Shown here piece by piece: positions 1 through 64,000 of a DNA stretch of 64,000 bases. Within the stretch, counting starts at the first letter, position 1. Each line of letters opens with the position of its first letter. The DNA comes from an uncultured Acidobacteriota bacterium (GTDB lineage Bacteria > Acidobacteriota > Vicinamibacteria > Vicinamibacterales > CAVVIG01): positions 69,661-133,660 of the forward strand of contig CAWBMO010000007.1 in the NCBI GenBank assembly GCA_963789965.1, in the 5' to 3' direction. Below the pieces are notes generated by a model that saw nothing but the letters and a program-made list of their open reading frames with translations, was not told where the DNA came from and ran no database searches. The position numbers and the translations under genes were made by a program.

Positions 1-2
1 CG

Positions 3-278
3 ATGTACTACGAAGATCGGCTGAGTGGCGGCGGCTTCGCGCGCGTCTTTCTGGCGGGCGCTGGCGGCGGTGGCGCTCGTCATGCGGGCGAAGTCGAACT
101 GGTACGCCGCAGCCTCCAGGACCGCCTCGCCGCGACGGTCGACATGGTCGACCCGCGCGCGGCAGTGACGCTGACCGATCGGATCTCGGCAGGGCCGGCG
201 TTTCTGGACACCCTCGCGCCGCTGGTGGGCGTCCTTCTGCGCGGGGAGCCTCGGGAGCCTGGAGAACACGCCGCGTGA
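3..278 (+). CDS. pilM: PilM-like pilus assembly protein, C-terminal fragment (gene begins left of window)
   Basis: Frame is open from the window edge. Its TGA overlaps the GTG start of the next gene (GTGA). It lies directly upstream of pilN/O/P/Q-like genes. Assignment is by synteny only. Confidence 0.4.
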   Translation: MYYEDRLSGGGFARVFLAGAGGGGARHAGEVELVRRSLQDRLAATVDMVDPRAAVTLTDRISAGPAFLDTLAPLVGVLLRGEPREPGEHAA

Positions 279-862
279 TCCGCAGCAACCTCTCGACGCG
301 GCCCTTCTACAACGAGCGCGCGGTGCAGCTCTGGCTGCTCGTGCTGGCCTTCATCGTGGCGGTCGCGACATTCCTCAACATCGTCCGCGTGATTCGCTAT
401 TCGCAGACCGACACGGAGCTGGCCGGCCAGGCCTCGCGCGACGAGGCGCGAGCGGCGGATCTTCGCGAGGAAGCCTTGCGTCTACGCGGCAGCGTGGACC
501 TGCAGCAGGTCGAGCTCGCGTCGACCGAGGCGCGTCAGGCCAACGAGCTGATCGACCGCCGCACCTTCTCGTGGACCGATCTGTTCAATCAGTTCGAGAC
601 GACCTTTCCCGACAACGTCCGGATCATGGCCGTCAAGCCCACGCTTGATGAGAAAGGCGGCCTCGTGCTCACGATCAACGTCGCCGCCCGCTCGGTCGAC
701 GATGTCGATGAGCTGATCCGTAACCTCGAAGGCACGGGGTCTTTCACCAACCTTCTGTCCGTTGAAGAGCATTTCAACACTGACGGGATGCTCGAAGCGA
801 CGCTCGAAGGCAAATACATGCCGCGGCCGGCAGCACCCGCCGCCGAGGCGCGAAAGCCATGA
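275..862 (+). CDS. pilN: PilN-like fimbrial assembly protein
   Basis: 195 aa. N-terminal NLSTRPFYNER motif, one TM helix (LWLLVLAFIVAVATFLNIV), coiled coil, periplasmic domain. 4-nt overlaps with both neighbours. Confidence 0.7.
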   Translation: MIRSNLSTRPFYNERAVQLWLLVLAFIVAVATFLNIVRVIRYSQTDTELAGQASRDEARAADLREEALRLRGSVDLQQVELASTEARQANELIDRRTFSWTDLFNQFETTFPDNVRIMAVKPTLDEKGGLVLTINVAARSVDDVDELIRNLEGTGSFTNLLSVEEHFNTDGMLEATLEGKYMPRPAAPAAEARKP

Positions 863-1431
863 CGCTTCTGCAGCGGATTCTTCGCGAGAAGCGGCCAATC
901 CTCGTGCCGCTCTTTGTCGCCCTGCTGGCGAACATCGCCGTCTATGCGCTCGTGGTGCGCCCGCTTGGCGTGCGATCGGCGACGGCGGCGGATCGCGCGC
1001 AGGTGGCAGCCACGAGCGTCAAGGCGGCTGAAGCCGATCGCGACGCCGCGCGCGCGCTCGTCGCGGGCACGACGCTGGCCGAGCAGGAACTGGCGACGTT
1101 CTACGGCAAAGTCCTCCCGGCCGATTTGTCCGCGGCGCGACGGATGACCTACGCCGCGCTCCCTGCGCTCGCGCGAAAGGCCAACGTCAAATATGACGCC
1201 AGTCGCACCGAGATCGAGGTGGTCAAGAATCAGCGAATCAGCCGGTTGCGCATCAGCATGGTGCTGGAGGGCGATTACGAAAATGTCCGCCAGTTTATCT
1301 ACGAGCTCGAAACGACGCCGGCCTTCGTGATCATCGATGACGTGACGCTTGCGCAGAACGACCCCAACCAGCCGCTCGCGCTGTCGCTCGAGCTGTCGGC
1401 GTATTACCGGACGGGGCTGAATGGCAACTGA
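859..1431 (+). CDS. pilO: PilO-like pilus assembly protein
   Basis: 190 aa. TM helix (ILVPLFVALLANIAVYALVV), coiled coil, C-terminal alpha/beta domain. Operon position between the pilN-like and pilP-like genes. Confidence 0.6.
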   Translation: MTLLQRILREKRPILVPLFVALLANIAVYALVVRPLGVRSATAADRAQVAATSVKAAEADRDAARALVAGTTLAEQELATFYGKVLPADLSAARRMTYAALPALARKANVKYDASRTEIEVVKNQRISRLRISMVLEGDYENVRQFIYELETTPAFVIIDDVTLAQNDPNQPLALSLELSAYYRTGLNGN

Positions 1432-1990
1432 GCGCCAGCGCCGGATTGCCCTCGGTGCGGTCCTTGTGGTGCTGGCGGTTGTGCTGTACCGTGCAGTGAC
1501 GTCCCTGGGAGCGCCGTCAGGGACGTCCACCGCCTCCAATTCATCGTCTAACGGAAGAGCCAGGACGGCGAGATCAGCCCGTGGCCCGGCGGCTCAGGCG
1601 ACCGCGCCCGACGTGCATCTTCGCGCGCTCGACGACGAACGGCCGATACCAATCTCTGGGGAACGCAATCTGTTCCGGTTCAAACCGGCAGCGCCCCCCC
1701 CGGCGCCGCCGCGGACGACGCCGCCGCCGCCGGTCGTGCGGAATGTCCCGAGCGTGCCCGCTGGGCCAGCGCCGCCGCCACCGATTCCGCTCAAGTTCAT
1801 CGGAATTGTCGAGGCGCCGCAGTCAAAACCGATCGCGGCGCTCGTCGATTCGACCGGGCGTTCGTTTCACGGCCGGGAGGGCGACATCGTGGCGGGGCAG
1901 TATCGCATCGTGAAGATCGGTGTGGAGTCCATTGAGATGACCTATCTGGACGGCCGCGGGCGGCAGACGATTCGCCTCACCGGATCGTGA
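1421..1990 (+). CDS. PilP-like protein (membrane anchor, Pro-rich linker, C-terminal beta domain)
   Basis: 189 aa. Hydrophobic anchor (IALGAVLVVLAVVLY), PPPAPPRTTPPPP linker, C-terminal FIGIVE..ALVD..YRIVKIG..SIEM pattern as in PilP. Immediately precedes the secretin. Confidence 0.5.
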   Translation: MATERQRRIALGAVLVVLAVVLYRAVTSLGAPSGTSTASNSSSNGRARTARSARGPAAQATAPDVHLRALDDERPIPISGERNLFRFKPAAPPPAPPRTTPPPPVVRNVPSVPAGPAPPPPIPLKFIGIVEAPQSKPIAALVDSTGRSFHGREGDIVAGQYRIVKIGVESIEMTYLDGRGRQTIRLTGS

Positions 1991-2047
1991 AATTGCAGAT
2001 TGCAGATTGCGGATTGCAGATTGCTGATTCATTGCGGATGGCAGATT
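1991..2047. repeat. Tandem heptamer array (ATTGCAG)n, family C, single arm
   Basis: About 8 direct units between the pilP-like stop and the pilQ ATG. The 22 nt TCGTGAAATTGCAGATTGCAGA are identical to the start of the element at 41713. Confidence 0.85.
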
Positions 2048-4587
2048 TGAGGACACTTGTGACGAGACGGTTGAGAGCAGTCGGGATTCTCCTGGCCTTC
2101 GGCATTCTTGCCAGCGGGTGCGCGGCCGGCAGCGCGTTCCGGCAGGGCGAGAAGGCATCGCAGGCCGGGAATCTCGACGAAGCCGTCGCGGCGTACCGCA
2201 GGGCGGTGCAGGCCGATCCGAGGAACCCGAACTACGCGATCGCGCTGCAGCGCACGATGGTCGCCGCGTCCCGGGCGCATCTCGAGCGCGCAAAGGAGTT
2301 CGAAGATCGCGATCAGCTGGAAGCGGCCCTCGGCGAGTACCGCCTGGCGTCGGAGTACGACCCGAGCAACCGGACCGTCATCGTGAAGGTAGCCAGCCTC
2401 GAGCAGACGATCCGCGCTCGTATCGAGGCGTCCCGGCCGCGGCCCGCCATTGAGGCACTCCGTGCGCAGGCGCGCGCGGCATCGGCCGAACCGGCGCTCA
2501 ATCCTGCGTCGCGCGACCCGTTGAGAGTCCAGTTCCCCAATGCCCAGGTCAGAGAGGTGCTCGGCTTCATCGCCAATCTGACGGGCATCAACATCACCTA
2601 CGACCGTGATGTGGTCGACGGCCGCGCGATTTCCGTCCAACTCGACGGGGTCACGCTCGAGCAGGCGCTCAATCAGATCATGACGATTGGGCAGCTGTCG
2701 TACAAAGTCGTGAATCCGCAATCCATCTTCGTGTTTCCGGACACGACCCCCAAGCACCAGATCTACGACGAGCAGGTCATCCGCACGTTCTATATCTCGA
2801 ACGCCGATCCCACCGAGCTTGCACAAACCGTGAGCCAGCTCATTCGAATTGCCGGCATCGCCGTTCAGCCGATGATTGCGCCCAACAAGATCGCCAACAC
2901 GATCACCGTGCGCTCCACCGGCCCCATGATGCAGATCGTCGAGAAGATCATCGAGCAGAACGACAAGCCGCGCGCCGAGATCATCGTCGACGTCGAGATC
3001 CTCGAGGTCGATCGCACCCGGACGAAAAGCTACGGCCTGAATCTGAGCGAGTACGCCGTCGGGACGATCTTTTCGCCCGTAGTGGCACCAGGCGGGGTCA
3101 CGGTCTCGACGCAGCAGGGCACAGTGACCGGCCCCGGAACGGGAACGGGAACGACAACGACCGCATCCGCGGGACAAGGGACAGCGCCGAGCGCCGTCAC
3201 CTCGCCGCCGCCGTTCAATCTGAACACGATCACGCGAGGCGTGAGCACCGCCGATTTCTATCTCGCCGTGCCGACCGCGATCGTGCGGTTTCTCGAGGCC
3301 GACAACCACACCAAAGTCATCGCGAAGCCGCAGCTGCGGGGCGCAGAGGGCTCCAAGCTGACGCTGAAGCTCGGTCAGAAGATTCCCGTGGTCTCGACCA
3401 GTTATACGCCGATTGCCACCGGCGGTGCGGGCGTCAACCCGCTGAGCTCGTACACATATCAGGACGTCGGCGTCAACATCGACATGACGCCGCGCGTCTC
3501 GCTCGACGGCGAGATTATCCTCGACTTGGTCCTGGACAACAGCGCGCTCGGCCCGGACAAATCTGTTGCGGGCGTGACGGTACCCACATTCGTGCAGCGC
3601 ACGGTCACGACACGGCTGCGCCTGCGCGATGGCGAGTCCAACCTGCTCGCAGGCCTGATACAGCAGCGAGACTCGAATACCGTCCAGGGATTCCCGGGCG
3701 CGATTCATCTGCCGTTTTTCAAGCAGATCTTCTCGGGCAACGACATCACGAGCGATCAGACCGAGATCATCATGCTGCTGACGCCCCACATCGTCCGCAC
3801 GCAGGAACTGACCGAATCAGACCTGCGGCCGATCTACATCGGCTCGCAGCAGAACCTGGGCCTCGGTGGACCGCCGCCGCTCATCGCCGCGCCGGAACCG
3901 GAACCGACGCCACCGCCGGCACCTGCGCCCACGCCTGGAGCGGCAGCACCCGGGGGGGCTGCGCCGGGTACTCTCACGGGGCCCGGCGGCGTCCAGCTGT
4001 CGGCTCCGCCTGGCTCGACTCCGGTCCCAGGCACCGTTGTGGTCGTCCCGGCGCCAGCCGTCCCGGCGCCGGGTGCGCCCGCCACCAATCCTGCGGCGCC
4101 GTCTCCAGCGCCGCAGGCAACGCCACCTCCAGGGCCGCCCGCGCCGGCAGCCGGAACCTCGACCACATCGCCCGGCCTCGGCCAGGCGCAGATCATCATC
4201 TCTCCGTCTCCCACGATGCGTGTCGGCGGCGGCCCGTACACTGTTCCAATATCAGTGACGAACGCGCTGGGCCTGTCGACGGTCTCGTTGACGCTGGTGT
4301 ACGACCCCACGAAGCTCCGCATCCGGTCCGTGCAGCAGGGCAGCTTCATGCGAACCGGGGGCATCGACGTCGTCTTCACCCAGCAGGTCAACGCGGGACG
4401 GGTCGACATCACGCTCACGCGGTCGGGGGACTCGACAGGCGCATCGGGCACCGGGCTTCTCGCCGCCGTGCTCTTTGACGCGATTGCGCCGGGCACGACC
4501 GCGCTCACGACGAGCGGCGCGGCAACCGGCCCTGGAGGCGCTGCCATGGGGCTGCAGTTCCAGCCGGTCACGGTCATCGTGCAGTAA
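2038..4587 (+). CDS. pilQ: Secretin (PilQ/GspD family) with TPR-like N-terminus and C-terminal Pro/Ala linker plus cohesin-like domain
   Basis: ORF 1987..4587. The first 17 codons translate the heptamer repeat, so ATG 2038 is preferred. Signal/lipobox-like LASGC, TPR-like helices, secretin N-domains and core (RAEIIVDVEILEV, TEIIMLLTPHIV). Then a ~100-aa P/A-rich linker and a beta domain (ISPSPT..VPISV..LTLVYDPTKL). Confidence 0.85.
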   Translation: MADLRTLVTRRLRAVGILLAFGILASGCAAGSAFRQGEKASQAGNLDEAVAAYRRAVQADPRNPNYAIALQRTMVAASRAHLERAKEFEDRDQLEAALGEYRLASEYDPSNRTVIVKVASLEQTIRARIEASRPRPAIEALRAQARAASAEPALNPASRDPLRVQFPNAQVREVLGFIANLTGINITYDRDVVDGRAISVQLDGVTLEQALNQIMTIGQLSYKVVNPQSIFVFPDTTPKHQIYDEQVIRTFYISNADPTELAQTVSQLIRIAGIAVQPMIAPNKIANTITVRSTGPMMQIVEKIIEQNDKPRAEIIVDVEILEVDRTRTKSYGLNLSEYAVGTIFSPVVAPGGVTVSTQQGTVTGPGTGTGTTTTASAGQGTAPSAVTSPPPFNLNTITRGVSTADFYLAVPTAIVRFLEADNHTKVIAKPQLRGAEGSKLTLKLGQKIPVVSTSYTPIATGGAGVNPLSSYTYQDVGVNIDMTPRVSLDGEIILDLVLDNSALGPDKSVAGVTVPTFVQRTVTTRLRLRDGESNLLAGLIQQRDSNTVQGFPGAIHLPFFKQIFSGNDITSDQTEIIMLLTPHIVRTQELTESDLRPIYIGSQQNLGLGGPPPLIAAPEPEPTPPPAPAPTPGAAAPGGAAPGTLTGPGGVQLSAPPGSTPVPGTVVVVPAPAVPAPGAPATNPAAPSPAPQATPPPGPPAPAAGTSTTSPGLGQAQIIISPSPTMRVGGGPYTVPISVTNALGLSTVSLTLVYDPTKLRIRSVQQGSFMRTGGIDVVFTQQVNAGRVDITLTRSGDSTGASGTGLLAAVLFDAIAPGTTALTTSGAATGPGGAAMGLQFQPVTVIVQ

Positions 4588-4597
4588 CGGTGCCTCG

Positions 4598-5209
4598 ATG
4601 GTCCCTGGTCCCTGGTCCTTCGTGCTTGGTCCGTCCCTGGTCCTTAGTCGTCCCTGGGCCTTGGCGCCTGGTGCACACCACGGACCGAGGACCAAGGACG
4701 GACTAAGGACTAAGAACGGACCAAGGACCAAGGCCCAAGGACTAAGGACCGACGACGGATACACGTTCATAGAGCTGCTCGTCGTCGCCACGATCATTCT
4801 GATTCTGGCATCGGCCATCATGCCGCTCGTGCGCGTCACGTCGACCCGCCAGCGCGAGGCCGAGCTGCGGCGCGATCTGCGGGAAATCCGCACGGCCATC
4901 GACAAGTTCAAGGACGCCGCCGACACCATGCAGATCAGCCCGCTCGACCTGAAGCCGGACGGCATGGGCTATCCGCCCGATCTCGAGACGCTTGTCGAAG
5001 GGGTGACCGCGGCGAACGATCAGGCCGCGCGCAAGCTCAAGTTTCTGCGGCGTGTCCCGGTGGATCCCATGACGCACGACACCGAGTGGGGGATGCGTTC
5101 GTACCAGGACGATCCGGACGCCACACGGTGGGGCGGACAGAATGTGTTCGACGTCTACACGAAGTTCGAAGGAACGGCGCTGGACGGGACCAAATACAAA
5201 GACTGGTGA
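4598..5209 (+). CDS. GspG-like pseudopilin / type IV pilin-like protein
   Basis: Prepilin motif G|YTFIELLVV with Glu at +5. GspG-like body (RRVPVDPMT..W). Start is uncertain: the in-frame candidates are ATG 4598 or TTG 4664, both inside hairpin repeat A1. Confidence 0.75.
   Translation: MVPGPWSFVLGPSLVLSRPWALAPGAHHGPRTKDGLRTKNGPRTKAQGLRTDDGYTFIELLVVATIILILASAIMPLVRVTSTRQREAELRRDLREIRTAIDKFKDAADTMQISPLDLKPDGMGYPPDLETLVEGVTAANDQAARKLKFLRRVPVDPMTHDTEWGMRSYQDDPDATRWGGQNVFDVYTKFEGTALDGTKYKDW
4600..4750. repeat. Tandem-heptamer palindrome, family A (GGTCCYT)n ... (ARGGACC)n
   Basis: ~75-nt left arm of GGTCCCT/GGTCCTT units, apex near 4675, right arm of AAGGACC/TAAGGAC units. Lies between pilQ and the first pseudopilin. 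Confidence 0.9.
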
Positions 5210-5388
5210 ATTGGGTAATTGGGTAATCTGGTAATTGGGTAATTGATTGGTGAATTGAATGCGGTGGATTGGCTGATGGTGGATAGGCAGACTGGATTGA
5301 AACGGCGACTGCGCACGACTCGTGCCCTTCGTGTCTTCAATCGTCTCTTCAATTATCCGATTACCCGATTACCCGATTACCCAATTGA
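5208..5388. repeat. Tandem-octamer palindrome, family B (GGGTAATT)n ... (CGATTACC)n with ~88-nt loop
   Basis: Left arm 5208-5262, right arm 5351-5387. The candidate start codons of the second pseudopilin lie in the loop. Confidence 0.85.
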
Positions 5389-5776
5389 CCGTTCCCCGTC
5401 CGGATTCACGATCATCGAGCTCCTCGTTGTCCTCGCCCTCATCTCCATCCTGGCTACCATGGGGATGGCGCAGTACCGGCAGGGCGTCGTGCACGCGCGC
5501 GAGGCGGTGTTGAAGACGGATTTGTTCGATCTGCGGGACGCGATCGATCAGTACTACGCCGACAAAGGGCAGTATCCCGGGACGCTCGACTCGCTCGTCA
5601 CTGACGGATATATCCGGAAGGTCCCCGTCGACCCCTTCACGAACGCCGCCGACACGTGGCAGACGGTTCCGTCAGACCCCGATCCCAATAATCCCACCGC
5701 CACTCCTGGAATCTACGACGTGAAGAGCGGGTCCGATGGGACCGCCATCGACGGCAGCAAATACGCGGAGTGGTAA
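5276..5776 (+). CDS. GspG-like pseudopilin (T2SS major pseudopilin family)
   Basis: G|FTIIELLVVLALISILA with Glu+5. DLRDAIDQYYADKGQYPGTLDSLV..YIRKVPVDPF is a classic GspG pattern. Start is uncertain (ATG 5276, GTG 5279 or TTG 5297, all in the loop of repeat B1). Confidence 0.8.
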   Translation: MVDRQTGLKRRLRTTRALRVFNRLFNYPITRLPDYPIDRSPSGFTIIELLVVLALISILATMGMAQYRQGVVHAREAVLKTDLFDLRDAIDQYYADKGQYPGTLDSLVTDGYIRKVPVDPFTNAADTWQTVPSDPDPNNPTATPGIYDVKSGSDGTAIDGSKYAEW

Positions 5777-5844
5777 CGGAGCGCAGCCACGCGCGCGAAT
5801 CGAATCAGGCCCACGAACCAAAGTGTCTCGAGGGGCTGCACGAT

Positions 5845-7137
5845 CTACGGAATGATTGTCGTCGTCGACGTCCCGGTTTGGCCCGATACGGTAGTTGTCA
5901 CCGTCACTCTCACAACTTTGGCACCGGATCCTGTCGCATACGGGTGCGACACCTGGTTTCCCGAAGTGTTCTGATCTGGTGTGCCGTCGCCGAATTCCCA
6001 ACGGTAATTAGTCACCTGAACACTGGATGGTGAAACAGTCGCTGTGAATGTGACCGTTGTAAAGCCGGGCGATGGAGTGTTAACGGCCTGAGTCGATGTG
6101 AGATTCACGGAGACCGCAGTCGACCCGCCAACGACGACGACCGTTGAAGCTGATGCCTGGCCGCCGTTCGTGTCGATCACGCTGACAGTCGCCGTCTTGG
6201 GACCGGGGCTATCGTAGACATGCTGCACTGCGAGGCCGGTGCCGGACGCGCTCCCAAGAGAAGCGCCGGTGCCGTCTCCAAACGTAACTGCGGTATTTTG
6301 GATAGCCGCAGAGCTGCCCGTGCCAGGTGTCGCGGTAATAGTAAATGTCGTCGCTATTCCCACCTGCGGATTGGCGGAAGCCGTAATCGCGGCGACGGGC
6401 AGTGGCTCCACGGTGACTGTAACCGTCGCAGACGGCGGGGGAACCGCCGTGGTCGTCGTGCCCGATATGGTCGAGGACGCGACGCCCGCGGTCGCCGTCA
6501 CTTTCGCTGTTTTGCTGGTCGTGAGTTTTGTGCTCGCCCTGCCGCTGGCATCTGTGTTGACCACTGACGGATTGACCGAACCGCTGTCGGTGCTGAACGT
6601 CACGGGCACGTCCGCGATGAGATTTCCGCCCGCGTCGCTGGCCGTCGCTGTGATTGTCGACTGACCTCCAGTTGAGATCGTGGCTGGAAGCGCTGTCACC
6701 GCGATGCCGGCGACACCCGCCGCCCCGATCGCTATCTTGATCGCGCCCAACGCGCCTGTCGTCACGCCACCAGAAAGGGCAGTAACCGTGGCCGTCCCGG
6801 ACAGGGTCCCGGCCTTGAACGTCACCATCACACGCCCACCAGGATCGGTTTCGGCCTCGACCGGCTCAATCGTGCCGAGCGACGTCGTAAAAGTCACGAG
6901 CGTCCCGCGCTGCGGCGGCGTCCCGGCGGGTTCGATCACTTGGGCGATGATATTCGTCGTCCCGCTCAAAGGAAGCGTCGACAGCAGCGTGGTCAGGGTG
7001 ATGCTCGACCCCGCCGGCGCGAGCAGCGCCACGCGCTGACAGCCTATCGTCGTGACGGCGAGCATGCCGAGTGCGGCCAGCAGGAGCGGGCGACGGAAAC
7101 CTGTTATCATGAATGCGCTAACCATCTTAAATCGCAT
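5845..7137 (-). CDS. Lipoprotein with tandem Ig-like (Big) domains and C-terminal PKD domains
   Basis: 430 aa. Signal plus lipobox (LAVTTIGC). Repeated ~90-aa T/S/G-rich beta domains. PKD signatures (VQHVYDSPGPKTATV, YRWEFGDGT..VSHPY). Confidence 0.7.
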   Translation of the reverse strand: MRFKMVSAFMITGFRRPLLLAALGMLAVTTIGCQRVALLAPAGSSITLTTLLSTLPLSGTTNIIAQVIEPAGTPPQRGTLVTFTTSLGTIEPVEAETDPGGRVMVTFKAGTLSGTATVTALSGGVTTGALGAIKIAIGAAGVAGIAVTALPATISTGGQSTITATASDAGGNLIADVPVTFSTDSGSVNPSVVNTDASGRASTKLTTSKTAKVTATAGVASSTISGTTTTAVPPPSATVTVTVEPLPVAAITASANPQVGIATTFTITATPGTGSSAAIQNTAVTFGDGTGASLGSASGTGLAVQHVYDSPGPKTATVSVIDTNGGQASASTVVVVGGSTAVSVNLTSTQAVNTPSPGFTTVTFTATVSPSSVQVTNYRWEFGDGTPDQNTSGNQVSHPYATGSGAKVVRVTVTTTVSGQTGTSTTTIIP

Positions 7138-8017
7138 GAAGTTACAAGGTCAATCAACAGCGGACCACGAGAGTCTGCGCACCGGTGTGACGTCGTGCGC
7201 AGACGTGGCCACGGCGAAAAACGCGAGCGATCGTGGTTACGCCATGGCGGTGCTTCTGGTGGCGATGAGCATCATGGCGATCATGATGACGGTCGCCATG
7301 CCGGTCTGGAAGCAGATGGCGCAGCGGGAAAAGGAGCAGGAGCTGATCTTTCGGGGTCAGCAATACGCACGCGCCATCGGGCTCTTCGAGCGCAAGTACG
7401 CCAACACACCGCCGCCCACACTCGATGTTTTGACCCAGGAGCGCTTCCTCCGAAAGAAGTACAAGGACCCCATTACAAACCAGGACTTTGTTCCGATTCC
7501 CGCCGCGGCGGCAGCCGTCAGCACGCCAGGCTCGACGCAGGCCGGGCGCGGCGGCGCTGCCGGCCCGGTCGCCGACCCGCGCGGTGCTCAGCCCGCCTTC
7601 CCTAGTATCGGCAGCACGGGAATCACCGGCGCATCCGGCGGCATCGTGGGTGTCACGAGCGCGAGCAAAGCCGCGTCGATTCGCATCTATAACGGTGCCT
7701 CGCACTACAACGAGTGGCGATTCGTGTACGCGCCGCCCGCCGCTACGCCAGGCGCCGGCGGCGGCCCCGGCGCCGCCGTTCCGGGTGGCCGGGGCGGGCC
7801 GGCAGGGCGAGGCGGCCCGCCAGGGCCCGGTGCACAGCCAGGAAGGGGTGGCCCGCCAGGGCCCGGCGGCCCGTTTGGGCCCGCCGGTCCGTTTGGGCCA
7901 GGAGGTCCGCTCGGACCGAACGGCCGCGGCCCAGGGGGCCCAGGGCCTGGAGGACCTACCCGAGGAGGATCGGGGGGCGGTCCAATCCCGCCTGTCGCGC
8001 CCGGCCGCGGTCGTTAG
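7136..8017 (+). CDS. Pseudopilin-like protein with Gly/Pro-rich C-terminal tail
   Basis: Prepilin-like G|YAMAVLLVAMSIMAIMM (no Glu+5, like minor pseudopilins). The C-terminal ~90 aa is GGP/GPG-rich. The start ATG 7136 overlaps the divergent gene's start codon. An internal GTG start is also possible. Confidence 0.55.
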   Translation: MKLQGQSTADHESLRTGVTSCADVATAKNASDRGYAMAVLLVAMSIMAIMMTVAMPVWKQMAQREKEQELIFRGQQYARAIGLFERKYANTPPPTLDVLTQERFLRKKYKDPITNQDFVPIPAAAAAVSTPGSTQAGRGGAAGPVADPRGAQPAFPSIGSTGITGASGGIVGVTSASKAASIRIYNGASHYNEWRFVYAPPAATPGAGGGPGAAVPGGRGGPAGRGGPPGPGAQPGRGGPPGPGGPFGPAGPFGPGGPLGPNGRGPGGPGPGGPTRGGSGGGPIPPVAPGRGR

Positions 8018-8030
8018 GGGTTAAGACGTT

Positions 8031-8126
8031 GAATCTGGTCATCTGGTTATCTGGTCATCTAGTCAATGATTTGGGTCACTCCTGAAATCAATGACCAGAT
8101 AACCAGATGACTAGATGACCAAATTC
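8031..8126. repeat. Tandem-octamer palindrome, family D (CTGGTCAT)n ... (ATGACCAG)n
   Basis: GAATCTGGTCATCTGGTTATCTGGTCATCTAGTCAATGATTT pairs with AAATCAATGACCAGATAACCAGATGACTAGATGACCAAATTC. Lies between convergent genes. The stop of the minus-strand gene is in the right foot. Confidence 0.9.
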
Positions 8127-9204
8127 ATAGTGCACCCAGCGCATCGTGGAAGGCGCGCCGGACCGCCCGCATGTCCTCCGGCGATCCGCCGCCGCAGGCC
8201 CGATTCGTCAGGAGCACGAAATACCGATCCCGGCCCGGGTCGACCCACAAGGACGTTCCCGTAAACCCCACGTGGCCGACGGCTTTCGGCGACATCTGCG
8301 TCCCACACGAGGAGGTTGGCAACATCGTGTCCCACCCGAGCGCGCGTGAGCTCCCGGGGACGGAGCTCTTCGTCATGAAGCTGGCGACGAGTTCGGGAGA
8401 GAACGGCGCGGGGCCGCTGTCGTCGCGTGCGGCACGCAGGAGGAGACGTGCGAAGGCGCCGACGGCGGGTACCGTTCCGAACAATCCCGCATGACCGGCG
8501 CTGCCGCCGAGTGCGGCCGCGTAGTTGTCGTGAACTTCGCCGGCGAGCAATCGGCCCCGGCGCGGATCGTCTTCGAGCGGCTGCGTCGGGGCGGCGCCGG
8601 CTCTCAAGTTCCCCCTTAGATCAAACGTCAGGGGATCCGCCGTCAGGCCGATTTGTGCCGCGATTCGATCAAACAACTCCGGCAGCGACGCTCCCCCGCG
8701 ATCGACCGCAAGAAATCCCAACAGAATGAAACCGAGATCGCTGTAGATCGACCGCGTCCGCGGCTCGTATTCAAGCGCCGTTCGGCAGATGTCGTGCTCG
8801 AACTCACGGCGGCTCCGTGGCGGGGCGTCGACGAGCCGCGCCGGGAGCCCCGAGGTGTGTTCCAGCAGGTCGCGAATCGTCACGCGCGCGCGATCGGCGC
8901 CGCGCCATTCGTTGAAGAATTCAGAGACGGAATCGTCGAGCCTCACTCGCATCGTGCGCACGAGCTCCATCAGAATGCTCGTCGTGACGATGGCTTTCGT
9001 GAGGGAAGCGAGGTCGAAGGGCGTGTCGAGCCGAGCCGGCAAAGAGCCGGCGTCGAAAGTCAGCGTGCCAAGTGCGTCACTCCAGAGCACACCTGCGGAC
9101 GAGCCGACCTCGAAACTCGCTGCAGGAAAGATCCGCCCGGCAATCGCTTGCTCGAGGACAAGCCGCGCGGCAACCGTCACGCCAGATGCGCGAGGGGCGT
9201 TCAC
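8125..9204 (-). CDS. Serine hydrolase (beta-lactamase / PBP4-like family)
   Basis: 359 aa. Active-site SxxK motif (ASLTK) near the N-terminus, class C beta-lactamase-like layout. 4-nt overlap with murQ. Confidence 0.8.
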   Translation of the reverse strand: MNAPRASGVTVAARLVLEQAIAGRIFPAASFEVGSSAGVLWSDALGTLTFDAGSLPARLDTPFDLASLTKAIVTTSILMELVRTMRVRLDDSVSEFFNEWRGADRARVTIRDLLEHTSGLPARLVDAPPRSRREFEHDICRTALEYEPRTRSIYSDLGFILLGFLAVDRGGASLPELFDRIAAQIGLTADPLTFDLRGNLRAGAAPTQPLEDDPRRGRLLAGEVHDNYAAALGGSAGHAGLFGTVPAVGAFARLLLRAARDDSGPAPFSPELVASFMTKSSVPGSSRALGWDTMLPTSSCGTQMSPKAVGHVGFTGTSLWVDPGRDRYFVLLTNRACGGGSPEDMRAVRRAFHDALGAL

Positions 9205-10145
9205 CCAGCGCCCAGCAGCTCTTTCAGCCGCGCCTCGGCGTCCTCCCCGATGGCGTCGCGGACAAAGTTATGCGCGCGGCGGAGCCGCGTGAGAGCCTGC
9301 GCGTGGGACAAACCGGACTTCTGCATGACGATCGCCGCTTTGACGTTCCACTGCGCGCGCTTGAGCAGCTTGTCGGCTTCGTCGTAGTCCAGTCCAGTGA
9401 CGATGACGATGATACGCCGCGCGCGATCGCGCAGCTTCTCGGATCCTGTCTGGACGTCGACCATCAGATTGCCATAGGTCTTGCCCGTGCGGACCATCGC
9501 CCCGGTCGTCAGCATGTTCAACACGAGCTTGGTCGCCGTCCCGGCTTTGAGGCGTGTCGACCCCGCAATCACTTCAGGGCCGACCGCCGGCGCAATCGTC
9601 AGGTCGACGAAGGTCTGCAGCTCGGTGCGTGGATCGCACGTGACGAATATGATTTTGGACCCGGCGCGTCTCGCCCTCGTCAGCGCGCCGAGCACGAACT
9701 GCGTCATCCCGCTCGCCGACACGCCCACCACCACATCGTGCTTTACCGGCCGCAGCCGGTTGATGGCGCGCGCCCCTTCTTCGTAGTGGTCCTCCACGCC
9801 TTCCTTCGGCTTGATGATGGCGCCCTTGCCGCCCGCCATGATCGCCTGAACGAGCTCGGGTTTCGTCCCGAAGGTCGGCTGCATCTCCGCTGACTCGAGG
9901 ACGCCCAGCCGGCCGCTGGTCCCGGCTCCGACAAAAATAATCCGGCCGCCCTTCTTGAGTGACTGCGTGATGATATCAATGCCGACCACGATCCGATCCT
10001 TCTCACGCTGGACCGCCGCGAGCATCTTGCGATCCTCGGTCAACATCTCTTCGACGATGTCGGCGGATGACTGCTTGTCGATGGCCAGCGTGGCCGGATT
10101 GATAGCTTCAGTCGGAAGGGATTGCCACTTCGAACGTACAGGCAT
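9201..10145 (-). CDS. murQ: N-acetylmuramic acid 6-phosphate etherase
   Basis: 314 aa. SIS-domain etherase pattern (LPTE..NP.T..ID, GGRIIFVGAGTSGRLGVLESAEMQPTFG). Confidence 0.9.
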   Translation of the reverse strand: MPVRSKWQSLPTEAINPATLAIDKQSSADIVEEMLTEDRKMLAAVQREKDRIVVGIDIITQSLKKGGRIIFVGAGTSGRLGVLESAEMQPTFGTKPELVQAIMAGGKGAIIKPKEGVEDHYEEGARAINRLRPVKHDVVVGVSASGMTQFVLGALTRARRAGSKIIFVTCDPRTELQTFVDLTIAPAVGPEVIAGSTRLKAGTATKLVLNMLTTGAMVRTGKTYGNLMVDVQTGSEKLRDRARRIIVIVTGLDYDEADKLLKRAQWNVKAAIVMQKSGLSHAQALTRLRRAHNFVRDAIGEDAEARLKELLGAG

Positions 10146-10196
10146 GCTGAGGGGACCTCACGAGCAAGTCGCGAATCTTACTACAGTCTATAGTTT

Positions 10197-10283
10197 TTGG
10201 TCGTTGGTCATTAGTCGTTGGTCGTTGGTTGGTCACCAGCCCTTGACGAACGTGTAACGACTAATGACTAATGACCAACGACC
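10197..10283. repeat. Tandem-heptamer palindrome, family E (TTGGTCGT/TTGGTCAT)n ... (ACGACYAA)n
   Basis: Lies in the murQ/xerD divergent spacer. The right arm ends one nt before the xerD GTG. Confidence 0.85.
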
Positions 10284-11159
10284 GTGATTGACGCCTTTCT
10301 GGACCACCTGCGCGTCGAGCGGCGGCTGGCCGCGCACACCCTCGAAAGTTACGGGCGGGACCTGGCTGCGCTCGCAGAATACGCAGCGGGGCTCGGCGTG
10401 GCGCCAGACGCGCTCGACCGGCGGGCGCTCGAACGATTCGTCAGGCGGCAGATCAGCCGGGGCCTCTCACCGCGCTCCGTGGCGCGATCGGTCGCCGCGA
10501 TTCGTGGATATTACCGGTTCCTCGTCCTCGACCGCCGTCTGCCGAGCAGTCCCGCAGACGACCTGCAGCCGCCGCGCGCGTGGCCGGCGCTGCCAAAATT
10601 CCTGTCGCTCGAGGAGGTCGATGCGCTTATTGCACAGCCGGATGTCGCGACACCACTCGGCCTCCGCGATCGCGCCATGATCGAGCTGCTGTACGCGACG
10701 GGGATGCGGGTGTCCGAGCTCGTCGGCGTCCGGACCGCGGATCTCCATCTTCGCGAGCGCTATCTGACCTGCGTCGGCAAGGGCAACAAAGAGCGGCTGG
10801 TTCCGACCGGCGATCAGGCGATCACGTGGATCGAGCGCTACCAGAAGACCGCGCGCCCGAGGCTCCTCAAAGGGCGCGCGTCAACGCGGCTGTTCTTGAA
10901 CGTCCGGGGCAAGCCCATGAGCCGCGTCGGCTTCTGGAAGCTTCTGAAACGGTACGGCCACCGCGCCAACCTGCCGCGCTCGCTCAGCCCGCATGTGGTC
11001 CGACATTCGTTTGCGACGCATCTGCTCGAGCGCGGCGCCGATCTGCGGGCGATCCAGATGATGCTAGGCCACACGGACCTGTCGACGACGCAAATCTACA
11101 CGCACGTGCTCGAAGCGCGTCTGCGTACCGTCTACGATCGATTTCATCCGCGGCCGTGA
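10284..11159 (+). CDS. xerD: Site-specific tyrosine recombinase XerD (XerC/XerD family)
   Basis: 291 aa. N-terminal [23 protein letters not shown]. Catalytic ARG..HxxR..Y region ([37 protein letters not shown]). XerC versus XerD cannot be resolved by eye. Confidence 0.85.
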
Positions 11160-11195
11160 TTCTGTTAGACTTAGCCGTTTTTACCTTTTATTTTG

Positions 11196-11255
11196 GGTCC
11201 GCCTGAAGGCGGGCACTACGACAGCACGAAAGTCGTGTCCGGCTTTAGCCGGACC
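11196..11255. repeat. REP-like double hairpin (K type)
   Basis: GGTCCGCCTGAAGGCGGGCACTAC and GTCGTGTCCGGCTTTAGCCGGACC modules. The same two modules recur at 19200-19255, and a degenerate copy lies near 29360-29400. Confidence 0.8.
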
Positions 11256-11271
11256 TTTGAAGGAGAGCGGC

Positions 11272-12423
<1,152 letters not shown>

Positions 12424-12444
12424 TGACGTGACTCATGAAGTGAG

Positions 12445-14175
12445 ATGAAGCGCTACGTGCTGGCGATGGCGGCCCTTGTGGCCGCCATCTGCGTTTTTGC
12501 GGGTGTGACCCTCCCGCCGCGACGCGTGACTCTGTCGCCTTCCGCCGATGGGACCGTTTCCGGCATCCTCCACATTCACACCAGCCGGTCCGACGGTCGC
12601 AGTACGCCCGACGAAATCGCCGCCGCGGCGGCGCGGGCCGGCGTCGCATTCATCGTCTTCACCGATCATGGCGACGCGACTCGAATACCCGACGCGCCCG
12701 TGTACCGGTCCGGCGTCCTGTGTCTCGATGGCGTGGAGATCAGCACCACGGGCGGGCACTACATCGCGCTCGACATGCCGGCGTCGCCGTATCCGCTCGC
12801 CGGAGAACCGCGCGACGTCGTGGATGATGTGCGGCGGCTCGGCGGGTTCGGCATCGCGGCGCATCCGGATTCGCCGAAGGCCGAGCTTCGCTGGAGCGAT
12901 TGGGAGGCACCGTTCGACGGCGTCGAGTGGATCAATCCTGATACCAGCTGGCGCGTCCACGCGGTGTCGGGCTGGCGATCGCGGTTCAGGCTGCTCGAAG
13001 GGCTGCTGCACTATCCGATGAGGCCGGCGGAGACGCTCGCCGGTCTGCTCACCGAGTTCCAAGACGCGATGGCCCACTGGACTCGGTTGGCGAGTCGACG
13101 GCCGGTCGTTGGGGTGGCGGGCGCCGACGCGCACGCCAAGCTGGAATTCCGAAACACCGACCCGGGCGACAACCGGTTCTCCATCCCGCTGCCGAACTAC
13201 GAGGCGTCGTTTCGGATGCTGTCGGTCCATGTGGCGCCGGAGCGTCCCCTGTCAAGATTGCCAGGCGATGCCGCCGCCGATGCCGCACTCGTGATGCGGG
13301 CGATCCGCGCAGGGCATCTCTACATGGCCGTCAATGGCGTCGCATCGCCACCTGCATTCGAGTTTGCCGCGACCAACCAGCGGGGCACCGCTCATCAGGG
13401 CGACGAGCTCGGCGTCGGCGGGCCGGTGTCGCTCCGCGTGCGCAGCAATGCTCCGCCCGGATTCACGACGATCGTCTGGCGTGGCGCCGAGATGTTGACG
13501 GTGGAACCGCGGAACCAGTTCACGATCGACGCGGGGGAAGAACCGGCGGTCTACCGCGTCGAGATCCGCACGAACGACCCCGAGCGCTCGAAGACGTGGC
13601 TGCTTGGCAACCCTATCTATGTTCGCGCTCCACAGCCGCTCGAAGCGCCACAGCCGGCCCCGGTCACCGTGGAGACCGCCCTCTTCGACGGCAAGACGGA
13701 TAGCGGCTGGCATCTCGAGAGCGACGCTTCGTCGACGGCCGGCGTGGATGTGGGGCAGACGCTGACCGGATCCGAGCTGCGGTACCGATACGCGCTGGCC
13801 GGCGATTCGGCGGCCGGCAATCAATGGGCGGCGCTGGTGTGGGGAACGCCGATTGGCCATGCGCCGATCAATGTCGCCGACTTCGATCGCCTGACGTTTA
13901 CGGCGCGAGCCGAACGACCCATGCGCATCTCGGTGCAGCTGCGCACGCTCGAAGCCGGCCGGGCGCTGCGGCGATGGCAACGATCGGCGTTCCTCGACAC
14001 GATCAATCGGGAACACACCGTCTCATTCAAGGACCTCGTCCCCAGCGCCGGCACCGATCCCGGAACGCCCCTCCTGGATCAGGTCAGCCAGATCCTGTTC
14101 GTCGTGGACACCACGAACACAAAGCCGGGCACGGCAGGCCGCTTCTGGATAAGCAGGGCGGTGTTTCAGAAGTAG
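12445..14175 (+). CDS. Secreted PHP-domain metallohydrolase with C-terminal carbohydrate-binding-like domain
   Basis: 576 aa. Signal peptide. PHP motif (GILHIHTSRSDG..FIVFTDHGD). The C-terminal ~170 aa is a beta-sandwich-like domain. Confidence 0.65.
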   Translation: MKRYVLAMAALVAAICVFAGVTLPPRRVTLSPSADGTVSGILHIHTSRSDGRSTPDEIAAAAARAGVAFIVFTDHGDATRIPDAPVYRSGVLCLDGVEISTTGGHYIALDMPASPYPLAGEPRDVVDDVRRLGGFGIAAHPDSPKAELRWSDWEAPFDGVEWINPDTSWRVHAVSGWRSRFRLLEGLLHYPMRPAETLAGLLTEFQDAMAHWTRLASRRPVVGVAGADAHAKLEFRNTDPGDNRFSIPLPNYEASFRMLSVHVAPERPLSRLPGDAAADAALVMRAIRAGHLYMAVNGVASPPAFEFAATNQRGTAHQGDELGVGGPVSLRVRSNAPPGFTTIVWRGAEMLTVEPRNQFTIDAGEEPAVYRVEIRTNDPERSKTWLLGNPIYVRAPQPLEAPQPAPVTVETALFDGKTDSGWHLESDASSTAGVDVGQTLTGSELRYRYALAGDSAAGNQWAALVWGTPIGHAPINVADFDRLTFTARAERPMRISVQLRTLEAGRALRRWQRSAFLDTINREHTVSFKDLVPSAGTDPGTPLLDQVSQILFVVDTTNTKPGTAGRFWISRAVFQK

Positions 14176-14227
14176 GCTCCGGGCTCCGGGCTCCAGGCCT
14201 GAAGCCAAGAGTCCGAAGCCTGAAGCC
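14175..14227. repeat. Tandem-heptamer palindrome, family H (GGCTCCG)3 ... (GAAGCCN)3
   Basis: Fills the entire spacer between the convergent PHP-hydrolase and lptFG stops. About 24-bp stem with transitions and G.U pairs. Confidence 0.75.
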
Positions 14228-14228
14228 G

Positions 14229-16592
14229 TTACGTTCTCACTGTAAGAATCAGATACGCCGCGGCAGCCGCGAACAGGATGTTCGGCGTCCAGGCAGCGAG
14301 CACCGGCGAGAGCAGGCCGCCGGCTCCAATCGCCGCACACACACTCAACATCAGCCAGTACGTGATGGCGAGCACGATGCCAGCGCCGATGCCGTACATC
14401 GCACCGCGGCGACCGGTGGTCGCCGCGAACGGCACGGCAAGGAGCGTCATGACGACTGTCACGAACGGAAACGCTACCTTCCGCTGCAACGCCACCAAGT
14501 ACGGCATCACGTTGTAGCCACCGACCCGCAGCTGCGCCACGTATTCCTTGAGCTGCCCGTACGTCATCAGCGCCGCGTCGGGCTCGTCGGTCTTGAAGTA
14601 GCTGGGAGACTCGAGCATCAGTGCCTGCTCGGCAAACGGCGTATACCTGACGACGGTCTTCGTGACCTTGCCCTGCGTGATGTCCGAGAACTCCCGGTTC
14701 CACCCGGTGAATCCCGTCCATCCCGCCGCCACGTCGTCGGCGCCGGCGCGGGTCAGCGCCACGTGGCTCGCGCGCGTGATCGACTGCAAATCCCAACGAG
14801 CCGGATGGAGGTGATAGACGACGAACTGCTGGAACTCGTTCTTGTTCGCGTCGAACAGGTCGTAGTGATAGATGTCGCCGTTCAGGGCCACCATCCACCG
14901 CCGGTCCAGCGCCCCAAAGCTCGCCGGTGGCAGATCCCGGATGAGGCGATTCAACCGGTCGGCCTCCCGGTTCGAGTACGCGATCACGCGCTCCTGCAAG
15001 GCGAACAGCACCGCGCTCGCCGCGACGCCAAAGAGGAGCAGCGGCGCCACGGCGCGATACAGACTGATGCCACAGGCACGCATGACCACGAGCTCGCTGT
15101 TCTTGGTCATGAGTCCGACGGTCACCAGGGTGGCCACGAGAGCCGACATCGGAATGATGTAGTAGATGTACTGCGGCGTCTGGAACACGAAATACCGCAG
15201 CATCATCGACGTCGTCGCCGAGCCGCGGAACAGCTTGTCGGCCAGATCCATGAAGGTCGAGATGTAGAAGATGCCAAGCAATCCAAAGAGGCCAAGAAAA
15301 AAGACCCGCAGGTACTGACCCGACACGTACAAGTCCAGCAGGGGAGGGCGGGGGAGATTCAGCTGCGGCACGCGAAGGACCAGCACGGCCCGTTTTCTGG
15401 CTGTCGCGACACCACCCGCAGCCTCGCCTGACGGAGCGGCCTCCTTCCCGGCGCCACGCCAGAAGGCGGGGATGCTGATTCGTATCGGCTGGTCGGCCGA
15501 ACGCGCGCGCCAGAGAAGAAGCGCGACACCGGCAGCGCCGAAGATCAGATTCGGAACCCACGCCCCCAGGCCCGCCGGAATCTGGCCGGTGAAGGCGGCC
15601 GCGCGCACGGTCCACAACACGACGTAGTAGAGAAAAATCACGCCGAAACCCAGCACAAAGCTCGCGAACCGCCCGTCTTTCCGGTTGCTGGCCCCCAGCC
15701 CGAGACCGATCAGGGCGAGGACGATGCACGCCACCGGGATCGCGAACTTCTGCTGGATCTCATACCGCTGCACGTACCCTGGATCGTGCGTCGCAGCGCC
15801 GGCCGCGATACTCGCCTTCAGTTCCGCAATGCTCATTTCTCTCGACGTCTTCGACGGCTTGATGTTCGGAAAGACCGTGTTCGGATCCAGTTGGATGAGG
15901 ACGCGCTCGTAGTCGGCGCCTTCATACTCGTCGGGTTTCGCGGTTGACGTCGTGTGTCGCGTCCCGCCGGTGAGCTCCAACGAGACCGATTGTTTCTCGC
16001 GGTCTACCAGCAGGCCGCCGGCTTTCGCGAAATACACGGTCGTCTGATTCGGCTGGGAGGTGTCGGCGAGAAACACGTCGCGCCAGCCGCCCGGCACCAC
16101 GTCCCGGGCGTAGATGGTGCGATTCGGAAACTCGCTGTAGAACACCCGCGGCTTGACGTTGCTCTCCGCGCGGCTCGCGATCACGTTGAAGGTGATTTCG
16201 ACAAATGTCCGATTCGCGTCAGGCAGTGCGACAATGATCTGGTGCGCCGTGGCCGCGGTCGCCACCAGGGCGACGAACGCGATGGGACGGATCAGACGAA
16301 ACGGGCTGACACCGCACGCCTGCAGCGCCACGAACTCACGATCGGCAGACAGACGGCCGAAGCCGATCAGAATCCCGAGCAGCACCGACATGGGTATGGT
16401 CAGGCTCAGCGACGAAGGCAGGAGCAGCACAAGGGCATGGAGGAATGTCGACCACGCGATACCCTTGACGATCAGCGGCTCCGCGTACCGGAGGATCGTC
16501 GGAATGGTGACGACGAACGTCAGCAGGATCAGGGACAACCCCATCGGCAGGAGCAGTTCCCGGATCACGTAGCGATCGACGGTTCGAAACAT
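14229..16592 (-). CDS. lptFG: Fused LptF-LptG lipopolysaccharide export permease
   Basis: Two YjgP/YjgQ permease halves in one ORF. First half: MFRTVDRYVIRELL..ADREFVALQACGVS. Second half: LLDLYVSGQYLRVFF..KNSELVVMRACGIS. ATG 16592 is preferred over ORF start 16637. Confidence 0.8.
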   Translation of the reverse strand: MFRTVDRYVIRELLLPMGLSLILLTFVVTIPTILRYAEPLIVKGIAWSTFLHALVLLLPSSLSLTIPMSVLLGILIGFGRLSADREFVALQACGVSPFRLIRPIAFVALVATAATAHQIIVALPDANRTFVEITFNVIASRAESNVKPRVFYSEFPNRTIYARDVVPGGWRDVFLADTSQPNQTTVYFAKAGGLLVDREKQSVSLELTGGTRHTTSTAKPDEYEGADYERVLIQLDPNTVFPNIKPSKTSREMSIAELKASIAAGAATHDPGYVQRYEIQQKFAIPVACIVLALIGLGLGASNRKDGRFASFVLGFGVIFLYYVVLWTVRAAAFTGQIPAGLGAWVPNLIFGAAGVALLLWRARSADQPIRISIPAFWRGAGKEAAPSGEAAGGVATARKRAVLVLRVPQLNLPRPPLLDLYVSGQYLRVFFLGLFGLLGIFYISTFMDLADKLFRGSATTSMMLRYFVFQTPQYIYYIIPMSALVATLVTVGLMTKNSELVVMRACGISLYRAVAPLLLFGVAASAVLFALQERVIAYSNREADRLNRLIRDLPPASFGALDRRWMVALNGDIYHYDLFDANKNEFQQFVVYHLHPARWDLQSITRASHVALTRAGADDVAAGWTGFTGWNREFSDITQGKVTKTVVRYTPFAEQALMLESPSYFKTDEPDAALMTYGQLKEYVAQLRVGGYNVMPYLVALQRKVAFPFVTVVMTLLAVPFAATTGRRGAMYGIGAGIVLAITYWLMLSVCAAIGAGGLLSPVLAAWTPNILFAAAAAYLILTVRT

Positions 16593-16639
16593 ATGGGCTG
16601 GAGGGGCGTCCAGCCCGTCCTGCCGAGAGAGTACCACCG

Positions 16640-18883
16640 ATGACCAAGGTCGCGATCCTCTGGCACATGCACCAGCCGTTTTACCAGGACCTGGCCACCG
16701 GGGAGCACATCCTGCCGTGGGTCCGGCTGCATGCCCTCAAGGACTACTACGGCATGGTCGCGCTCTTGAGGGAGTTTCCCGACGTGAAGGTGACGTTCAA
16801 CCTGGTGCCCTCGCTGCTCGTGCAGCTCGAGGCATTTGCCGCCGGTCGTGCGCGCGACCGGTATCTGGAGCTGAGCCTCAAGCCGGCCGACGATCTGCAA
16901 CCTTCTGACGTCGAATTCATCCTCGACCACTTCTTCCACGCGCAACGCCAGCGCATGATCGATCCGTATCCCAGGTACTCCGAGCTCCTGGCGCGACGCG
17001 GCGGGTCACTGCCGACCGAGGCCGACAAGCGCGCGGCCGCCCGCCGCTTCACGGTCGACGACCTCCGCGATCTTCAGGTCTGGCACAAGCTCGTCTGGAT
17101 GGATCCGTTCTATCTCGAGGGTGATTCGCGGACCCGAAGCCTCGTTGAAAAGGGGAGTCACTACACCGAAGAGGACAAGGCGCTCCTGGGACAGCTCGAG
17201 CTGGAGCTCCTGAACAGGGTCGTCCCTGAGTATCGCGAGGCTGCCGGCCGGGGCCAGATTGAGATTTCGACCTCGCCCTTCTACCACCCGATTCTGCCGC
17301 TCCTCTGCGATACCAGCGTGTACCTGCGGACCCACCCCGACTCTTCGATGCCTCGTCAACGCTTTGTGCATCCCGAGGATGCCATCGAACAACTCGAACG
17401 GGCCGCAGCCTGCCACGAGCGGTTGTTCGGCCGGCGGCCTACCGGACTGTGGCCGTCCGAAGGTTCGGTATCGGATGCCATGGTTCCTCTCGTCGCCGAC
17501 GCCGGCTTCACCTGGATGGCGACCGACGAGTTGATTCTGGCCCGCACCCTTGAGGTCGCACTGGCACGCGACAGCCACGGGAACCTCGAGGAACCGGAGC
17601 GGCTCTACACACCCTACGCCCTCAAGATCGGTGGAGCGGCGCTGACCTGCGTGTTTCGCGATCACACCCTGTCCGATCTCATCGGATTTTCCTACGCCGG
17701 CTGGAATTCCGAGGCCGCCGCCGACGACTTCGTCAGACGCCTGGCCGAAGCCGGCCGCCGCGCCAGCAATCGCCCTGGCAGTGAAGGCGGGGTAGAGCCG
17801 CTCATCCCGATCATCCTGGACGGGGAGAACGCATGGGAGCACTTCGAACATGGAGGCCGGCCGTTTCTGCGTGCGCTCTATCGCCGGCTGTCAACCCACC
17901 CGGACTTGCGCACCGTCACCATGGCCGAGGCGTGTGCCGCACCCCGTCGCGAGCTGACCGGCATCTTTCCGGGATCCTGGATCGACGCCAACTTCTATAT
18001 CTGGATCGGCCACGCCGACGACCAGCGCGGCTGGAGCCAGCTGGCTGACGCGCGCCAGGCGCTCGAGGCGGCGACGCGCGAGGGCAGACTTGACCCGGCG
18101 GCGCTTGCGGCGGCCCGTGAAGAGGTGTTCATCGCCGAAGGCAGCGACTGGTTCTGGTGGTACGGCGACGATCACTCATCAGATCAGGATCTCGAATTCG
18201 ATGATCTGTTCCGGCGCCATCTGCGGAACGTGTACCGGCTGCTGCAGAAGCCTGTCCCGGACGAACTGTTCGTCAGCAACATCTCGAGCCTCGGCGCGCC
18301 GCCAGCCCAGACCGCACCGGTGACACTGCTGACCCCGACGCTCGACGGAGAGGACACGAGCTACTTCGAATGGCTCGGCGCCGGCGCGCTCGAAATCCGC
18401 GACGATACCTATCGAGGCGGCGCCATGCACCAGGCGAGCCGGCGAAGTTCGATCCTGACGCTCGTGCGGTTCGGCTTCGGGCGCACGCCGGAGCGGCTTT
18501 TCGTCCGGCTGGATAGCGACCGCCCGATGGCCGACCTGCTGGCCGATGGCTATACCTTCTCGCTGAAGTTCCTGGAGCCGGCCGGTGTCCGGTTCGAGGT
18601 GCGGACAGCACACGGCGAGGTCGTCGGAACCTTCTGGGATCGGGCCCAAACGGGCGACCGCTGGATCGAACGAGCAACACGAGGCGCAGCGGTCGCTGCC
18701 GGAACGATCCTCGAGGCGGCGCTGCCGCTTGCCGAACTGGCTTCATCGGCCGGCGCGCGTGTGGCCTTCTTCATCGAAGTGTCGGCGCCGAATCAGACCG
18801 AGGGCGAGACGCATCCCGAGCACCATCCGCTCGAAGCGACCGTACCCGACGAGCAGTTCGAAGCGCGTCACTGGACGGCATAA
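16640..18883 (+). CDS. Glycoside hydrolase family 57 alpha-glucan enzyme
   Basis: 747 aa. GH57 N-terminal signature (ILWHMHQPFYQD..LPWVRLHALKDYY) plus EGSDWFWWYGDD. Confidence 0.85.
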   Translation: MTKVAILWHMHQPFYQDLATGEHILPWVRLHALKDYYGMVALLREFPDVKVTFNLVPSLLVQLEAFAAGRARDRYLELSLKPADDLQPSDVEFILDHFFHAQRQRMIDPYPRYSELLARRGGSLPTEADKRAAARRFTVDDLRDLQVWHKLVWMDPFYLEGDSRTRSLVEKGSHYTEEDKALLGQLELELLNRVVPEYREAAGRGQIEISTSPFYHPILPLLCDTSVYLRTHPDSSMPRQRFVHPEDAIEQLERAAACHERLFGRRPTGLWPSEGSVSDAMVPLVADAGFTWMATDELILARTLEVALARDSHGNLEEPERLYTPYALKIGGAALTCVFRDHTLSDLIGFSYAGWNSEAAADDFVRRLAEAGRRASNRPGSEGGVEPLIPIILDGENAWEHFEHGGRPFLRALYRRLSTHPDLRTVTMAEACAAPRRELTGIFPGSWIDANFYIWIGHADDQRGWSQLADARQALEAATREGRLDPAALAAAREEVFIAEGSDWFWWYGDDHSSDQDLEFDDLFRRHLRNVYRLLQKPVPDELFVSNISSLGAPPAQTAPVTLLTPTLDGEDTSYFEWLGAGALEIRDDTYRGGAMHQASRRSSILTLVRFGFGRTPERLFVRLDSDRPMADLLADGYTFSLKFLEPAGVRFEVRTAHGEVVGTFWDRAQTGDRWIERATRGAAVAAGTILEAALPLAELASSAGARVAFFIEVSAPNQTEGETHPEHHPLEATVPDEQFEARHWTA

Positions 18884-18947
18884 GGAACGGGGAGCGGCAC
18901 GCCTGCAATAACCCTCCACAAAGGGGTATCTCTTAGCGATATCTCTA

Positions 18948-18975
18948 GAGTCTGATAATGGATGTTATGTTAACT
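18948..18975 (+). other. dif: Candidate dif site (XerC/XerD chromosome dimer resolution site)
   Basis: GAGTCTGATAA-TGGATG-TTATGTTAACT. The right arm matches the E. coli dif XerD arm TTATGTTAAAT at 10/11 positions. The inner left arm has ATAA. 6-bp spacer. Lies in an AT-rich island in non-coding DNA, at a + to - gene-orientation switch. Confidence 0.6.
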
Positions 18976-19199
18976 ACAGCGCCTAACGCCCGGCCTCCCC
19001 GAGCGTCGCCTCGTGTCAATCGAGCGCCGTTTCCTCTTGGCTGATTGTGTCCGGGCCGGTTTACGCGGAGCCTTGATCCCCGGTGCGCTGCTGGCTCCTT
19101 CGTACCTGCCCCTGTTGCTTGTTCACGTCGGTCGGACCGTTCGAACCCAAGCGCGACCCAAGACCGGGACCTACCAGCGCTTTCACAATGCCGTAGTAC

Positions 19200-19255
19200 G
19201 TAGTGTCCGGCTTTAGCCGGACCTGTAGGCGGTCCGCCTGAAGGCAGACACTACC
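19200..19255. repeat. REP-like double hairpin (K type), second copy
   Basis: GTAGTGTCCGGCTTTAGCCGGACC-TGTAGGC-GGTCCGCCTGAAGGCAGACACTAC. The two modules are mutually complementary. Confidence 0.8.
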
Positions 19256-19282
19256 GGCATTGCGAAAACACTCTAGAGAGCA

Positions 19283-19460
19283 GTTTTCAGTTCGGCGTAG
19301 CCGTCAAGTCCTTGGTCCTTTGTCCCTGCGTTCTTGGTCCGTCCGTGGCCCGTGGTCCTTGGTGCGCATGCCACGATGGACCACGAACGAGGGACCCAGG
19401 ACGGACCATGGACCAAGCACCATGGACCAGGGACTGGCGTACGACACGGAACCGAAAAAC
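19283..19460. repeat. Tandem-heptamer palindrome, family A, with extended outer stem
   Basis: Core is 19308-19435 (GTCCTTGGTCC... / ...GGACCAGGGAC). The flanks GTTTTCAGTTCGGCGTAGCCGTCAA and TGGCGTACGACACGGAACCGAAAAAC also pair. Confidence 0.8.
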
Positions 19461-19696
19461 GCTCTAGCGGAGCTTCGTTGCAGAGCCCTTCGTTGCGGAG
19501 TTCTTTGGTCGGAGAATGGTTTCGGAGGCCGAAGTTCGGAGTCGCTGGTCGGTTGCCTGGTCCCTGAACGGGTTCGCTGCCTCGAACTTCACTGGCCGCA
19601 GACACCCTCAACCGGCGCGGCCATTCCCGCCACTCTGTTCTCGCGGTCCCACCATCACGGCTGGGTTCAGGTACTCACCAGTCTGTCCGCCGCCTT

Positions 19697-19915
19697 TTAG
19701 ACAGACGAGGTCGGCGGAGGCGCCAGCCGACTGAACACGACCAGCAGCGCCCCGACGCCGAGCCAGACGAGTCCCTGGGCGGTACCCGGCGGGCGGCCCG
19801 GATCCACCATCGCCAGCCCCATCGTCGCAGAACCGAGCAGCAGGAGGCCGACCCCGGCGACCAGCAATGTCTGTTTCATCGCGGCCTTCAGCGCCTGAAC
19901 GACATCGTCCGTCAT
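19697..19915 (-). CDS. Small membrane protein (2 predicted TM helices), unknown function
   Basis: 72 aa from ATG 19915 (GAGG upstream). Hydrophobic LLVAGVGLLLLGSATMGLAMV and LVWLGVGALLVVF. The upstream part of ORF 19697..20110 is translated repeat. Confidence 0.35.
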   Translation of the reverse strand: MTDDVVQALKAAMKQTLLVAGVGLLLLGSATMGLAMVDPGRPPGTAQGLVWLGVGALLVVFSRLAPPPTSSV

Positions 19916-19984
19916 CGTGATCGCCTCGCCGGCGCCACTGGCGGCTGTCCAGGATTGGCGCGCCGGTGTCGAATGTTGACGCGC

Positions 19985-20147
19985 ACTAGTGTCGCGTCTC
20001 CGAAGTTCGTTGTCGCACCGAGGGCGGCGAGGCGCCCGGCTGGCCAGGCGCGAGGAGCTCGCATATCGAGAATATGCGAGCGACGAGCAACGCCGCCAGC
20101 CGGGATGCATCGCCGGCCGAATGCAAACGAACTTCGGAGACGCGACA

Positions 20148-20152
<5 letters not shown>
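19985..20152. repeat. MITE-like element: perfect 27-bp terminal inverted repeats around a 114-bp core
   Basis: ACTAGTGTCGCGTCTCCGAAGTTCGTT (19985-20011) is the exact reverse complement of 20126-20152. There is an inner 10-bp palindrome GCTCGCATAT..ATATGCGAGC (20057-20081). The right TIR covers the parB stop. Confidence 0.8.
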
Positions 20153-20961
<809 letters not shown>

Positions 20962-20969
<8 letters not shown>

Positions 20970-21717
20970 GGTCGATTACCTCCTCGCACAGGCTGTCGTA
21001 CTCGGTCGCGCCGGTCGAATCGGGCGCAAACGTGAAAATGGATTCCTTGTAGGCCGGGCTCTCTTCAAGCCGCACGCTCTTCGTGATCACGGTCTTGAAG
21101 ACCTTCCCGCCGAACACCTTCTGGATCTGCGTCCGGATATCCCGCGCGAGCGCGGTCCGCTTGTCGTGCATCGTGATGACGACGCCGAGGATCCGCAGCG
21201 CCGGGTTGGGCCGCGCGCGCACCTTTTCGATGGTTTCGAGCAGGTCGTCGGTCCCTTCGAGCGCGAAATACGACGACTGGATCGGAATCAGCAGGTGTGT
21301 CGCGGCCACCAGCGCGTTGACCGTCAGCAGCCCCAACGTCGGCGGGCAGTCGATGACAATGTGCGGGTACTCTCGCCGAATCGGCTCGAGCTTGTCCTTC
21401 AGGCGGAAATGGGCATCCATCTCCCCCACCAGTTTGGCCTCCATCTTGGCGAGCGCGATCCGCGACGGCGCAATAAACAGATTCGGCACCGGCGTCGGCA
21501 TGATGACGTCCTTCATGGCGATGACCGGGTCGACGATGGCATCGTAGACGCTCTTGGTGACCTGCGGCATGTCGAGAAACGACATCGTGCTGTTGGACTG
21601 CGGATCGAGATCGAGAAGCAGCGTCCGTTTGCCGCGCAGCGCAAGGGCGGCGGCCAGATTGATCGCGGTCGTGGTCTTACCCACGCCGCCTTTCTGGTTG
21701 GCGATGGCGACGATCAT
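20962..21717 (-). CDS. parA: ParA-family partition ATPase
   Basis: Deviant Walker A (IAIANQKGGVGKTTTAINLA) begins right after ATG 21717. The 91 upstream codons of ORF ..21990 are translated repeat B2. 8-nt overlap with parB. Confidence 0.9.
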
Positions 21718-21762
21718 CAGTGGGGGCGGACGGGGAATTGTAACAGGAAAGAGTACGGCGAA

Positions 21763-21882
21763 GAATCGGGTAATCGAGCCATCGCGTAATTGGGTAATTG
21801 CCCCGATGTCGGAAACTGCCCAGCTACCCTGGGACCCGACTACCCAATTGCCCGATGACCCGATGACCCGATGACTCGATTC
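21763..21882. repeat. Tandem-octamer palindrome, family B (imperfect)
   Basis: GAATCGGGTAATCGAGCC..GTAATTGGGTAATTG pairs with CAATTGCCCGATGACCCGATGACCCGATGACTCGATTC. Lies between the nuclease gene and parA. Confidence 0.7.
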
Positions 21883-21886
21883 ATCG

Positions 21887-22372
21887 TCACATCTTGTACT
21901 TGCCGAGATCGTCCGGATCGAGGCTCTCGAGCCACCGATGGAGGCGGTCCGGGTCCGCTTTTTCCGTCGAGAAATCGACCGGCTTGGCATTGTCGATCAC
22001 CACGTCCTCGACGAAAATCGGCGCCCGGGCGCGCAGGGCTAGCGCAATGGCGTCGCTCGGGCGGGCATCAATCGCCACCGTATCGCCGTTCAGCTTGAGG
22101 TAAATCAGCGCGTAGAACGTGTTTTCCTGGAGGTCGCACACGACGATCTTCTGCACCGACGCCTTGAGATCCTGGATGACGTTCCTGAGCAGATCGTGCG
22201 TCATGGGTCGCGGCGTCGAGATGTTCTCGATCTGGAGCGCGATGGCGTTGGCTTCGAAAATCCCGACCCAGATGGGCAGCACTTTCTGCCCATCCTTGTC
22301 GCGAAGGATGACAATCGGCACGTTCGTGACCGGATCGACCATCAGGCCCTTGATCGTCATTTCGATCTGCAT
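21887..22372 (-). CDS. Bifunctional nuclease (BFN/DUF151) domain protein
   Basis: 161 aa from ATG 22372. VPIVILRD..VLPIWVGIFEANAI..RPMTHDL pattern. The upstream 282 codons of the ORF are antisense to miaB. Confidence 0.8.
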   Translation of the reverse strand: MQIEMTIKGLMVDPVTNVPIVILRDKDGQKVLPIWVGIFEANAIALQIENISTPRPMTHDLLRNVIQDLKASVQKIVVCDLQENTFYALIYLKLNGDTVAIDARPSDAIALALRARAPIFVEDVVIDNAKPVDFSTEKADPDRLHRWLESLDPDDLGKYKM

Positions 22373-23697
22373 GGCTGCCCCCACACGCTGTGCGGCCCGG
22401 CGCGCTCGATACGCACCGAGACGGTCTGACCGATCCACTCCGCCGATCCAGGCAGGTTCACGACGACGTTCGTGCTCGTCCGGCCTGAGAGCTCCGTGGC
22501 CCGGCGGCGGCTCGCGGCATCGACCAGCACCGCCACCTCCTGCCCCACCATCCGCTCGTGCAGCGAGGTCTGAATGTCCCGCTGCAACGCCTGCAGTACC
22601 ATGATACGCCTGGTCTTGACCTCCTCCCGGACATCGTCGGCGAGGCGTTTCATGGCCAGCGTATTCGGACGCTCGGAGTACTTGAACGAGAACATGCTGT
22701 GGTAGCCGACCGCGGCCGTCAACGACAGCGTGTCCTCGAAGTCTGCCTCGGATTCTCCAGGGAACCCGACGATCATATCGGTTGAAAGCGCCACTTCCGG
22801 CAGCCGCTCCCGAATAGACATCACCAGACTCAGGTAGCTCTCGCGCGAATACCGGCGGCGCATCGCGTCCAGGATCCGCGTCGAGCCGGACTGCACCGGC
22901 AGATGCAGGTGTCGGCAGATTTTGGGGAGCCGCACCATGGCGTCCAGCAGCTCCGGCGTCACATGGCGGGGGTGCGGGCTGGCGAACCGGATCCGCTCGA
23001 TCCCGTCGATCGCGTGAATCTCGTCGAGGAGCCGGGCGAAATCGCACGAGGCGTCGTCCGGCGCGGCATAGTGGTTGACGATTTGCCCCAGCAGCTGCAC
23101 CTCGCGGTGCCCGGTGGCCGCCGCTTCCCGGACTTCGGCCAGGATGTCGGCTTTGGGCCGCATCCGTTCGTGGCCGCGCGTGTAGGGTACGACGCAGAAG
23201 CTGCAGAACTCGTTGCACCCTTCGATGATCGTCACGTACGCCTTGACGGGATCGCCGCGCCGCGTCACGCCGAGCGGAAATGTGACGTCCTCATAGGGAT
23301 CGAGGTCGATGAGTCCTGTTCCCTTCTTCGCCGCCCCGCCAGCCTGCTCCACAAGCATCGGCAGCCGGCGCAGGGCCTGCGTCCCAATCACCACGTCGAC
23401 GACGCCCGGCGCGCGTCTGAAGATCGTCTCGCCCTCCTGCTGCGCCACGCAGCCGGCGACGGCCACGATGCGATGGTGCCCCTGTTCGGCAGCGAGCTGA
23501 CGCAGCTCACCGAGCCGCGTGTAGAGCTTCTCCTCGGCCCGCTCCCGGACGCTGCAGGTGTTGATCACGACGAGGTCGGCATCGGCGGCGTCCCCGACGG
23601 CTTCGAAGCCGGCCTGTTCGAGGAGCCCCGCCATCCGCTCCGAGTCGTGGACGTTCATCTGGCAGCCGAATGTTTCGATCAGGTATGTGCGCGCCAT
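22357..23697 (-). CDS. miaB: tRNA-2-methylthio-N6-dimethylallyladenosine synthase
   Basis: 446 aa. ETFGCQMN N-terminus, radical-SAM CxxxCxxC (CNEFCSFC), TRAM C-terminus. Confidence 0.9.
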   Translation of the reverse strand: MARTYLIETFGCQMNVHDSERMAGLLEQAGFEAVGDAADADLVVINTCSVRERAEEKLYTRLGELRQLAAEQGHHRIVAVAGCVAQQEGETIFRRAPGVVDVVIGTQALRRLPMLVEQAGGAAKKGTGLIDLDPYEDVTFPLGVTRRGDPVKAYVTIIEGCNEFCSFCVVPYTRGHERMRPKADILAEVREAAATGHREVQLLGQIVNHYAAPDDASCDFARLLDEIHAIDGIERIRFASPHPRHVTPELLDAMVRLPKICRHLHLPVQSGSTRILDAMRRRYSRESYLSLVMSIRERLPEVALSTDMIVGFPGESEADFEDTLSLTAAVGYHSMFSFKYSERPNTLAMKRLADDVREEVKTRRIMVLQALQRDIQTSLHERMVGQEVAVLVDAASRRRATELSGRTSTNVVVNLPGSAEWIGQTVSVRIERAGPHSVWGQPCRSK

Positions 23698-23729
23698 CTG
23701 TTATCTGCCAACTTTGCTTCACTGGCGCT

Positions 23730-23870
23730 GAGGCCCCACCCCGGGCCCCACGCGCGGCAGCCGCGCGTGGGAGCCCGCCCCCAGCGCGAACTTACTTACG
23801 CCGACGTCTCGCCGCGGCTTCGCACGCCACCCCAGCGCGGCTGCCGCGCCGGGGGCCCCGGCATGGCCAC
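23730..23870. repeat. Pair of GC-rich REP-like hairpins in inverted orientation
   Basis: CCCACGCGCGG-CAG-CCGCGCGTGGG (23747-23771), and an inverted, slightly degenerate copy near 23831-23855. recN-miaB spacer. Confidence 0.65.
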
Positions 23871-23900
23871 GGCTCGACGTGGCCGCAGGCGCTCTGCCCT

Positions 23901-25730
23901 CTAAGGCGTCCGTGTCCTCGGTTTTCGGACTTTCGGTGCGGTGCCCTCCGTGGTGGGGTTTTTTGGACTTTCGCCTTTCGCCCTTTCGCTTTCGCCCCCG
24001 GCCCCAGCTCCCCTAAGCATCTCACGAGCCGAGGCTCGCAGGCCCTCGGTAATCGCCGACCCACCCAACATCCGCGCGATCTCGTCAACGCGAGCGTCAG
24101 GGTCGAGCCGTCGAACGGTCGTCGAGGTGCGCGTGGAGTCGACGCGCTTGTCGAGTTGGAAGTGCGTGTCGGCGCGGACGGCAATCTGAGGCAAGTGCGT
24201 GATGCACAGCACTTGAAACGCTGAGCCGAGCGCCTGGAGGTTCCTGCCGACCACGTCGGCGACGCGCCCGCCGATGCCGGCGTCCACCTCGTCGAAGATC
24301 AGTCCGGGCGCGCCCGCTCCACGTGGGCGGGATCCGGCAAGATCCGGCCGGCTTTCAAGCCGCGTCCCGAATGTCAGCGTCTTGATGGCCAGCATGATCC
24401 GCGACAGCTCGCCGCCAGAGACGATGCGGGCGAGCGGCCGCAAATCCTCGCCGGGGTTCGGCGAAACAAAGAATTCCGCCGCGTCGATCCCCTCCGAAGT
24501 CCACGCGGATTCCCCGGGAACCGCGTCCACCGCGCCCGCGAATCGCACCTCGAACCGCGTGCGCTCCATCGCCAGCTCCGCAAGCAGACGTTCGAGCTCG
24601 CGCGCGAAGCGGCCTGCGACCTGACGCCGGGCCGTCCCAAGGGCGCCGGCAGCGGCGAGGTATTGTTCCCGCGCTGCGGCGTGCTCGCGCTCCAGTTGCG
24701 CCACCCGGTCGTCGCCCTGCTGCAGTTCGTCCAGCTCAATCCGAAGCGCCTCGCGCCGCGCGATGACCTCGTCAAGCGACGGGCCGTACTTGCGTTTCAG
24801 GCGATCGAGCAGGGCCAGCCGCTCCTCGACCTTCTGGAGATGCGCAGGCGACGCTTCGATCCCGTCGGCGTATCGCCGCAGAAAGAGCGCAAGGTCTTCG
24901 AGCTGTGCCTTGATGCCGTCGCGCGCGTCCACGTAGGGCCGGAACTTCGGATCGAGCGCCGCCAGCTCCGACACGCGCCGCCAGACCTGTCCGAGACCCG
25001 CCAGAATGGCGCCGTCGCTCTCGTAGAGCGACGCGTAGCTTTCCTCGCAGAGCCGTTCGACGCGCTCCGCGCTGGCGAGGACCTGCCGGAGCGCCATCAA
25101 CTCCTCATCCTCTCCGAGCTCTGCCAAACCTGGGCTTTTTTCAACTGGCCGCAGGCGCTCCCCTCCAGCCCTCAATTTCGCAGCATCGAGCTCATTCAAC
25201 TGGAACGTCAGGAGATCCAGCCGCGCATCGCGGTCGGCGATAGCGCTTCGAAGACGCGACAGAGTATCCGCCGACCGACGCAATATTTCGAACGCCGCGC
25301 GGACAGGGGCGAGGAGCGGCTCAAGCTGCCCGAACGTGTCGAGCACGCCCAAGTGCGTCGAAGGATCCAGCAGCGTCTGGTGTTCATGCTGGCCATGGAT
25401 CTCGATCAGGTGGGCCGCGAGATCTTTCAAGCCGCCGGCCGTCGCGAGCGAACCGTTGATGAACGCGCGGCTTCGCCCTTGCGCCGTAATCTCCCGCCGC
25501 ACAAGGACTTCCGTGTCTCCGCTCTCGAAGATGGCTTCGATGCTGGCCATCTCCTCGCCGGTCCTGACGAGGTCGCCGGACGCGCGACCGCCGAGCAGCA
25601 ACCCGACGGCCTCCACGAGAATGGACTTACCCGCGCCGGTTTCGCCGGTCAGGACGTTCAGGCCGGCGTCGAATTCGACCTCGACCGAATCGATAACAGC
25701 CAGGTGGGTGACGCGCAGGAAACGCAGCAT
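23901..25730 (-). CDS. recN: DNA repair protein RecN
   Basis: 609 aa. Walker A (LTGETGAGKSILVEA), long coiled coils, C-terminal SGGELSRIMLA signature. The last ~35 aa are encoded by repeat sequence. Confidence 0.9.
   Translation of the reverse strand: MLRFLRVTHLAVIDSVEVEFDAGLNVLTGETGAGKSILVEAVGLLLGGRASGDLVRTGEEMASIEAIFESGDTEVLVRREITAQGRSRAFINGSLATAGGLKDLAAHLIEIHGQHEHQTLLDPSTHLGVLDTFGQLEPLLAPVRAAFEILRRSADTLSRLRSAIADRDARLDLLTFQLNELDAAKLRAGGERLRPVEKSPGLAELGEDEELMALRQVLASAERVERLCEESYASLYESDGAILAGLGQVWRRVSELAALDPKFRPYVDARDGIKAQLEDLALFLRRYADGIEASPAHLQKVEERLALLDRLKRKYGPSLDEVIARREALRIELDELQQGDDRVAQLEREHAAAREQYLAAAGALGTARRQVAGRFARELERLLAELAMERTRFEVRFAGAVDAVPGESAWTSEGIDAAEFFVSPNPGEDLRPLARIVSGGELSRIMLAIKTLTFGTRLESRPDLAGSRPRGAGAPGLIFDEVDAGIGGRVADVVGRNLQALGSAFQVLCITHLPQIAVRADTHFQLDKRVDSTRTSTTVRRLDPDARVDEIARMLGGSAITEGLRASAREMLRGAGAGGESERAKGESPKNPTTEGTAPKVRKPRTRTP
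23905..23996. repeat. F-type half element plus (CTTTCGC)4 heptamers inside the 3' end of recN
   Basis: CCGTGTCCTCGGTTT..GTGCCCTCCGTGGTGG resembles the right arm at 39422-39470. CTTTCGCCTTTCGCCCTTTCGCTTTCGCC encodes the GESERAKGES tail of RecN. Confidence 0.55.
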
Positions 25731-25763
25731 CTAAAGAGAGAGAACTCCAATCCTAACATAGGT

Positions 25764-25792
25764 TTGACAGCAGTTTTGACGCATGCTACAGT
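25764..25792 (+). promoter_or_regulatory. Candidate sigma-70 promoter for tolQ operon
   Basis: TTGACA, then a 17 nt spacer, then TACAGT, about 75 nt upstream of the proposed tolQ start. Lies in the recN/tolQ divergent region. Confidence 0.35.
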
Positions 25793-25868
25793 CAGCGTGA
25801 CTATCCGGAGCCCCCATCCCGGAGTCGCGCTGTCCCAGCGGCGCAACAGCTATGTCGCGGAGGGCCGT

Positions 25869-26633
25869 TTGCGCACGCTTGGAAGTCCGTTCTTTGCCCT
25901 GCAGCTTCAGGGTCAGGACGGAGTCGTTTCTGGGAACTCCGGATCGCAGATTCTCGACCTGCTCTCTCATACCACCTACGTTTCCCGGGTCGTCCTGCTC
26001 ATTCTCGCGCTTTTCTCCATCGCCTCGTGGGCGGTGATTCTCTACAAGCTGTGGACCTTCAAGCGCGTCGAGCGTCAGACGGCCCAGTTTGTCGACGTAT
26101 TCCGTCAGAGCAATAAGTTTTCCGAGGTCCAGGCCGTGTGCGGATCGCTCGGCGCGAGCCCGCTCGTCGGGCTGTTTCAATCCGGGTATGCGGAGCTCAC
26201 TGCACAGCTGCGCGCGCATTCCCCGGTGGACGCCCGCAATCCGCCAGCCGCTGCCGGTCGTCCTATCCTCAAGAGTCTGACCGCGGTCGATCGTGCGCTC
26301 ATGCGGGCGGCCGGTGTCGAAGTCAACAAGCTCGAGCGGCGGCTCCCCCTGCTCGCCACCACGGCGAGCGTGGCGCCGTTCATCGGGTTGTTCGGAACGG
26401 TCTGGGGAATCATGACGGCGTTTCTGAGCATCGGACAGACAGGTTCAACCAGCCTTGGCGTGGTCGGCACTCCCATTGCAGAGGCGCTGATCGCGACGGC
26501 GTTCGGACTGGCAGCGGCCATCCCGGCGCTGGTGGCGTACAACCACCTGTCGAACCGCGTGAGGTTGTTTGCGTCGGAGATGGACGACTTCTCGATGGAG
26601 TTCCTCAACCTCGCGGAACGAAATTTCACCTGA
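25869..26633 (+). CDS. tolQ: Tol-Pal system protein TolQ (MotA/TolQ/ExbB channel)
   Basis: Last 254 aa of ORF 24663..26633 (the upstream part is antisense to recN). TTG 25869 is preceded by GGAGGG. Motifs: SWAVILYK, PFIGLFGTVWGIM, AIPALVAYN. Confidence 0.8.
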   Translation: MRTLGSPFFALQLQGQDGVVSGNSGSQILDLLSHTTYVSRVVLLILALFSIASWAVILYKLWTFKRVERQTAQFVDVFRQSNKFSEVQAVCGSLGASPLVGLFQSGYAELTAQLRAHSPVDARNPPAAAGRPILKSLTAVDRALMRAAGVEVNKLERRLPLLATTASVAPFIGLFGTVWGIMTAFLSIGQTGSTSLGVVGTPIAEALIATAFGLAAAIPALVAYNHLSNRVRLFASEMDDFSMEFLNLAERNFT

Positions 26634-27094
26634 TGCCTAAAGTTCACGTCGCAGCCGGAAACGGATCGGGACGCGCAGGACGCGGCCCTCGGGTCGGCAG
26701 TTCACTTGCCGAGATCAACGTCGTGCCGCTGGTCGACGTGATGCTGGTGCTCCTCATCATCTTCATGGTGACCGCGCCGCTGCTTCAGCGCGGCGTCGAC
26801 GTCAACCTGCCGACGGCGGTGCGTGCGACCGCCATCCAGGGCGAGCGCGTGTTTATCAACGTGCCGGCAACGTACCGGCAGGATCGTCGCGTCTACCTGG
26901 GTGATGAACCGGTTCGCCTCGAGATTCTTCATGAACGGATCCGCCAGAAGATGGAGAATCAGAGTGACAAGCAGGTCTATCTGCGTGTCGACGGAAGCCT
27001 GCAGATTCAGGATCAGATGGACGTGTTCGATCGAATCCTCGCAGCCGGCATCAGCAAGGTCGGCATCGTCACCAAACTGCCAGGGGAGAAATAA
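26633..27094 (+). CDS. tolR: Tol-Pal system protein TolR (ExbD/TolR)
   Basis: 153 aa. LAEINVVPLVDVMLVLLIIFM motif. The ATG overlaps the tolQ stop (TGATG). Confidence 0.8.
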   Translation: MPKVHVAAGNGSGRAGRGPRVGSSLAEINVVPLVDVMLVLLIIFMVTAPLLQRGVDVNLPTAVRATAIQGERVFINVPATYRQDRRVYLGDEPVRLEILHERIRQKMENQSDKQVYLRVDGSLQIQDQMDVFDRILAAGISKVGIVTKLPGEK

Positions 27095-27876
27095 TGGACG
27101 TCAGTGACGTCCTTCGCGATCGAATGGATGAGCCTGCCGGGCTTCAATACATGGCCGTGGCGTCGGTCGCCGCGCACGTCGTGTTGTTTGCAGCCTTCAT
27201 GCTCGCCCCTGGAGCGTGGCTGATGTCGCAAAACGCGGAGCCGGCCAGCGTGATGACGATCACGCTCGGGGGCGGGGGGGATGGCCCGCAGAACGGCGGC
27301 CTCACCGCGATGGGCGGGCGACCGGTCCAGTCCGAGACGCCAGCGAACGCCCCGAGGGAAGCCGTCCGGCCACCGGCGGCCGCGCCCCCCGAGATGACTG
27401 TGCCCGCGCCAGGAGCGAAGCCCGCGAGGGCCTCGTCGGCCGCGGTCAAGCAGGCGCCCGCCGAGGCGCGAGGTCGGACCCCGACGCGTGGGGCGCAAAC
27501 CGAGGCCGGGAGCGCCGTGGCTGTAACCGGTGCGCGCGGGCAGGGGTTTGGACTGTCCACGGGCGGCGGGCCCGGCGTCGCCGGCACCCTCGATGTCGGC
27601 GATTTCTGTTGTCCGGAGTATCTGACGACGATGGTGGCACGCATCAGGGCAAACTGGCGCGAGAATCAGAACGTCTCGGGGCTTACCACCATCAAGTTCA
27701 CCATTCAACGCGACGGGACGCTGGAGGACATCATGCTCGAGCAGTCGAGCGGCTTTCCCATTGCCGATCTGGCCGCTCAGCGCGCGGTCATTCTGACGAA
27801 ACAGCTGCCGGCGCTGCCTGAAGCCTTCCCCAACCCGACGCTCCCGGTCCATCTCAATTTTCAGTACATACGGTGA
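27094..27876 (+). CDS. tolA: TolA/TonB-like energy transducer (TonB C-terminal domain)
   Basis: 260 aa. TM anchor, Pro/Ala-rich spacer, C-terminal TonB_C-like domain. Position between tolR and tolB. Confidence 0.65.
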   Translation: MDVSDVLRDRMDEPAGLQYMAVASVAAHVVLFAAFMLAPGAWLMSQNAEPASVMTITLGGGGDGPQNGGLTAMGGRPVQSETPANAPREAVRPPAAAPPEMTVPAPGAKPARASSAAVKQAPAEARGRTPTRGAQTEAGSAVAVTGARGQGFGLSTGGGPGVAGTLDVGDFCCPEYLTTMVARIRANWRENQNVSGLTTIKFTIQRDGTLEDIMLEQSSGFPIADLAAQRAVILTKQLPALPEAFPNPTLPVHLNFQYIR

Positions 27877-27935
27877 CCCTTGTGGCTACAGTCGTGAGAG
27901 TCGATAAATCGTGAGGGTCGCTAAAGTGGTTAAAC

Positions 27936-29340
27936 ATGGTTGACACAGCCCGATCGACACCTCGCGCAATTCCCGTGATGGCCGCCGTCGCCGTAGCGAC
28001 CTTCGTGACGCTGGGTGTGCGCGCGCAGCAGCCGCCGCCAGCCCTTCCGGCCGCACCACAACAACCCAGCGAGATCACGACGACGATCACCGGCGAAGGC
28101 GGAGCGGCCCCGCGCCTGGCGGTTCCGGAATTCATCGCCTTGACGCGCGACGCGGAAACGCAGGCCATTGCCCGGGCGATTACCCAGGTGTTGTTCGACG
28201 ACCTGACATTCGAACGCGAGTTCGCCCTCGTGCCACGCGACATCTACGCCACGATCCCCGCCGCGACGACCCTCGCCGACGTGCCTTTCGATCGCTGGCG
28301 CGAGTTGAACGCCGACGGCCTCGTGATCGGCACAGTCCAGAAGCTGCCCACCGGGATCAGGATTGAAGTGCGCCTGTTCGACATGCGCAGCCGGCAACCG
28401 ATTCCCCCGTCTGCTTTTGGCAAGGAATACAGCGGATCCGCCGCGAACCCTCGCTTGTACGCCCACACGATGGCCGACGAGATGCACCAGTCGCAGCGCG
28501 CGCTGCGAGGCGTCGCGCGCACGAAGCTGGTGTTCGACTCCGATCGAGATGCCGAACGGATGACCGGAACGATCGAGAGCCGATCCGTCAAGGAGATCTA
28601 CATGGCGGATTACGACGGCGAGAATCAACGTCGTCTCACGGTCCAGAAGTCGCTGAACATTACGCCGACCTGGTCCCCCGACGCACGCTCGATTGCCTAC
28701 TCGTCATACCGCCGCGGGCAGCCGAACATCTTCATCTCGAACATCTATCAGGGGACGCTCGAGGAATTGACGAAGAGCGCCGGCAACAACTTCACACCGT
28801 CGTGGTCGCCCGACGGCACCCGGTTGTGCTTTGCCTCAACACGCGACGGCAACTCGGAGCTGTATGTCGTGAACCGCGACGGCTCGAACCTTCGTCGGCT
28901 GACGAACAATCCCGGGTAGCGACATCACCCCGACGTGGTCGCCGTCGGGAACGCAGATCGCGTTCACGTCCGACCGGACGGGCACGCCGCAGATCTACAT
29001 CGTCGGCGCCGACGGTGTGGGCCTGCAGAAGCTGACGTCCGAATCGTACGCCGATCGGGCGACGTGGTCGCCGGCGCCCTTCAACGAGATCGCGTACGCC
29101 GCGCGGACCGGGCCGGGCAACGACATCAAGGTCATGATCCTGGCGACACGCGAAGTGCGGCAGCTGACCTTTGGCGAAGGCACGAACGAGAGCCCGTCGT
29201 GGGCGCCCAACGGACGCCACCTGGCGTTCACGTCGACGCGCTCGGGCAAGACGCAGATCTTCACGATGGCACGCGACGGGAAGAACCTGAAACAGATCAC
29301 TCGAACCGGAAACAACTACCAGCCCGACTGGTCGAGATGA
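27936..29340 (+). pseudogene. tolB: TolB, interrupted by one +1 frameshift at the CCCGGG run (28911-28919); probably intact in vivo
   Basis: ORF 27936..28919 carries the signal peptide, the TolB N-domain and WD-like blades, and ends ..RLTNNPG*. The +1 frame continues seamlessly as SDITPTWSPSGTQIAFTSDRTG.. to 29340. Confidence 0.85.
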
Positions 29341-29419
29341 AGCCCGTCCGAAGTACGTGGCGTCCGGCTTTGGCTGGACCTGATGAGGTCCGACCGACAC
29401 ATCCGGGCAGGAGCAGACG

Positions 29420-29989
29420 ATGACGATTCGATCGGCGGTACTGATTTTCCTCGTGGTCGGTTTCGCCGCTGTCGGCTGCGGGAACAAGACACCGCCCGTG
29501 GCCAGGCCCGCGCCACCACCGCCCACAACCGCCACGGCGGCAGCGCGACCGCCGACGCCGCCACAGCCGGTCGCCGAACCGACGGTCGTACCGCCCGAGC
29601 CGGTACCGAGCGATGCCATTTCGTCGGCGTCGCTCGACGATCTCAACCGCAGCTCGCCGCTCAAACCGGTGTTCTTCGATTACGACAGCGCCGAGCTTGC
29701 AGCGATCGCGCAGGCGGCGCTGACTGAAAATGCCACGGTGCTCAAGGGATATCCCACCTGGACGGTCACCATCGAAGGACACTGCGACGAGCGCGGTACC
29801 GCTGAGTACAATCTAGCGTTAGGCGAACGGCGAGCGGTCGCCGCTCGCACCTATCTGGTCTCATTGGGTATTCCGGCCGACAGACTGAGGACCGTCAGTT
29901 ACGGCAAGGAATTTCCGTTCGATCCGGGACACGACGATGCCGCGTACGCCAAGAACCGGCGCGCGCATTTCGTCATCACAGCGAAGTGA
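29420..29989 (+). CDS. pal: Peptidoglycan-associated lipoprotein Pal (OmpA family)
   Basis: 189 aa. Lipobox (AAVGC), Pro-rich linker, OmpA-C motif ([24 protein letters not shown]). Confidence 0.9.
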
Positions 29990-29996
29990 GAAACAT

Positions 29997-30890
29997 ATGA
30001 GCCTCGGCAAGACATCGAGCCTCGGCACCATCCGCGCCATTGGTGCCGTGTTCATCCTGTTCACCGTCACGTGTCGTGACGCCGGTCGCCGCGCAAAGCA
30101 AGGAACAGCGGCAGATGATGGCCGACCTTCGAATGCTGCAGGAGCAGAACCAGACGCTCCAGAACGTGCTCGGGTCGATCATCGAAGCGATCAAAGCGGT
30201 CAACGCGCGCATCGACGATCAGGCGCAAGGTCACGGGCAAGGCGATGGCCGACCAGAAGCTGGTCATCGACAATCTGACTATCAACGTCCGCGAAATCCG
30301 CGAGAAGCTCGACGACAACAACGTGCGGCTCGGATCGCTCAATCAGGAAGTCGAGGCGCTGCGCCAGGGTGTTCAACAGCTCAACGCCCGCCCGCCGGTG
30401 CCCGATGCCACCACATCAGAGGCCGGCACGACGCCTGGAACCGGCGAAGCCGCCGCGGCGCCGCCCGCCGTCGCCGCCACCGGCCATTGCCCTCGGCACT
30501 TCGCCGCAGAAGCTGTACGACGAAGCCATGGCCGACTACTACCTCGCCCAGTGGGATCTCGCCATCGCGGGGTTCGAGGCGGTCATCAAGTATTTCCCGA
30601 GATCGGAACGCGCGGCCGACGCGCAGGTCAACATCGGGCATTCGTACCTCCAGGCAGGCAAGAACGACAAAGCGGTCGAAGCGTACGAGGCCGCCATTCG
30701 CAATTATCCAGGCTCGCCCGGCCTGCCGGACGCGTACTACAAGAAAGGCGTCGCGCTCAGGGCCCTGAAACGACCTGACGAGGCGAGGGTCGCGTTCGAG
30801 TATGTTGTGAAGACGTATCCCGACAGCTCGTCAGCGGGCCTGGCGCGGCAGGGACTCGCGCAAGTTGGGCCGCCTGTCCGTCCGAACTAA
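29997..30890 (+). pseudogene. cpoB: CpoB/YbgF (Tol-Pal coordinator), split by three +1 frameshifts
   Basis: Frame 0 carries the signal peptide (MSLGKTSSLGTIRAIGAVFILFTVT). Frame +1 carries coiled coil (QSKEQRQMMADLRMLQEQ..). Frame +2 carries more coiled coil (ADQKLVIDNLTINVREIREKLDD..). The TPR domain is back in frame 0 (LYDEAMADYYLAQWDLAIAGF..). Shifts are near 30072, 30226 and 30450-30490. Confidence 0.75.
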
Positions 30891-30907
30891 GGTACAATCG
30901 CGCGCTC

Positions 30908-31355
30908 ATGGGAAGCGTCAACAAAGTGATTCTGGTCGGCAATCTCGGGCGCGATGCGGAACTTCGTTACACACCCGGCGGCGCCGCGGTCGCGACGATC
31001 AACATGGCGACGACCGAGGTCTGGAACGACAAGGCCGGTCAGCGTCAGGAAAAAACCGAGTGGCACCGCGTCGTGCTCTGGGGCAAGTCGGCTGAGTCGC
31101 TCACGGAATATCTGACCAAGGGGAAGCAGATCTACGTCGAAGGCCGCCTGCAGACGCGCCAGTGGGACGACAAAGACGGCAACAAACGGTACACGACCGA
31201 GATCCGGGGCGATCGAGATCGTGCTGCTCGGCGGCGGGGGCGGGGGCCGCGGGGCTTCAGCCGATCGCGGCGGAGACATGACGGGCGGGCACGCACCAGC
31301 CCCTTCGGCTCCTGAGTCGTCAGAGCCGTTGACTGACGACGACATTCCTTTCTGA
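30908..31355 (+). pseudogene. ssb: Single-stranded DNA-binding protein, one +1 frameshift in a GGGG run (~31205-31211)
   Basis: OB fold ([36 protein letters not shown]). The canonical Gly-rich tail ending DDDIPF* is in the +1 frame (stop at 31353-31355). Confidence 0.85.
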
Positions 31356-31435
31356 ATCGGGTAATTGGATAATCGGGTAATTGAGTAATCGGAAATTCAA
31401 TTACTCGATTACCCAATTACTCGATTACCCAATTC
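31354..31435. repeat. Tandem-octamer palindrome, family B
   Basis: The left arm is identical over 36 nt to the left arm at 57468. The loop is AAATTC. The right arm contains the cupin gene stop. Lies between the convergent ssb and cupin genes. Confidence 0.9.
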
Positions 31436-31794
31436 ACCGTCTTATCCTCCCGCCCGTATCTGTCCTCGAGTCGCACCACGTCATGAATCTCCGGCGTGGA
31501 CACCTCGAAGATGTCGCTGTCCGTGATCGCCGTCATCCGGTGAATCGTCTTCGGCGTGATGTGCACGCGCTCGCCGGGGTGCATTTCACGCTTGACGAGC
31601 TCCTTGCCCTCCTGAATTTCGAACAGCAGCAGGCCCGAGTGCAGGTAGATCGTCTCGTCCTTCAGGTTGTGATACTGGAGGCTGAGTGCGTGGCCGGCGT
31701 TGACGTGGATCAGTTTGCCGACGTATCGATCCGTTTTCGCCCAGTGCAGCTCGTAGCCCCACGGCTTCTCGACGCGCGTGACATCACCGTTCAA
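31417..31794 (-). CDS. Cupin domain protein
   Basis: 125 aa. KPWGYE..G..LSLQYH..K.ET.Y cupin motif 1, and P..IHR motif 2. The last residues and the stop lie in repeat B3. Confidence 0.7.
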   Translation of the reverse strand: MNGDVTRVEKPWGYELHWAKTDRYVGKLIHVNAGHALSLQYHNLKDETIYLHSGLLLFEIQEGKELVKREMHPGERVHITPKTIHRMTAITDSDIFEVSTPEIHDVVRLEDRYGREDKTVNWVIE

Positions 31795-31838
31795 GGCATG
31801 CTCCTGGCCCGGCCGAGCGCGGAGGCGGACGCCGGACG

Positions 31839-33608
31839 CTATTCATGAATCGAAGACAGGCGGCCGAAGGCGGCCATCAGCTCGCGGCTAATCTCCTCGA
31901 CGGTCGCCAGCTTCAAGATCCGGCGGGCCAGGGCCCGCAGGTCGTCGGAGCGGACCTCCGCCAACACCTGTTTGGCTGTCGGAATCGCCGCCGGCGTCAT
32001 GCTGAACTCGGTGAGCCCGAGGCCGACGAGCAGCGTCAGCAGCGCCGGATCCGACGCCATCTCGCCGCAGAGGGACACCGGGATCCGGTGACGCACCGCC
32101 GCGCGGCGCACCATCAGGATCACCCGCAGAATCGCCGGATGCAACGGTTCGTACAGCCGCGACACGCGCTCGTCCGCCCGGTCGACCGCGAGGCAGTACT
32201 GAATCAGGTCGTTGGTACCGATCGTGAAAAAGTCGACCTCGCGCGCCAGCAGATCCGCAGTGTACGCGGCCGCCGGAATCTCAATCACGACGCCAATCGG
32301 CACGGGCGGCACCGCTTCGCCGCGCCGCGCCAGCTCCGCCGCCGCTTCTTTCACCATCCGCCGGGCCTCGCGCAACTGCTCGACGCTCGACACGAACGGA
32401 AACATGATCCGCAGCTGGCCCTGGGGGGAGTGTCGCGCGGCGCGCAGCAGCGCGCGCAGCTGCACCTGAAAGGGTTCCGGCCGCGTCAGGCTCAGCCGAA
32501 GCCCGCGCAGCCCCTGGCGGCTGGCCCGTTCCTGTTCGGCGACCCAGCCGCCTGCGCGCGAGTGCTCGGTCAGCCGTGACGCCAGCTGATCCTCGTCGAC
32601 GTCGAAGGTTCGCACGGTCACCGGCTCAGGGGCCATGCCTTCGAGCATGCCGCGGTAGATCTCGTACTGTTCGTCCTCGCCAATCGCGACGCCGGAAGGG
32701 CCGGTGAGGAGGAACTCGGACCGAAACAGACCGATGCCTTCCGCACCGGCGTAGCGGGCGGCGGCCAGATCGTTGGGAAACTCGATGTTGGCTTCCAAGC
32801 GAATGTGGACACCGTCGGCGGTCGTGCCGGGACGACGCCGCTCGGCGTCGCCGCCGACCGACGGACGCTCTTCGCCGCGCGCGGCGCGCGCGAGCTCGTC
32901 AGGGGTCGGATCGACGAACACGGCGCCGGCCGTGCCGTCGATCACCACCAGCTGACCAGCCTGGACCAGGTCGCTCGCGTTGTGCAGTCCGACCACGGCG
33001 GGCACCTCCAGCGAGCGCGCCAGGATCGCGGTGTGCGACGTCCGGCTGCCGGCATCGGTCGCGAAGCCGCGGACCTTGGTCCAGTCCACCTGCGCCGCCA
33101 GGGACGGCGTGAGCTCATCGGCAATGATCACCGACGACTCGTCCAGCTCGCGCAGCAGCTCCCGCGGGGTCGCCACGCCCTGCTGCAGGTTCATCTTGAG
33201 CCGGCCGGCGAGATCCGAGACATCGCCCCTCCGTTCGCGCAGGTACGGATCCGCGACCTCGTCGAACACCGAGCTGAACTCGTGGAAGACCTGTTGAACG
33301 GCCCACTCGGCGTTCACACGCTGCTCCCGGACGATGTCGGCGACACGGGACACGAGCATCGGGTCGTCGAGCATCAACAACTGGGCGTCGAACAGCGACG
33401 CCAGCTCCGGGCGCCGGAGCGCGACGCGCGCGCGGATGTCGAACAGCTGCTGCCGCGATCGCTCGCGGCTCTTCTCGAGCCGTGCCAGCTCGGCCGCCAG
33501 GCGCGTCTCCCCGATCTGATAACGGAGCACCTGAGCGCGCTGGATCAGGATCACCGCCCGGCCGGACACCACGCCGGGAGACACGCCGATGCCAGTCAGG
33601 CGCTTCAT
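31839..33608 (-). CDS. ptsI: Phosphoenolpyruvate-protein phosphotransferase (PTS Enzyme I)
   Basis: 589 aa. Phosphohistidine region (GSRTSHTAILARSLEVPAVVG), PEP-utilising C-terminal domain (FFTIGTNDLIQY, CGEMASDP). Confidence 0.9.
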   Translation of the reverse strand: MKRLTGIGVSPGVVSGRAVILIQRAQVLRYQIGETRLAAELARLEKSRERSRQQLFDIRARVALRRPELASLFDAQLLMLDDPMLVSRVADIVREQRVNAEWAVQQVFHEFSSVFDEVADPYLRERRGDVSDLAGRLKMNLQQGVATPRELLRELDESSVIIADELTPSLAAQVDWTKVRGFATDAGSRTSHTAILARSLEVPAVVGLHNASDLVQAGQLVVIDGTAGAVFVDPTPDELARAARGEERPSVGGDAERRRPGTTADGVHIRLEANIEFPNDLAAARYAGAEGIGLFRSEFLLTGPSGVAIGEDEQYEIYRGMLEGMAPEPVTVRTFDVDEDQLASRLTEHSRAGGWVAEQERASRQGLRGLRLSLTRPEPFQVQLRALLRAARHSPQGQLRIMFPFVSSVEQLREARRMVKEAAAELARRGEAVPPVPIGVVIEIPAAAYTADLLAREVDFFTIGTNDLIQYCLAVDRADERVSRLYEPLHPAILRVILMVRRAAVRHRIPVSLCGEMASDPALLTLLVGLGLTEFSMTPAAIPTAKQVLAEVRSDDLRALARRILKLATVEEISRELMAAFGRLSSIHE

Positions 33609-33961
33609 TTTCTTATGCTCCCGGGGCCATAACCCGGGTCGCTGGCGCTCGGGGTCCCGCTCGGGCCTTCGCCCTGCGCGCCGGCCGCAGGCGCTTCATC
33701 CTCGCCAAAGCCTGACGCGACCAGGGCGCTCAGCGCCTCGAGCGCATCGTGCTCGTCCAAACCGTCTGCGCTGATCGTGATCGTCGTGCCACGTGCTGCC
33801 GCGAGCAGGAGAATGCCCATGATGCTCTTCCCGTCCATTTCCCGGGCGTCCCGCGCCACGCGGACATGCGCATGGTACCGGGTCGCAAGGTGGACGAACT
33901 TCGCGGCCGCCCGGGCGTGCATGCCTAATTGGTTCACGACGACCACATTTCGGGACACCAT
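33605..33961 (-). CDS. ptsH: Phosphocarrier protein HPr with ~30-aa C-terminal extension
   Basis: NQLGMHARAAAKF (His15 region) and GKSIMGILLLAA (Ser46 region). ATG 33961 preferred. 4-nt overlap with ptsI. Confidence 0.85.
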   Translation of the reverse strand: MVSRNVVVVNQLGMHARAAAKFVHLATRYHAHVRVARDAREMDGKSIMGILLLAAARGTTITISADGLDEHDALEALSALVASGFGEDEAPAAGAQGEGPSGTPSASDPGYGPGSIRK

Positions 33962-34045
33962 AAAACCAGACACAACGATCAACGCAGAGACCGCTGAGCA
34001 CGCAGAGAATGCATGGCTCTGCGTGTTCTGCGTTGAATGTCGTGT

Positions 34046-34453
34046 CTACACTTTCTCCCCTCTCAGCAAGTCCGATGCGACCCAGATCGCGTTCCTCCCA
34101 TCGTCTCGCATCTGGCGCGCCACCGCCAGCAGGTCCTGCGACTCCGGAAGCGCGGCCAGCTTGATCAGCATCGGGAGATTGACGCCGGTAATGACCTCGA
34201 TGCGGTCCTTTTCGAGAAAGGTCATGCCCAGATTCGACGGTGTGCCGCCAAACATGTCGGTCAGGAGCAGCACACCCTCTTCGCCGCGCACGCGCTCGAT
34301 GGCCTGGACGATCTCCTCCCGGGCATCATTGACATCGTCGTGCCAGCCGATCGAGACGGCCGTGAACTGCGGCAGATCGCCGACGATCATCTCGGCGGCA
34401 TTGACGAGCTCGATCGCGAGCTGGCCGTGTGTGACGACAACGACGCCAATCAC
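34046..34453 (-). CDS. PTS EIIA component, mannose/fructose family
   Basis: 135 aa. IGVVVVTHGQLA..LTDMFGGTPSN pattern of EIIA(Man). GTG start at 34453. Confidence 0.8.
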   Translation of the reverse strand: MIGVVVVTHGQLAIELVNAAEMIVGDLPQFTAVSIGWHDDVNDAREEIVQAIERVRGEEGVLLLTDMFGGTPSNLGMTFLEKDRIEVITGVNLPMLIKLAALPESQDLLAVARQMRDDGRNAIWVASDLLRGEKV

Positions 34454-34456
34454 GCG

Positions 34457-34492
34457 TTCCCGCCTTTCCCGCCCATCCAGCCCGTCCCGCCC
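34457..34492 (-). repeat. G-tract array (GGGCGGG-type), potential G-quadruplex on the coding (minus) strand
   Basis: Minus strand reads AAGGGCGGGACGGGCTGGATGGGCGGGAAAGGCGGGAA. It fills the whole rapZ-EIIA spacer, including the RBS position. Confidence 0.7.
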
Positions 34493-35482
34493 TTATGCAC
34501 GGGCGATATCCCGATGCCGCACCCGCACGCGCGCGCCGGCCATGTCCGACAGGGCGCGCCGCAGCCGCTCCGCGATCATGACGGAGCGATGGCGGCCGCC
34601 CGTGCAGCCAATGGTGATGGTGAGGTAGCTCTTTCCCTCTGCGACATAAAACGGCACGACGTAGCGAACGTACTCTTCGAGCCGATCCATGAACTCGCGG
34701 GTCGTCGCCTCTTTCTCCATGAACTTGACGACTGCACGGTCCCGTCCGGTGCGCGGTCGGAGCGCCGGCACGAAGTGTGGATTCGGCAGACACCGCACGT
34801 CAAACATCAGATCGGCGTCGACGGGAACTCCGTGCTTGAAGCCAAAGCTGAGCAGCGTGACGACGAGCCCGTTCCGCGATCGGTCCCGGGACAGCCCCAT
34901 GAAGAATTGCCGCAGCTCGTGCACCGTCATGTCGGACGTGTCGATGATTTCGTCCGCTATCCCTCGAATGACATTCAACCGCGACCGTTCGTCGCGGATC
35001 GCTTCGCTCGCCGACCGGCCCTGCGCAAGCGGATGGGGCCGCCGCGTCTCACTGAAGCGCCGCACGAGCGCCGTGTGGCTGGCCTCGAGAAAAATCAACA
35101 TGGGGTTGAGCCGCGGCATCTTCCGCAGCCTTCCGAAGACTTCCGGAAACGAGGACAGGAAGTTGCCTTCGCGAACGTCGACGACAATCGCGACCTTTTC
35201 AATGTCGCGGCCACCACGCAGTGACAACTTCGCCAGTGTGGGAATCAGGGTCGTCGGCAGGTTGTCGACGCAAAAGTAGCCCAGATCCTCAAGCGCCCGA
35301 ATCGCCTGCGACTTGCCGGACCCGGACAATCCCGTGAGCACGATGAAGGGCTGACCTGCGTTCTTCCGTCGCTCGCCCGCCGGCAGGTCCAAGCCCGCCC
35401 GACCCGCCCGACCCGCCCTGCCTGCCCCACTGGCCCTACCGGCCCCTCGCGCCTTTCCGACCCGACGTATCTTGCCCGTCAA
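34493..35482 (-). CDS. rapZ: RNase adapter protein RapZ (P-loop ATPase)
   Basis: Walker A (LTGLSGSGKSQA), C-terminal CTGGRHRSV motif. The annotated 5' ~90 nt is G-tract repeat (GAGRAGRAGRAG). TTG 35392 is an alternative start. Confidence 0.85.
   Translation of the reverse strand: MTGKIRRVGKARGAGRASGAGRAGRAGRAGLDLPAGERRKNAGQPFIVLTGLSGSGKSQAIRALEDLGYFCVDNLPTTLIPTLAKLSLRGGRDIEKVAIVVDVREGNFLSSFPEVFGRLRKMPRLNPMLIFLEASHTALVRRFSETRRPHPLAQGRSASEAIRDERSRLNVIRGIADEIIDTSDMTVHELRQFFMGLSRDRSRNGLVVTLLSFGFKHGVPVDADLMFDVRCLPNPHFVPALRPRTGRDRAVVKFMEKEATTREFMDRLEEYVRYVVPFYVAEGKSYLTITIGCTGGRHRSVMIAERLRRALSDMAGARVRVRHRDIARA
35393..35450 (-). repeat. G-tract array (GGGCGGGTC)n, potential G-quadruplex on the coding (minus) strand
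   Basis: Minus strand reads GGGGCCGGTAGGGCCAGTGGGGCAGGCAGGGCGGGTCGGGCGGGTCGGGCGGGC, at the hprK/rapZ junction. Confidence 0.7.
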
Positions 35483-36480
35483 CGCGGTCCTCCGGGCTCG
35501 ACTTCTTCGTCTTCTTCATCGTCAGACGGCAGCGCGGAGTCGCGGAGGGTCTGCTCCAGGCGCTCCGCGAGCGCCCGCGCCGCGTGATGGCCACGCGCCC
35601 GCAGCAGCTGATTGCGGGCGGCCACTTCGACGAGAATCGCCACGCTTCGACCTGGCGCGACCGGCATGCGAATGAGCGGGACCTTCAAGCCGAGGATTTC
35701 GTAGAACTCGTCATCGAGCCCCAATCGCTCGTACTCGCGGCCCGGCTCCCAGCGTTCGAGCTGCACGACGAGTTCGACCCGCTTGGACAATCGGGTCGAG
35801 GCGATCCCGAACAGGTCTTTGACATTAATCACACCCAGGCCACGCAGCTCCATGTGATGGCGCGTCAACTCGGGACAGGTGCCGATCAGAATCGTTTCGG
35901 AGCGGCGACGGATTTCGACGGTGTCGTCGGCCACGAGCCGGTGGGTGCGCACGATGAGATCGAGCGCGCACTCGCTCTTGCCGATGCCGCTCTCTCCCAC
36001 AATCAGGACGCCGAGGCCGAGGATGTCCATCAGCACGGCGTGCATCATCGTCCGCTCGGCGAGGGAGTCTTCGAGAATCGACGTCAGCTTGGCGATCGCC
36101 GTCGGCGTCGACACGGGTGTCTTGAGCAGTGGGAGCTTGGCCCGCTCGGCCTCCACGAGGAGCTCCGCCGGGGGCTGGAATCCGCCGGTGATGACGAGGC
36201 ATGGAACGTCGAGCGTCAACGCGAGCCGCAACGCAGTGGAACGCGCCGCCGTCCCGAGGCTTTCGAGGTACCGGATTTCGCTTTCGCCGAAGATCAGCAC
36301 GCGTCCGGCTTTGAGGTATTCGTGAAAGCCGGCCAGCGCCAACCCGGTCTTCTGGATATGCGGGCTCGTGATGACGCGAATCAAGCCGTCGACGCCGGCC
36401 AGCAGCTCGAGCGGCAGACCGAAGGTCTCCGTCCGACTGCGCAGCAGCACACCGACGCTCACTCCGGGAATCGGGGCCAT
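35479..36480 (-). CDS. hprK: HPr kinase/phosphorylase
   Basis: 333 aa. P-loop (GESGIGKSECALDL) and LVADD..E signature. Confidence 0.9.
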   Translation of the reverse strand: MAPIPGVSVGVLLRSRTETFGLPLELLAGVDGLIRVITSPHIQKTGLALAGFHEYLKAGRVLIFGESEIRYLESLGTAARSTALRLALTLDVPCLVITGGFQPPAELLVEAERAKLPLLKTPVSTPTAIAKLTSILEDSLAERTMMHAVLMDILGLGVLIVGESGIGKSECALDLIVRTHRLVADDTVEIRRRSETILIGTCPELTRHHMELRGLGVINVKDLFGIASTRLSKRVELVVQLERWEPGREYERLGLDDEFYEILGLKVPLIRMPVAPGRSVAILVEVAARNQLLRARGHHAARALAERLEQTLRDSALPSDDEEDEEVEPGGPR

Positions 36481-36514
36481 TCTAGAGCGGTTCGAAAGGT
36501 CCTAACGGTTCGAA

Positions 36515-37087
36515 CTATAGTTCGATTTCGACCAATGTGAGCTCGCCGTTCACGCGGCGGTACAAGACGTTGATCAGGGCCGACTCGGCATCGAGGAAGA
36601 CGACGATGCCCTCGCGAGCGCCATCCAGCGCGCGTGCGGCGTCGGCTACCGACATCACCTTGATGGCCTGCCGCGAGGCGCGGAGGGTACGAGGCATCCG
36701 CGGTCGGATGCGCGTGGGCGCCACCGGTACGTCGGTCGCGACCGGCTGCGGCTCGAACGCCGCGAACCCCGCGCCCTTGACGCCGCGTCGCTTACGCTCC
36801 TGCCGCTTCCCCTTGAGCTTCTGCGCCTGATGGGCGAGCTTTTCGGTCGCGTCCGTCAGCGACGTCTCCCAGGTTCCGGCATCGCCCACCGCGTGCAGGA
36901 ACTGCTCGCCGCGCGCATGAACCGTGATCTCGGTCAAGTGCCGGTGTCTCTCGCGCGCCAGCACCACCTGCGCCGACACGGCGCTGTCGTTGAGCACGCG
37001 TTCGAGCTTCCCCACTCGAGTGGTCACGAGCCGGCGCAGCGCTGGCGTGACGTCGAGGTGACGGCCGGTCAGATTGAGTCGCATCAA
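36515..37087 (-). CDS. hpf: Ribosome hibernation promoting factor (long form)
   Basis: 190 aa. N-terminal LNLTGRHLDVTPALR..KLE S30AE fold, plus a C-terminal dimerisation domain. Directly downstream of rpoN. Confidence 0.85.
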   Translation of the reverse strand: MMRLNLTGRHLDVTPALRRLVTTRVGKLERVLNDSAVSAQVVLARERHRHLTEITVHARGEQFLHAVGDAGTWETSLTDATEKLAHQAQKLKGKRQERKRRGVKGAGFAAFEPQPVATDVPVAPTRIRPRMPRTLRASRQAIKVMSVADAARALDGAREGIVVFLDAESALINVLYRRVNGELTLVEIEL

Positions 37088-38511
37088 TACAACACTTTGC
37101 GCTGGTTCGACGTCGAAATCTTCAACTCCTCGCGGTACTTCGCGATCGTCCGCCGGGCGAGCACGAGACCTTCGCGCTGCAGGATGCTGACGATCTTCGA
37201 GTCGCTGAGAGGTTTGCGGGGATCTTCGTTTTCGATGATCTTCCGGATCCGCTGCTTGATCGTAACCGACGACACACTTTCGCCGTATGAGCTGCTGATT
37301 CCGCTGTGGAAGAAGTACTTCATTTCGAACACGCCCTGAGGCGTGTGCATGTACTTGTTCGTCACCACACGGCTGACCGTCGATTCATGCATGCCGATGT
37401 CGTTGGCGACGTCGCGCAGCACCAGCGGACGGAGATGTTCGATGCCGTGGTCCAGGAAATCGCGCTGGAAGTTGATGATGCTGTTCGCGACCTTGTGGAT
37501 CGTCTTCTGCCGCTGTTCGACCGACTTAATCAACCAGAGCGCCGAGCGGAACTTGTCCTTGACGTACGCCCGCGTTTCGTCGCTGTTGTCCGCGCCCTTA
37601 TCCAGCAGTCGGCGGTAGACCGGGCTGATCCGCATCTGCGGCAGCCCGTCTTCGTTCAAGACGGCGACGTACTGATCCTCGACCTTGACCACGTACACAT
37701 CCGGGATCACGTACTGTGACTGGCTCGGGTTGTAACGGCTGCCCGGCTTCGGATCCAGGTGACGGATGACCTCGATGTGTTCCTTGAGGTCGTCAATCGT
37801 CAGGCCCAGCTTCCGGGCAATCTCGGGAACCTGGTGGTTTTGAAGGAGCCGCAGGTGCTCGGTCACCACCTTCTCGGTCGGCGTGCCCTCGAGACCCAGG
37901 TGGCGCAACTGGAGGAGCAGGCACTCTTGAAGGTCGCGTGACGCCACCCCGACGGGATCGAAGGTCTGAATCAGACGGAGCGCCCGCTCCACTTCCGGGA
38001 GCGGCCACGGCCCCATCGCCGCGAGCTCCTCGAACGAGGCCACCAGATACCCGTCGTCGTCCAGATTCCCGATGATGGCCGACCCGATTTCCTTCATCAG
38101 CGGGTCGTCAGTCTGCATCGACAGCTGCCACATCAGATGATCCGAGAGCGAACTGGCCGTCGAGAGGGTGTTTTCAATCGGCGGCAGCTCTTTGATCTCC
38201 TGGGCCGCCCGGGGACGATACCCGTCGTCGAGGTAATCGCCGAAGAAGTATTCGTAGTCCTGATCGTCCCAGGTATCGGTTTTATTGACCTTTTCTTCGG
38301 TATCGGTCTTTTCCTGCGCGGTGGTGGCTTCGGCCGGCTGCAATTCCTCGGTGGGAACCTCTTCGAGCATGGGGTTCTCCACCATTTCCTGATTCAGCAG
38401 ATCCGACAGTTCGAGGGTCGACATTGGCAGCAGCTTGATAGCCTGCTGCAGCGAGGGAGTCAGAATCAGCTTCTGAACGAGCTTGGTATGGAGTTTCTGC
38501 TGGATGCCCAT
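37084..38511 (-). CDS. rpoN: RNA polymerase sigma-54 factor
   Basis: 475 aa. Gln/Leu-rich region I, HTH, and RpoN box (ARRTIAKYRE). Confidence 0.95.
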   Translation of the reverse strand: MGIQQKLHTKLVQKLILTPSLQQAIKLLPMSTLELSDLLNQEMVENPMLEEVPTEELQPAEATTAQEKTDTEEKVNKTDTWDDQDYEYFFGDYLDDGYRPRAAQEIKELPPIENTLSTASSLSDHLMWQLSMQTDDPLMKEIGSAIIGNLDDDGYLVASFEELAAMGPWPLPEVERALRLIQTFDPVGVASRDLQECLLLQLRHLGLEGTPTEKVVTEHLRLLQNHQVPEIARKLGLTIDDLKEHIEVIRHLDPKPGSRYNPSQSQYVIPDVYVVKVEDQYVAVLNEDGLPQMRISPVYRRLLDKGADNSDETRAYVKDKFRSALWLIKSVEQRQKTIHKVANSIINFQRDFLDHGIEHLRPLVLRDVANDIGMHESTVSRVVTNKYMHTPQGVFEMKYFFHSGISSSYGESVSSVTIKQRIRKIIENEDPRKPLSDSKIVSILQREGLVLARRTIAKYREELKISTSNQRKVLY

Positions 38512-38629
38512 AGACGGGTGCGTGTCGACTAAGTCTTTTGTGTCTTTATACTTGCACGAATCAAGAGGGCTGCGACGCTCGGTTCACGTGTCGGCGGCAC
38601 CAGAGCCAATGCAATTCCCACGCCTAATT

Positions 38630-39355
38630 CTAGTCCAATCGGAACTCGGTCCCCAGATAAATCCGGCGGACCTCGTCATCGTCAGCCAAGGTATCGGGCG
38701 TGCCGCTCTTAAAGATGACGCCCGCGTGAACGATATAGGCCCGATCGGTAATGCGGAGGGTCTCCCGGACGTTGTGATCGGTGATGAGGACACCAATGCC
38801 GCGATCCCGGAGGTGGAAGATGATCTTCTGGATGTCCGAGACGGCAATCGGATCGATGCCGGCAAACGGCTCATCGAGCAGGATGAACTTCGGCGAAACG
38901 ACCAGCGCCCGCGTGATCTCCGCGCGACGCCGCTCGCCGCCCGACAGGGTGTGGGCGGGCGCCTGCGCCAGCGGAGTGAGGTTCAACTCCGCGAGCAGCT
39001 GCCCCAGCCGCGCGCGCCGGGATGACGCGTCGCCATCCATCGTTTCCAGAATCGCGAGGATATTCTGTTCGACGGTGAGCCCCCTGAAGATCGAGGGCTC
39101 CTGCGGGAGGTATCCGATGCCCTTCCGGGCCCGGACGTACATCGGATCGTCGGTCAGGTCCTGGCCGTCCAGCAGGACGCGTCCCGAGTCCGGCGCCGTG
39201 AGGCCGACGACCATGTAGAACGTCGTGGTCTTGCCTGCGCCGTTCGGCCCGAGCAGCCCGACGATCTCGCCCGAGGCAACTTCGAGGTTGACGCCCCGTA
39301 CGACCGTGCGGCCGCCGTAGGACTTGGTGAGGTCGTGGGTGCGAAGGGTCGCCAT
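38630..39355 (-). CDS. lptB: LPS export ABC transporter ATP-binding protein LptB
   Basis: 241 aa. Walker A (GPNGAGKTT), LSGGERRR signature, Walker B (ILLDEPFAG). Confidence 0.9.
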
Positions 39356-39363
39356 TTAATAAG

Positions 39364-39470
39364 AAAGCACTACCACAAAGGACACGGAAAGAAACGGAGG
39401 GCACGGAAAACAATTAATAGGTTGTTGCCGTGACCTCGGTTTGTCGCCGTGACCTCCGTGGTAGAGCTTT
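39364..39470. repeat. F-type palindrome (AAAGCACTACCAC-AAAGGACACGG.. / ..CCGTGACCTCC-GTGGTAGAGCTTT)
   Basis: ~49-nt arms, loop TTAATAGG. Arm differences are mostly A/G transitions. Lies between the LptC/A-like gene and lptB. Confidence 0.85.
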
Positions 39471-39519
39471 CGTCGTTCGTGGTAGCGCTTTTTGTCGGAC
39501 GCTGCGGCGCTTTCGATAT

Positions 39520-41709
39520 TCAGGGACACTGCGCGCTCCCCTTCGTTTGCGTCCGCGTCCGCTCGTTGCCATCGATGGTGATGGTCTCGGCGGACTTGAC
39601 GTAGGTCAGCGTCCTGCCGATCGTCTCGCGCCGGCATTCGTCGACCACTTTCACGGGTGCGCCGGTCACGACGTAGCGCTCGTCCACAGTCGTATAGATC
39701 AGGTGCGTGCCGGTCGTCGTTCGATTCCGGTCACGAAGCGCGACGTTCTCGTAGGCTTCCGCGCGATCGAGCTCGTTACCCACCGGCTTCAGATAGAGCT
39801 CGATGCGCACCGCCGTCATGTCGCCGTCCGGGCTGTTCATGTGCGCGTTTCCCGTGTAAGTCGCACGATGCACAGATTCCTCGTACCGGAAGTCGGTGGC
39901 AGACGCAATCGATCGGACACGCTCAGTCTTCTTGTCCTTGTTCACCGAATCGCGGACCGTGACTGTCGTCACGCCGCCGCTGGCTGTCAGATCGCCGGTC
40001 TTGTCGTCGAGGATAATCGACGGGCCCTTGAGGGATGTCTCGTCCTGCCAGAGTTGGGCATTGCCGGTGTACGTGGCCTTGTTGACGGTCCCCCTGTAAT
40101 CGAGGGCGTCGGCGGTGACATTCACCGGTCTGTCCTGCTTGAACATCGACGGGAGGCGCGCATCGGATTTCGACGGACTGCCCTCGCGTCCAGACGCTGT
40201 CCCCCTGGCGCCCTGGCCGGTCACGACGCTCTTGACGGCGCCTGTCGCGTTCACGTCGGGACCCGCCAGGGTGACGTCGATACGCGTTGCGTCGACGGCG
40301 ATGCGGTCGTTGATGACACGCGGCTTGATTGAGCCGGGTTCCGAACCGGTCAGCGCCAGCGTGCCTTTATCGAGATCGTATCGAATCGCGGCCGCACACA
40401 TCTGGAATCGCGGCGATCGGCCCGACGCGCATCGATCGTCGGCCGGTCCATCGCTGGCGCCTTCGAAAAACCGAACGCCGTTCGCGAACCTCGCGTCCTC
40501 GATGCCGGCCATGGCCGGCTTGAGCGCAACGTCAAGTGTGGCGGCCCTCGCGACCCGATCGACGACATTGTCTCCAGAACCTCCGAAGCCACGCTCGCGG
40601 AATTCGACGTCGCCCGCAAACTGCGCCTGGGTCAGCCCGCGTGCCGGCTCCCCTTTCGCGTCCATGGTGGCCGATCGGATGGTCCGCTCCGGCGCCGCGC
40701 GCTCGGCCGGAAGCGTCAGCACCACCGATTCACGCGCGATCAACGCGACGGGCGTCGCGCCATCCGGCGCCAGCGTCACATCGATCGTGTTCGCCTTGAT
40801 CTGCCGGCCCGCCGAACCTGAGGACCCGGCGAGGAGGATCGTCCCCGCCCCCATCAGCACGGCGTGTTCGAGCGTCTGACCGTCAGCGGCGTACTTCAGA
40901 TCCATGTCGCGGCCGGTCAGCTCCTGCAGTCCGCCGGCCGCGGGCCTCTCCTTCGTGATCCGGGAGTGGCCCCGCAGTTCCATCAACTGGATCTGTTTCT
41001 CGTCGGGCGTGAGGGACGCGACCGCCGCATCGGCCTCGAGCACTTGGCCGCCTCGCTGCAGCTTCACGTCGCGTTCGAACCGGATGTTCTTTTCACGGCG
41101 AGTAAACGCGGCCGTCCCCGACCGAATGTCGGCGGCGCCAGCTCCCTGCTCGTCTGGAGCAACGTGGACGACCGCACGATCGAGAATCACGAGCACGTCA
41201 CGCACCGTGTCGTACGTCATGCCGATGCCCGACCCGGTCATTCGTCCGCGTGAGAACTCCACGGGCCCCATGGCCCTGACAAACGCGTCCTTGTCGGAAT
41301 AATCGGCGTGCTCAGTGCGAACCGCCATCCCATCCGATGCGGTGAGCCGCACGTTGCCGTTCATTTGAAACGTCGATTCGTTCTGGCCGACGTTCGCCTC
41401 GTTGCCCGACACGGTGAAACTGCGGCCGCCGGCGCGCTCGTCGGCGGCAATGGTGACGCCGACCAGCTTGGTGGACCCGTTGGCATACGTGAGCTGCTGC
41501 TCGTAGGCGACGCGCACGTCTTCGCGCGATAGCTTGAATCGTTCGACCCGCCCGCCCGTGACTTCGACGACCGCACCTGGATCCGTCCGGGAGGCAGACT
41601 GGGCGGGAGGCTGTGGAGCGCGGCGTTTGAACGCGAACGCGACGACGATCGCGAACACCACTGCCCCGATCGCGATAAGGAGCCGCGCACGCCGCTGCCA
41701 GAGGGTCAT
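39520..41709 (-). CDS. Large LptC/LptA-like protein with multiple OstA-type beta-jellyroll repeats
   Basis: 729 aa. N-terminal TM anchor. Reiterated ~100-aa segments with G.V....d......A..a.Y motifs, as in LptC/LptA. Position immediately upstream of lptB. Confidence 0.6.
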   Translation of the reverse strand: MTLWQRRARLLIAIGAVVFAIVVAFAFKRRAPQPPAQSASRTDPGAVVEVTGGRVERFKLSREDVRVAYEQQLTYANGSTKLVGVTIAADERAGGRSFTVSGNEANVGQNESTFQMNGNVRLTASDGMAVRTEHADYSDKDAFVRAMGPVEFSRGRMTGSGIGMTYDTVRDVLVILDRAVVHVAPDEQGAGAADIRSGTAAFTRREKNIRFERDVKLQRGGQVLEADAAVASLTPDEKQIQLMELRGHSRITKERPAAGGLQELTGRDMDLKYAADGQTLEHAVLMGAGTILLAGSSGSAGRQIKANTIDVTLAPDGATPVALIARESVVLTLPAERAAPERTIRSATMDAKGEPARGLTQAQFAGDVEFRERGFGGSGDNVVDRVARAATLDVALKPAMAGIEDARFANGVRFFEGASDGPADDRCASGRSPRFQMCAAAIRYDLDKGTLALTGSEPGSIKPRVINDRIAVDATRIDVTLAGPDVNATGAVKSVVTGQGARGTASGREGSPSKSDARLPSMFKQDRPVNVTADALDYRGTVNKATYTGNAQLWQDETSLKGPSIILDDKTGDLTASGGVTTVTVRDSVNKDKKTERVRSIASATDFRYEESVHRATYTGNAHMNSPDGDMTAVRIELYLKPVGNELDRAEAYENVALRDRNRTTTGTHLIYTTVDERYVVTGAPVKVVDECRRETIGRTLTYVKSAETITIDGNERTRTQTKGSAQCP

Positions 41710-41714
41710 GGTTC

Positions 41715-41793
41715 GTGAAATTGCAGATTGCAGAATTCAGATTGTAGATTCATTGCAGATTCAATCTGAATTCTGCAATCTGAAATCTGCAAT
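41715..41793. repeat. Tandem-heptamer palindrome, family C (ATTGCAG)n ... (CTGCAAT)n
   Basis: 25-bp stem ATTGCAGATTGCAGAATTCAGATTG / CAATCTGAATTCTGCAATCTG..CAAT, 17-nt loop. The right arm encodes the RecJ C-terminus and stop. Confidence 0.9.
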
Positions 41794-43488
41794 AGTCAGC
41801 TCTGTGTATGTCTCCCCGTTGTATTGATTCTGCTCCAACGAAAAGGCCACGTCGAGCGCGGCCCGGTGCTCCGTCAGGTACTCGTGCCGCTCGGCCGCGC
41901 GCCAGGCCACCGCCCTGAAGACGCGTCCGTCCTGCTTCAACGCCATCTTGAGATGCCGCTCCTTCAGCAGGCGCGGACCATCGACAATCTCCACGTGCCG
42001 CGCCGCAAAAACCGGACGCGGGTTTCCGGCGCCAAACGGCGCCAGCGAGGCAACGCCTGATGCCACGCCGGCGGTAATGCCGCGAAACGTCAGGTCGCCG
42101 TCGATGCGCAACCGCGGCATCAAATCGTCTGGACCCAGCGTCTCATCCGCCACCGCGTTGACCGCCAGGCGGAACTCCCGGACGCGGCCCGCCTCGAGGG
42201 TGAGACCCGCCGCCTGCCGGTGACCGCCGAACCGCCCGAGCAGGTGCGCGCATCGCTCGAGCGCGCCCAGCATGTCAAAGCCCGAAATGCTCCGGCACGA
42301 CCCCTGGGCGACGCCGTCTTCAACCGACAGCACAATGGCCGGCCGGTGAAACGCGTCCACGAGCTTCGAGGCCACAATGCCAATGACGCCGCGGTGCCAG
42401 CCCTCGCCGGCCACGACAAGGATGGAGCGGGCGCCGATGTCCGGATCGGTCTGGACGAGCTTTTTCGCCGCGGCGACGATCCCCGCTTCTTCCTCCTGCC
42501 GCCGGACGTTTTCTCCGTCGAGCTGCACCGCCAGGGCCCTCACCTCCTCTGCCATCGCCTCGTCGGTGGCGAGGAGGAGGCGGGTGGCGAGGTCCGGCGT
42601 GCTCATCCGTCCAGCCGCATTGATGCGCGGAGCCACCATGAACGAGATGTTGAAGCTGTCCATGGTCTTGCCCGTCAGACCGGCCACATCCAGCAGGGCG
42701 CGCAGCCCGACTTTGTGCGGGCCGCGCGAGAGCAATTCGAGGCCGATCTTCGCGATGACACGATTCTCGCCGACGAGCGGCACGACGTCGGCCAGCGTGC
42801 CGATCGCGGCGATCTTCACGAAACCGGGCAGCCAGCTTTCGCGGCCGGCCTGCGTGCAGAGCGCCTGCACCAGTTTCAACGCCACGCCGACGCCCGCCAG
42901 GAACTTGTCCGGATACTGGCAGTCGTGCCGCTTGGGGTTGATCACGGCAAACGCCGGCGGCAGCGTGGTGTCCGGCTCGTGGTGATCCGTGATGATCAGG
43001 TCCACACCGAGCTCGCGCGCGCGACGGGCGGCCTCGGCGCCGCGAATGCCGCAGTCGACTGACACGATGAGCGAGACGCCGTCGGCGTGCAGACGTTCGA
43101 TCGCGACAGGCTGGAGGCCGTAGCCGTCGCGCAGGCGCTCCGGGATGAAGTGGATCACGTCAGCGCCGAGCAGCTCGAGGGCGCGGCGCAAGATGACCGT
43201 CGACGTGACGCCATCCACATCGTAGTCGCCGTGGATGGCGATCCGTTCCCTGTTTGCGATAGCGCCCATGATCCGGTCGACAGCCACGCGCATGTCGGCG
43301 AGCCGCATGGGATCGTGCAGGTGTTCGAGCGTCGGGTTCAGAAAGCGAAACGCCAGATCCGGATCGCCCAGTCCGCGCTGGCAAAGAAGCCGCGCCACCG
43401 GGGCCTCGATGCCGAGCGCCGACGCCAGCCGCGCGGCGGCTTCCTCGTCGCAATCTTGCGATAGCCAGATCGGTCCGACGACGGGCAT
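41761..43488 (-). CDS. recJ: Single-stranded-DNA-specific exonuclease RecJ
   Basis: 575 aa. DHH motifs (IAIHGDYDVDGVTS, DLIITDHH) and a DHHA1 domain. The last ~10 codons lie in repeat C2. Confidence 0.9.
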   Translation of the reverse strand: MPVVGPIWLSQDCDEEAAARLASALGIEAPVARLLCQRGLGDPDLAFRFLNPTLEHLHDPMRLADMRVAVDRIMGAIANRERIAIHGDYDVDGVTSTVILRRALELLGADVIHFIPERLRDGYGLQPVAIERLHADGVSLIVSVDCGIRGAEAARRARELGVDLIITDHHEPDTTLPPAFAVINPKRHDCQYPDKFLAGVGVALKLVQALCTQAGRESWLPGFVKIAAIGTLADVVPLVGENRVIAKIGLELLSRGPHKVGLRALLDVAGLTGKTMDSFNISFMVAPRINAAGRMSTPDLATRLLLATDEAMAEEVRALAVQLDGENVRRQEEEAGIVAAAKKLVQTDPDIGARSILVVAGEGWHRGVIGIVASKLVDAFHRPAIVLSVEDGVAQGSCRSISGFDMLGALERCAHLLGRFGGHRQAAGLTLEAGRVREFRLAVNAVADETLGPDDLMPRLRIDGDLTFRGITAGVASGVASLAPFGAGNPRPVFAARHVEIVDGPRLLKERHLKMALKQDGRVFRAVAWRAAERHEYLTEHRAALDVAFSLEQNQYNGETYTELTIADFRLQNSD

Positions 43489-43515
43489 TAGAATCGGCCC
43501 ATCCTTTGCGTGTCA

Positions 43516-44030
43516 AAAGCGCTACTCACCGTAGTCCTCAACACAAAGGACACGAAGGAGCACACGGAGTACGATCTCGACCCAACGGCAGAGTCACGAC
43601 CGTGATCTAGTGCCGCGCTCGAGGTTCATTCGCAAATTGGGGCCGGAATGCTCGAGAGCGCGGTGTGGGCATGCATGTCTCACGAACTCGCCACCAACGG
43701 CCTCCACTTCGAGATCGACCAGGTTTATCTAGTCACGCTCGATGAGCAGTTCCGATTGCCGGTTCGGTTACCGCGTCGATCTTCTTGTCGAAGGAGTGGC
43801 CGGTCGTCGAGATCAAAGCGCGTGGAGAACATCCTTCCCGTTCATGAGGCGCAGGTACTCTCGTATCTCAAGTTGAGTGGGATTCGGGTCGGCTTGCTCA
43901 TTAACTTCAACGTCGCTCACCTGCGTCAGGGAATCAGACGCCGAATCTGTACGGTCCTGAGACAGAGTGATCCGTGTTCTCCGTTTGCATGAATTGTCCT
44001 TGCGTTGAAACCCACCGTGGCAGTGCTTCT
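43516..44030. repeat. F-type palindrome whose ~390-bp loop carries the GxxExxY gene
   Basis: The left arm is 43516-43576 (AAAGCGCTAC..CAACACAAAGGACACGAAGGAGCACACGGAG). The right arm is 43967-44030 (GTGATCCGTGTTCTCCGTTTGC..GTCCTTGCGTTG..GGCAGTGCTTCT). The arms are reverse-complementary in register. Confidence 0.7.
43590..43992 (+). pseudogene. GxxExxY-family (PD-(D/E)XK-like) protein gene, disrupted by several +1 frameshifts, nested in the loop of an F-type hairpin
   Basis: AALEVHSQIGAGMLESA.., then out-of-frame FGYRVDLLVEGVAG and VVEIKA, then VENILPVHEAQVLSYLKLSGIRVGLLINFNV. Shifts are near 43608, 43762, 43802 and 43821. The last three sum to +3, so ORF 43648..43992 stays open. Confidence 0.6.
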
Positions 44031-44046
44031 GTCTGTCAGGCGGTGA

Positions 44047-45018
44047 TCAGCTACCTTCGTCGACGAAATCGATACCGAGCCGCCCCATGTTTCGAAATTT
44101 GTCGTAGCGCAGCTTCAGCCTCGTGTCCCGATCGAGCGCGCTCACCTCCGTCAGCGCCTGCTCGAGAACGCGATCGATGAGCCTGGCGGCGGCCGCCGGA
44201 TCGGTATGAGCGCCGCCGATCGGTTCGGGCACGATTTCGTCGATGATGTCAGCCTTCAGCAGATCGGGCGCCGTGATCTTGAGCGCCGCCGCCGCTTCCA
44301 CCTTCTTCGCGGGATCACGCCACAGAATGGCCGCGCAGCCTTCGGGCGGGATCACGCTGTAGATCGCGTACTCCTGCATGAGCACACGATCGCCGACCGC
44401 AATGCCGAGCGCACCGCCGCTGCCGCCCTCGCCGCTGACGATGACGATGATCGGCGTGTCCAGGAGCATCATGTCGCGCAGGTTCACGGCAATGGCTTCG
44501 GCGACGCCCCGCTCCTCGGATTCGATCCCGGGATAAGCGGCCGGCGTATCGACAAACACGAGGATCGGCCGACCGAACTTTTCCGCGAGCCGCATCGCTC
44601 GAAGCGCCTTGCGGTACCCTTCGGGCCGCGCATACCCGAAATTCCTGAAGATCTTGTCCTTCGTGTCGCCGCCCTTGACGTGCCCGACGAGCAGCACCGG
44701 CTGGCCCTTGTAGTCAGCGAACCCGGTCATGATCGCGTGATCGTCGGCGAACCGACGGTCTCCGTGAATCTCGACAAAGTTGGTGAACAGGCGCTCGATG
44801 ACGTCTTCGAGGCCGGGACGGTTGGGATGCCGCGCGACCAGCACGCGCTGCCACGGGGTGAGCGATCGATACAGGTCGCCGCGTGTGGTCTCGAGCCGGC
44901 GCTTCAGCGTATCGATCTGTCGCTCGCGGGCATCGGTGCGCGGGAGCACCGTGAGCGCCTCGATCTCTTTCAAGAGAACGGCGATCGGCTCTTCGAAGTC
45001 CAGGGTCTCTAACGCCAT
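44047..45018 (-). CDS. accA: Acetyl-CoA carboxylase carboxyltransferase subunit alpha
   Basis: 323 aa. LDFEEPI..L, ARHPNRP and GEGGSGGALG motifs. The start overlaps the dnaE stop (TAATG). Confidence 0.9.
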   Translation of the reverse strand: MALETLDFEEPIAVLLKEIEALTVLPRTDARERQIDTLKRRLETTRGDLYRSLTPWQRVLVARHPNRPGLEDVIERLFTNFVEIHGDRRFADDHAIMTGFADYKGQPVLLVGHVKGGDTKDKIFRNFGYARPEGYRKALRAMRLAEKFGRPILVFVDTPAAYPGIESEERGVAEAIAVNLRDMMLLDTPIIVIVSGEGGSGGALGIAVGDRVLMQEYAIYSVIPPEGCAAILWRDPAKKVEAAAALKITAPDLLKADIIDEIVPEPIGGAHTDPAAAARLIDRVLEQALTEVSALDRDTRLKLRYDKFRNMGRLGIDFVDEGS

Positions 45019-48000
45019 TACCGCAATTCCACCGATCCTGCACCCGCGACCTGCTCGACTTCCGCGATGAGGGCCGGCGAGGGCCGCACGCGGATCTGCG
45101 CGCTCACATCCACGCGCACGCGCAGATGACCGGCCGTCTCGACTTCGAACGACACTTTCCGATCGCCCCGGTGTCGCGAGACGATGTCGAGCAGTGCCTG
45201 AAAGATACCATTGGCGGGCGCCTTGAGCCGGATCTTGACCTCGCGCGTCACACGCTCGCGGACGCTGTCGAGTGGCGCGATCTCCGACGCCAGCACCCGC
45301 ACCGATTCATCGTCTCGTTCCAGCTTCCCGCGGACGAGCACGAGCGTGCCGCTCTCAATCAATCCCGCGCTGCGCTGATAGGTGTCGGGAAAGGCAATCA
45401 CCTCGACGCCGCCTTGTGCGTCCTCAATGGTGAAGACGGCCATGCGGTCGCCCTTGCGCGTCTTGAGCAGGCGGCAGGCCGCGATGATGCCGCCGACGCT
45501 CGTGTCAGGCTCGATCGGTTTCGGCCCGCCGGGGCCCCAGGCGTCGCTACTCCGCGGCGCAGAGGGGCCCCGGAGTGGAAGACGCTCCGTTGACTGGCCG
45601 TTCCGCGAGCTCGCCCGTCGCCCGCGCCCCAAACTCTTTCAGCACCGATGCGTAGCGATCGACCGGGTGTCCGCTCCAATAGAGGCCGAGCGTTTCTTTT
45701 TCGAAGGTGAGCTGTTCGGTTTCGGACCAGGGCGTGGCCTCCGGCAGAGGGAGCGCCCTTAAGGGCGTCCCCTGAGCGGACGCCGACGCGCCGGCTCCGA
45801 ACGCACCGAACAGTTGGGCCTGCCCCTCGTTCTTGTCACGCTGCATCCGCAGCGCCGTGCTCGCAGGCCGCATCAATCGCCGCCATCAACCGCGGCCGCA
45901 AACGCCAGCGTGGGCAGGGACTCGTAGGCGGCCTGACCCCGGACGATCGAATCGAACGCGCCGGCCTTCGCGAGGCTCTCGAAGACGCGCTTGTTCACGA
46001 GCCGCAGGTCGAGATCTTCGCAGAGCCCGAGCAGCGACGTGATGCGGCCCTGCTTCTTCCGGACCTCGAGCAGCGACTCGACGGCTCCCTCGCCGACGTT
46101 CTTGATCGCGGTCAGGCCGAAACGGACGCCTGTGCCCGGCTCGACGGTGAATCGCAGCTGGCTCTCGTTGATGTCCGGCGGCAGCACCGGAATGCCGCGC
46201 TCGCGGCACTCGCCGAGGTACAGCGCCAGCTTGTCGGTATTCTGCGCTTCAATGGTCAGGAGCGAAGCGGCGAAGTACCACGGGTAGTTCGCTTTCAGAT
46301 ATGCCGTCTGATACGCCAGGAACGCGTATGCGGTGGAGTGCGCCTTGGGAAATCCGTACCCGGCGAAGTGCTCCATCAAATCGAAGATGGGGCCGGCTTT
46401 CTTTTCGGGAATCTTGTTCTTCTTCGCGCCCTCGACAAACTTGCCGCGCTGTTTCGCCATCACCTCGGGATTCTTTTTCCCCATCGCCTTGCGGAGGATG
46501 TCCGCTTCCCCGAGCGTGAACCCGCCGAGCTCCCGGGCTATCCGCATCACCTGTTCCTGATACGCGATGACGCCGTAGGTCTCTCGAAGGATCGGTTCGA
46601 GCTGCGGCAGCTCGTACTTGATGTCGACCTTCCCGCCTTTGCGCGCGATGAAGTCGTCCACCATGCCGCTGCGCAGCGGACCGGGCCGGTACAGCGCATT
46701 CAGCGCAATGAGGTCCTCGAGCGTCTGCGGCTTCGTCTTGCGGAGGATGTCCCGCATGCCACTGCTCTCGAACTGGAAGATGCCGTAGGTCTGGCCGTCC
46801 TGAAATACCTGGTACGTCTTCGGGTCGTCGAGCGGGAGGTTGCCGATATCGAGCGTCTCGCCGGTCGTCCGATTGATCTCCTTCACGCAGTCGTCGATGA
46901 GGGTCAGCGTGCTGAGCCCGAGAAAGTCCATCTTCAGCAGGCCGACACGCTCGATGTCCTTCATCGACCACTGGGTGACGATTTCGTCGTGCGCCCCCCG
47001 GTACAGCGGCGCGTATTCCGTGATGGCCTGCGGTGCGATCACGACGCCGGCGGCGTGGACCGAGGCGTGCCGCGTCATGCCCTCGAGGCGCCTGCCGACG
47101 TTCAGAAGCTCTTTGACCTTCGGGTCATCCTGCTCCATCTGGCGGAGCGTTTCGTTCTCCTCGAGCGCCTTATCGAGGGTCATGTCGAGCGCAGCCGGAA
47201 TCAGCTTGGCGACCTTGTCGACGTCGGCGAACGGCATCTCGAGCACCCGTCCGACGTCGCGCACCACCGCCTTGGCCTTCATCGTCCCGAACGTGATGAT
47301 TTGGGCGACGTTCTGGCGGCCATATTTGCGGGTCACGTAGTCGATGACCTCGCCGCGCCGCCGCTCGCAGAAATCGATATCGATGTCGGGCATCGACACG
47401 CGCTCCGGGTTGAGGAAGCGCTCGAAGATCAAGTTGAACTCGAGTGGATCCACATCCGTGATGCGCAGACAGTAGGCAACGAGGCTGCCTGCCGCGGAGC
47501 CACGGCCCGGCCCCACGGGAATGCCCTGTTCGCGTGCGTAGCGGATGAAGTCCCACACGATCAGGAAGTACCCCGGGTACTTCATCTGCTTGATCATGTC
47601 GATCTCGTACGACAGCCGACGTTCGTACTCGTCGATGGTCTGTCTGAGGGCGCCGGTATTCGCGAGCTGCTTGAGCCGTGTCAGCCGGTCGCTGAAGCCT
47701 TCGCGCACGACGTGCTCGAAGTAGTCGTCGAGCGTGTATGGCGCAGGCACATCGAAGTTCGGCAGGAAGCTCTCGCCCTCGGCGAGGCGCACGTTGCAAC
47801 GCTCCGCGATCCGAACCGTATTCGCGAGGGCGTCCGGATAGTCCTTGAAGGCGTCCGCCATCTGCTCGGCCGTCTTCAGAAAGAAATTCTGGCTTTCGTA
47901 CCGCATCCGCTTCGGATCGCTGTACGCCTTGCCGGTGCCAATGCAGAGGAGGATGTCGTGCGGGTGCGCGTCGGTTTCGCGGACGTAGTGGACGTCGTTC

Positions 48001-48611
48001 GTGCAGATGAGCGGCAGATTGAGATCTCGCGCGATCCTCGGCAGGCCGCTGTTGACGACGCGCTGATCCTCGATGCCATGCCACTGCATCTCGAGGAAGA
48101 AGTTGCCGGGGCCCAGGATGTCCCGGTAGGCGGCTGCCGCTTGTACGGCCTTCCGCTCCTGCTGGTGCGAGAGGCCTTCCGCCACCTCGCCCTTCAAACA
48201 GCTGCTCAATCCGATCAGTCCTTTGGAGTGCGCGGCCAACAGCTCTTTGTCGATGCGGGGCTTGTAGTAGAACCCCTCCGTGTACCCGGCCGAGACGAGT
48301 TTGATCAGATTGTGGTAGCCCTCGTTGGTCTCCGCCAGCAGAACCAGATGGTTGGCGGTTTCGCCCGGATTCCCGCTCTTGGTGAGCCGGCTCCCTGGCG
48401 CGACGTAAACCTCGCATCCGAGAATCGGCTTCACGCCATGCTGCCGCGCGTGATCGTGAAACATGACCGAGGAGAACAGATTGCCGTGCTCGGTGACCGC
48501 AATCGCCGGCATCTTCAATTTCTCTGCCTGGTCGAGCAGCTCCTCGATGCGGCACGCGCCGTCAAGGAGGGAAAACTCAGTGTGTAGGTGAAGATGGACG
48601 AAGTCGGTCAC
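45018..48611 (-). pseudogene. dnaE: DNA polymerase III alpha subunit DnaE, C-terminal region broken by three +1 frameshifts
   Basis: GTG 48611 gives TDFVHLHLHTEFSLLDG (PHP domain). The ORF is intact to 45873. Continuation is RPRLMAAIDAACEHG (+1), then LRMQRDKNEGQAQLFG..EKETLGLYWSGHP (+2), then the OB-fold tail GGIIAACRLLKTRKGDRMAVFTIED (+3) to 45018. Shifts are near 45897-45902, 45850-45858 and 45562-45573 (GGGGCCCC run). Confidence 0.9.
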
Positions 48612-48615
48612 AGCT

Positions 48616-48791
48616 AGTCCTTGGTCCTTTGGTCTTGGTCCTTCGTCCGTCCTTGGTCTTTGGTCCTTCGTCCGTCCTTGATCATTCGTCCGTCCCTGGT
48701 CATTCGTGCTCGGTCCGTGCCAAGCGCCAAGGCCCAAGGACAACCAAGGACTAAGGACGGACCAAGAACCAAGGACCAAGAACCAAGGACC
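48616..48791. repeat. Tandem-heptamer palindrome, family A (largest copy)
   Basis: ~100-nt left arm with internal GGTCCTTCGTCCGTCCTTG duplications, ~70-nt right arm (CCAAGGAC/TAAGGAC units). Fills the guaA-dnaE spacer. Confidence 0.9.
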
Positions 48792-48795
48792 ATCG

Positions 48796-50373
48796 TCATT
48801 CCCACTCTATCGTGGACGGCGGCTTCGAACTGATGTCATACACAACCCGGTTGATCCCGCGGACTTCGTTGACGATGCGTGAGGAGATGCGAGCAAGCAG
48901 ATCGTGCGGCAGCCGCGCCCAGTCGGCGGTCATGCCATCACGACTTTCGACGGCTCGAATCGCGACGGTGTACTCATAGGTCCGCTCGTCGCCCATCACG
49001 CCGACGCTCTGCACCGGCAGCAGCACCGCGAAGCTTTGCCAGAGACGGGTATACCAGCCCTCCCGCCGCACCTCTTCCGTCACCACCGCATCGGCGCGGC
49101 GCAACAGGTTCAGTCGATCGGGCGTGACCTCGCCCAGGATCCGTACCGCCAGGCCGGGTCCGGGAAACGGCTGCCGGACAACGAACTCCTCCTCGAGCCC
49201 GAGCTTGCGTCCGACCTCGCGCACTTCATCTTTGAACAGCTCACGCAGCGGCTCGACGAGTTTCATCCGCATGCGTTCGGGAAGGCCGCCGACGTTGTGA
49301 TGGCTCTTGATCAGGGAGGACTGCCCCACGATCGCGACCGATTCGATCACGTCCGGATAGAGCGTGCCCTGGGCGAGAAAATCGACCTGACCGAGCTTCG
49401 CCGCCTCGGCATCGAAGACATCGATGAATGTCCCGCCGATGATTTTGCGCTTCCGTTCGGGATCGACCACTCCCGCCAGGCGATCGAGAAACAGCGATGA
49501 CGCGTCGACGAACACCAGCGGCAGCTTGAGCCGCTCGTAGCGTTTGCGGATCTGCGCCGCCTCGTCCAGGCGAAGGACGCCGTTATCCACGAAGATGCAC
49601 GTCAGCTTGTCGCCGACGGCACGATGAATGATGAGCGCGGCGACTGTTGAATCGACCCCGCCGCTCAGGGCGCAGACCACGCGGCCGGCGCCGACCTGCG
49701 CGCGAATCTTCGCGGTAGCCTCTTCGACAAACGACGCCATGGTCCAGTCGCCGGTGCAACCGCAGATGCCGTACGCAAAGTTTCGCAGAATATCGAGGCC
49801 GCGTTCGGTGTGCGCCACTTCAGGATGAAAGAGCAGCGCATACAGGCCGCGATCGGCGTTGGCCATCGCCGCGACCGGCGCGTTCGCACTGGTCGCGACG
49901 ACGTCGAATCCGGCGGGCGCCGCAGCCACGAAGTCGCCGTGACTGGCCCATACGCGAATCTCGTCCGGGATGTCGGTAAACAGGACGGCAGGCCCTGAAG
50001 GGCCTGCCCTACCGACGCCTCCAGCTGCGACGGGCACCCTGATCGTGACTGTCGCGTGGCCGAACTCGCGCTGCGGTGCGGGCGCCACCCGCCCCCCGAG
50101 CGTGTGTGCCATCAACTGCATGCCGTAGCAGATACCGAGCACGGGCGTGCCCATGTCGAACACCGCCGGATCGCAGCGGGGCGCGCCGTCATCGGATACG
50201 CTTTTTGGTCCGCCCGACAAGATCACGCCGACCGGCGCGCGACTGCGGATCTTGTCCGCCGATGTGTCGGGCGGCCAGATCTCGGAGTACACCGAAAGCT
50301 CGCGAAGGCGTCGGGCGATCAGTTGTGTGTATTGCGACCCGAAATCCAGAACGATGATCGTCTGATGACTCAC
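48796..50373 (-). CDS. guaA: GMP synthase (glutamine-hydrolysing)
   Basis: GTG 50373 gives [21 protein letters not shown]. GATase domain (GICYGMQ), ATP-PPase motif (SGGVDSTV), C-terminal PPSTIEWE. Confidence 0.9.
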
Positions 50374-50429
50374 GAAGGGGCCTGCCCGAGCGTTACGAAT
50401 GGAAGTGGAATAGACGCTATTATAACGGT

Positions 50430-51626
50430 GTGGCCACAGGCCGAACCACAAGATGTTGTAGTGCAGTTGCCCTCATCATCACTGCCTTGGCAGCGATGAC
50501 ATCGCCCAGCGCAACGATCCGGGCGCAAACGACGCAGGCGGGCGCTCAGACACCGCTCTCGCTCTTTCCGATCCGAACGGTCTGGACGCTCGCCCTGAAC
50601 AACCAGCTCATCGCCCCCCCTGCGTATTCCGAATCGCACGCGTATTTCGCGATCGAAGGCGACCGGCTCGTGGCGTACGAGCTCGAGCGTGGGAGCCAGG
50701 AGTGGATCGTCACGGCACATCCTCAATTCGAGCCGACTGTCGGCGATGGATTGCTGTTCCTCGTCCAACCCGCCTCGCTGACGGCACTCCGAATGAAAGA
50801 CGGGAGCGTGGCCTGGCAGCTGCCCGCCATGGGCGAGCTCTCCGCTCCGCCCGTGTGGGACAACGGATGGCTGGTGCTCGCGATGCGCACCGGGGAGGTA
50901 CTCGCGTTCCGGGCGGTTGACGGACATCTCGTGTGGCGGCGCGATTTGGGATCGCCTGCGCACGCCCAACCCTCGCTTGCTCCCGGTCGCGTCTACGTGG
51001 CGGTCGACGACGGCCGCATCGTGGCGCTGCGAGAGGACACGGGCGATGTCGTGTGGGAACACCGCCTCGGGGGGCCGGCGACCGGCGTGCTCGCCCTCGA
51101 GGAGCGTCTCTACGCCGGGTCGAACGACAACTTCTTTTATGCGCTGGAGGCCGCCGACGGCAGGGTCGCGTGGCGCTGGCGCACCGGCGCTGATGTCGTC
51201 GGCATACCGGTGGTAGACGAACGGAACGTGTATTTCGTGTCGTTTGACAATGTCCTGCGCGCGCTGTCGCGCAAGACTGGCGTGCAGCAATGGGTGCGCC
51301 TGCTGCCGCTCAGGCCGACTCGAGGCCCACTGAAGATCGATCGCACGCTCGTCGTCAGCGGAATCGCGCCGACGCTCCGGGCCTACAACATGAAAGATGG
51401 CTCGCCGGCTGGCGATGTGCCTGGCTCGGGTGAACTGGCCGGATCGCCGTACGCCACACCGGGATCGCCGCAGATTCTGATGGTGACGCGCGACATCGCG
51501 AAGGGCGCGACGGCGACACTCTTCATGCGACAGCTCGATCCGCCGCTCAATCCCCTGGCCGCGCTGCCGAACGCGAACAAGGCGGCGTTCCTGGATCCGG
51601 TCACGCCCGCCGCTCCAGAACCGTAG
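50430..51626 (+). CDS. PQQ-like beta-propeller repeat protein (BamB/YfgL-like)
   Basis: 398 aa. Signal peptide. Repeated ..G.l.A.d..dG...W.. blades ([48 protein letters not shown]). Confidence 0.6.
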
Positions 51627-52641
51627 TCAGACGTGGCCGTTCGACCGCATTAGCCGGCTGCGATGCGCGGTCCCTGTGTCTGTATTGAAGGTACAGCGTC
51701 ACGTAGGCGCCGAGTGCTGTCAGCCCGAGATACTCGAACACCAGCCCGCGGACGAGCAGCGCGGCGAGCTGCAGCGGAACCACGGCGAGGCCGACGAGCG
51801 GTACGAAGGCGATGAGGCCGACGCCAGACCAGGCCAGCGCCGACGCGAACGTCGCGACGACGACCAGGGCGAGGACGACGCCGAAGACGGCCGCCAGTTC
51901 GCGGTACTCGGACCGAATGAACCGTAGAACGGCCAGGGGCGCCTTGGTCAGGCCACCGCCTTCCACGGCAATCGCGATCTGTATCAGCAAGTACAGCAGG
52001 TTAACGAGCGTGATCCACGCGACCAGTAACGCCGCGGACAGCGCCGCCGCGAACGTCCAGCCGACGAGGAGAAAACGGTCAGTGGCAGCACGGTATCCGT
52101 AGAAGACGAACGCCATGTACGCAGCGCCGGAGACGGCATACACGACCATCAGCGTCAGGCCCACGGCCAGATACGGCTTGAAGAGTCGGCGGCACCCCCC
52201 CATGAATCGCTCCAGCGTGAATCTCGACGCGGCGCGCAGGGCGTCGATGGTGATCGGCTCGCGCTCGATGGGGCCCACGGCCTGATGCGCGGCAATGAGC
52301 ACGTCGAGCGTGCCGCCCTTGACCAGGAACATGAGGGCCGACCCACCAATCAACACCACGGCGAAGGCCGCGACGAACGCAAGCATCACCACGGGGACCA
52401 CAGGCGCCACGGCTCCGGACATCAGCGCGTTGGTGATGGCCGTGAAGATATCCCGGCGGGATCCCTGGATCAGCTCGGCAAGGTCGGCGCCAAGCAGCAC
52501 CGCCACCAGGATCGCCGAGCCAATGAGCGGAACGGCCAGCAGCACCTGGACGGTTGTGGCGGCCACGAACTGAATCGCGATGACGGGCCAGTTCGCCGCG
52601 GCGAGGAGTGCGCCGCGCTTGAGGAGAAGTTTGAGGCGCAT
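51601..52641 (-). CDS. Integral membrane protein, unknown function
   Basis: 346 aa with about 8 hydrophobic helices. No recognisable catalytic motif. Its 3' end overlaps the convergent gene by 26 nt. Confidence 0.5.
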   Translation of the reverse strand: MRLKLLLKRGALLAAANWPVIAIQFVAATTVQVLLAVPLIGSAILVAVLLGADLAELIQGSRRDIFTAITNALMSGAVAPVVPVVMLAFVAAFAVVLIGGSALMFLVKGGTLDVLIAAHQAVGPIEREPITIDALRAASRFTLERFMGGCRRLFKPYLAVGLTLMVVYAVSGAAYMAFVFYGYRAATDRFLLVGWTFAAALSAALLVAWITLVNLLYLLIQIAIAVEGGGLTKAPLAVLRFIRSEYRELAAVFGVVLALVVVATFASALAWSGVGLIAFVPLVGLAVVPLQLAALLVRGLVFEYLGLTALGAYVTLYLQYRHRDRASQPANAVERPRLTTVLERRA

Positions 52642-52675
52642 TGGCGCAGGTCTTTAGACCTGCCTTTCTTCAGCA

Positions 52676-55600
52676 TTGTATGCTGTCTTTATCGTGCTGA
52701 CTTCGTCCACGCCGAGCGGCATCGTCCGCACGGGTCTCCTCGCCGCGCTGGCGGTCGCCGCCGGCGGCTGGACGCTCGAGCGTGTGCGGTTCGGCGCGTC
52801 TGACGCCGAGGCCATCGCGCGCGTCGAGGCGGAGACCCAGCAACGGTTTGACGCCAGTGCGGACAGACTCGGCGCCCTGACGGCCCGCGCCGGCCAGCGC
52901 GAACTGATTCGGGCGGCCGCGCGTGATGCTGCCGCCGCCGCGCGGCTCTTCGACGCGCTCGACGCCGCGCTGGCTGGCGACCAGGCCCACACCGGCATTA
53001 CGGTCTTCGATGCGGCCGGGACGCCCGTGGCGTGGGCCGGTCTCGTGGCGGATCTTCCGAGGCCGCTCGACGGCCCCGCGGCGCTCGTCGTGACCGCCGG
53101 CGCGCTTGGTCCTCGCCTCACGCGCATTGAGCCGATTCTCGACACCGATCGCCGTCCCGCCACTCGCTTCGCCACCATCGTCGCCGAGCAGATTCTCGAA
53201 CCCGTCAATCGCCCGCCGGCCCTGAGCGGTCGGTTCGTGCTGTCCACTTCGCTCGCTCCGGTCACGCTCCGCGTGGGCGCGGTGACGCCCACGCCGTCGC
53301 CGCCGGTCTTCTCGATTACCTCGCGAGCCGGCGGCACGCTGATCGACGCCGAAGTGGCCCCTGGCGATCTCGCCGACGCGCGGGCGCGGTGGCGTCGAGG
53401 CACGGGTGCGGCAGTGCTCTCCGTGTTCGCCTTCACCCTGTTGTTTGGCGCCGGCGTTCTTGTCGAGAAACGCCGGCGCAGCAACACCTTCGGGGCGCAC
53501 CTCGCTCTGTCCGCCGGCATTGTGGCCGCTCTCGTTCTGGCGCGCGCGCTCTTCCAATTCGCGACGATGCAAGTCGAAGCCGCGCCGTCGCTCGTGGGTC
53601 CACTCGACCTGCTCCTGACCTCGCTCGTGGCCGCTGCGCTCGCATGGCTCGCGATCGACCTTATCGAAAGCCGCCGGCGGGCTCGACCGCGAGCGCGGCT
53701 GCTGGCCGCGGACGCGACGGCACTCGTGGCCGTCGTCTACCTCATCGTGGGCGTGCTCGACGCGGTGCTGCTTTGGGCGTACGGCCGCTTTATTCAGTCA
53801 GTCGTCCTGGGCACAACCGTCGACCTGCTGCACTTCTCGCTGCACCCCTTCGATGCCACGCGGCTCGGGCTTGGCTTCGGGCTGGTGCTGCTCCACGCGG
53901 CCATCATCTGGACTGCGGCCGCCCTTATTCGTGTGCCCGCGCTTCTGTGGCGGGTGCCGAGACGCAGGTTGCCCGCCGTGGCGGCGGCGAGCTGGGCCGT
54001 CGGCGCGCTCGCAGCGGTGATGGTCGCCCGACTGCGTGATCCGTCAATCCCCTCACTGCCCTTCGTCATTGCCCTGGCCGCGGCCGCTGGTTGTGCACTG
54101 TCGCTGCCGAAACTCCGCGTGCGCGCCCGGAGCGTGTCGCAATCGATGCGGATCGCGGGACTGTTTCTCGCGCTCCTCGTTCCCGCCATCGCGATGTACC
54201 CGCTGCTTTCCACGTTTGCGATTGAAGCCAAGGAGCGGCTCATCGCCAACGAGTACGGCGCTCAGGTCATTGCGCAGCGCGAGGACCTGCAGCAACGCCT
54301 GAGTCGCGCGCTCGATCAAATCGACGCACTGGCCGCCCTCCCGGAGCTCGTCGCGGCGCCCGCCGACGACAACGCGAGAGGCGCCTTCCTCGTCTGGTAT
54401 CAGACTGAGCTCCAGAAATATCGCGTCACATCCGCCGTCGAGCTGTACGGACGCGATGGACGGCGTGTGAGCCGCTTCGCCCTGATTCTGCCGGAAATCG
54501 GCACGACGCCGTACCGCCCTGCGGGCTGCGATTGGGATCTCTCCGACGACGTCTCGCCGCCGCGAAGCTCCCGAACGGGGGCGAACGAGTCGCACGTGCT
54601 GCGCGCAAGTCGAGGCGTCTGCGTGAACGGACGACCGCTCGGCGGCATCATCGTCCGCGCGATGCTCGACTATCGCACGCTGCCGTTCATCTCGTCGCGA
54701 AGCCCCTATCTCGAGTCACTGCGGCCGGACCCTGAGGCGTCTGCCGAGGGCGTGCCCGGCCGCGATATCGAGTTCGTGTTGTACGGCTGGAGCCGCGCTC
54801 CTCTGTTCGCCTCGGGCACGAGCGTCTGGACCATTCCCGATGCGGCGTTCGAGCAGATGGTGGATTCGCGAACGCGGTTCTGGGCCGACGTTGATCGCGG
54901 CGACGAGCGGTTTCGCGTCTACTTCATGAACGACCGCGGCGGCATGTATGCGCTCGGCTATCCGGTCATGACGGCGTTCGGCCATCTGATCAATCTGGCG
55001 GAGCTGGTCACGCTGGCCTTCGTGCTGTTCGTCCTGCTGATCGCCAGCGCCACGATCTTCAACACGGTGTTCTCGCACGCGCCAACCACGGGGCGGGCAC
55101 TCCTGCGCGAGATTCGGTCGAGCTTCTATCGCAAGCTGCGGCTTGCGTTCGTCGTGGGATCGGTGGCGCCGGTGATTATCCTCGCCTACTCCACGCACGT
55201 GTACTTCGCCAATGAGTTGAACGCCGGCATCGAGGACGCCGCTGCGCGGACAGCGACGGTCGCGCAGCGCCTTGTCGAAGACTACGCCGCGCTGCAGCAA
55301 CGCGGCTCTGGAGGGTCGGGAGGACTCGAGACGCTGGACGACGACACCATGATGCTCGTCAGCCGTGCCATCGACGAAGACGTCAACCTCTTCGAACGAA
55401 CCCGCCTTCAGGCGACGAGTGCGCTCGACCTGTACGCCTCGCAGCTGCTTCCCAACCGCACGCCGGCCGACGTCTACCGGCGGGTCTACCTCGAGCGCGC
55501 GCCAACGTATGTCGGAGAGCAGGAGGTCGGCACGGTCCGGTATCTCGTTGCCGCCGCGCCTGTCCGAACGGCGGGACGGGAGGGCATCGTGACGGTGCCG

Positions 55601-56590
55601 GTGACGTTACGGCCGCTCGAGGTCGAAAGCCAGCTCGACGAGCTCGACCGTCGTGTGCTGTTTGGCGCGGTGCTGTTCAGCCTTCTTGGGGGCGCGCTGG
55701 GGTACTGGATGGCGGAGCGTATCGCCGATCCCGTGAACCGGCTCACACGCGCGACCCGGCGGATCGCGCGCGGGGATCTCGATGCCCGCATCGCCACGAC
55801 GTCGGCGGACGAGCTTGGACGCCTGGTCCAGGACTTCAACCAGATGGCGGCCGATCTGCGGCGCCAGCGCAGCGAGCTCGAACGCACGCAGCGCCTCGAG
55901 GCATGGGCCGACATGGCGCGGCAGGTCGCACACGATATCAAGAACCCGCTGACGCCGATCCAGCTCTCCGCCGAACATGCGCGGCGCGTCAACCTCGATC
56001 GCGGACGCCCGCTGTCGCCGGTCCTCGATGAGTGCATCACGGTCATCCTCAACCAGGTCAGGCTGCTGCGTCAGATCTCGGCCGAGTTCTCGAGTTTTGC
56101 CTCGTCTCCCACGCCGCATCCGGAACCGACGGCACTACCCGCACTCATCGACGAAGTCGTCTCGCCGTACCGCACGGGGCTGGCCGATCGGATCACCATC
56201 GACGTGGAGTCGCCGGGCGACCTTCCCCTGGTGACCATCGACCGCACGCTGTTTGCGCGCGCGCTGACCAACATCATCGAGAACGCGCTGTACGCCATGC
56301 CCGGTAAAGGTGCGCTCACGATCACGGTCCGCCTGGAGGGGGACACTGCGCCGCAGGTCCGGCTAAAGCCGGAAACTACGGAAGTGGTGGTTGAGATCAC
56401 CGACACCGGTGTCGGAATGGACGACGAAGCGCTCAGCAAGATGTTCGAGCCGTACTTCTCGACGAAGGCCACCGGAACCGGACTCGGGCTGACGATTGCC
56501 AAGCGGAACATCGAGCTGAACGGTGGGACCATTCAGGTGAAGAGCCAGCGCGGCGTCGGCACGACGGTGACGCTGACGCTGCCTGCGTGA
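52676..56590 (+). CDS. Large multi-pass sensor histidine kinase (NtrY-like: HAMP + HisKA + HATPase)
   Basis: 1304 aa. Many TM segments. HAMP (PVNRLTRATRRIARGDLD..ADELGRLVQDFNQMA), H-box (VAHDIKNPLTPIQLSAE), and N/G boxes (ENALYAM, DTGVGM, GTGLGLTI). Confidence 0.8.
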   Translation: MYAVFIVLTSSTPSGIVRTGLLAALAVAAGGWTLERVRFGASDAEAIARVEAETQQRFDASADRLGALTARAGQRELIRAAARDAAAAARLFDALDAALAGDQAHTGITVFDAAGTPVAWAGLVADLPRPLDGPAALVVTAGALGPRLTRIEPILDTDRRPATRFATIVAEQILEPVNRPPALSGRFVLSTSLAPVTLRVGAVTPTPSPPVFSITSRAGGTLIDAEVAPGDLADARARWRRGTGAAVLSVFAFTLLFGAGVLVEKRRRSNTFGAHLALSAGIVAALVLARALFQFATMQVEAAPSLVGPLDLLLTSLVAAALAWLAIDLIESRRRARPRARLLAADATALVAVVYLIVGVLDAVLLWAYGRFIQSVVLGTTVDLLHFSLHPFDATRLGLGFGLVLLHAAIIWTAAALIRVPALLWRVPRRRLPAVAAASWAVGALAAVMVARLRDPSIPSLPFVIALAAAAGCALSLPKLRVRARSVSQSMRIAGLFLALLVPAIAMYPLLSTFAIEAKERLIANEYGAQVIAQREDLQQRLSRALDQIDALAALPELVAAPADDNARGAFLVWYQTELQKYRVTSAVELYGRDGRRVSRFALILPEIGTTPYRPAGCDWDLSDDVSPPRSSRTGANESHVLRASRGVCVNGRPLGGIIVRAMLDYRTLPFISSRSPYLESLRPDPEASAEGVPGRDIEFVLYGWSRAPLFASGTSVWTIPDAAFEQMVDSRTRFWADVDRGDERFRVYFMNDRGGMYALGYPVMTAFGHLINLAELVTLAFVLFVLLIASATIFNTVFSHAPTTGRALLREIRSSFYRKLRLAFVVGSVAPVIILAYSTHVYFANELNAGIEDAAARTATVAQRLVEDYAALQQRGSGGSGGLETLDDDTMMLVSRAIDEDVNLFERTRLQATSALDLYASQLLPNRTPADVYRRVYLERAPTYVGEQEVGTVRYLVAAAPVRTAGREGIVTVPVTLRPLEVESQLDELDRRVLFGAVLFSLLGGALGYWMAERIADPVNRLTRATRRIARGDLDARIATTSADELGRLVQDFNQMAADLRRQRSELERTQRLEAWADMARQVAHDIKNPLTPIQLSAEHARRVNLDRGRPLSPVLDECITVILNQVRLLRQISAEFSSFASSPTPHPEPTALPALIDEVVSPYRTGLADRITIDVESPGDLPLVTIDRTLFARALTNIIENALYAMPGKGALTITVRLEGDTAPQVRLKPETTEVVVEITDTGVGMDDEALSKMFEPYFSTKATGTGLGLTIAKRNIELNGGTIQVKSQRGVGTTVTLTLPA

Positions 56591-56593
56591 AAA

Positions 56594-56613
56594 GGGCGTC
56601 GGGTCCCGACCCC
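56594..56613. terminator. Short GC hairpin between convergent kinase and pssA genes (possible bidirectional intrinsic terminator)
   Basis: GGGCGTCGG-GTC-CCGACCCC stem-loop, followed by TGTTTC on + and TTTTC on -. Confidence 0.35.
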
Positions 56614-56617
56614 TGTT

Positions 56618-57457
56618 TCACAACCCGGTGCCATCGCGGGCGGGCGGATCGATCGGAACGGCGTGAGGGGAGGTGTCCTGGCGGGGGCGGTCGCCTCGGC
56701 GCAGACGGCTGAAGGCCAGGCCGACGAACGCGGAGACGAGATACGAGTACGCCAGCACGATGAGCACGACGCGTGGATGCGTCGCAATAAGGGCGATGCC
56801 GGCTGCGAGCAGGATGACCACCGTATACGACCGGCGGCTCTGCAGGTCGATGCTCTTGAAGCTGCGGAACCGGATTGTGCTCACCATCAACGCGGCAGGG
56901 ATGAGCACCATCGCCAGCGCCGGCAGAGCCGCCCGATAGTCGGCCAGACCATCGGGAAAGGCGAAGACCGTCGCGGCCGGTATCCCCGCCGCCGCCGGGC
57001 TCGGCATGCCGACGAAGTACCGTTTGTCACCGCCCATGCTGCTCTGAATATTGAAGCGCGCCAGCCGCATCGCCGCCGCCGTGAGGAACAGAAACCCGGC
57101 GAGCCATCCCAGGCGGCCGAGAGGCTGGAGTCCCCAAGAGAACGACAGAATGGCGGGCGCGATACCGAACGAGATCACGTCGGCAAGCGAGTCGAATTCG
57201 ACGCCGAAATCGCTCGCCGAGCCGGTCATCCGCGCGATGCGGCCGTCGAGCATGTCGAGCACGATGGCAAATCCGATAAACGGCGCGGCCGTCTCGAACT
57301 CGCCGCGCATCGCGAAGACGATGCACGAGTACCCGCAGAACATGTTGCCCAGCGTGAACAGCGTGGGCAGGATGTAGACACCCCGCCGGAACCGTCGCCG
57401 AGGCCGGTCGGCCGCGCGCCGCAGGAATCGCAACCGTCCCGCCTGGTGAGTCAGCAC
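56618..57457 (-). CDS. pssA: CDP-diacylglycerol--serine O-phosphatidyltransferase
   Basis: 279 aa. CDP-alcohol phosphotransferase motif (DMLDGRIARMTG..FGVEFDSLADVISFG). GTG start. Confidence 0.85.
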   Translation of the reverse strand: MLTHQAGRLRFLRRAADRPRRRFRRGVYILPTLFTLGNMFCGYSCIVFAMRGEFETAAPFIGFAIVLDMLDGRIARMTGSASDFGVEFDSLADVISFGIAPAILSFSWGLQPLGRLGWLAGFLFLTAAAMRLARFNIQSSMGGDKRYFVGMPSPAAAGIPAATVFAFPDGLADYRAALPALAMVLIPAALMVSTIRFRSFKSIDLQSRRSYTVVILLAAGIALIATHPRVVLIVLAYSYLVSAFVGLAFSRLRRGDRPRQDTSPHAVPIDPPARDGTGL

Positions 57458-57467
57458 AATGACACCT

Positions 57468-57543
57468 GAATCGGGTAATTGGATAATCGGGTAATTGAGT
57501 AATTGCGATTACCCAATTACCCAATTACCCGATTACCCAATGC
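57468..57543. repeat. Tandem-octamer palindrome, family B
   Basis: The left arm GAATCGGGTAATTGGATAATCGGGTAATTGAGTAAT is identical to 31354-31389. The right arm contains the psd stop. Lies inside the psd-pssA operon. Confidence 0.9.
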
Positions 57544-58185
57544 CCCTGTCTGTGAGTGTAGCACCGCGATGACGGTTTCGCCGCCGCGCACCATGTCGCC
57601 GACTGCAACAGTAATCGTGGCATCAAGCGGCACGAACACATCCATCCGCGAGCCGAATTTCATGATGCCGAAACGGTCACCGGCGCGCACGTCTGTACCG
57701 GTTGCCACGCGACAGACAACGCGCCGGGCCAGCATCCCGACGATTTGACGGGCCACGATCGTCTGACCGCCGTGATCGATCCAGATCTCACTCCGCTCAT
57801 TGGTCGTACCTGCATCGTGCCGGTACGCCGGCAGAAACCGGCCGGGCTTGAACGTCACCCGCGTGACACGACCGGAAGCCGGAATGCGATTGACGTGCAC
57901 GTCCATGGGCGACAGAAAGATACTGACCTGCTGCCACGATCCGGGCGGGGACGATTCTGCGGGGGCCAGGCCGGCCACTAGCACGCGGCCATCCGCCGGC
58001 GAGAGCACCGCCTCCTCATCTGACGGCGACAGTCGATCCGGATCGCGGAAGAAAAAGAGGAAGAAGCCCGCGAGAAGAAGGAACGGCAACGCCCCCAGCC
58101 AGGCGCCAGCGACAACCCACGCGAGCGCGAGGGCAAGCGCGCCGCCGATGAACGGCAACGCGGCGGGATCGATGTGAATGGCCAT
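57517..58185 (-). CDS. psd: Phosphatidylserine decarboxylase-related proenzyme
   Basis: 222 aa. N-terminal TM helices. FLSPMDVHVNR and the self-cleavage region FGSRMD. The stop codon lies in repeat B4. Confidence 0.8.
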   Translation of the reverse strand: MAIHIDPAALPFIGGALALALAWVVAGAWLGALPFLLLAGFFLFFFRDPDRLSPSDEEAVLSPADGRVLVAGLAPAESSPPGSWQQVSIFLSPMDVHVNRIPASGRVTRVTFKPGRFLPAYRHDAGTTNERSEIWIDHGGQTIVARQIVGMLARRVVCRVATGTDVRAGDRFGIMKFGSRMDVFVPLDATITVAVGDMVRGGETVIAVLHSQTGALGNRVIG

Positions 58186-58198
58186 CGATCACTATCTT

Positions 58199-58274
58199 AA
58201 GAGGTTCGAGAGGTTTCGAGAGATTCGAAAGGTTCGAGAGGTTCTAGAACCCTTAGAACCTCTCGAACCTCTCG
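58199..58274. repeat. Tandem-nonamer palindrome, family G (GAGAGGTTC)n ... (GAACCTCTC)n
   Basis: Centred on GGTTCTAGAACC (58241-58252). Lies between the DUF465 gene and psd. Confidence 0.85.
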
Positions 58275-58281
58275 CCGCCCG

Positions 58282-58506
58282 CTAGGCTTGGCGATGCCGC
58301 CGGAGGATATCCTCCATGCGATCCTTGATCTGCAGCTTGCGTTTCTTCAGCGTGACTTCTTCGACTTGTTCTGGTTCCGAAAGGTAATGCTTGGTAGTGA
58401 GCTCGTGGAGTCGACCTTCAAGTTCGTGGTGTTTCGCAAAGAGGGTGTGGAATTCTTCGTCCGTCTGCAGCAACTGATCCTTCAAGTCCTGCGACTGCCC
58501 ATTCAT
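58282..58506 (-). CDS. DUF465 (YdcH-like) small coiled-coil protein
   Basis: 74 aa from ATG 58506, preceded by AAGGAGG. ..L...D.EF..L..KHHELE.RL.EL... pattern. Confidence 0.6.
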   Translation of the reverse strand: MNGQSQDLKDQLLQTDEEFHTLFAKHHELEGRLHELTTKHYLSEPEQVEEVTLKKRKLQIKDRMEDILRRHRQA

Positions 58507-58577
58507 GAACGCCTCCTTGGACATCGCCAGCCACCCGGCGTGCCTCGGCCGAAAACTAACACAAGCTCTCCGACCTT

Positions 58578-59054
58578 TCAAGGTCCGTCATGGGCTAGGC
58601 CGTCCAGACCCTCGCGCCAGAGGATGATCGCGTCCTCGACGGGCTTGGTGTAGTAGGCACGCCGTATGCCGGCCACCGAAAAGCCGAAACGTTCGTACAA
58701 AAGGCGTGCCGGTTCGTTCGACAGGCGAACCTCGAGGGTGGCCCGAACGGCCCCAAATCGGGCGCCTTCGCGCAAGACATGGTGCAGCAGGGCCGTCGCC
58801 GCGCCCGCGCGGCGGTCCCGGGGCATGACGGCAAGGTTATTGATATGGAGCTCGTCCATGACCCGCCAGAACGAGCAGAACCCGACGACGTCGCGATCGG
58901 TATTTCTGGCCAGGTAGCAGTAAGAGACGCCCTGGTTCTCGAGTTCGGCCAGATACATTTCGCGCGTCCACGGATTCGTGAACGAGGCTTCCTCAACCGC
59001 GAGCACCGCCTCGACCTCCGCGGGCGACGTCAGCCGTTCGATGATCCAGTCCAT
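58578..59054 (-). CDS. rimI: Ribosomal-protein-alanine N-acetyltransferase (GNAT)
   Basis: ATG 59054 (the upstream ORF part is translated repeat F3). GNAT motif A (LAVMPRDRRAGAATALL). Downstream of tsaB, as usual. Confidence 0.8.
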   Translation of the reverse strand: MDWIIERLTSPAEVEAVLAVEEASFTNPWTREMYLAELENQGVSYCYLARNTDRDVVGFCSFWRVMDELHINNLAVMPRDRRAGAATALLHHVLREGARFGAVRATLEVRLSNEPARLLYERFGFSVAGIRRAYYTKPVEDAIILWREGLDGLAHDGP

Positions 59055-59061
59055 TAACCAG

Positions 59062-59150
59062 TCAACACAAAGGACACCAAGGACACAAAGGTAAAACACC
59101 TTTGAGTATTTCCTTAGTCTCTTTTGTGTCCATGGTGTCCATTGTGTTGA
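59062..59150. repeat. F-type palindrome (TCAACACAAAGGACACCAAGGACACAAAGG / rc)
   Basis: ~30-bp stem. Lies between tsaB and rimI. The tsaB stop is in the loop/right arm. Confidence 0.85.
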
Positions 59151-59878
59151 GCGGTCTTCCGTTCCCGTTCGACTTCGGCGTCAGGCCTCCGCACGTACAA
59201 GGGTTGCACCGCCGCTGGATCGATCGTGTCCCCACGCTCGGCGCGCGCCAGCGCGATGCGGCCGATGGCACCGGCAAGCAGGGGCGTCTGTGGCAGCCGC
59301 GTCCAGCCGGGTGACGCGCCCCTGGAAATGGTATCGATGGTGTCCGCATGCAGTATCGCGCCGTCACCGACGAACAGCACGCGGGCGTCGCGGATGTGGC
59401 TCCTCCACCGCGTCAGCGTCGCAGCCGGCTTGCCAACGCTCGGTCCTTCCACTTCGACCAAACGCTCCGGAGAAAACGCCGCGGCATCAGTGATTTTGTA
59501 CAGCGCCGTGAACACATCCTGGCGACGGGCATCGATCCACGCGGCGACGAACGTTCCGGGCGGGCCGCCACTGCTCTGCGCCAGCGCCTCGAGGGCCGAA
59601 ACCGCCACGACTCGCCGTCCTGTGGTGAGCGCGAGCCCCTGGATCGTCGCGATACCGATCCGCAGGCCGGTGAACGATCCGGGGCCGGACGCGACCGCGA
59701 ACACATCGATCCCGCTCACGGATAATCCGTGCGCTCCGGCCAGCCGAACGAGCTCGTCTGGCAGTCGCTCGGCGTGAGAGCGCGCGGCATCGCCGCGGCG
59801 CTCCTCGACAACGTGATGTTGGTCGACGAGCGCCACACTCCCGTCGCGCGTCGTCGTATCAAGCGCCAGCACATGCAT
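59114..59878 (-). CDS. tsaB: tRNA t6A biosynthesis protein TsaB
   Basis: 254 aa. LALDTTT..SVAL and GPGSFTGLRIG motifs. The C-terminal ~12 codons and the stop lie in repeat F3. Confidence 0.85.
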   Translation of the reverse strand: MHVLALDTTTRDGSVALVDQHHVVEERRGDAARSHAERLPDELVRLAGAHGLSVSGIDVFAVASGPGSFTGLRIGIATIQGLALTTGRRVVAVSALEALAQSSGGPPGTFVAAWIDARRQDVFTALYKITDAAAFSPERLVEVEGPSVGKPAATLTRWRSHIRDARVLFVGDGAILHADTIDTISRGASPGWTRLPQTPLLAGAIGRIALARAERGDTIDPAAVQPLYVRRPDAEVERERKTAQHNGHHGHKRD

Positions 59879-59895
59879 GCGTTAGACTACAGAAT

Positions 59896-62604
59896 ATGTC
59901 AACGTCGGCGACGCCGGCGATGCGCCAGTATCTGGACGCGAAGCAGCAGTATCGCGACGCCATCCTGTTCTTCCGCATGGGCGACTTCTACGAAATGTTC
60001 TACGAAGACGCCCTCGTCGCGGCGCGCGCCCTCGAATTGACGCTCACGTCACGATCCAGGGACGGGAACGGCGGCGGCATCCCGATGTGCGGCGTGCCGT
60101 TTCACGCCGTCGACGGCTACATCGCGCGGCTCGTCAAGAAGGGGTTCCGCGTCGCCATCTGCGATCAGGTCGAGGACCCGCGAAAAGCCAAGGGGCTCGT
60201 CAAGCGCGAGGTCGTCCGCGTCGTGTCGCCCGGCACGCTGACCGACGCGAGTTACCTCGACGCGCGCGAGCCGGCGTTTCTGATGGCTGTATTCTCGGCG
60301 GGCCCCAACCGCCTTCGCGCCTCCGGCGCTTCGGCGAGTCGCGCCGAAGCTCGCGGGCAAAGCGTGCGGGCGGAGGCGGAAGGACCCGCCCTACAGCACC
60401 ACGTGATCGGCGCCGCTCTTCTCGATCTCTCAACCGGCGAATTCACGACAGCGGAATATCGCGGCGCTGACGGGCCGGCGGCGCTGGCGGATGAAATTGC
60501 GCTGCTCAAGCCGCGCGAGATTATCGCGCCGGCCGACGCCGACATCCCCATGATCACGGCGTCGGGGGTTCCTGTCACGCTGGTCGATGCGTGGACGTTC
60601 GACGCCGAATCCGCGCGCCGCGCGCTTCTCGACCAGCTTCGGGCGGGCAGCCTCGAGGGGTTCGGGCTGGAGGGACGGCACGCCGCGGTCGCGGCTGCCG
60701 GAGCGCTCGTCCACCATCTGCGCACCACGCAGAAGCTGGACCTCGCTCACGTGCGCGCCATCCGGTACCGGGAGCGCCGTGACACGCTGCTCATCGATCC
60801 GACAACGCTCAAACACCTGGAGATCGTCGAAGGCTCCGAGGGTGGCCGTGCGGGTTCATTGCTTGACGAACTCGATCGGACGGTCACCTCGATCGGCAGC
60901 CGGCTCCTCAGGTCGTGGCTGCTCGGGCCGCTCGTCGCACTTGAACCGATTCGCGATCGGCTCGACGCCGTCGAGGAGATCGCCTTTCGGACCACCGAGC
61001 GCGGCAAACTCCGAGAAGCGCTCAAGTTCGTTCAGGACCTCGATCGGCTGGTCGCTCGAGCCGCTCTTGGAACCGCCGGCCCACGCGATTTTCTCGGCCT
61101 GAAACAATCCCTGACGGTCATCCCGCGCATCCGTACCGTCCTTGCCGATCTGCACGCCCCCCTCGCCTGCTCCCTTGTCTCGGAACTGGACGACCTCGTC
61201 GACGTGCGGAACGCGATCGAAAGCACCGTGCTCGAGGATGCGCCTGCCCTGGCGCGCGATGGCGGAATCATCCGGGACGGCGTTGACACGGAGCTCGACG
61301 AGCTCCGCACCATCAGTCGCTCGGGGAAGCAGGTCATCGCCGAGATGGAGACGCGCGAGCGCGCACGCACCGGCATTGCATCGCTCAAGATCCGCTACAA
61401 CCGCGTATTCGGGTACTACATCGAGATCTCGAAGTCGAACCTCGGCGCCGTGCCGCCGGATTACCATCGCAAGCAGACGATTGCGGGTGGCGAACGCTTC
61501 ATTACCCCGGCACTGAAGGAGTACGAGGAGAAAGTCCTCGGCGCCGACGAACGCATTCTCGAACGGGAGCTCGAGATTTTCGAAAAGCTGCGCTGTGCGG
61601 TGGCCGGCGAGGCCCCGCGGATTCAAGCCACTTCGAGAGCGCTCGCCGCGCTCGACGTGCTCGCGGCGCTGGCCGAGACCGCGGCCGCGAACAACTACGT
61701 CAAACCGCACGTGCACGACGGCGACGAGCTGGTCGTCGGCGACGCGCGGCACCCGGTTGTCGAACGCCGCGCCGCTGCCGCCGGCGAGCCATTCGTGCCC
61801 AACGACATCAGCCTCAACGGCACGACGTCGCAGCTCATGATCCTGACCGGCCCGAACATGGGCGGCAAGTCGACCTACTTGCGCCAGACGGCGCTCGTCA
61901 CCGTCATGGCGCAGGCGGGATCGTTCGTCCCCGCCCGCGAGGCGAAAATCCCGCTCGTCGATCGCATCTTCGCGCGGGTGGGCGCGTCGGACAATATCGC
62001 GCGCGGCCACTCGACCTTCATGGTCGAGATGCAGGAAACCGCCAACATCCTGCACAACGCGACCGGCCGCAGCCTCGTTGTGCTCGACGAGATCGGCCGC
62101 GGCACGTCGACCTTCGACGGCTTGAGCATCGCGTGGGCGGTCGCCGAGTATCTCGCGACCAATGCTGTGGCAAGACCGAAGACGCTCTTTGCCACGCACT
62201 ACCACGAGCTCACCGACCTGGCGGACGCCACGCCCGGCGTCGTCAACTTTCACGTCGCAGCCCGCGAGTGGAAGGACGATATCGTGTTCCTCCGCAAGAT
62301 CGTGCCGGGCCGGTCCGATCGCAGCTATGGGATTCAGGTGGCGCGGCTCGCGGGCCTGCCGCCCGCCGTCATCAATCGCGCCCGTGAGATTCTCGCGGCG
62401 CTCGAGCGGGACGAGCTGACCCGGGGCGGAAGGCCCTCGGTGAGCGGCACTCCCGCCGATCCGCAGCGGCAGCTCGGGTTGTTTCAGAGCCAGCCGGCCG
62501 ACGATCGGCTGCGCGAACGGCTGTCCGCGCTCGACGTCGATCGGACGACGCCGATCGAGGCGCTGGCGCTGTTGGCCGATCTCAAGAAAGAGGCGCAGGG
62601 ATGA
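59896..62604 (+). CDS. mutS: DNA mismatch repair protein MutS
   Basis: 902 aa. TPAMRQYL..K, FFRMGDFYE, Walker A (GPNMGGKST), and DEIGRGTSTFDG. Confidence 0.95.
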   Translation: MSTSATPAMRQYLDAKQQYRDAILFFRMGDFYEMFYEDALVAARALELTLTSRSRDGNGGGIPMCGVPFHAVDGYIARLVKKGFRVAICDQVEDPRKAKGLVKREVVRVVSPGTLTDASYLDAREPAFLMAVFSAGPNRLRASGASASRAEARGQSVRAEAEGPALQHHVIGAALLDLSTGEFTTAEYRGADGPAALADEIALLKPREIIAPADADIPMITASGVPVTLVDAWTFDAESARRALLDQLRAGSLEGFGLEGRHAAVAAAGALVHHLRTTQKLDLAHVRAIRYRERRDTLLIDPTTLKHLEIVEGSEGGRAGSLLDELDRTVTSIGSRLLRSWLLGPLVALEPIRDRLDAVEEIAFRTTERGKLREALKFVQDLDRLVARAALGTAGPRDFLGLKQSLTVIPRIRTVLADLHAPLACSLVSELDDLVDVRNAIESTVLEDAPALARDGGIIRDGVDTELDELRTISRSGKQVIAEMETRERARTGIASLKIRYNRVFGYYIEISKSNLGAVPPDYHRKQTIAGGERFITPALKEYEEKVLGADERILERELEIFEKLRCAVAGEAPRIQATSRALAALDVLAALAETAAANNYVKPHVHDGDELVVGDARHPVVERRAAAAGEPFVPNDISLNGTTSQLMILTGPNMGGKSTYLRQTALVTVMAQAGSFVPAREAKIPLVDRIFARVGASDNIARGHSTFMVEMQETANILHNATGRSLVVLDEIGRGTSTFDGLSIAWAVAEYLATNAVARPKTLFATHYHELTDLADATPGVVNFHVAAREWKDDIVFLRKIVPGRSDRSYGIQVARLAGLPPAVINRAREILAALERDELTRGGRPSVSGTPADPQRQLGLFQSQPADDRLRERLSALDVDRTTPIEALALLADLKKEAQG

Positions 62605-64000
62605 GGCGCCGCGTGTTTTTCACCACAAAGGACACTAAGGACACAAAGGCCAGAACCGGTTCGTTCCTCTGTGTCCTTTGTGTCCTTTGTGTTCCTGCCT
62701 GCCTTGAACGGCCCACTCTTAATCCGAACGTCCTCGTCGTCGCGATGCCGAGCGGACCCAATAGTCTCGACCCTCGGGTCGGACTCGACGATGCGTCGCA
62801 GAAGATCCATCAGTTGATCTTCGACAATCTGTTCGAGCTCGACGACAAGATGCGTGTGAGGCCGAAGCTCGCCGAAACACTCGACCACCCGACGCCCACG
62901 ACCTACGTCGTCACACTCAAGCACGGGGTTCGTTTTCAAGACGGGCACGAGCTGACATCGGCTGATGTCGTCTATACGTTCCGGAGCTTCTTGGATCCCG
63001 ATTTCGTGTCCGGACGTAAGGGCGGGTACCGCGAGCTTCATTCCGTTGACACGATCGACCGGTACACCGTGGTCTTTACTCTCGACAGACCCTTCACGTC
63101 TTTCCCGATTAATCTCGTCATGCCCATCGTGCCCGACGGCGCTGGTGCCACGCTCTCGAGACGTCCCATGGGCACGGGACCGTACCGGTTCGTTCGCTAT
63201 GCGGTCGACGATCGCATCGAACTTGAGCCTTTCAACGAGTACTTCGGCGGCCGCCCGCGCAATGACGGGCTGATCATAAAGGTCGTGCCCGACGACATCA
63301 TGCGCGGGCTCGAGTTGCGGAAGGGGACGACGGACCTGGTCATCAACGACCTGACGCCGGACATCGTCTTCCAGCTCGAAAAGAGCGACCGGCTGCAGCT
63401 GGTCGAAGCGCCGGGTGTCGATTACCAGTATCTCGGACTGAACCTGCAAGACCCTGTACTAAAGGATGTCAGAGTCCGCCAGGCCCTCGCGTACGCAATC
63501 GACACGCACGCGATCATCGAATATCTGCGACGCGGGCTCGCGACGCCGGCGACAGGGCTTATGCCCCGTCAGTCCTGGGCGATTGCTCCCGATGTACGCG
63601 CGTACCCGTTCGATCCGGATCGTGCAAGAGCGCTTCTCGACGAGGCAGGCTACCGCGATCCGGATGGCGACGGTCCAGCGCCCCGCCTGCTCCTGAGCTT
63701 GAAAATCTCCAGCGCTCAGGAATTCAACCGGCTGCAGGCGTCAGTCATACAGCAACACCTGCGTGCCGTCGGCATCGATCTCGACGTGCGCACCTACGAG
63801 TTCGCGACGCTGTTTTCGGACGTACTGAAGGGGAACTTTCAGATATACAGCCTGCAGTGGACGGCCGGCTCGCTCGCCGATCCCGATATGCTCCGCCGCG
63901 TCTTTCATTCGAAACAGGTGCCGCCCGAAGGGTTCAACCGCGGTCACTTCAGCGATCCACGAGTGGATGCCCTGCTCGACGAAGCCGCCTCCTCGACCGA
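62601..64000 (+). CDS. ABC transporter substrate-binding protein, family 5 (peptide/nickel type), 3' end outside window
   Basis: The frame is open from ATG 62601 (overlaps the mutS stop, ATGA) to the window edge, so it is absent from the ORF track. LDPRVGLDDASQ..IFDNLFELD, VTLKHGVRFQDGHELTSADVVYTF, GTGPYRF. Codons 8-34 are repeat F4. Confidence 0.75.
   Translation, partial: MRRRVFFTTKDTKDTKARTGSFLCVLCVLCVPACLERPTLNPNVLVVAMPSGPNSLDPRVGLDDASQKIHQLIFDNLFELDDKMRVRPKLAETLDHPTPTTYVVTLKHGVRFQDGHELTSADVVYTFRSFLDPDFVSGRKGGYRELHSVDTIDRYTVVFTLDRPFTSFPINLVMPIVPDGAGATLSRRPMGTGPYRFVRYAVDDRIELEPFNEYFGGRPRNDGLIIKVVPDDIMRGLELRKGTTDLVINDLTPDIVFQLEKSDRLQLVEAPGVDYQYLGLNLQDPVLKDVRVRQALAYAIDTHAIIEYLRRGLATPATGLMPRQSWAIAPDVRAYPFDPDRARALLDEAGYRDPDGDGPAPRLLLSLKISSAQEFNRLQASVIQQHLRAVGIDLDVRTYEFATLFSDVLKGNFQIYSLQWTAGSLADPDMLRRVFHSKQVPPEGFNRGHFSDPRVDALLDEAASST
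62621..62695. repeat. F-type palindrome inside the 5' end of the substrate-binding protein gene
   Basis: CACCACAAAGGACACTAAGGACACAAAGG - 17-nt loop - CTCTGTGTCCTTTGTGTCCTTTGTGTTCC. Confidence 0.85.

Follow-up and report, generated by a model that had tools for sequence, protein, structure and literature searches.

Tandem-unit hairpins at gene junctions of a Vicinamibacterales genome, possible gene-less members of a cassette class resembling 23S rRNA IVSs

In a 64,000-nucleotide stretch of DNA (the window) from a soil bacterium, an Acidobacteriota genome of the order Vicinamibacterales, gaps between genes are filled by short tandem units that face reverse-complement copies of themselves, which raises the question of whether such hairpins were built to punctuate the host's transcripts or arrived as elements of another kind. 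Two-armed elements were detected with TRF and by aligning every array with its reverse-complemented flanks, a procedure that found 13 elements in the real window versus 1 in total over 20 dinucleotide-preserving shuffles. The full set of 17 comprises 13 clear two-armed palindromes, two weaker ones, a one-armed array and a gene-enclosing pair of arms (Table 1). For nine of the clear palindromes the detected bounds fall slightly within those of the table: 4599-4750, 5209-5386, 8033-8121, 19308-19434, 21765-21880, 31355-31434, 57469-57541, 58200-58274 and 59065-59147. Palindromes were confirmed at or beside each coordinate first given, but the supposed simple hairpin at 43516 proved to be two arms about 400 nt apart with a gene remnant between them. 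The original estimate of about 20 loci in almost every intergenic gap was too high, since among gaps of 40 nt or longer 17 of 30 are occupied. The non-coding fraction (~9% of the window) holds all 17, placed exactly at gene junctions in the contexts first described (convergent, co-directional and one divergent gap), and four of the five convergent gaps of at least 40 nt are occupied. The right arm of E02, and the loop and right arm of E03, are probably translated as prepilin leaders, so these two elements are not purely intergenic.

Table 1. Tandem-unit elements of the window and the sites they occupy
Element	Position	Strand	Structure	Site	Basis
E01	1992-2047	.	one-armed array, ATTGCAG x ~8	between stop of ORF 1421-1990 and secretin lipoprotein start (about 2045)	TRF, sequence
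E02	4595-4755	.	palindrome, GGTCCYT + AAGGACC units, 64-nt arms	fills secretin/pseudopilin gene gap	
E03	5204-5390	.	palindrome, GGGTAATT + AATTACCC units, loop ~76 nt	between two pseudopilin genes	
E04	8030-8127	.	palindrome, (A)TCTGGTC units, 43-nt arms, 86% complementary	between convergent genes	
E05	10197-10283	.	palindrome, TTGGTCG/TTGGTCA units	between divergent murQ and xerC; ends at xerC start codon	
E06	14175-14228	.	short, weaker two-armed palindrome, GGCTCCG + CGRAGCC units	between convergent genes	
E07	19296-19443	.	palindrome, GTCCTTG + GGACCAW units	within 1.26-kb non-coding stretch	
E08	21762-21884	.	palindrome, ATCGGGTAAT units	right after BFN-domain gene stop, upstream of conserved TACAAT box preceding parA	
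E09	31353-31436	.	palindrome, GGGTAATY units; both arms mirror a higher-order period of 16 nt	between convergent ssb and cupin genes	
E10	39364-39470	.	gene-less hairpin, weaker two-armed, GxxExxY arm type (CTACCACRGAGG...)	in 164-nt spacer from lptC/A stop to lptB start	
E11	41720-41793	.	palindrome, ATTGCAG units	between recJ and lptC/A	
E12 left arm	43538-43570	+	CAACACAAAGGACACGAAGGAGCACACGGAG, three CRCRRAG units		
E12 cargo	43612-43953	+	GxxExxY / PDDEXK_3 gene remnant		Pfam PF13366, three-frame translation, tblastn
E12 right arm	about 43972-44006	+	degraded approximate reverse complement of left arm		
E13	48617-48792	.	large palindrome, GTCCTTG + ACCAAGG units	fills guaA/dnaE gap	
E14	57461-57550	.	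palindrome, GGGTAATY units	between psd and CDP-alcohol phosphatidyltransferase gene; overlaps psd stop codon	
E15	58200-58277	.	palindrome, GAGAGGTTC units (9 nt)	upstream of psd	
E16	59057-59155	.	gene-less hairpin, GxxExxY arm type (CAACACAAAGGACACCAAGGACACAAAGG)	between TsaD-family gene (Pfam PF00814) and GNAT acetyltransferase gene	
E17	62624-62692	.	gene-less hairpin, GxxExxY arm type (CACCACAAAGGACACTAAGGACACAAAGG)	between mutS and solute-binding-protein gene	

At least seven unit families of 7-9 nt, most of them lacking G-tracts, coexist in the window, and all follow a single shared design, as had been proposed. Some units recur at unlinked loci (ATTGCAG twice, GGGTAATT four times, GGTCCTT three times and AAGGACAC four times). 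A conventional REP-like hairpin, GTCCGGCTTTAGCCGGAC, is also present at 11237, 19205 and 29362. On either strand the two-armed elements, with stems of 25-65 bp, fold far better than shuffles (z -4.3 to -12.6; E02 reaches dG -104/-115 kcal/mol, z -10/-13). The one-armed E01 lacks a complementary arm, and its fold is no better than that of shuffles.

The gene remnant within E12 offers a clue to where the design comes from. The ORF at 43648-43992 matches Pfam PF13366 (E 7.5e-13), and the remnant lies antisense to recJ and accA on either side of it. It shifts frame three times (1 -> 2 -> 3 -> 1) and a stop codon stands just upstream, which makes it a pseudogene unless these are assembly errors; dnaE likewise has an in-frame TGA, and assembly errors are possible for the E12 frameshifts. 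Local alignment of the two arms recovered only about 11 matching positions. Flanking inverted arms with a score of at least 30 were found at 52 of 75 metagenomic GxxExxY loci, and at just 1 of 217 control positions taken from those loci. Most of these arms are built of ~9-nt CRCRRAG units, with at least two such motifs upstream in 55 of the 75 loci at a modal spacing of 9 nt, against a background of 0.19 per 245 nt, and in many called homologues the arm units are translated too, as N-terminal extensions reading 'TTEDTDTNGGHG' or 'NTKDTKDTK'. Inverted arms also stand beside the gene in four finished isolate replicons: the CRCRRAG unit is matched in Bacteroides finegoldii and Gemmatirosa, and looser variants (CGCGAAG, CACAGAGA) occur in Sphingomonas, where the gene order is fabD-[gene]-fabG, and in Bernardetia. 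The D...ExK motif is invariant in the GxxExxY alignment, and an AlphaFold2 model (pLDDT 93) shows a fold of the nuclease type that weakly matches Cas4 and lambda exonuclease.

A second gene family is framed in the same way. Genes for the PF05635 Avd-like '23S rRNA IVS protein' have heptamer arms on both sides at two independent sites, one between ORFs read as tldD and pmbA (locus L053) and one upstream of radC, which in L083/L084 and L165-L167 keeps the GTTSACA unit in varying copy number. The same unit is shared by a solo element elsewhere in L083, which also holds a one-armed array at 3916-3954. Because the PF05635 gene keeps its position upstream of radC across several genomes, at least some cassettes are stable residents. 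Both families have thousands of homologues in the libraries searched, most of them on very short contigs.

The recurrence of one arm design around GxxExxY and Avd-like genes points to selfish IVS-like cassettes over host-designed punctuation. A complete cassette would consist of two inverted tandem-unit arms around one small gene, either a GxxExxY PD-(D/E)XK nuclease (TIGR04256 / PF13366) with ~9-nt CRCRRAG arms or an Avd-like four-helix-bundle protein (TIGR02436 / PF05635) with heptamer arms, and there is, in our estimate, an even chance that the window hairpins are lineage-amplified, gene-less ('solo') members of this widespread class. The elements may spread or be copied as selfish DNA, their arrays growing and shrinking by replication slippage, and arm complementarity might be kept by the need for a hairpin or by template switching within it. 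By analogy with rRNA IVSs, the 25-65 bp stem of the transcript could serve as an RNase III substrate, and cutting there would make an insertion between operon genes tolerable. At the DNA level the palindromes may extrude as cruciforms. The CRCRRAG arm type accounts for only 4 of the 17 window elements (cassette E12 and the solo E10, E16 and E17). The other families (GGGTAATT, GGTCCTT, TTGGTCR, ATTGCAG, GAGAGGTTC and GGCTCCG) share the architecture and are lineage-restricted; no cargo-bearing copy of any of these was found, and the cassette model therefore reaches them by analogy. A common origin of the elements is likely, in keeping with the common generating mechanism first suggested.

Comparison with related genomes reveals turnover. 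At the orthologous locus L081 (amino-acid identity 80% for RecJ and 85% for AccA) E10 is absent and the lptC/A stop and lptB start abut (TGAATG), E11 is absent with a 1-nt gap at recJ/lptC/A, and, conversely, a solo element stands where the window genes overlap (TAATG). The guaA/dnaE spacer holds E13 units in the window versus a palindrome of AAGGATCT units in L081. Read in the recJ sense orientation, the upstream arm of E11 supplies the final 10 codons of recJ and its stop; the RecJ C-terminus it encodes is similar to the ancestral sequence (IADFR vs LADLR), a likeness as compatible with growth in situ from local sequence as with insertion. Across L001, L002 and L005-L009 the window's sites show the same unit in another copy number, a different unit or no element: the E05 site has an identical unit in different copy number in L002; at the E06 site L002 carries an AGTCAGA palindrome, L005 has plain hairpins and L001 lacks a spacer; and the E08 site has the same unit in L002 and no element in L005, L006, L007 and L009. 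The anticipated copy-number variation between orthologous spacers is thus accompanied by unit replacement and by presence/absence differences, and it is from the latter, unpolarized by an outgroup, that mobility would be read. No target-site duplication or defined terminus was seen at the elements. L083 and L084 are 99.7% identical; one array is longer by exactly one 8-nt unit in one of the two, and a single spacer hairpin accounts for 29 of the 45 substitutions and 6 of the 7 indels between them.

Among described systems, the cyanobacterial STRR arrays have TTGGTCA as their STRR2 unit, which is present as a unit variant in E05. STRR and TAACTGA arrays share with the window intergenic tandem heptamers of variable copy number, but they come from other taxa and are almost always direct, whereas the elements here are as a rule paired as palindromes; in Beggiatoaceae just one inverted case is found in 170 TAACTGA sets (PMC4679880). 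The design was originally thought to be undescribed, yet inverted pairs of GGGAATC heptamer arrays are known from Xanthomonas (Rehm et al. 2015), with 70-75 pairs per genome, 2-26 copies, the capacity to form stem-loops or cruciforms, an 89-93% intergenic location near the upstream ORF, and length and sequence that vary among related species, mostly without a change of repeat type (PMC4692102). These arrays resemble the window's in their inverted 7-nt tandem units, GGGAATC itself recalling GGGTAAT(T/C), and differ in using one G-rich unit, studied for its G-quadruplex potential, and in having no reported associated gene, whereas the design described here is seen around GxxExxY genes (one arm type) and PF05635 genes (heptamer arms). 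The 23S rRNA IVSs of Coxiella and Leptospira, which are regarded as selfish and sporadic in distribution, share a small ORF of the same family (S23p / PF05635) flanked by terminal inverted repeats; these pair into a long stem, which in Coxiella measures 28 bp and is cut by RNase III (PMC4990558). They lie inside rRNA helices 9, 25 or 45, whereas the window elements lie between protein-coding genes and mostly lack an ORF, and tandem units in IVS stems are not noted in the parts of PMC4990558 drawn on here.

Could the hairpins nevertheless serve the host, being selected to end, process or protect transcripts, with the small genes as later passengers? Elements directly after stop codons and ahead of conserved promoter-like boxes (E08), the occupancy of convergent gaps, the very strong folding, and ordinary hairpins or a classical terminator at the orthologous sites S3 and S4 in L005 and L006 speak for this reading. 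Terminator-like sites in 1-20000 are also not enriched (10 found versus a shuffle expectation of 10.9), so that some other 3'-end device may be needed. The elements themselves, however, are probably not intrinsic terminators, as no T-run follows the stem of any of them on either strand. Arm differences, described as mostly transitions, are 60 transition-type versus 52 transversion-type (54% transitions), and transitions would not help both transcripts to fold, because a G.U pair on one strand is an A.C mismatch on the other. No bias of G.U versus A.C toward the transcribed strand was found in the window (20:15, p = 0.5) or in 52 cargo cassettes (91:82, p = 0.54), and the sense strand is the better folder in only 6 of 9 co-directional cases, which lends no support to selection at the RNA level. 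Stems of 25-65 bp far exceed the needs of 3'-end protection, elements also occur in a divergent gap, in 5' leaders and in leader-peptide coding sequence, and close relatives lack them at the same junctions; we consider host-serving punctuation unlikely.

It is also improbable, in our judgement, that the elements are immobile by-products of mutation, in which slippage amplifies local 7-9 nt motifs, template switching (quasipalindrome correction) mirrors the array, and small genes survive best in, or preferentially insert into, such hairpins. The one-unit indel between near-identical strains, copy-number variation at orthologous sites, one-armed arrays (E01; L083), the recJ-like arm of E11 and the slippage credited for heptamer over-representation (PMC4692102) would all fit, but identical units stand at unlinked loci and the 164-nt spacer of E10 separates codons that abut in L081. 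Moreover, CRCRRAG arms are common to GxxExxY cassettes of Bacteroidota, Gemmatimonadota and Acidobacteriota, and Alphaproteobacteria carry looser variants, a spread for which independent local slippage cannot account. A REP/BIME-type system, in which a RAYT (IS200/IS605-like Y1) transposase, its gene lying elsewhere in the genome, multiplies and maintains the hairpins, would explain the high density of intergenic palindromes, some of them composite, beside the conventional REP-like hairpin. Such REPtrons likewise combine a gene-bearing copy between inverted hairpin arms with many gene-less copies, and have proposed roles in mRNA stability and DNA topology. We think this very unlikely, since the tandem-unit elements have neither a conserved GTAG or CGTC tag nor a fixed 20-40 bp sequence, their arms are arrays whose length changes by whole units, no Y1 transposase was found among the ~40 window ORFs scanned with Pfam, and the genes inside arms encode not a RAYT but a PD-(D/E)XK nuclease or an Avd-like protein. 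Low-complexity spacers do trouble assemblers, as the short contigs of most homologues and the end of the L001 contig within a spacer that carries repeats in relatives indicate; an assembly or sequencing artefact is nonetheless scarcely credible, given the same architecture in finished isolate replicons and long-read metagenome-assembled genomes (L002), its identity in two independent assemblies from different samples (L083, L084), and orthologous elements kept between species.

The new lead of this analysis is E12, at 43538-44006, where arms of the GxxExxY type enclose a decayed GxxExxY gene. The occurrence of the same design around two families of small genes elsewhere suggests that the hairpins may be gene-less relatives of selfish cassettes and not purpose-built punctuation.

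TRF detected short-period arrays at every coordinate named in the original prediction, and an inverted-repeat search joined them as pairs of arms, 28-64 nt long and 72-93% complementary. With a detector requiring TRF arrays of period 6-11, at least 2.5 copies and a reverse complement aligning within 220 nt, 13 clear two-armed elements were recovered in the window, against one hit in total over 20 dinucleotide-preserving shuffles, which supports the view that tandem-unit palindromes are non-random. Reading the sequence added four more: two weaker two-armed elements (14175-14228 and 39364-39470), a one-armed array (1992-2047, E01) and an element with arms ~400 nt apart (43538-44006, E12). Units are 7-9 nt long in the 13 clear and 2 weaker two-armed elements. 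All 17 elements (E01-E17) lie in gaps and none within gene bodies, most of them beginning 0-20 nt after a stop codon or overlapping it. The architecture and its strongly intergenic placement had been recognized correctly, but the figure of about 20 loci was too high, as was the statement that almost every gap is occupied, since an element is present in 17/30 gaps of at least 40 nt in the window gene map. E02 and E03 probably include some coding sequence: in-frame starts for the two pseudopilin genes are found only within or upstream of these elements, so that translation of the right arms would yield leader peptides. The loop together with the right arm of E02 (4597-4756) and of E03 (5243-5389) seemingly supplies these leaders; the pseudopilin orthologues in the comparison locus L005 have ordinary leaders of 12-15 residues.

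The surroundings, with a G+C content of 64%, are an ordinary chromosomal region, in which Pfam recognizes a secretin, pseudopilins, murQ, xerC, metK, lptF/G, parAB, ssb, lptB, lptC/A, recJ, accA, dnaE, guaA, mutS and psd; the gene map combines a codon-usage model with Pfam hits and orthologue alignments, and an rpoN-matching ORF was identified by tblastn against the related locus L081. MetK (11257-12423) shares 90-91% protein identity with the Vicinamibacterales/Acidobacteriota metagenome-assembled genomes L001 and L002, and the host is placed in Acidobacteriota, order Vicinamibacterales. Look-ups of three window proteins by exact sequence returned no record. The window has no rRNA, tRNA or tmRNA genes, and Rfam gave no hit at the gathering threshold over its whole length; at an E-value threshold, 18850-20200 returned only spurious plant miRNA-precursor models, which match any long hairpin. 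The dnaE gene (minus strand, 48611-45021) forms one continuous frame against its L081 orthologue (75% identity), interrupted once by an in-frame TGA that separates the HHH domain from the OB domain, and a frameshifted dnaE was rejected for this reason; the TGA may be a sequencing error, a recent mutation or the sign of a genuinely split gene. A G+C-rich repeat of 18-nt period (GGCGGCCCGCCAGGGCCC) within an ORF lacking a Pfam hit (7052-8017) probably encodes a Gly/Pro-rich repeat.

The ORF enclosed by E12 (43648-43992) matches the C-terminal part only of Pfam PF13366 (PDDEXK_3, GxxExxY family). Three-frame translation yields a full-length homologue with three frame changes and a stop codon just upstream, and the gene has either decayed or been assembled with indel errors. 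The arms are of the 'AAGGACAC' type that also forms the hairpins at 39364 (E10), 59057 (E16) and 62624 (E17). A protein search found 4548 GxxExxY homologues at E <= 1e-5, the best 120 of which lie mostly on contigs of 0.5-4 kb. In their alignment, the D...ExK nuclease motif is invariant, and many gene calls are extended N-terminally by 'TTEDTDTNGGHG' or 'NTKDTKDTK', exactly what CACGGAGGACACGGA and ACACAAAGGACAC repeats yield when translated. A metagenome scan with this alignment yielded 80 loci, 75 of which were kept as having at least 120 nt on both sides; inverted arms (local score at least 30) lie beside the gene in 52/75, as against 1/217 pseudo-gene positions within the same loci. The latter control replaced a cross-locus control of arm complementarity, which was overly conservative given the similarity among arms from different loci. 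Two or more CRCRRAG motifs occur upstream of the gene in 55/75 loci (modal spacing 9 nt; background 0.19 per 245 nt), and gene-less two-armed elements elsewhere in these loci are of the same arm type in 20/28 cases. Inverted arms also accompany the gene in the finished replicons of Bacteroides finegoldii (after radA), Gemmatirosa kalamazoonensis, Sphingomonas parapaucimobilis (fabD-[gene]-fabG) and Bernardetia sp., the CRCRRAG unit being matched in the former two and the arms of the latter two being looser variants. One arm type is a general flank of GxxExxY genes across phyla.

As a definition of this arm type, we propose a 5' arm with two or more CRCRRAG units at a spacing of 8-10 nt and a 3' arm made up of CTYYGYG units and in many cases beginning with ACCRC. 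The left arm of E12 and the whole of E17 have all of these features (the right arm of E12 is degraded), E10 has one strict motif per arm and E16 has degenerate 3'-arm units, and the other 13 window elements are of different make. The gene is co-directional with its neighbors in 85/107 cases of the metagenome sample, the neighbor strands being taken from a crude longest-ORF call, and this count led to rejection of the idea that cargo is always antisense to host genes, as it is in the Vicinamibacterales examples. The predicted GxxExxY structure (pLDDT 93) is a minimal PD-(D/E)XK fold, for which Foldseek returned weak matches only, to generic folds of this type (Cas4, lambda exonuclease, splicing endonucleases); no PDB sequence was hit by the GxxExxY profile. 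In the literature covered, which was not exhaustive, we found neither a functional description of GxxExxY, PDDEXK_3, TIGR04256 or the arm sequences nor a paper linking such arms to GxxExxY or PF05635 genes.

Two independent sites have inverted arms of tandem heptamers around genes of PF05635/TIGR02436, the Avd-like four-helix-bundle family that bears the name '23S rRNA intervening sequence protein'. One is in L053, where the gene lies between two large ORFs read as tldD and pmbA; the other is upstream of radC, with an arm-flanked gene in L083/L084 and L165-L167, and L168 has a PF05635 gene at this place too. Across L083/L084 and L165-L167, whose proteins are 64-100% identical, the GTTSACA arm unit is conserved and its number differs; the same unit builds a gene-less palindrome of L083 (8881-9008). 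Upstream of the PF05635 gene in L083 (reverse strand, ~2310-2460) and in L166 (upstream of 10001), second GTTSACA and AGCTWTC arrays stand beside a fragment encoding a PF05635-family N-terminus (VQDFRNLTVW...), and together these are the remnant of an older or duplicated cassette. TIGR02436/PF05635 homologues passing the search threshold numbered 2017, and unlike those of GxxExxY their N-terminal extensions revealed no arm units. Searches of the first 84 loci with tblastn and jackhmmer for further genes of either family returned only the cases already seen.

The related genome represented by L081 carries the orthologous lptB-lptC/A-recJ-[GxxExxY]-accA-dnaE-guaA locus, with amino-acid identities of 91% for LptB, 80% for RecJ, 85% for AccA and only 45% for the cargo; the state of each junction is given in the table. 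A comparison of unit numbers at orthologous spacers, which had been suggested from the sequence, gave a positive result: around metK, the window and L002 share a TTGGTCG and a GGGTAATY element, each differing in copy number. At a third site, GGCTCCG units in the window correspond to an AGTCAGA palindrome in L002, plain hairpins in L005 and no spacer in L001, and the element upstream of parA is absent from L005, L006, L007 and L009. In L083 and L084, assemblies from different samples that are 99.7% identical, the elements are identical bar two exceptions: one array differs by exactly one 8-nt unit, and one 137-nt spacer hairpin (L083 19021-19157), which represents either local hypervariability or a conversion-driven replacement, holds 29/45 substitutions and 6/7 indels. 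The hairpins are thus real and intergenic, and related genomes differ through their gain, loss or replacement as well as through whole-unit changes. Elements of this architecture, built from other units, are also present in Terriglobales, Pyrinomonadaceae, Korobacteraceae and one Verrucomicrobiia genome, three of them lying directly after the metK stop; GGGTAATT, GGTCCTT and TTGGTCG arrays are essentially confined to the window and its closest relatives, with scattered two-mismatch matches elsewhere. MITEs combine terminal inverted repeats and target-site duplications with kinship to a transposase-encoding IS element. Here, junctions at which L081 or other relatives lack the element show no evident target-site duplication, and no transposase was found, the gene-bearing copies encoding a nuclease or an Avd-like protein.

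Features of the window and their counterparts in related genomes
Feature	Window position	In the window	In relatives
lptC/A - lptB	39364-39470 (E10)	164-nt spacer holding E10	L081: genes abut (TGAATG)
recJ - lptC/A	41720-41793 (E11)	E11	L081: 1-nt gap
recJ - accA	43538-44006 (E12)	cassette, gene apparently decayed	L081: cassette, gene intact
E12 left arm	43538-43570	CAACACAAAGGACACGAAGGAGCACACGGAG	
E12 right arm	~43972-44006	degraded, approximate reverse complement of left arm	
dnaE - accA		TAATG overlap	L081: 134-nt spacer with CACGAAG solo hairpin
guaA - dnaE		palindrome, GGTCCTT units	L081: palindrome, AAGGATCT units
dnaE in-frame TGA	45873-45875	minus strand	
18-nt-period repeat	7793-7909	GGCGGCCCGCCAGGGCCC	
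REP-like short hairpin GTCCGGCTTTAGCCGGAC	11237-11254; 19205-19222; 29362-29379	fills three gaps without tandem-unit element	L002 7909-7926; L005 12914-12931
Motif (TT)GAGTCNGATAATGGATGTTATGTTAAC	18930-18975	conserved, non-coding, in spacer after GH57 gene	L001 ~17540-17568; L002 ~17660-17690; L005 ~17555-17580
Hairpin directly downstream of parB	19985-20152	168 nt, 27-bp perfect outer arms, no tandem units	L002, orthologous position: GGGTAATT-type tandem palindrome
Inverted repeat	23740-23861	G+C-rich, 32-nt arms, 84% complementary, 58 nt apart, no tandem units	

The window also holds structures of different kinds. The inverted repeat at 23740-23861 sits in a 203-nt gap between a radical-SAM (UPF0004/TRAM-domain) gene and an SMC-like gene. 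The (TT)GAGTCNGATAATGGATGTTATGTTAAC motif, without an Rfam family, resembles a -35/-10 promoter that would drive an unannotated transcript. The GTCCGGCTTTAGCCGGAC hairpin (chance expectation 0.01), often preceded by GTACGTRG, fits REP better than the tandem-unit elements do: REP/BIME sequences are conserved palindromes of 20-40 bp with a GTAG/CGTC tag and near-identical copies, whereas the window elements vary in unit, length and loop. REP/BIME repeats also flank a RAYT (Y1 transposase) gene, and none was found among the ~40 window ORFs scanned.

It had been thought that no description of this design exists, but there is a precedent in the inverted GGGAATC pairs of Xanthomonas (PMC4692102). 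Rehm et al. described 186 GGGAATC heptamer arrays in Xanthomonas campestris, 70 cases being convergent inverted pairs capable of forming stem-loops, and such arrays are 89-93% intergenic, lie close to the upstream ORF and vary in length between species (PMC4692102). The 13 clear and 2 weaker window elements likewise pair at least two tandem units of ~7 nt with a nearby complementary array, and all 17 share the placement in gaps, mostly near stops. Unlike the G-rich GGGANTN units, which are capable of forming G-quadruplexes, G3 tracts occur in the GGGTAATT family only and not in the six other window families. Cyanobacteria and Beggiatoaceae are known to carry direct heptamer arrays (PMC4679880). 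What is new here is the coexistence of many unit families, the very high density and the phylum. The STRR units of heterocystous cyanobacteria are CCCCAGT, TTGGTCA and CAACAGT; the analogy drawn with them survives insofar as TTGGTCA is present, but only as a variant unit within E05, and the elements, with their acidobacterial host, fall outside the STRR class. The PF05635 family supplies the ORF of the 23S rRNA intervening sequences (IVSs) of Coxiella and, as cited there, Leptospira (PMC4990558). IVSs are cut out by RNase III. Like IVSs, the elements have terminal inverted arms that form a long stem and may enclose a small ORF (in the window a PF13366 remnant; in L053, L083 and L165-L167 a PF05635 gene); unlike them, the window elements lie between protein-coding genes and not inside a 23S rRNA helix.

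The elements had originally been read as RNA-level operon punctuation or DNA cruciforms. The expectation that both strands fold was confirmed, every two-armed element clearly beating its shuffles on either strand (z -4.3 to -12.6) with free energies down to -115 kcal/mol; the exceptions are E01 and a small local fold at 43495-43570. Intrinsic termination finds no support, the longest T-run within 15 nt after any element being 3 on either strand; compared with the short GC-rich stem and U-tract of Rho-independent terminators, the stems are 25-65 bp long, and terminator-like sites in 1-20000 number 10 against 10.9 expected from shuffles. Nor are arm mismatches mostly transitions, as had been stated (60 transition-type versus 52 transversion-type): the share exceeds the one-third expected from random substitution, but it is ordinary transition bias. 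Since each transition leaves a G.U pair on one strand but an A.C mismatch on the opposite one, selection at the RNA level predicts G.U on the transcribed strand. The counts are 20 sense versus 15 antisense in co-directional elements plus E12 (p = 0.5) and 91 versus 82 in 52 cargo cassettes (p = 0.54), and among nine two-armed co-directional elements the sense strand folds better in six, worse in two and equally in one, which is not significant. Folding and G.U counts together thus offer no sequence evidence for pairing kept specifically in RNA, and the symmetry of the elements is that of a DNA palindrome. Punctuation serving the host, to which stable folding of both transcripts is congenial, is in our judgment unlikely.

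We see an even chance that the window elements are gene-less members of IVS-like selfish cassettes. Their arrays would change by slippage, the long stem would be processed by RNase III, making insertion between operon genes tolerable, and the encoded nuclease or Avd-like protein would act on its own hairpin. Against this stand the 13/17 elements whose families have no cargo found, the lack of target-site duplications and the long-term residence of some cassettes. The upstream arm of E11 (41761-41793, recJ sense) encodes the last residues of RecJ, TELTIADFRLQNSD and the stop, with an ADxR core as in TELTLADLRKSDDVRT of L081, and the array either grew out of the recJ coding 3' end or replaced it with a look-alike. 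This resemblance to the ancestral C-terminus also counts against a cassette origin and fits growth in place from local sequence. That the elements are a by-product of slippage and template switching is an unlikely account, and a REP/RAYT system or an artefact deserves little credence. Returning to selfish cassettes, a broader and more tentative proposal is that tandem-unit palindromes are the ends and gene-less derivatives of undescribed, very widespread cassettes with GxxExxY or Avd-like cargo, which settle at operon junctions in several phyla (seen in Acidobacteriota, Bacteroidota, Gemmatimonadota and Alphaproteobacteria) and may be the non-ribosomal counterparts of 23S rRNA IVSs, the protein recognizing its repeat-unit hairpin as RAYT does REP and RNA processing at the hairpin rendering insertion harmless.

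If this broader proposal is true, two large uncharacterized families, the inverted heptamers of Xanthomonas and possibly the cyanobacterial STRRs would share one explanation. GxxExxY (TIGR04256) and 'IVS protein' (TIGR02436) are very large families whose function is not known, and the putative link to them is potentially important: the bracketing of both by tandem-unit inverted arms leads to a testable three-part model in which a structure-specific nuclease or binding protein goes together with its own repeat hairpin and with processing by RNase III. Contigs of 0.5-4 kb hold most of the GxxExxY and PF05635 homologues, the L001 contig stops within a spacer that contains repeats in its relatives, and short-read assemblies appear to break at tandem-unit elements; the model would explain such breaks in soil Acidobacteriota. 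As hypervariable markers that change by whole units, the arrays could serve in strain typing. Gene-less copies of such hairpins can fill more than half of a genome's intergenic gaps, and the model would connect the intervening sequences of rRNA with the far more numerous elements that lie between ordinary genes.

Follow-up and report, generated by a model that had tools for sequence, protein, structure and literature searches.

The window (the whole stretch of DNA that was analyzed, 64,000 nt, from a soil acidobacterium of the Vicinamibacterales) carries a type-4-filament operon with the gene order PilN / PilO-GspM / unknown / secretin / pilin 1 / pilin 2, and the features described below are all on the plus strand. 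The secretin gene (1987..4587, with the stop codon TAA at 4585-4587) matches the Pfam Secretin family with E = 1.7e-31 and has further Pfam matches to STN, Secretin_N, TPR and Cohesin; upstream of it are Pfam matches to PilN and T2SSM_b/PilO. Mature pilin 1 (4760..5209, including the stop TGA at 5207-5209; 149 residues, starting Y+1 TFIE5LL) has its first codon, for Tyr, at 4760, and mature pilin 2 (5405..5776; 123 residues plus the stop, starting F+1 TIIE5LL) has its first codon, for Phe, at 5405. The Gly at -1, the Glu at +5 and the hydrophobic stretch of a class-III signal peptide are present in both proteins (..DDG|YTFIE5LLVVATIILILASAIM in pilin 1 and ..PSG|FTIIE5LLVVLALISILATMGM in pilin 2). 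The initial annotation had read clean prepilin cleavage motifs in the two genes. This reading is borne out by Pfam N_methyl, which scores above its cut-off of 21.2 bits in both (23.0 bits in pilin 1, 30.3 bits in pilin 2), and the match coincides with the motifs ..DDG|YTFIELL and ..PSG|FTIIELL. Pilin 2 also resembles T2SSG (PF08334) weakly, at 20.1 bits, just under the 21-bit cut-off, and Pfam gave no match of pilin 1 to that family. Since the neighboring genes are PilN-like and PilO/GspM-like, a type II secretion system and a type IV pilus are not separable here. A Pfam scan of the ORFs flanking the pilins revealed no prepilin peptidase among them. Mature pilin 1 is 88-97% identical to its relatives (dN/dS 0.03-0.12, also the range listed for pilin 2), and purifying selection on both mature pilins is strong, the overall dN/dS of 0.03-0.14 for the mature parts indicating that both genes are functional.

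The two gaps downstream of the secretin gene are occupied by long hairpins. Hairpin A (4586..4768) takes up the entire secretin-pilin 1 gap. Its arms (4595-4658 and 4692-4755; 64 nt each, 77% complementary) consist of GGTCCYT 7-mers on the left and AAGGACC 7-mers on the right, with the apex loop at 4673-4676. The RNA has a minimum free energy (MFE) of -109.9 kcal/mol (z = -8.7), and none of 200 shuffled sequences was equally stable. Hairpin B (5204..5392; MFE -92.9 kcal/mol, z = -7.2) spans the pilin 1-pilin 2 gap; its arms (5205-5259 and 5336-5390; 55 nt, 80% complementary) are made of 8-mers, AATTGGGT on the left and ATTACCCG on the right, and enclose a 76-nt loop (5260-5335). Both hairpins are real and far stronger than expected by chance. 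An 8-mer hairpin is present at the pilin 1-pilin 2 junction in about 25 species, with pilin identities of 63-98%, and its arms co-vary (AATTGGGT/AATTACCC, AATTGGTG/AATTCACC and AAGTTGGT/AACTTACC). A scan of positions 4300-5900 detected no intrinsic terminator, no terminator-like U-tract and no promoter, and at a permissive threshold no Rfam family scored above its gathering score in 4300-5700. The eukaryotic and viral miRNA-precursor matches that Rfam did return were rejected as generic long-hairpin look-alikes, their scores being far below the gathering scores. Across hairpin A only the frame of the pilin 1 gene is free of stops, each of the other two frames having two. In hairpin B, TAA and TGA codons in the left arm close all reading frames, and the right arm has no stop in any. 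It should be noted that the repeat units contain few stop codons, so that a frame found open at one locus is by itself weak evidence.

Prepilin leaders are usually about 5-30 residues long, and the shortest that the two pilins could have are 33 and 36 residues. The in-frame ATG, GTG or TTG codons nearest to the cleavage site lie 33, 46 and 54 codons upstream of it in pilin 1, and 36, 42, 43, 47, 50 and 54 codons upstream in pilin 2, in agreement with the earlier observation that neither gene has a start within the usual range. Pilin 1 cannot have a leader shorter than 33 residues, because NTG and ATN codons in its frame are absent from the whole right arm of hairpin A. Support is best for a start at ATG 4598..4600, which lies at the hairpin's 5′ foot, 10 nt past the secretin stop, and defines a leader of 54 codons (4598..4759, MVPGPWSFVLGPSLVLSRPWALAPGAHHGPRTKDGLRTKNGPRTKAQGLRTDDG, net charge +5) with the G(-1) codon at 4757-4759. 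A homologous ATG is found 2-8 nt past the secretin stop in six relatives (L161, L162, L163, L169, L170 and L172). In L163, which has lost the left arm and kept a remnant of the right, this foot ATG is the sole possible pilin 1 start, and in the others (L161/L170, L162, L172 and L169) it stays in frame with the same hairpin at differing lengths. ATG 4598 lacks a good Shine-Dalgarno (SD) sequence and is paired in the predicted stem (P(unpaired) 0.38). The public annotation of the source genome starts pilin 1 there, and pilin 2 at ATG 5276; these were the only versions that an exact look-up of alternative-start proteins retrieved, a look-up that for the apex-side TTG of pilin 1 was made from 4664 and so says nothing about a start at 4661.

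The alternative start of pilin 1 is TTG 4661..4663, which would give a leader of 33 residues. The initial annotation had listed this codon as TTG 4664; ATG 4598, listed with it, stands, while 4664 begins a GCG, and GTG 4622 is an additional in-frame candidate. It had also placed the candidate starts at the apex or in the loop of the hairpins. This is correct for pilin 2, whose candidates are all in the 76-nt loop, and incorrect for pilin 1, in which the ATG is at the foot of the hairpin and the TTG is within the stem, 10 nt short of the apex loop. A leader begun at the apex-side TTG has a net charge of +4 (computed one codon short, from 4664); the half of the pilin 1 leader that is encoded by the left arm (VPGPWSFVLGPSLVL) is rather hydrophobic. 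The closest relative of hairpin A is in L171, whose mature pilin is 97% identical. A net difference of 4 nt, arising from a 3-nt and a 1-nt indel and not from a whole unit, puts the foot ATG of L171 out of frame, so that its gene has no in-frame start but a left-arm TTG. Either the ATG is not essential, or L171 has an assembly error, or it is an OFF variant. We also considered that the foot ATG might be an intrinsic feature of the 7-mer element and rejected the idea as a general rule: the copy between guaA and dnaE likewise begins CGATGGTCC, but those at 19308 and 10197 do not.

In pilin 2 the best-supported start, and probably the ancestral one, is TTG 5297..5299 in the inter-arm region of hairpin B. 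In the MFE fold it is unpaired (P(unpaired) 0.85): part of the 76-nt region forms a small hairpin, and the loop of this (5295-5302) includes the TTG. The leader would then be encoded by 36 codons (5297..5404, (M)KRRLRTTRALRVFNRLFNYPITRLPDYPIDRSPSG, net charge +7). Relatives have conserved codons at this start, TTG/ATG-AAR-CRR-CGA (M-K-R/Q-R), with ATG in place of the TTG in L168. L164-L166 have a left-arm array in the gap and no right arm, and there the gene caller uses the homologous TTG, for a leader of 7 residues (MKQRSSG|F). Five nucleotides before TTG 5297 is a weak SD-like sequence, GGCAGA (5286..5291), and GGCGGA is found at the same spacing before the TTG or ATG in relatives (L001, L164-L166, L168 and L169 DNA). 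In Vicinamibacteria the SD consensus is AGGAGGUG, present in about 41% of genes (PMC10783764). The alternative, ATG 5276..5278, is the choice of the public annotation and would give a 43-residue leader. It has GGTGGA 7 nt ahead, several homologs have M-(V)-D-W at this point, an ATG is found near 5276 in several relatives, and L164 has an extra in-frame TTG 7 codons further upstream. The preference for 5297 over 5276 is accordingly provisional.

Relatives of the operon show what these genes look like when no repeat is present. Most of the loci compared are from MAGs or metagenome contigs, in which palindromic repeats are prone to error. Repeat-free orthologs, alignment with which the initial annotation had proposed as a check, have leaders of only 5-8 residues, with starts that overlap or abut the upstream stop: MVSEKG|F, MRNQRG|Y and MKAAPG|Y in pilin 1 (in L166 the ATG is 2 nt past the secretin stop), and MKQRSSG|F and MKRRSSG|F in pilin 2. 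Among 148 related loci, most have a pilin 1 start codon that overlaps the secretin stop or directly adjoins it, often as ATGA. When the gap is 60 nt or shorter, an open in-frame start is located between -16 and +15 nt relative to the secretin stop in 80 of 86 loci. Gaps longer than 80 nt (n = 45) hold insertions of many different sequences, and here the stop-adjacent ATG shares the frame of the mature pilin in 24 loci and is in the other two frames in 1 and 6 (binomial P = 6e-7 for the 45 long-gap loci, which are phylogenetically related); the frame is open in 23 of the 24. Judged across these loci, selection demonstrably keeps the frame open. The cleanest pair is L033, with the leader MKFRRDWGLQKG|Y, and L034, with the same leader plus an in-frame insert of 25 codons. 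In 12 of 154 loci for pilin 1 and in 15 of 156 for pilin 2, one has to go 30 codons or more upstream to reach a possible start; leaders that are forced to be long thus recur in the lineage. Among pilins more than 90% identical, leader length ranges from 6 to more than 50 residues, and near-identical pilins occur without the hairpin, with one arm, or with unrelated repeats.

The hairpins belong to a dispersed, lineage-specific class of palindromic tandem repeats with units of 7-9 nt. The window has about 15 such tandem-unit elements, most of them starting 0-40 nt past a stop codon. The 7-mer GGTCCTT family is represented at 4586, 19308 and 48617, with a variant at 10197, and the 8-mer AATTGGGT family at 5204, 31355 and 57469; further unit families are present. 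Copies are built of tandem units and differ in unit number and length (127-190 nt), and reading of their ends revealed no terminal inverted repeats (TIRs) or target-site duplications. The same classes are found in the window at convergent gene ends and other non-coding sites, and in some places an ORF runs through such a hairpin from the stop of one gene to the start of the next (guaA-dnaE in the window, and L100). Orthologous copies of hairpin A are 0.74-0.88 identical (most of them 0.74-0.78; third codon positions 0.60-0.74), and a paralogous copy in the window is 0.73 identical to it. Conservation of the hairpin at this locus above the neutral level was therefore dismissed: the paralog is equally similar, so that only the unit consensus has been retained. 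A literature search for such repeats in Vicinamibacteria or Luteitalea found no description.

Taken together, the repeats most likely lie inside the pilin leaders and would be translated as disposable leaders of about 54 and 36 residues. The fuller explanation, which we regard as probable, is that a dispersed element landed in the leader region of the next gene, where it is translated and then cleaved off. Because the genes of the operon are tightly packed and, it appears, translationally coupled, an element that inserts after the secretin or pilin 1 stop would land within the 5′ end of the next gene. In these genes the 5′ end encodes the leader of a class-III signal peptide, which would stay in the cytoplasm and be cut after the Gly by prepilin peptidase, and it could absorb extra sequence that is in frame, stop-free and net basic. 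Class-III leaders obey the positive-inside rule and are cut on the cytoplasmic face of the membrane, with which leaders of net charge +5 and +7 are compatible (PMC10191384). At pilin 1, ribosomes terminating at the secretin stop would re-initiate at ATG 4598, 10 nt downstream, and translate through both arms of hairpin A to give the 54-residue leader. At pilin 2, initiation would be at TTG 5297, which the loop of hairpin B leaves exposed and which follows the weak SD-like GGCAGA, and translation through the right arm only would give the 36-residue leader. The start codons used are assigned by comparison among relatives, and they, like the coupling to the upstream gene and the cleavage of leaders this long, are what we infer from the arrangement. 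The central proposal of the initial annotation, that the hairpin arms are in frame and translated as long leaders, is upheld by the short leaders of repeat-free orthologs, the frame that is kept (24 loci vs. 1 and 6) and the dN/dS of 0.03-0.14. Its further suggestion, that the repeats have been exapted as basic leader peptides, finds no backing: because the peptide varies freely, with co-varying arms, and the same elements also occupy non-coding places, the leader looks tolerated rather than recruited for a function.

The same observations bear on other readings of the locus. That the hairpins have been retained to control expression seems unlikely to us, and such control would be compatible with translated leaders. 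Hairpin A might sequester the pilin 1 start until ribosomes finishing the secretin melt the base of the stem, or the duplexes might be RNase III or 3′-exonuclease determinants that set the secretin:pilin 1:pilin 2 mRNA ratio, with translation protecting the message. A regulatory role fits the high stability of the stems, the beginning of hairpin A 0-1 nt past the secretin stop, the recurrence of the junction hairpin with co-varying arms in some 25 species, and the stop-to-start ORFs at guaA-dnaE and L100. It fits also the largely base-paired state of ATG 4598 and the G(-1) codon, and sequestration of this ATG may gate pilin 1 initiation. The initial annotation had proposed gating for both pilins, but at pilin 2 the predicted fold leaves TTG 5297 unpaired. 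However, elements of the same classes occur at convergent gene ends and other non-coding places, and the hairpins must be dispensable, since near-identical pilins do without them, with one arm, or with unrelated repeats. The co-variation of the arms could reflect how elements are generated or homogenized, the paralog (0.73) being about as similar as the orthologs (0.74-0.78), and there is neither a terminator-like U-tract nor an Rfam family above threshold. A related thought, to which we give rather little credence, is that elements are kept only where ribosomes read through them, as leader fusions or relay ORFs. They could then be translation-dependent switches of mRNA fate or polarity, because the passage of a ribosome would melt the hairpin, and possibly ON/OFF switches of the pilin frame, because the units are 7-8 nt. 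Phase variation proper, in which slipped-strand gain or loss of units shifts the frame and turns the pilin ON or OFF (cf. the CTCTT repeats of Neisseria opa), is doubtful. The unit lengths are indeed not multiples of 3, no stop interrupts the units of the translated arms, leader lengths vary widely among near-identical pilins, and L171 is a natural out-of-frame variant of a gene that is otherwise intact and conserved. But the units are degenerate, with just 2-3 perfect consecutive copies, so that slippage should be slow, and near-identical contigs (e.g., L161 and L170) show no polymorphism in unit number. Moreover, the difference in L171 consists of 3-nt and 1-nt indels and of no whole unit, the mechanism has no need for a palindromic layout, and the same elements are present at non-coding sites.

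Two more readings concern where translation starts. The idea of translated leaders would be unchanged if pilin 1 started at TTG 4661, with 33 residues that include the basic right arm only, and pilin 2 at ATG 5276, a combination that we think rather unlikely. TTG 4661 is more exposed than ATG 4598 (P(unpaired) 0.64 vs. 0.38), in L172 the equivalent apex position is an ATG, and L171 is limited to its left-arm TTG; ATG 5276 has the GGTGGA ahead of it and the M-(V)-D-W of several homologs. Against this combination, the TTG is intrinsic to the GGTCCTTGG unit, and hence an in-frame TTG is present in every frame by construction, and it has no SD. Conservation of the frame tracks the ATG beside the secretin stop, and the foot ATG of L163 and the K-R-R TTG of L164-L166 are the apparent starts in these relatives. 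It is very improbable, finally, that the insertions killed or silenced the genes, leaving pseudogenes, or that a non-canonical start near the cleavage site is used, as the initial annotation had envisaged as an outcome contrary to its proposal. What speaks for this is the missing canonical start nearby and, in pilin 2, an in-frame ATT (5384) 7 codons before the G|F. The ORFs are intact, however, the mature parts have a dN/dS of 0.03-0.14, and many independent insertions have left the frame open. In the right arm of hairpin A there is no NTG or ATN in the gene frame that could serve, and ATT 5384, in the right arm of hairpin B, was discarded as a start: it is buried in the stem (P(unpaired) 0.01) and is replaced by a Phe codon in P0140.

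If the repeats are indeed translated and cleaved off, prepilin leaders can offer selfish or structural DNA a neutral landing pad. A hairpin of 160 nt could be carried with no change in the product, given that the leader never leaves the cytoplasm and is removed by cleavage. Confirmation would extend the length tolerance of prepilin peptidase to more than 50 residues. There is also a practical side: many pilin genes in the phylum are annotated with odd N-termini (in P0242, P0245 and P0248 the gene-called start is placed after the cleavage site), and the finding of long leaders offers a rule for correcting their starts. More generally, the elements point to an abundant and undescribed class of repeats in a major soil phylum, and their position directly past stop codons may matter for translational coupling and for the stability of mRNA.

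Among known repeats, the closest parallel is with the palindromic elements of Rickettsia (RPEs), repeats about 100-190 nt long that are dispersed, occupy in-frame positions in ORFs, are stop-free and are translated (PMC10969869). Like these and other in-frame MITE-like repeats, the elements here are multi-copy, in frame and stop-free, and have orthologs lacking the element; their translation is our inference. Unlike RPEs, they have no single consensus, being inverted arrays of a variable number of 7-9 nt units from several unit families, and they are mainly found directly after stop codons. Their lengths vary (127-190 nt) and follow no fixed-length consensus, and TIRs or target-site duplications were not identified. 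The translated part would here be a cleaved leader, which leaves the mature protein unchanged. The REP/BIME elements of E. coli and Pseudomonas are likewise multi-copy hairpin repeats past stop codons, also between co-transcribed genes, and can affect mRNA stability and translation of the upstream gene. REPs, however, are single palindromes of roughly 35 nt with a conserved tetranucleotide and a RAYT transposase, and are extragenic by definition, whereas the present stems are 55-65 nt long, consist of tandem units and extend into the coding sequence of the following gene.

The leaders have counterparts of their own. Known long prepilin leaders have roughly 15-30 residues, and to our knowledge one of 54 residues would be longer than any known to be processed. 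Those proposed here, of 54 and 36 residues (33 and 36 at the minimum), differ also in being encoded by hairpin repeats. In the pilins of type IVb and in the type IVa pilins of Streptococcus sanguinis, the class-III leader is basic, hydrophilic and variable in length, and ends in Gly (PMC10191384). With opa the present arrangement shares tandem units that are not a multiple of three, are stop-free, and lie between the start codon and a mature surface protein. The CTCTT repeats of opa are perfect and numerous, reside in the region coding for the signal peptide and confer translational phase variation by proven slippage, whereas the units here are degenerate and in a palindromic arrangement. The position of ATG 4598, 10 nt past a stop and without a good SD, recalls termination-reinitiation at ATGA or TGATG junctions and suggests a putative coupling of that kind. 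Unlike in ordinary coupling, the ribosome would have to melt a stem of about -110 kcal/mol before reaching mature pilin 1. In sum, in-frame palindromic repeats and long prepilin leaders are both of known kinds; what would be new is that hairpin repeats encode leaders that are cleaved off.

The operon encodes PilN-like and PilO/GspM-like proteins, an unknown protein, the secretin (1987-4587) and two GspG-like pilins, pilin 1 and pilin 2; close homologues are from Vicinamibacterales, in the phylum Acidobacteriota. Both pilins carry a class-III signal-peptide motif and match Pfam N_methyl above the cut-off, and cleavage (marked | below) would be expected before Y 4760 in pilin 1 and F 5405 in pilin 2. 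The secretin has an unusual architecture, with TPR repeats at the N-terminus and, at the C-terminus, a cohesin-like domain (Pfam Cohesin, 28.8 bits) preceded by a linker rich in Pro and Ala. At 1987-2047, a one-armed tandem array of about eight ATTGCAG 7-mers lies directly 3′ of the preceding gene's stop (TGA 1988-1990, overlapped by GTG 1987) and 5′ of ATG 2038, where the secretin probably starts (MADLRTLV...LASGC lipoprotein signal). Read in the secretin frame, the array contains no stop codon. A third pilin-like ORF (7052-8017; ...NASDRG|YAMAVLLVAMSIMAIMM, without Glu at +5) has no Pfam match. Its possible start at GTG 7205 would give an 11-residue leader, and its long, Gly/Pro-rich C-terminal half derives from 9- and 18-nt tandem repeats (7746-7945).

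The long leaders noted in the initial annotation are borne out. The in-frame ATG, GTG or TTG codons nearest to the cleavage site of pilin 1 are TTG 4661 (33 codons upstream; previously misplaced by 3 nt, at 4664), GTG 4622 and ATG 4598 (54 codons); for pilin 2 they are TTG 5297 (36 codons), GTG 5279 and ATG 5276 (43 codons). The two ATGs are the starts in the source genome's public annotation. The 54-residue leader of pilin 1 and the 36-residue leader of pilin 2 would carry net charges of +5 and +7, respectively. Among related loci, 12 of 154 for pilin 1 and 15 of 156 for pilin 2 have no possible start closer than 30 codons.

Much of each leader would be encoded by a hairpin built from tandem units. 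Hairpin A (4586-4768) fills the secretin-pilin 1 gap; its 64-nt arms (4595-4658 and 4692-4755) are 77% complementary and consist of GGTCCYT 7-mers on the left (5′) and AAGGACC 7-mers on the right (3′; MFE -109.9 kcal/mol, z = -8.7). Hairpin B (5204-5392) begins at the pilin 1 stop codon; its arms (5205-5259 and 5336-5390), of AATTGGGT and ATTACCCG 8-mers, respectively, are 80% complementary and flank a 76-nt loop (MFE -92.9 kcal/mol, z = -7.2). No Rfam family matched the hairpins above threshold, and a scan of the hairpin region found neither terminator nor promoter signals. Across hairpin A the sole stop-free frame is that of the gene. Its right arm contains no in-frame NTG or ATN codon, so that arm at least must be translated if pilin 1 is expressed. 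In hairpin B, TAA and TGA shut all frames of the left arm, and the right-arm unit is stop-free in every frame.

Comparison with orthologues, which the initial annotation had called for, reveals short leaders where the repeat is absent. For pilin 1 these are ordinary (MVSEKG|F, MRNQRG|Y, MRKNPG|Y); in the related locus L166, TGA-CG-ATG-AAG-GCA-GCG-CCT-GGC|TAT places the ATG 2 nt past the secretin stop and yields MKAAPG|Y. In a survey of 148 loci from genomes and metagenomes, the pilin 1 start usually overlaps or abuts the secretin stop, with many ATGA overlaps; for gaps of at most 60 nt, an open in-frame start lies -16 to +15 nt from that stop in 80 of 86 loci. This pattern argues that translational coupling of the two genes would be the ancestral arrangement. 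When the gap exceeds 80 nt (n = 45), the stop-adjacent ATG shares the frame of the mature pilin in 24 loci, 23 of which are open throughout, and falls in the other frames in 1 and 6 (binomial P = 6e-7). The insertions vary widely in sequence: a 236-nt gap that reads as 78 leader codons of GFSRF-type tandem repeats, with ATG 2 nt past the stop (L112, Ga0070741_10002796), PGTQYPK repeated four times (L106), other hairpins (L120, L055), and a clean in-frame insert of 25 codons that distinguishes L034 from L033.

Closer to the window, L161/L170, L162, L172 and L169 have 7-mer hairpins of the hairpin A type, differing in length, with the homologous ATG in frame and 2-8 nt past the secretin stop. 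In L163 the left arm is lost and the ATG, followed by a right-arm remnant, is the sole possible start (15-residue leader). These relatives favor ATG 4598, and the comparison points to it as the pilin 1 start, from which both arms would be read. The initial reading of the arms as long leaders is thus supported by the orthologue frames; its placement of the pilin 1 start at the apex is not, the homologous ATG being at the foot of the hairpin. L171 is a counter-example. It has 97% identity in the mature pilin, but two indels in its hairpin, of 3 nt and 1 nt, put the foot ATG out of frame and leave a left-arm TTG as the sole candidate start. The offset might reflect a sequencing error or an OFF variant, or it might be a sign that an apex-proximal TTG is usable. 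Public gene calls for three proteins of the pilin 1 cluster (P0242, P0245, P0248) begin past the cleavage site (VATIILIL..., MVATIILIL...) and thereby omit the conserved YTFIELL. In L170 the post-cleavage call is an artefact of gene calling, since the long leader there is in frame and free of stops.

Repeat-free pilin 2 leaders read MKQRSSG|F, MKRRSSG|F and VKRRSAG|F, and the window has TTG-AAA-CGG-CGA (L/M-K-R-R) at 5297. In L164-L166, whose mature pilin 2 is 94% identical to the window's, the gap holds a left-arm array and the right arm is absent. There the gene caller uses the TTG of GGCGGATTGTC-TTG-AAG-CAG-CGA-TCG-TCC-GGT|TTC, giving a 7-residue leader. GGCGGA-N5-TTG recurs in L001 and L169, with GGCGGA-N5-ATG in L168 and GGCAGA-N5-TTG in the window; L162 also starts TTG-AAG-CGG-CGA but has ATCGGA immediately 5′. 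TTG 5297 sits in a small loop of the predicted fold (P(unpaired) 0.85). The ancestral pilin 2 start is therefore placed inside the hairpin B loop, with the right arm between M-K-R-R and S-G|F; ATG 5276 is a possible alternative. L164 and L165 share with L166 (ENA ERZ272548xx contigs) an identical pilin 2 protein and pilin 1-pilin 2 gap. They depart from it 5′ of pilin 1, where the gap is 41 nt long and rich in (AAAAGGA)n and a GTG start gives a 14-residue leader, vs. the TGA-CG-ATG of L166. This looks like polymorphism among closely related strains.

The repeats are not confined to the pilins. About 15 tandem-unit hairpins or arrays of several unit families (7, 8 and 9 nt) occur in the window, including those at 4586, 5204, 8033, 10197, 19308, 31355, 41720, 48617, 57469, 58200, 59065 and 62624, and most begin 0-40 nt past a stop codon. 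On the plus strand the 5′ arm is mostly G/T-rich and the 3′ arm A/C-rich (GGTCCTT...AAGGACC, AATTGGGT...ATTACCC), as at 4586, 5204, 8033, 10197, 19308, 31355, 48617 and 57469; copies of the 9-mer ACACAAAGG at 59065 and 62624 are the exception. No mirror arrangement of the GGTCCTT 7-mer and AATTGGGT 8-mer families was seen within the window. An 8-mer hairpin occupies the pilin 1-pilin 2 junction in about 25 species, its arms co-varying in unit variants (AATTGGGT/AATTACCC, AATTGGTG/AATTCACC, AAGTTGGT/AACTTACC) and its encoded peptide varying with the units (e.g., NYPITRLPDYPI vs. THQLTNSPIHQ). The pairing persists there; the peptide does not. Between pilin 1 and pilin 2, L117 (JADMIO011564959.1) has a hairpin of -244 kcal/mol (z = -20). 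For hairpin A, a paralogous copy (identity 0.73) is about as similar as most orthologous copies (0.74-0.78), so selection on structure cannot be separated from concerted evolution of the repeat family; both fit. Pilins more than 90% identical may have no repeat, a single arm, a different repeat or a complete hairpin, and turnover at this site is fast.

We propose that the elements settle or expand immediately 3′ of stop codons, a position that in tightly coupled gene pairs would already be the 5′-end of the next gene. Prepilin leaders follow the positive-inside rule, vary in length and are cut at the cytoplasmic face by prepilin peptidase (PMC10191384). Insertion may be harmless in a leader that is hydrophilic, cytoplasmic, length-variable and removed. 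Selection would then need only to keep stops out of the insert and its frame matched to the coupled start, which is the pattern of the 45 long-gap loci. ATG 4598 would be reached by re-initiation after the secretin stop. It lacks a good SD sequence, which is consistent with re-initiation; in Vicinamibacteria only ~41% of genes have an SD sequence (PMC10783764). Start-codon use, secretin-pilin 1 coupling and processing of the 54-residue leader are what we infer from these comparisons.

That the genes are pseudogenes is unlikely: dN/dS of the mature pilins against relatives is 0.03-0.14 (dS 0.3-1.2), and hence both genes are alive. A cryptic proximal start is also unlikely. Phase variation by unit slippage, in the manner of Opa switching, would fit the unit lengths and position, but the repeats are degenerate and L171 differs by 3-nt and 1-nt indels, both of which weaken this reading. 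The data are also compatible with a regulatory role, in which the hairpins might enforce coupling, act as an RNase III or exonuclease determinant, or see the mRNA protected by ribosome transit. Some colour is lent to this possibility by ORFs that run from stop to start through hairpins. On the minus strand at 48611-48798, the gap between guaA (stop TGA 48798-48796) and dnaE (GTG 48611, VTDFVHLHLH...) is a GGTCCTT 7-mer hairpin (-103 kcal/mol), spanned entirely by a 59-codon ORF from ATG 48793, 2 nt past the guaA stop, to TAG 48616-48614, 2 nt ahead of the dnaE start; this ORF resembles a relay that would keep both genes translationally coupled. A second example is L100 (Ga0066682_10000955), with a giant hairpin (-189 kcal/mol) in a 348-nt secretin-pilin 1 gap. 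Here an ORF of 100 codons starts at an out-of-frame ATG 4 nt past the secretin stop and terminates in an ATGA overlap with the ATG of the pilin itself, which lies 15 codons ahead of the cleavage site.

We found no account of these repeats in the searchable literature. The nearest known phenomenon is the Rickettsia RPEs, palindromic repeats inserted in frame into ORFs (PMC10969869); REP elements, found past stop codons, are nearest in position, and the leaders of type IVb and S. sanguinis pilins are the nearest known leaders. Leaders in the order-wide set would range from 33 to >50 residues. What is new relative to these systems is the combination: tandem-unit hairpin repeats, their residence in a cleaved prepilin leader, and order-wide recurrence with conservation of frame.

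Follow-up and report, generated by a model that had tools for sequence, protein, structure and literature searches.

Does the 28-bp sequence that lies between a GH57 glycoside hydrolase gene and parB in this DNA act as a dif site for the XerC/XerD recombinases, and does it mark the place where replication ends? An initial annotation had described a dif-like site at a switch in gene orientation and had called the place a probable replication terminus. We followed up both parts of that description in the window (the whole stretch of DNA analysed, 64,000 nucleotides or 64 kb) and in related loci from other genomes and metagenomes. The dif-like part stands. The part that concerns the orientation switch and the terminus does not, as nothing in the window supports it.

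The 28-mer is very probably a functional Xer/dif site and the dif of its lineage. This call follows from its match to published dif sequences, its class-wide conservation with the pattern of arms and spacer, its single copy in the window and the presence of xerD nearby. As an explanation for the locus as a whole, we think it probable that the 28-mer is the dif of a chromosome from the Vicinamibacterales (Acidobacteriota). A dif site is in itself ordinary and expected. The only unusual aspects here are its class-wide linkage to parAB and a phased module resembling DnaA boxes.

The 28-bp site and its match to known dif sequences

The 28-mer is laid out as 11 + 6 + 11, with partial inverted symmetry of the arms (inner ATAA...TTAT). 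The sequence, the arms, the inner ATAA and the 6-bp spacer had all been read exactly in the initial annotation, and the AT-rich island of about 60 bp that it placed around the site is borne out by the base composition (Table 1). Even with as many as 3 mismatches allowed, the window contains the site only once; shuffled sequences gave 0 matches. The core pattern ATAA-N6-TTATGTTAANT is exact at the site, and the number expected by chance is 0.11 even with 3 mismatches. The runner-up among dif-like 28-mers of the window lies far from the site and has 8 mismatches over 21 scored positions, and the window holds no second XerD arm with fewer than 2 mismatches.

Table 1. Features of the site and its surroundings, in window coordinates.
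Feature	Position	Strand	Basis or remark
xerD, tyrosine recombinase	10284..11159	+	Pfam Phage_integrase and SAM-like; NCBIfam TIGR02225
GH57 glycoside hydrolase, on the XerC-arm side	16640..18883	+	Pfam PF03065; stop 65 bp before the site
Degenerate module copy, TGCAAT-AACCC-TCCACA	18904..18920	+	shifted 1 nt relative to the register of relatives
AT-rich island around the site	18920..18979	.	GC 0.33-0.38 (40-bp windows) vs ~0.645 locally
dif-type Xer recombination site, 28 bp	18948..18975	+	read directly from the sequence
Putative XerC arm (left), GAGTCTGATAA	18948-18958	+	
6-bp central region, TGGATG	18959-18964	+	
Putative XerD arm (right), TTATGTTAACT	18965-18975	+	
137-codon ORF, the sole ORF in the gap	19697-20110	-	no family match
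parB, 3' end facing the XerD arm	20148..20969	-	Pfam ParB_N, HTH_ParB; NCBIfam TIGR00180
parA, start codon uncertain	20962..21720	-	Pfam AAA_31, CbiA, ParA

The dif sites of E. coli and B. subtilis are recombined by XerC/XerD (CodV/RipX in B. subtilis) under the control of FtsK (SpoIIIE/SftA). From these two systems we infer how the present site would work. XerC would bind the left arm, GAGTCTGATAA, and XerD the right arm, TTATGTTAACT, with strand exchange at the 6-bp central region between them. After homologous recombination has produced a dimer of the two sister chromosomes, septal FtsK would pair the two dif copies and activate XerD, upon which exchange would begin and the dimer would be separated.

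The chromosomal dif reads GGTGCGCATAA-TGTATA-TTATGTTAAAT in E. coli and ACTTCCTAGAA-TATATA-TTATGTAAACT in B. subtilis (Kono et al. 2011, PMC3025954). The XerD arms of both were given correctly in the initial annotation, as the supplement of Kono et al. 2011 shows. Checked against that supplement, the XerD arm of the window matches TTATGTTAAAT and TTATGTAAACT at 10/11 positions each, as had been claimed. Sites have also been predicted for the Acidobacteria K. versatilis (ATGTCCGATAACAGATATTATGTTAACT) and S. usitatus (ACTTCCGATAACGAATATTATGTCAACT), and for T. yellowstonii of the Nitrospirae (ATGTCTGATAATGTATATTATGTTAAAT) (PMC3025954). Whole-site identity is 23/28 with T. yellowstonii, 22/28 with K. 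versatilis, and 20/28 with both S. usitatus and E. coli. The XerD arm is identical to that of the predicted K. versatilis dif (11/11), and the XerC arm matches that predicted for A. capsulatum at 9/11 positions.

The window site and the Acidobacteria and Nitrospirae predictions of Kono et al. have the left-arm core GTC(T/C)GATAA in common. Position 6 of the XerC arm alternates between T and C among the relatives of the window, as it does in the Koribacter and Solibacter predictions. The predicted sites belong to other classes and phyla, with no Vicinamibacteria genome among them, and they are computational predictions likewise.

What the site shares with the dif of E. coli and of B. subtilis is the length of 28 bp, the 11-bp arms and 6-bp spacer, the inner ATAA/TTAT and nearly all of the XerD arm (10/11). 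Like them it is non-coding, single-copy in the window, accompanied by a xerD gene, and found in either orientation relative to its flanks. It differs from them in its lineage-specific outer XerC arm (GAGTCTG), in being flanked by parAB, and in the extra conserved module that stands beside the XerC arm in most relatives. Judged by sequence, the 28-mer has every feature that would be looked for in a chromosomal dif.

Neighboring genes and conservation across Vicinamibacteria

A xerD gene had been noted about 8 kb from the site, and the gene that scores as xerD indeed ends 7.8 kb away from it. Its product reaches 355.8 bits with the XerD model (cut-off 329.6) and 307 with the XerC model (cut-off 335), and the gene order from xerD to the site is kept in relatives. 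Genes for XerC and FtsK were not found in the 64-kb window. The gap of about 1.26 kb between convergent genes, also described before, measures 1264 bp from the GH57 stop at 18883 to the parB stop at 20148, of which 1172 bp separate the site from the 3' end of parB. The best homologues of the GH57 protein, which are 70-88% identical, were found in soil metagenomes and in MAGs that bear the name Vicinamibacterales (Acidobacteriota). For parA, the NCBIfam ParA-type matches all fall below their curated cut-offs, and the protein has 251 aa in relatives.

Three samples of loci were used to follow the site through related genomes. For the first, GH57 homologues (70-79% identity) led to the loci, and the DNA motif played no part in choosing them. 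In each of these loci the 28-mer comes directly after GH57 and is 26-28/28 identical, with differences confined to the spacer and the last base. Locus L005 has it at 28/28 although its GH57 is only 70% identical. The flanking intergenic DNA differs among these loci and the gap ranges from 172 to 1840 bp. They have the gene order SIS-xerD-metK-PHP-lptFG-GH57-[gap]-parB-parA-BFN-miaB-recN-tolQ in common.

The second sample consisted of metagenomic loci obtained via ParB, again unbiased by the motif. Of the independently sampled parB loci in which the DNA continues for 1 kb or more beyond the 3' end of parB, 29/30 carry the site. In 47 of the 48 ParB-sampled sites the XerD arm begins with the same 10 bases. 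In the same 48 sites, positions 1-3 and 6 of the XerC arm vary (position 6 being T or C), and the spacer is variable. Conservation is highest in the XerD arm, lower in the XerC arm and lowest in the central region, all within non-coding DNA that is otherwise unconserved. Such a gradation from arms to spacer is the pattern one would expect of a dif site.

For the third sample, one genome per species was scanned with TCTGATAAT-N5-TTATGTTAAC. At least 119 genome stretches matched, with a single match in each. The matches listed are mostly from Vicinamibacterales, and about 80 of the at least 119 listed have the Vicinamibacteria gene order. In the loci that share this synteny, identity goes down to 64% for ParB and to 38% for LptFG. 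Other phyla are also present among the matches listed (Desulfobacterales, Bacillaceae, Chlamydiae, Nitrospirota and a Priestia plasmid), as expected for a universal Xer substrate; the surroundings are unrelated there. Six contigs with the Vicinamibacteria gene order (L014, L034, L080, L061, L085 and L099) belong to MAGs named Bifidobacterium, Bifidobacteriaceae, Acidimicrobiia, Woeseiaceae or Polyangia. The two of them that were checked, L014 and L080, have a GC content of 67-68%, and these off-taxon contigs are probably cases of mis-binning.

The site is inverted relative to its flanks in 6/69 loci and in 6/48 ParB-sampled loci. Relatives with an inverted site (about 10%) are L001 (12313-12340), L025, L027, L052, L096, L144, L156, L157, L172, L189 and L190. 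Since the site occurs in either orientation, a self-contained recombination site fits better than a promoter or operator.

The distance from the site to parB ranges from 20 to 1782 bp across relatives, and it is 28 bp in locus L127, whose ParB is 93% identical. The DNA on the XerD-arm side (18976-20147 in the window) has the look of a variable insertion zone. An attachment junction of an IMEX (integrated mobile element exploiting Xer), in which a second and often degenerate dif-like site would flank the inserted DNA, was considered and rejected: the window has neither such a second site nor an IMEX junction, the best other 28-mer being the one with 8/21 mismatches. No tRNA, tmRNA or Rfam family was found near the site, and Rfam was also blank over the window and 16 loci. 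One terminator-like site was found in the gap, which is no excess over shuffles.

The gap has some structure of its own. A perfect 27-nt inverted repeat (19985-20011 and 20126-20152, with 114 nt between its arms) overlaps the parB stop codon with its right arm. The window has no other copy of this repeat, which may be a hairpin or what is left of a MITE-like element. Two long imperfect hairpins with arms of 18-34 nt lie at 19176-19272 and 19308-19420 and have no Rfam match.

A tandem module beside the XerC arm

The information profile of the flanks extends conservation to about -45 on the XerC-arm side and falls to about 0 beyond +30 on the other side. In most relatives the XerC-arm side carries a module of two direct repeats with an 11-bp period, T[CG]CRCR-N5-T[CG][CA]ACAG, followed by GGGC or GGCC, a T-run, GGC and ATTTC. 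The distance from the end of the repeats to the site is exactly 25 nt. In about 1 Mb of loci the module has 33 exact matches, all of them at this one position and on the same strand.

The repeats resemble DnaA boxes. The second reads (T/C)(C/T)ATCCACA and is the perfect box TTATCCACA in one locus, and in a few other loci it is the first repeat that reads TTATCCACA instead. In 86/123 unique loci the second repeat is within 3 mismatches of the DnaA box. Tandem pairs that pass the box rule of a published origin search (a DnaA box with up to 2 mismatches and an optional tandem partner with up to 4) occur in 28/123 loci, the rate at random positions being 1 in 4100. In the window the two repeats differ from the DnaA box at 3 and 6 positions. 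The module is missing or degenerate in about one quarter of loci, the window included, while the 28-mer is intact. It is inverted together with the site in L156 and L189 and absent in the other loci with an inverted site. At the RNA level, RNAalifold gives no structure beyond the inner palindrome of dif, with no compensatory pairs, and there is no Rfam match to the module.

Examples of relatives that carry the module, with repeats of the form TCCRCA-N5-TCCACAG, are L101 (4040-4174), L199 and L201. A further motif, yTAGGGC-N4-6-(G)CC, lies about 30-45 nt upstream of the module (for example in L015, L074 and L101), whether or not GH57 is upstream.

Some plasmid Xer sites have additional sequences on one side: cer of ColE1 and psi of pSC101 have XerC-side accessory sequences that bind PepA with ArgR or ArcA. 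Like these plasmid sites, the present one has a conserved and probably protein-binding module at a fixed distance on the XerC-arm side, and the 11-bp period of its direct repeats is like that of response-regulator or DnaA sites. Unlike the accessory sequences of cer and psi, the module spans about 45-90 bp instead of about 180 bp, stands at a chromosomal locus, has repeats that are DnaA-box-like and not ArgR- or ArcA-box-like, and is dispensable in some lineages. The module may assist Xer recombination as an accessory sequence, and would then share its XerC-side placement with those of cer and psi. It is also a candidate DnaA-binding site at the last-replicated locus.

One could go further and regard dif in Vicinamibacteria as a composite cis element, made up of the site, tandem repeats 25 nt from the XerC arm, the adjoining parAB and a xerD gene within 8 kb. 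We find this doubtful. If it were true, and if DnaA or another repeat-binding protein occupied the module, the initiator would be tied to dimer resolution or to the termination of replication. Another possibility is that a site that titrates DnaA at the last-replicated locus would act as a cell-cycle timer. The composite reading would also place partition genes at the terminus and not at the origin.

Terminus, origin or another kind of Xer target

The proposal of a terminus had been built on gene orientation, and the strand fractions cited for it hold: 72% of coding DNA to the left of the site is on the + strand, and 66% of coding DNA to the right is on the - strand. The switch as such does not support a terminus. 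It is 1 of 12 such switches in the window, between 13 alternating strand blocks, and its contrast ranks 7th among gene boundaries. Gene order is common to all relatives by descent, and the strand switch in relatives is therefore not independent evidence.

GC skew, which had been suggested as a check, gives no sign of a terminus within the window. To the left and to the right of the site alike it is negative, and the cumulative curve declines steadily through 18.9 kb without an extremum there. Fourfold-degenerate sites give no flip either. At these sites a slight excess of G is seen in minus-strand genes on either side (left +0.10, right +0.03), the values for plus-strand genes are close to zero left and right, and if anything the pattern speaks against a flip. 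In 43 relatives, left-flank skew is positive in 37 and right-flank skew negative in 28, which is the direction predicted for a terminus, measured on the same orthologous genes. Gene-specific effects dominate the per-gene skew in relatives (for example MetK -0.15, ParA +0.14). For the three Acidobacteria that Kono et al. included, the GC-skew index is only 0.03-0.08 (PMC3025954), which makes skew a weak test in this phylum. The KOPS sequence GGGNAGGG occurs 3 times in 64 kb, always on the + strand and with 2/3 pointing away from the site, too few to judge, and de novo polarity of skewed k-mers in the window is confounded by gene strand.

The genes that immediately adjoin the site are a point against a terminus, as parA and parB are classical origin-linked genes (PMC2099444). 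A search of the window for the parS 16-bp palindrome TGTTNCACGTGAAACA gave 0 matches with as many as 3 mismatches allowed. Over related loci totalling about 1 Mb the palindrome has 1 match at up to 2 mismatches, on a non-Vicinamibacteria contig, and no conserved long palindrome was found at the related loci. Other origin genes (dnaA, dnaN, gidA, gidB, rpmH, rnpA and yidC) do not occur in the 64 kb. With no canonical parS and no other origin gene in 64 kb, the position of parAB need not mark an origin. In S. usitatus, the predicted dif and the GC-skew shift point are 0.47% apart (PMC3025954). We take a location in the replication terminus region to be somewhat the likelier reading, and our only ground for it is the position of dif in other bacteria.

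A different view accepts the 28-mer as a genuine Xer target and denies that it is the terminus dif. It would be kept beside parAB for another purpose, for example as a docking site for integrative elements or as a resolution site beside partition genes, as on plasmids and chromids, and the true terminus would lie elsewhere. The tight linkage to parAB across the class would suit this, as would the lack of a skew flip in the window, the varying length of DNA between site and parB (20 to 1782 bp), a hint of insertions next to the site, and the presence of the same site family on viral contigs and a plasmid. Against it, chromosomal housekeeping genes are densely packed in the window (dnaE, metK, rpoN, mutS, recJ, lpt and tol-pal), and a complete chromosome, OY970174.1 (5,350,129 bp), carries the locus, with the site at about 1,750,881-1,750,904. 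Nor does any insert in the window have a second dif-like site at its flank, and the species-scan matches listed have one match per genome. We regard a role away from the terminus as unlikely. The viral contigs that carry this site family are many and span a wide GC range. Mobile elements exploit Xer, and viral carriage of dif-type sites is as expected.

The module invites the thought that the region is a replication origin, or part of one, and that its likeness to dif is secondary. In the basal unwinding system of origins, tandem DnaA boxes are followed by a GC-rich spacer, DnaA-trios and AT-rich DNA (PMC8287927). The arrangement here recalls that system: two DnaA-box-like 9-mers with an 11-bp period, 2 bp apart, are followed by a GGGC/GGCC spacer and point to the AT-rich 28-mer, the supposed unwinding element, at a fixed distance, with parAB adjacent. 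It departs from the system in several ways. By eye, no run of at least 3 DnaA-trios, (.A.){3,}, was seen within 16 bp of the boxes (rule from PMC8287927), and in 83 loci the 1 kb to the left and to the right contains no further DnaA boxes. The flanking genes are convergent and not divergent, the module is lost in some genomes that keep the 28-mer, and the arms of the 28-mer are identical in phyla with unrelated surroundings. With no box cluster or trios seen at these loci and no origin genes in the window, oriC was rejected, and we give an origin very little credence. Still less probable is that the 28-mer is AT-rich by mere chance or serves a neighboring gene as operator or promoter. The GATAAT of the left arm does resemble a -10 hexamer and the island is intergenic. 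A consensus scan of 18700-20300, however, found no promoter-like site, and both adjacent genes end at the site and do not start there. Chance or a promoter would also have to account for the retention of 26-28/28 positions amid intergenic DNA that cannot otherwise be aligned, whichever way the site faces and however far it lies from either neighbor.

A chromosomal dif thus remains our preferred reading. A literature search on dif or parS in Vicinamibacteria found nothing specific, and as far as our searches show this is the first dif documented for the class, an abundant and almost uncultured group of soil bacteria. The well-supported sequence for Vicinamibacteria is (G/A)(A/G)GTC(T/C)GATAAT-N5-TTATGTTAAC(T/C). 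It could be used as a terminus marker for orienting and checking long-read MAG assemblies, and to spot elements integrated at dif. If real, the linkage to parAB and the phased module would be something new on chromosome resolution outside the model phyla.

Several minor observations were made along the way. One viral contig, IMGVR_UViG_3300025570_000015 (L206 and L269), carries two dif-type sites, and many small viral contigs carry one, which makes them candidate Xer-exploiting elements. LptF and LptG are fused in the window into a protein of about 800 aa (14229-16637, - strand) with two LptF_LptG Pfam stretches. The fused lptFG is also present in relatives (786-798 aa), and its start is 2 bp from the divergent GH57 start. 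Two other genes appear to be split: tolB into ORFs 27915-28919 and 28903-29340, where relatives have a single tolB of 452-485 aa, and dnaE into ORFs 45018-45638 and 45873-48806, with the C-terminal OB fold on an ORF of its own. Both splits may be frameshifts or assembly indel errors.

Follow-up and report, generated by a model that had tools for sequence, protein, structure and literature searches.

What kind of genetic element sets a nuclease-like gene in the loop of a long hairpin, between two ordinary protein-coding genes, while similar hairpins without the gene lie elsewhere in the same DNA? The locus that raises this question is found in a 64,000-nucleotide stretch from an uncultured Acidobacteriota bacterium (the window; G+C 64.6%), in the 558-bp spacer between recJ (41761..43488, minus strand, 575 aa) and accA (44047..45018, minus strand, 323 aa). 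Both neighbours are intact, recJ beginning 25 nt from the left arm of the hairpin and accA ending 15 nt from the right arm; the syntenic recJ of a related metagenome-assembled genome (MAG), L001, carries the Pfam domains DHH, DHHA1 and RecJ_OB. The GxxExxY gene in the spacer is on the plus strand, and the element is therefore antisense to both recJ and accA. An Rfam search of the whole window gave no match and no rRNA, and a scan for promoter and terminator consensus sequences across 43300-44200 detected nothing. The 3' end of accA (GTGGACGAGGG) resembles one arm unit, which may be a reason for site preference.

The loop does hold a GxxExxY-family reading frame, as a preliminary description of this DNA had proposed. 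Its C-terminal ORF, 43648-43992, matches TIGR04256 (E=1.6e-13, 51 bits against a cut-off of 35 bits), and a protein stitched together across frames matches PF13366 over profile positions 5-116 of 117 (E=2.5e-28) and retrieves 7,841 relatives, the closest 63% identical. Profile matches, tblastn and three-frame translation together place a GxxExxY/PF13366 PD-(D/E)XK nuclease pseudogene at 43506..43992 on the plus strand. It reads in frame 2 from a TTG start through an arm-encoded leader and RPNGRVTTVI to a stop (43506-43610), in frame 3 from 43609 to ~43750, in frame 1 at 43763-43795 (FGYRVDLLVE), again in frame 2 at 43782-43820 (VVEIKA) and again in frame 3 at 43815-43992. This order, 2>3>1>2>3 in tblastn alignments with homologues, amounts to four frame changes, matching the roughly four corrections anticipated earlier, plus a stop at ~43606; where the family has an intact frame the window copy is broken, and because four corrections are required we regard it as a pseudogene. 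The catalytic E, D (YRVD) and ExK (VEIKA) codons are all present, but in different frames, and the GxxExxY motif itself reads GMLESAV, with Y replaced. Compared with the sister locus, L002, the window copy owes its frameshifts to insertions of 1 nt; L002 is an independently decayed copy with its own stop and a 3' truncation, in the window's closest relative (AccA 90% identical).

The preliminary description had also read the frame open from TTG 43506 as translating the left arm into the N-terminus of the protein. That frame exists, and its leader (LRVKSAT..) is 50% identical over 22 aa to that of P0005 and aligns with the arm-encoded leaders of close homologues. As a general feature, however, the reading does not hold: ORFs that start at a TTG or ATG ahead of the arm and read across it are confined to the window's subfamily (leaders such as RVKSATTEDTDTNGGHG), 12 of the 16 intact site copies examined have an in-frame ATG 5-31 nt inside the loop, past the arm, and the Pfam domain begins downstream of the arm-encoded leader.

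We aligned the upstream flank locally, with gaps allowed, to the reverse-complemented downstream flank, which defined a left terminal inverted repeat at 43514..43572 and a right arm at 43976..44031 (both given on the plus strand), the second reverse-complementary to the first with mismatches and indels; earlier coordinates of 43516-43576 and 43967-44030 were thus essentially right. In minimum-free-energy and centroid folds of both strands these arms form the terminal stem that closes the element. The alignment scored 16, with z=4.7 against shuffles, whereas among 300 random 360-nt intervals from related loci only four reached z>=4.7 and six a score of at least 16; with 1-2% of control intervals at the window's level, the arm complementarity taken alone is real but weak (p ~0.01-0.02). 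Might it then be chance complementarity of purine- and pyrimidine-rich low-complexity sequence around an ordinary pseudogene? The arms are only ~65-70% complementary, an exact-seed repeat search at the locus missed them, a harsher local-alignment scoring gave a non-significant z of ~1.9, the fold of the whole element on the plus strand has z = -0.66, and detection required gentler gapped scoring with empirical control intervals. Yet clear arms at the same positions, with z up to 16-20, bracket the gene in L001, a Vicinamibacterales MAG with the same order of recJ, GxxExxY (an intact 148-aa gene) and accA, and in dozens of other copies at the orthologous site; together with the arms found around unrelated family members (below), these comparative data exclude chance, to which we give a negligible probability.

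The arms belong, moreover, to the same family as three gene-less hairpins of the window, an assignment made earlier (with positions 39364, 59062 and 62621) and now supported by a core shared in alignment. These hairpins, given without strand, are at 39363..39492 (a long-arm subtype, AAAGCACTACCACAAAGGACACGG..ACGGAGGGCACGG; DNA fold z=-6.6), 59062..59150 (arms TCAACACAAAGGACACCAAGGACACAAA, 93% complementary, with a 33-nt loop; fold z=-7.6) and 62624..62691 (arms CACAAAGGACACTAAGGACACAAAGG, 92% complementary, with a 16-nt loop; fold z=-6.8). The element and all three hairpins have in common the core TCAACACAAAGGACAC / ACGGAG..CACGG, and alignment of the eight window arms with those of L001 and L002 yields the consensus [TC][AC]ACCAC[AG][AG]AGGACAC..A.G..CAC.GAGG. 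Within the left arm of the element, the outer part (AAAGCGCTAC..) is common to L001, L002 and the hairpin at 39363, and the inner part (TCAACACAAAGGACACGAAGGA) to the hairpins at 59062 and 62624. The window contains 15 occurrences of the motif CACAAAGGACAC where 2.85 would be expected, an approximately five-fold excess.

Inverted-repeat packaging is the rule for the GxxExxY gene family. We sampled 80 GxxExxY loci from diverse metagenomes, 75 of them testable, and found flanking inverted repeats at z>=5 around 52 (69%), compared with 3 of 300 random intervals (1%); the question of whether other copies carry such arms, posed by the preliminary description, is thereby answered in the affirmative, with ~30% of the genes in this metagenomic sample lacking detectable arms. 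The cassette consists of two terminal inverted repeats of 25-60 bp, with the unit consensus TTCACC-ACAGAGGA-CAC.GAG.., around a loop of ~400-450 nt, nearly all of which is a GxxExxY (PF13366) PD-(D/E)XK gene of ~120 codons. Each arm is made of two to four tandem units with a modal spacing of 9 nt (consensus TTCACCACAGAGGACAC.GAG) and opens with T(T/A)(C/A)ACC(R)C(R)GAG; in unrelated, phyla-level samples the arms lie within ~5-40 nt of the ORF on both sides and have a common terminal consensus. Direct repeats at the ends of 63 elements measured 0 nt in 45, 1 nt in 14, 2 nt in three and 4 nt in one, which is the chance level for target-site duplications, and there is therefore no classical insertion footprint. 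A literature search covering GxxExxY, PDDEXK_3, the family accessions and related terms turned up no account of such packaging; in its behaviour the cassette resembles a mobile palindromic element of a kind not yet described.

The protein at the centre of the cassette is abundant and conserved at its predicted active site. PF13366/TIGR04256 relatives form 33,092 clusters at 50% identity (E<=1e-3), and we found essentially no literature on the family. Across 58 homologues the E of GxxE, the D of YRxD and ExK vary little or not at all, and an AlphaFold model (pLDDT 96.3) has a PD-(D/E)XK-type topology. A fold search returned generic PD-(D/E)XK structures only, the best being Cas4 SSO0001 (E ~9e-3, TM 0.55), and a profile search for a relative in the PDB found none. 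PADLOC gave only weak Cas4 similarity and PHROGs no match, results that lend no support to a known defence system or a phage origin; viral contigs held 2 copies among 2.9 million.

To follow the element at one position we compared the accA|recJ spacer between species, within a comparison that comprised ~160 related loci overall, all from MAGs or metagenome contigs. An AccA scan covered 80 Vicinamibacterales species, in 75 of which both neighbours could be placed. The spacer is empty in 22 of these 75 (-10 to +25 bp, the stop and start codons in many cases overlapping as ATGA), measures 34-330 bp with no gene match in 17, and contains a GxxExxY gene or its remnants in 36, about 29 of them full-length; in intact copies the arms measure 25-41 bp and the loop 393-453 nt. 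At least three species (L018, L076 and L020) have a solo hairpin at the orthologous site, the empty hairpins that the preliminary description had suggested looking for, and in at least seven (L079, L023, L024, L035, L053, L014 and L038) arms surround a partial gene. L079 is an L077-type element minus a single clean internal segment of ~257 bp, its arms intact, and thus demonstrates loop deletion as a route to gene-less hairpins; with other spacers keeping arms around remnants or around nothing, the earlier suggestion that gene-less hairpins are loop-deleted derivatives is upheld. In a neighbour-joining tree of AccA plus RecJ these states are interleaved, even between sister taxa.

Many sister species also differ in the nuclease lineage that they carry at the site. 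Host proteins are 93% identical between L033 and L037 but their GxxExxY proteins only 47%; the corresponding values are 90% and 57% for L005 and L007, and 85% and 33% for L024 and L046. Some pairs look vertical (host identity 88-92%, GxxExxY 81-84%), and the overall rank correlation between host and GxxExxY identity is 0.29. When 80 metagenomic copies, none of them near accA or recJ, were included in a neighbour-joining tree of the ~120 aa proteins from MAG data, the site copies were divided among five or more clades, with non-site copies in between. The nuclease clade goes with the arm type, which is CACGGAGGA, CACAAAGGA, CGCNGAGGA or the long AAAGCGCTACCACGG.. type. Together, the comparison shows one orthologous spacer, accA|recJ, cycling through five states (empty, solo hairpin, intact gene, pseudogene and internal deletion), while the nuclease lineage varies from one sister species to another.

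All 41 accA|recJ site copies are in one orientation, antisense to accA and recJ, which is unexpected under many independent random insertions; it fits whole-spacer allelic exchange between species by homologous recombination, or selection on orientation. A TTGCTT motif conserved upstream of the left arm at accA|recJ was considered as a promoter and rejected: it is absent from metagenomic loci elsewhere and so is specific to this site.

The window copy itself carries a record of exchange. Its DNA is 86% identical to L002 at 43489-43528, 61% at 43529-43762 and 94% at 43763-43882. At the protein level, the N-terminal half shares 38-43% of its residues with the long-arm clade and 59-62% with the clade-B proteins P0006, P0022 and P0041, while the C-terminal half shares 85-95% with the long-arm clade. 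These breaks, both against L002 and between clades, show that after its divergence from L002 the window copy received a tract of ~234 bp (43529..43762, plus strand) from a GxxExxY lineage of clade B, which has CACAAAGGA arms; the tract takes in the inner left arm together with the first half of the gene. The elements thus exchange sequence, and the window copy first had part of its sequence replaced from another lineage and afterwards acquired its frameshifts. Two points were absent from the preliminary description: that this copy is a mosaic of two element lineages, and that its site is a polymorphic hotspot across species.

Hairpins of this kind are not restricted to the gene. Vicinamibacterales genomes hold many intergenic hairpins whose arms consist of tandem 7-, 8- or 9-nt units, and on contig L101 periodic-unit hairpins lie between every adjacent gene pair. 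GxxExxY is carried only by the 9-nt class (8-nt in one clade), and many 7-8-nt-unit families never hold a gene, from which it follows that hairpin turnover may not need GxxExxY at all. Among loci selected on GxxExxY, no other cargo gene was found in hairpins of the same type. Arm types tend to be common to the elements of one genome and to differ between genomes: the three solo hairpins of the window match the arms of its GxxExxY element; upstream of accA in the clade L074-L081 there is another hairpin without a gene, and in 5 of 7 genomes its arms are of the same type as those of the resident accA|recJ element, the types differing between genomes; and a 20-nt core of an element's own arm is found again in the flanking DNA at 7 of 63 loci, compared with 2.2% when arms from other loci are used, all of these within-genome concordances resting on few loci and small numbers.

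We considered whether the hairpins might instead be REP-like structures maintained by the host, as terminators, mRNA stabilisers or protein-binding sites, and generated as well as homogenised by it, GxxExxY being a passenger that inserts preferentially into, or is tolerated in, one hairpin class. Such an account would suit the many unit families at conserved intergenic positions, most of them without cargo, the density of hairpins on L101 and the excess of solo hairpins over genes, which is three to one in the window, with no further GxxExxY match in ~640 kb of flanking sequence. It does not sit well with the co-variation of arms and gene seen in the pairing of nuclease clades with arm types, nor with arms that adjoin the ORF and end in a common consensus, as expected if they travel with the gene; and the intermediates show loss of the gene from hairpins, as in L079, whereas none shows its entry. 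We therefore consider a passenger role distinctly improbable.

The element could also act at the level of RNA. The preliminary description had likened its layout to that of rRNA intervening sequences (IVSs) with small ORFs, and the anatomy fits: size and layout match the ORF-carrying 23S rRNA IVS of Coxiella, 428-444 nt long, whose 28-bp stem closes a loop containing an ORF (PMC4990558). The element, however, occupies a spacer between protein-coding genes. On an IVS-type account, the arms would owe their existence to the need of the transcript to fold into a long stem; that stem would be cut by RNase III, which would release the ORF loop and keep the ends of the host mRNA structured, or it would mask a ribosome-binding site, and the polymorphism of the site would arise by deletion and spacer recombination rather than through the nuclease. 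Promoterless co-transcription is suggested by the position of the metagenomic elements, 25 of 34 of which begin 0-20 nt past the stop codon of a co-directional upstream gene (the upstream gene being co-directional in 47 loci and opposed in 10), and the window copy has no promoter-like site. Many intact site copies have the inner end of the arm (GGAGG/AAGGA) spaced from the ATG as a Shine-Dalgarno sequence would be, and the uniform orientation at accA|recJ would fit selection as well as allelic exchange.

At accA|recJ, on the other hand, the gene is antisense to both neighbours, and the Rfam search matched no family. G-U-compatible mismatches between the arms are symmetric between the strands (102 versus 116), with no enrichment on the sense strand and hence no RNA-strand bias, and in the vertically inherited copies L006, L055 and L011 the match between the arms has not been kept up and has fallen to a low level through drift. 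Judged by the symmetric mismatches and drifted arms, complementarity seems to originate in the DNA, at the birth of an element or through conversion, and not to be upheld by selection acting on a single RNA, and RNA folding alone does not explain arm types that are common to different loci of one genome. We consider an RNA-level element of this type unlikely.

On balance, we think it somewhat more likely than not that what lies at this locus is a small selfish palindromic cassette in the course of decay, IVS-like in build and REPIN/RAYT-like in its relation to solo hairpins, which would spread by nuclease-driven gene conversion or homing between hairpins. The mechanism of spread, including nuclease activity, cleavage and transposition, we infer from comparison of sequences. 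The predicted nuclease would act on its own hairpin family as DNA, attacking cruciform or single-stranded hairpins, or unit arrays, and the break would be repaired by copying another member of the family. Copying would carry the gene with its arms into solo hairpins or new spacers and would homogenise the arms within a genome; slippage between the arms would remove the loop and regenerate a solo hairpin. The outcome would be a cycle of gain, decay and loss like that of homing endonucleases, with solo hairpins standing to the gene as REPINs do to RAYTs. A stem-loop insert would leave the host transcript compactly structured, a stem of at least 22 bp could also serve as an RNase III site, and the arm could in some copies mask a Shine-Dalgarno-like GGAGG at its inner end. 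Nuclease-triggered copying would account for the conversion tract, the homogenisation of arms within genomes, the co-variation of arm and protein, and the absence of target duplications.

Routine packaging between periodic inverted repeats would give the large PF13366/TIGR04256 family a concrete, testable role, and offers a candidate explanation of why intergenic hairpins of one conspicuous class occur in Acidobacteriota and in other bacteria of soil and sediment; it also extends the puzzle of ORF-carrying rRNA intervening sequences to protein-coding operons. The stop-free arms have a practical consequence, in that they give rise to gene-calling artefacts such as arm-encoded N-terminal leaders (TTEDTDTNGGHG, for example) and fused ORFs. 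A wider and more speculative possibility, which we hold only tentatively, is that GxxExxY (PF13366) nucleases are the engine of a hitherto unrecognised, phylum-spanning class of palindromic mobile elements that spread by nuclease-triggered copying into their own solo hairpins, a PD-(D/E)XK counterpart of RAYT/REPIN, of which ORF-bearing rRNA IVSs and the 'four helix bundle' family could be variants.

Among known systems, the closest in anatomy is the ORF-carrying 23S rRNA IVS of Coxiella burnetii and Leptospira, whose ORF encodes the S23p four-helix bundle. Both have terminal repeats forming a long stem (~28 bp or more) around a single small ORF that fills the loop, both measure ~430-520 nt, and both are distributed sporadically in a manner suggesting horizontal spread (PMC4990558). 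They differ in setting, since the IVS lies within an rRNA gene, where it replaces the tetraloop of helix 9, 25 or 45, and this element between recJ and accA; in cargo, S23p in the one and a PD-(D/E)XK nuclease in the other; and in the arms, which here are tandem ~9-nt units with no RNA-strand signal among their mismatches.

The relation of gene to solo hairpins recalls REPIN-RAYT systems, in which REP doublets are mobilised by a REP-associated tyrosine transposase (PMC3116915, PMC3337134). In both, the gene lies between inverted copies of a palindrome that is also dispersed in gene-less form through intergenic regions of the same genome (PMC3116915, PMC3337134), repeat types are genome-specific and match the copies beside the gene, and few genes stand against many repeats. 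The protein here, however, is a ~120-aa PD-(D/E)XK nuclease, with PF13366 as its sole Pfam match, rather than an HUH/Y1 (IS200/IS605-like) transposase, and the repeats are arrays of 9-nt units, unlike the 20-35-nt REPs with their GTAG/CGTC tag. The GxxExxY gene is often lost, replaced or pseudogenised, whereas RAYTs are long-lived and vertically inherited.

Terminal inverted repeats, and gene-less internal-deletion derivatives that outnumber the gene-carrying form, are also features of MITEs and TIR transposons. The present elements differ from these in having neither target-site duplications nor a DDE or other known transposase, and in that the whole element is a near-perfect hairpin whose arms directly adjoin the ORF.

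Homing endonuclease genes, free-standing or intron-borne, include PD-(D/E)XK types such as I-Ssp6803I; a small nuclease is their sole cargo, they pass through gain, degeneration, loss and re-invasion at a fixed site, and they leave co-conversion tracts. The accA|recJ element likewise has a small nuclease as its only cargo, a presence/absence polymorphism with degeneration and re-invasion at a fixed site, and, in the window copy, a 234-bp tract that would correspond to co-conversion. It is set apart by its context, which is neither intron nor intein, and by its presumed 'homing site', which would be its own hairpin family at many loci rather than one allele.

The intergenic spacers of the window hold at least nine further hairpins whose arms consist of short units (7, 8 or 9 nt) repeated in tandem, such as GGTCCCT, TGGGTAAT, CTGGTCAT and ATTGCAG; they lie at 4600-4750, 5205-5390, 8030-8127, 10199-10283, 21765-21872, 41720-41786, 48617-48790, 57473-57538 and 58226-58274, and none carries cargo. 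Tandem-unit hairpins also occur at matching intergenic positions in relatives, where the units are species-specific.

In one species the accA-recJ spacer (related locus L020) is occupied by a hairpin that holds no gene: a 261-bp structure (L020:4994-5254) whose 30-bp arms, made of GCGGATKAC units, are perfect, and which comes with a second, nested hairpin. The spacer has an MFE of -202 kcal/mol. The accA-recJ elements of its closest relatives, L011 and L015, are wholly unlike it.

At the edge of this site, the final accA codons (..GTGGACGA(G/A)GG..) are similar to one arm unit (GGACGAAGGA / CACGGAGGA), both in the window (44047-44064) and at the accA 3' ends of L002-L081. This resemblance might contribute to the accA-recJ hotspot; coincidence is an equally possible explanation.

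Two motifs were found outside the arms. GGTGAGACATAGAA forms a conserved outer flank after the right arm in the clade of L077, L079, L080 and L081, where it lies ~5-10 nt upstream of the ATG of accA and of recJ alike, the copy upstream of accA being at ~3990-4000; it could belong to the element or be a shared leader. The second, TTGCTT(C), or GAAGCAA in the recJ sense, is conserved on the recJ side, 15-25 nt beyond the left arm (L003-L067). It accompanies both occupied and hairpin-only accA-recJ spacers, is absent from GxxExxY loci outside the accA-recJ site, and might be a local promoter or a recJ leader element.

Among the GxxExxY homologues, P0121-P0135 (240-295 aa) constitute a subfamily with two PF13366 domains per chain. 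The ExK motif has been lost from the second domain in the examples read, making the protein a possible built-in pseudo-dimer.

Regions spanning accA and recJ that are 77-79% identical to the window are found in MAGs labelled Bifidobacterium or Bifidobacteriaceae and, in one case, Betaproteobacteria (L036, L053, L054, L069 and L058), probably because the bins were mislabelled or contaminated. Several arm frames contain no stop codons, so gene callers fuse neighbouring genes across the arms or append arm-encoded tails, as seen at L101:27-2252, on a contig with hairpins between adjacent genes, and in the proteins P0189, P0232 and P0014. One called ORF joins RNase H, a linker and GxxExxY, and another, of 741 aa, runs across a hairpin separating two oxidoreductase genes; such arm-driven fusions and tails are an annotation artefact worth knowing.
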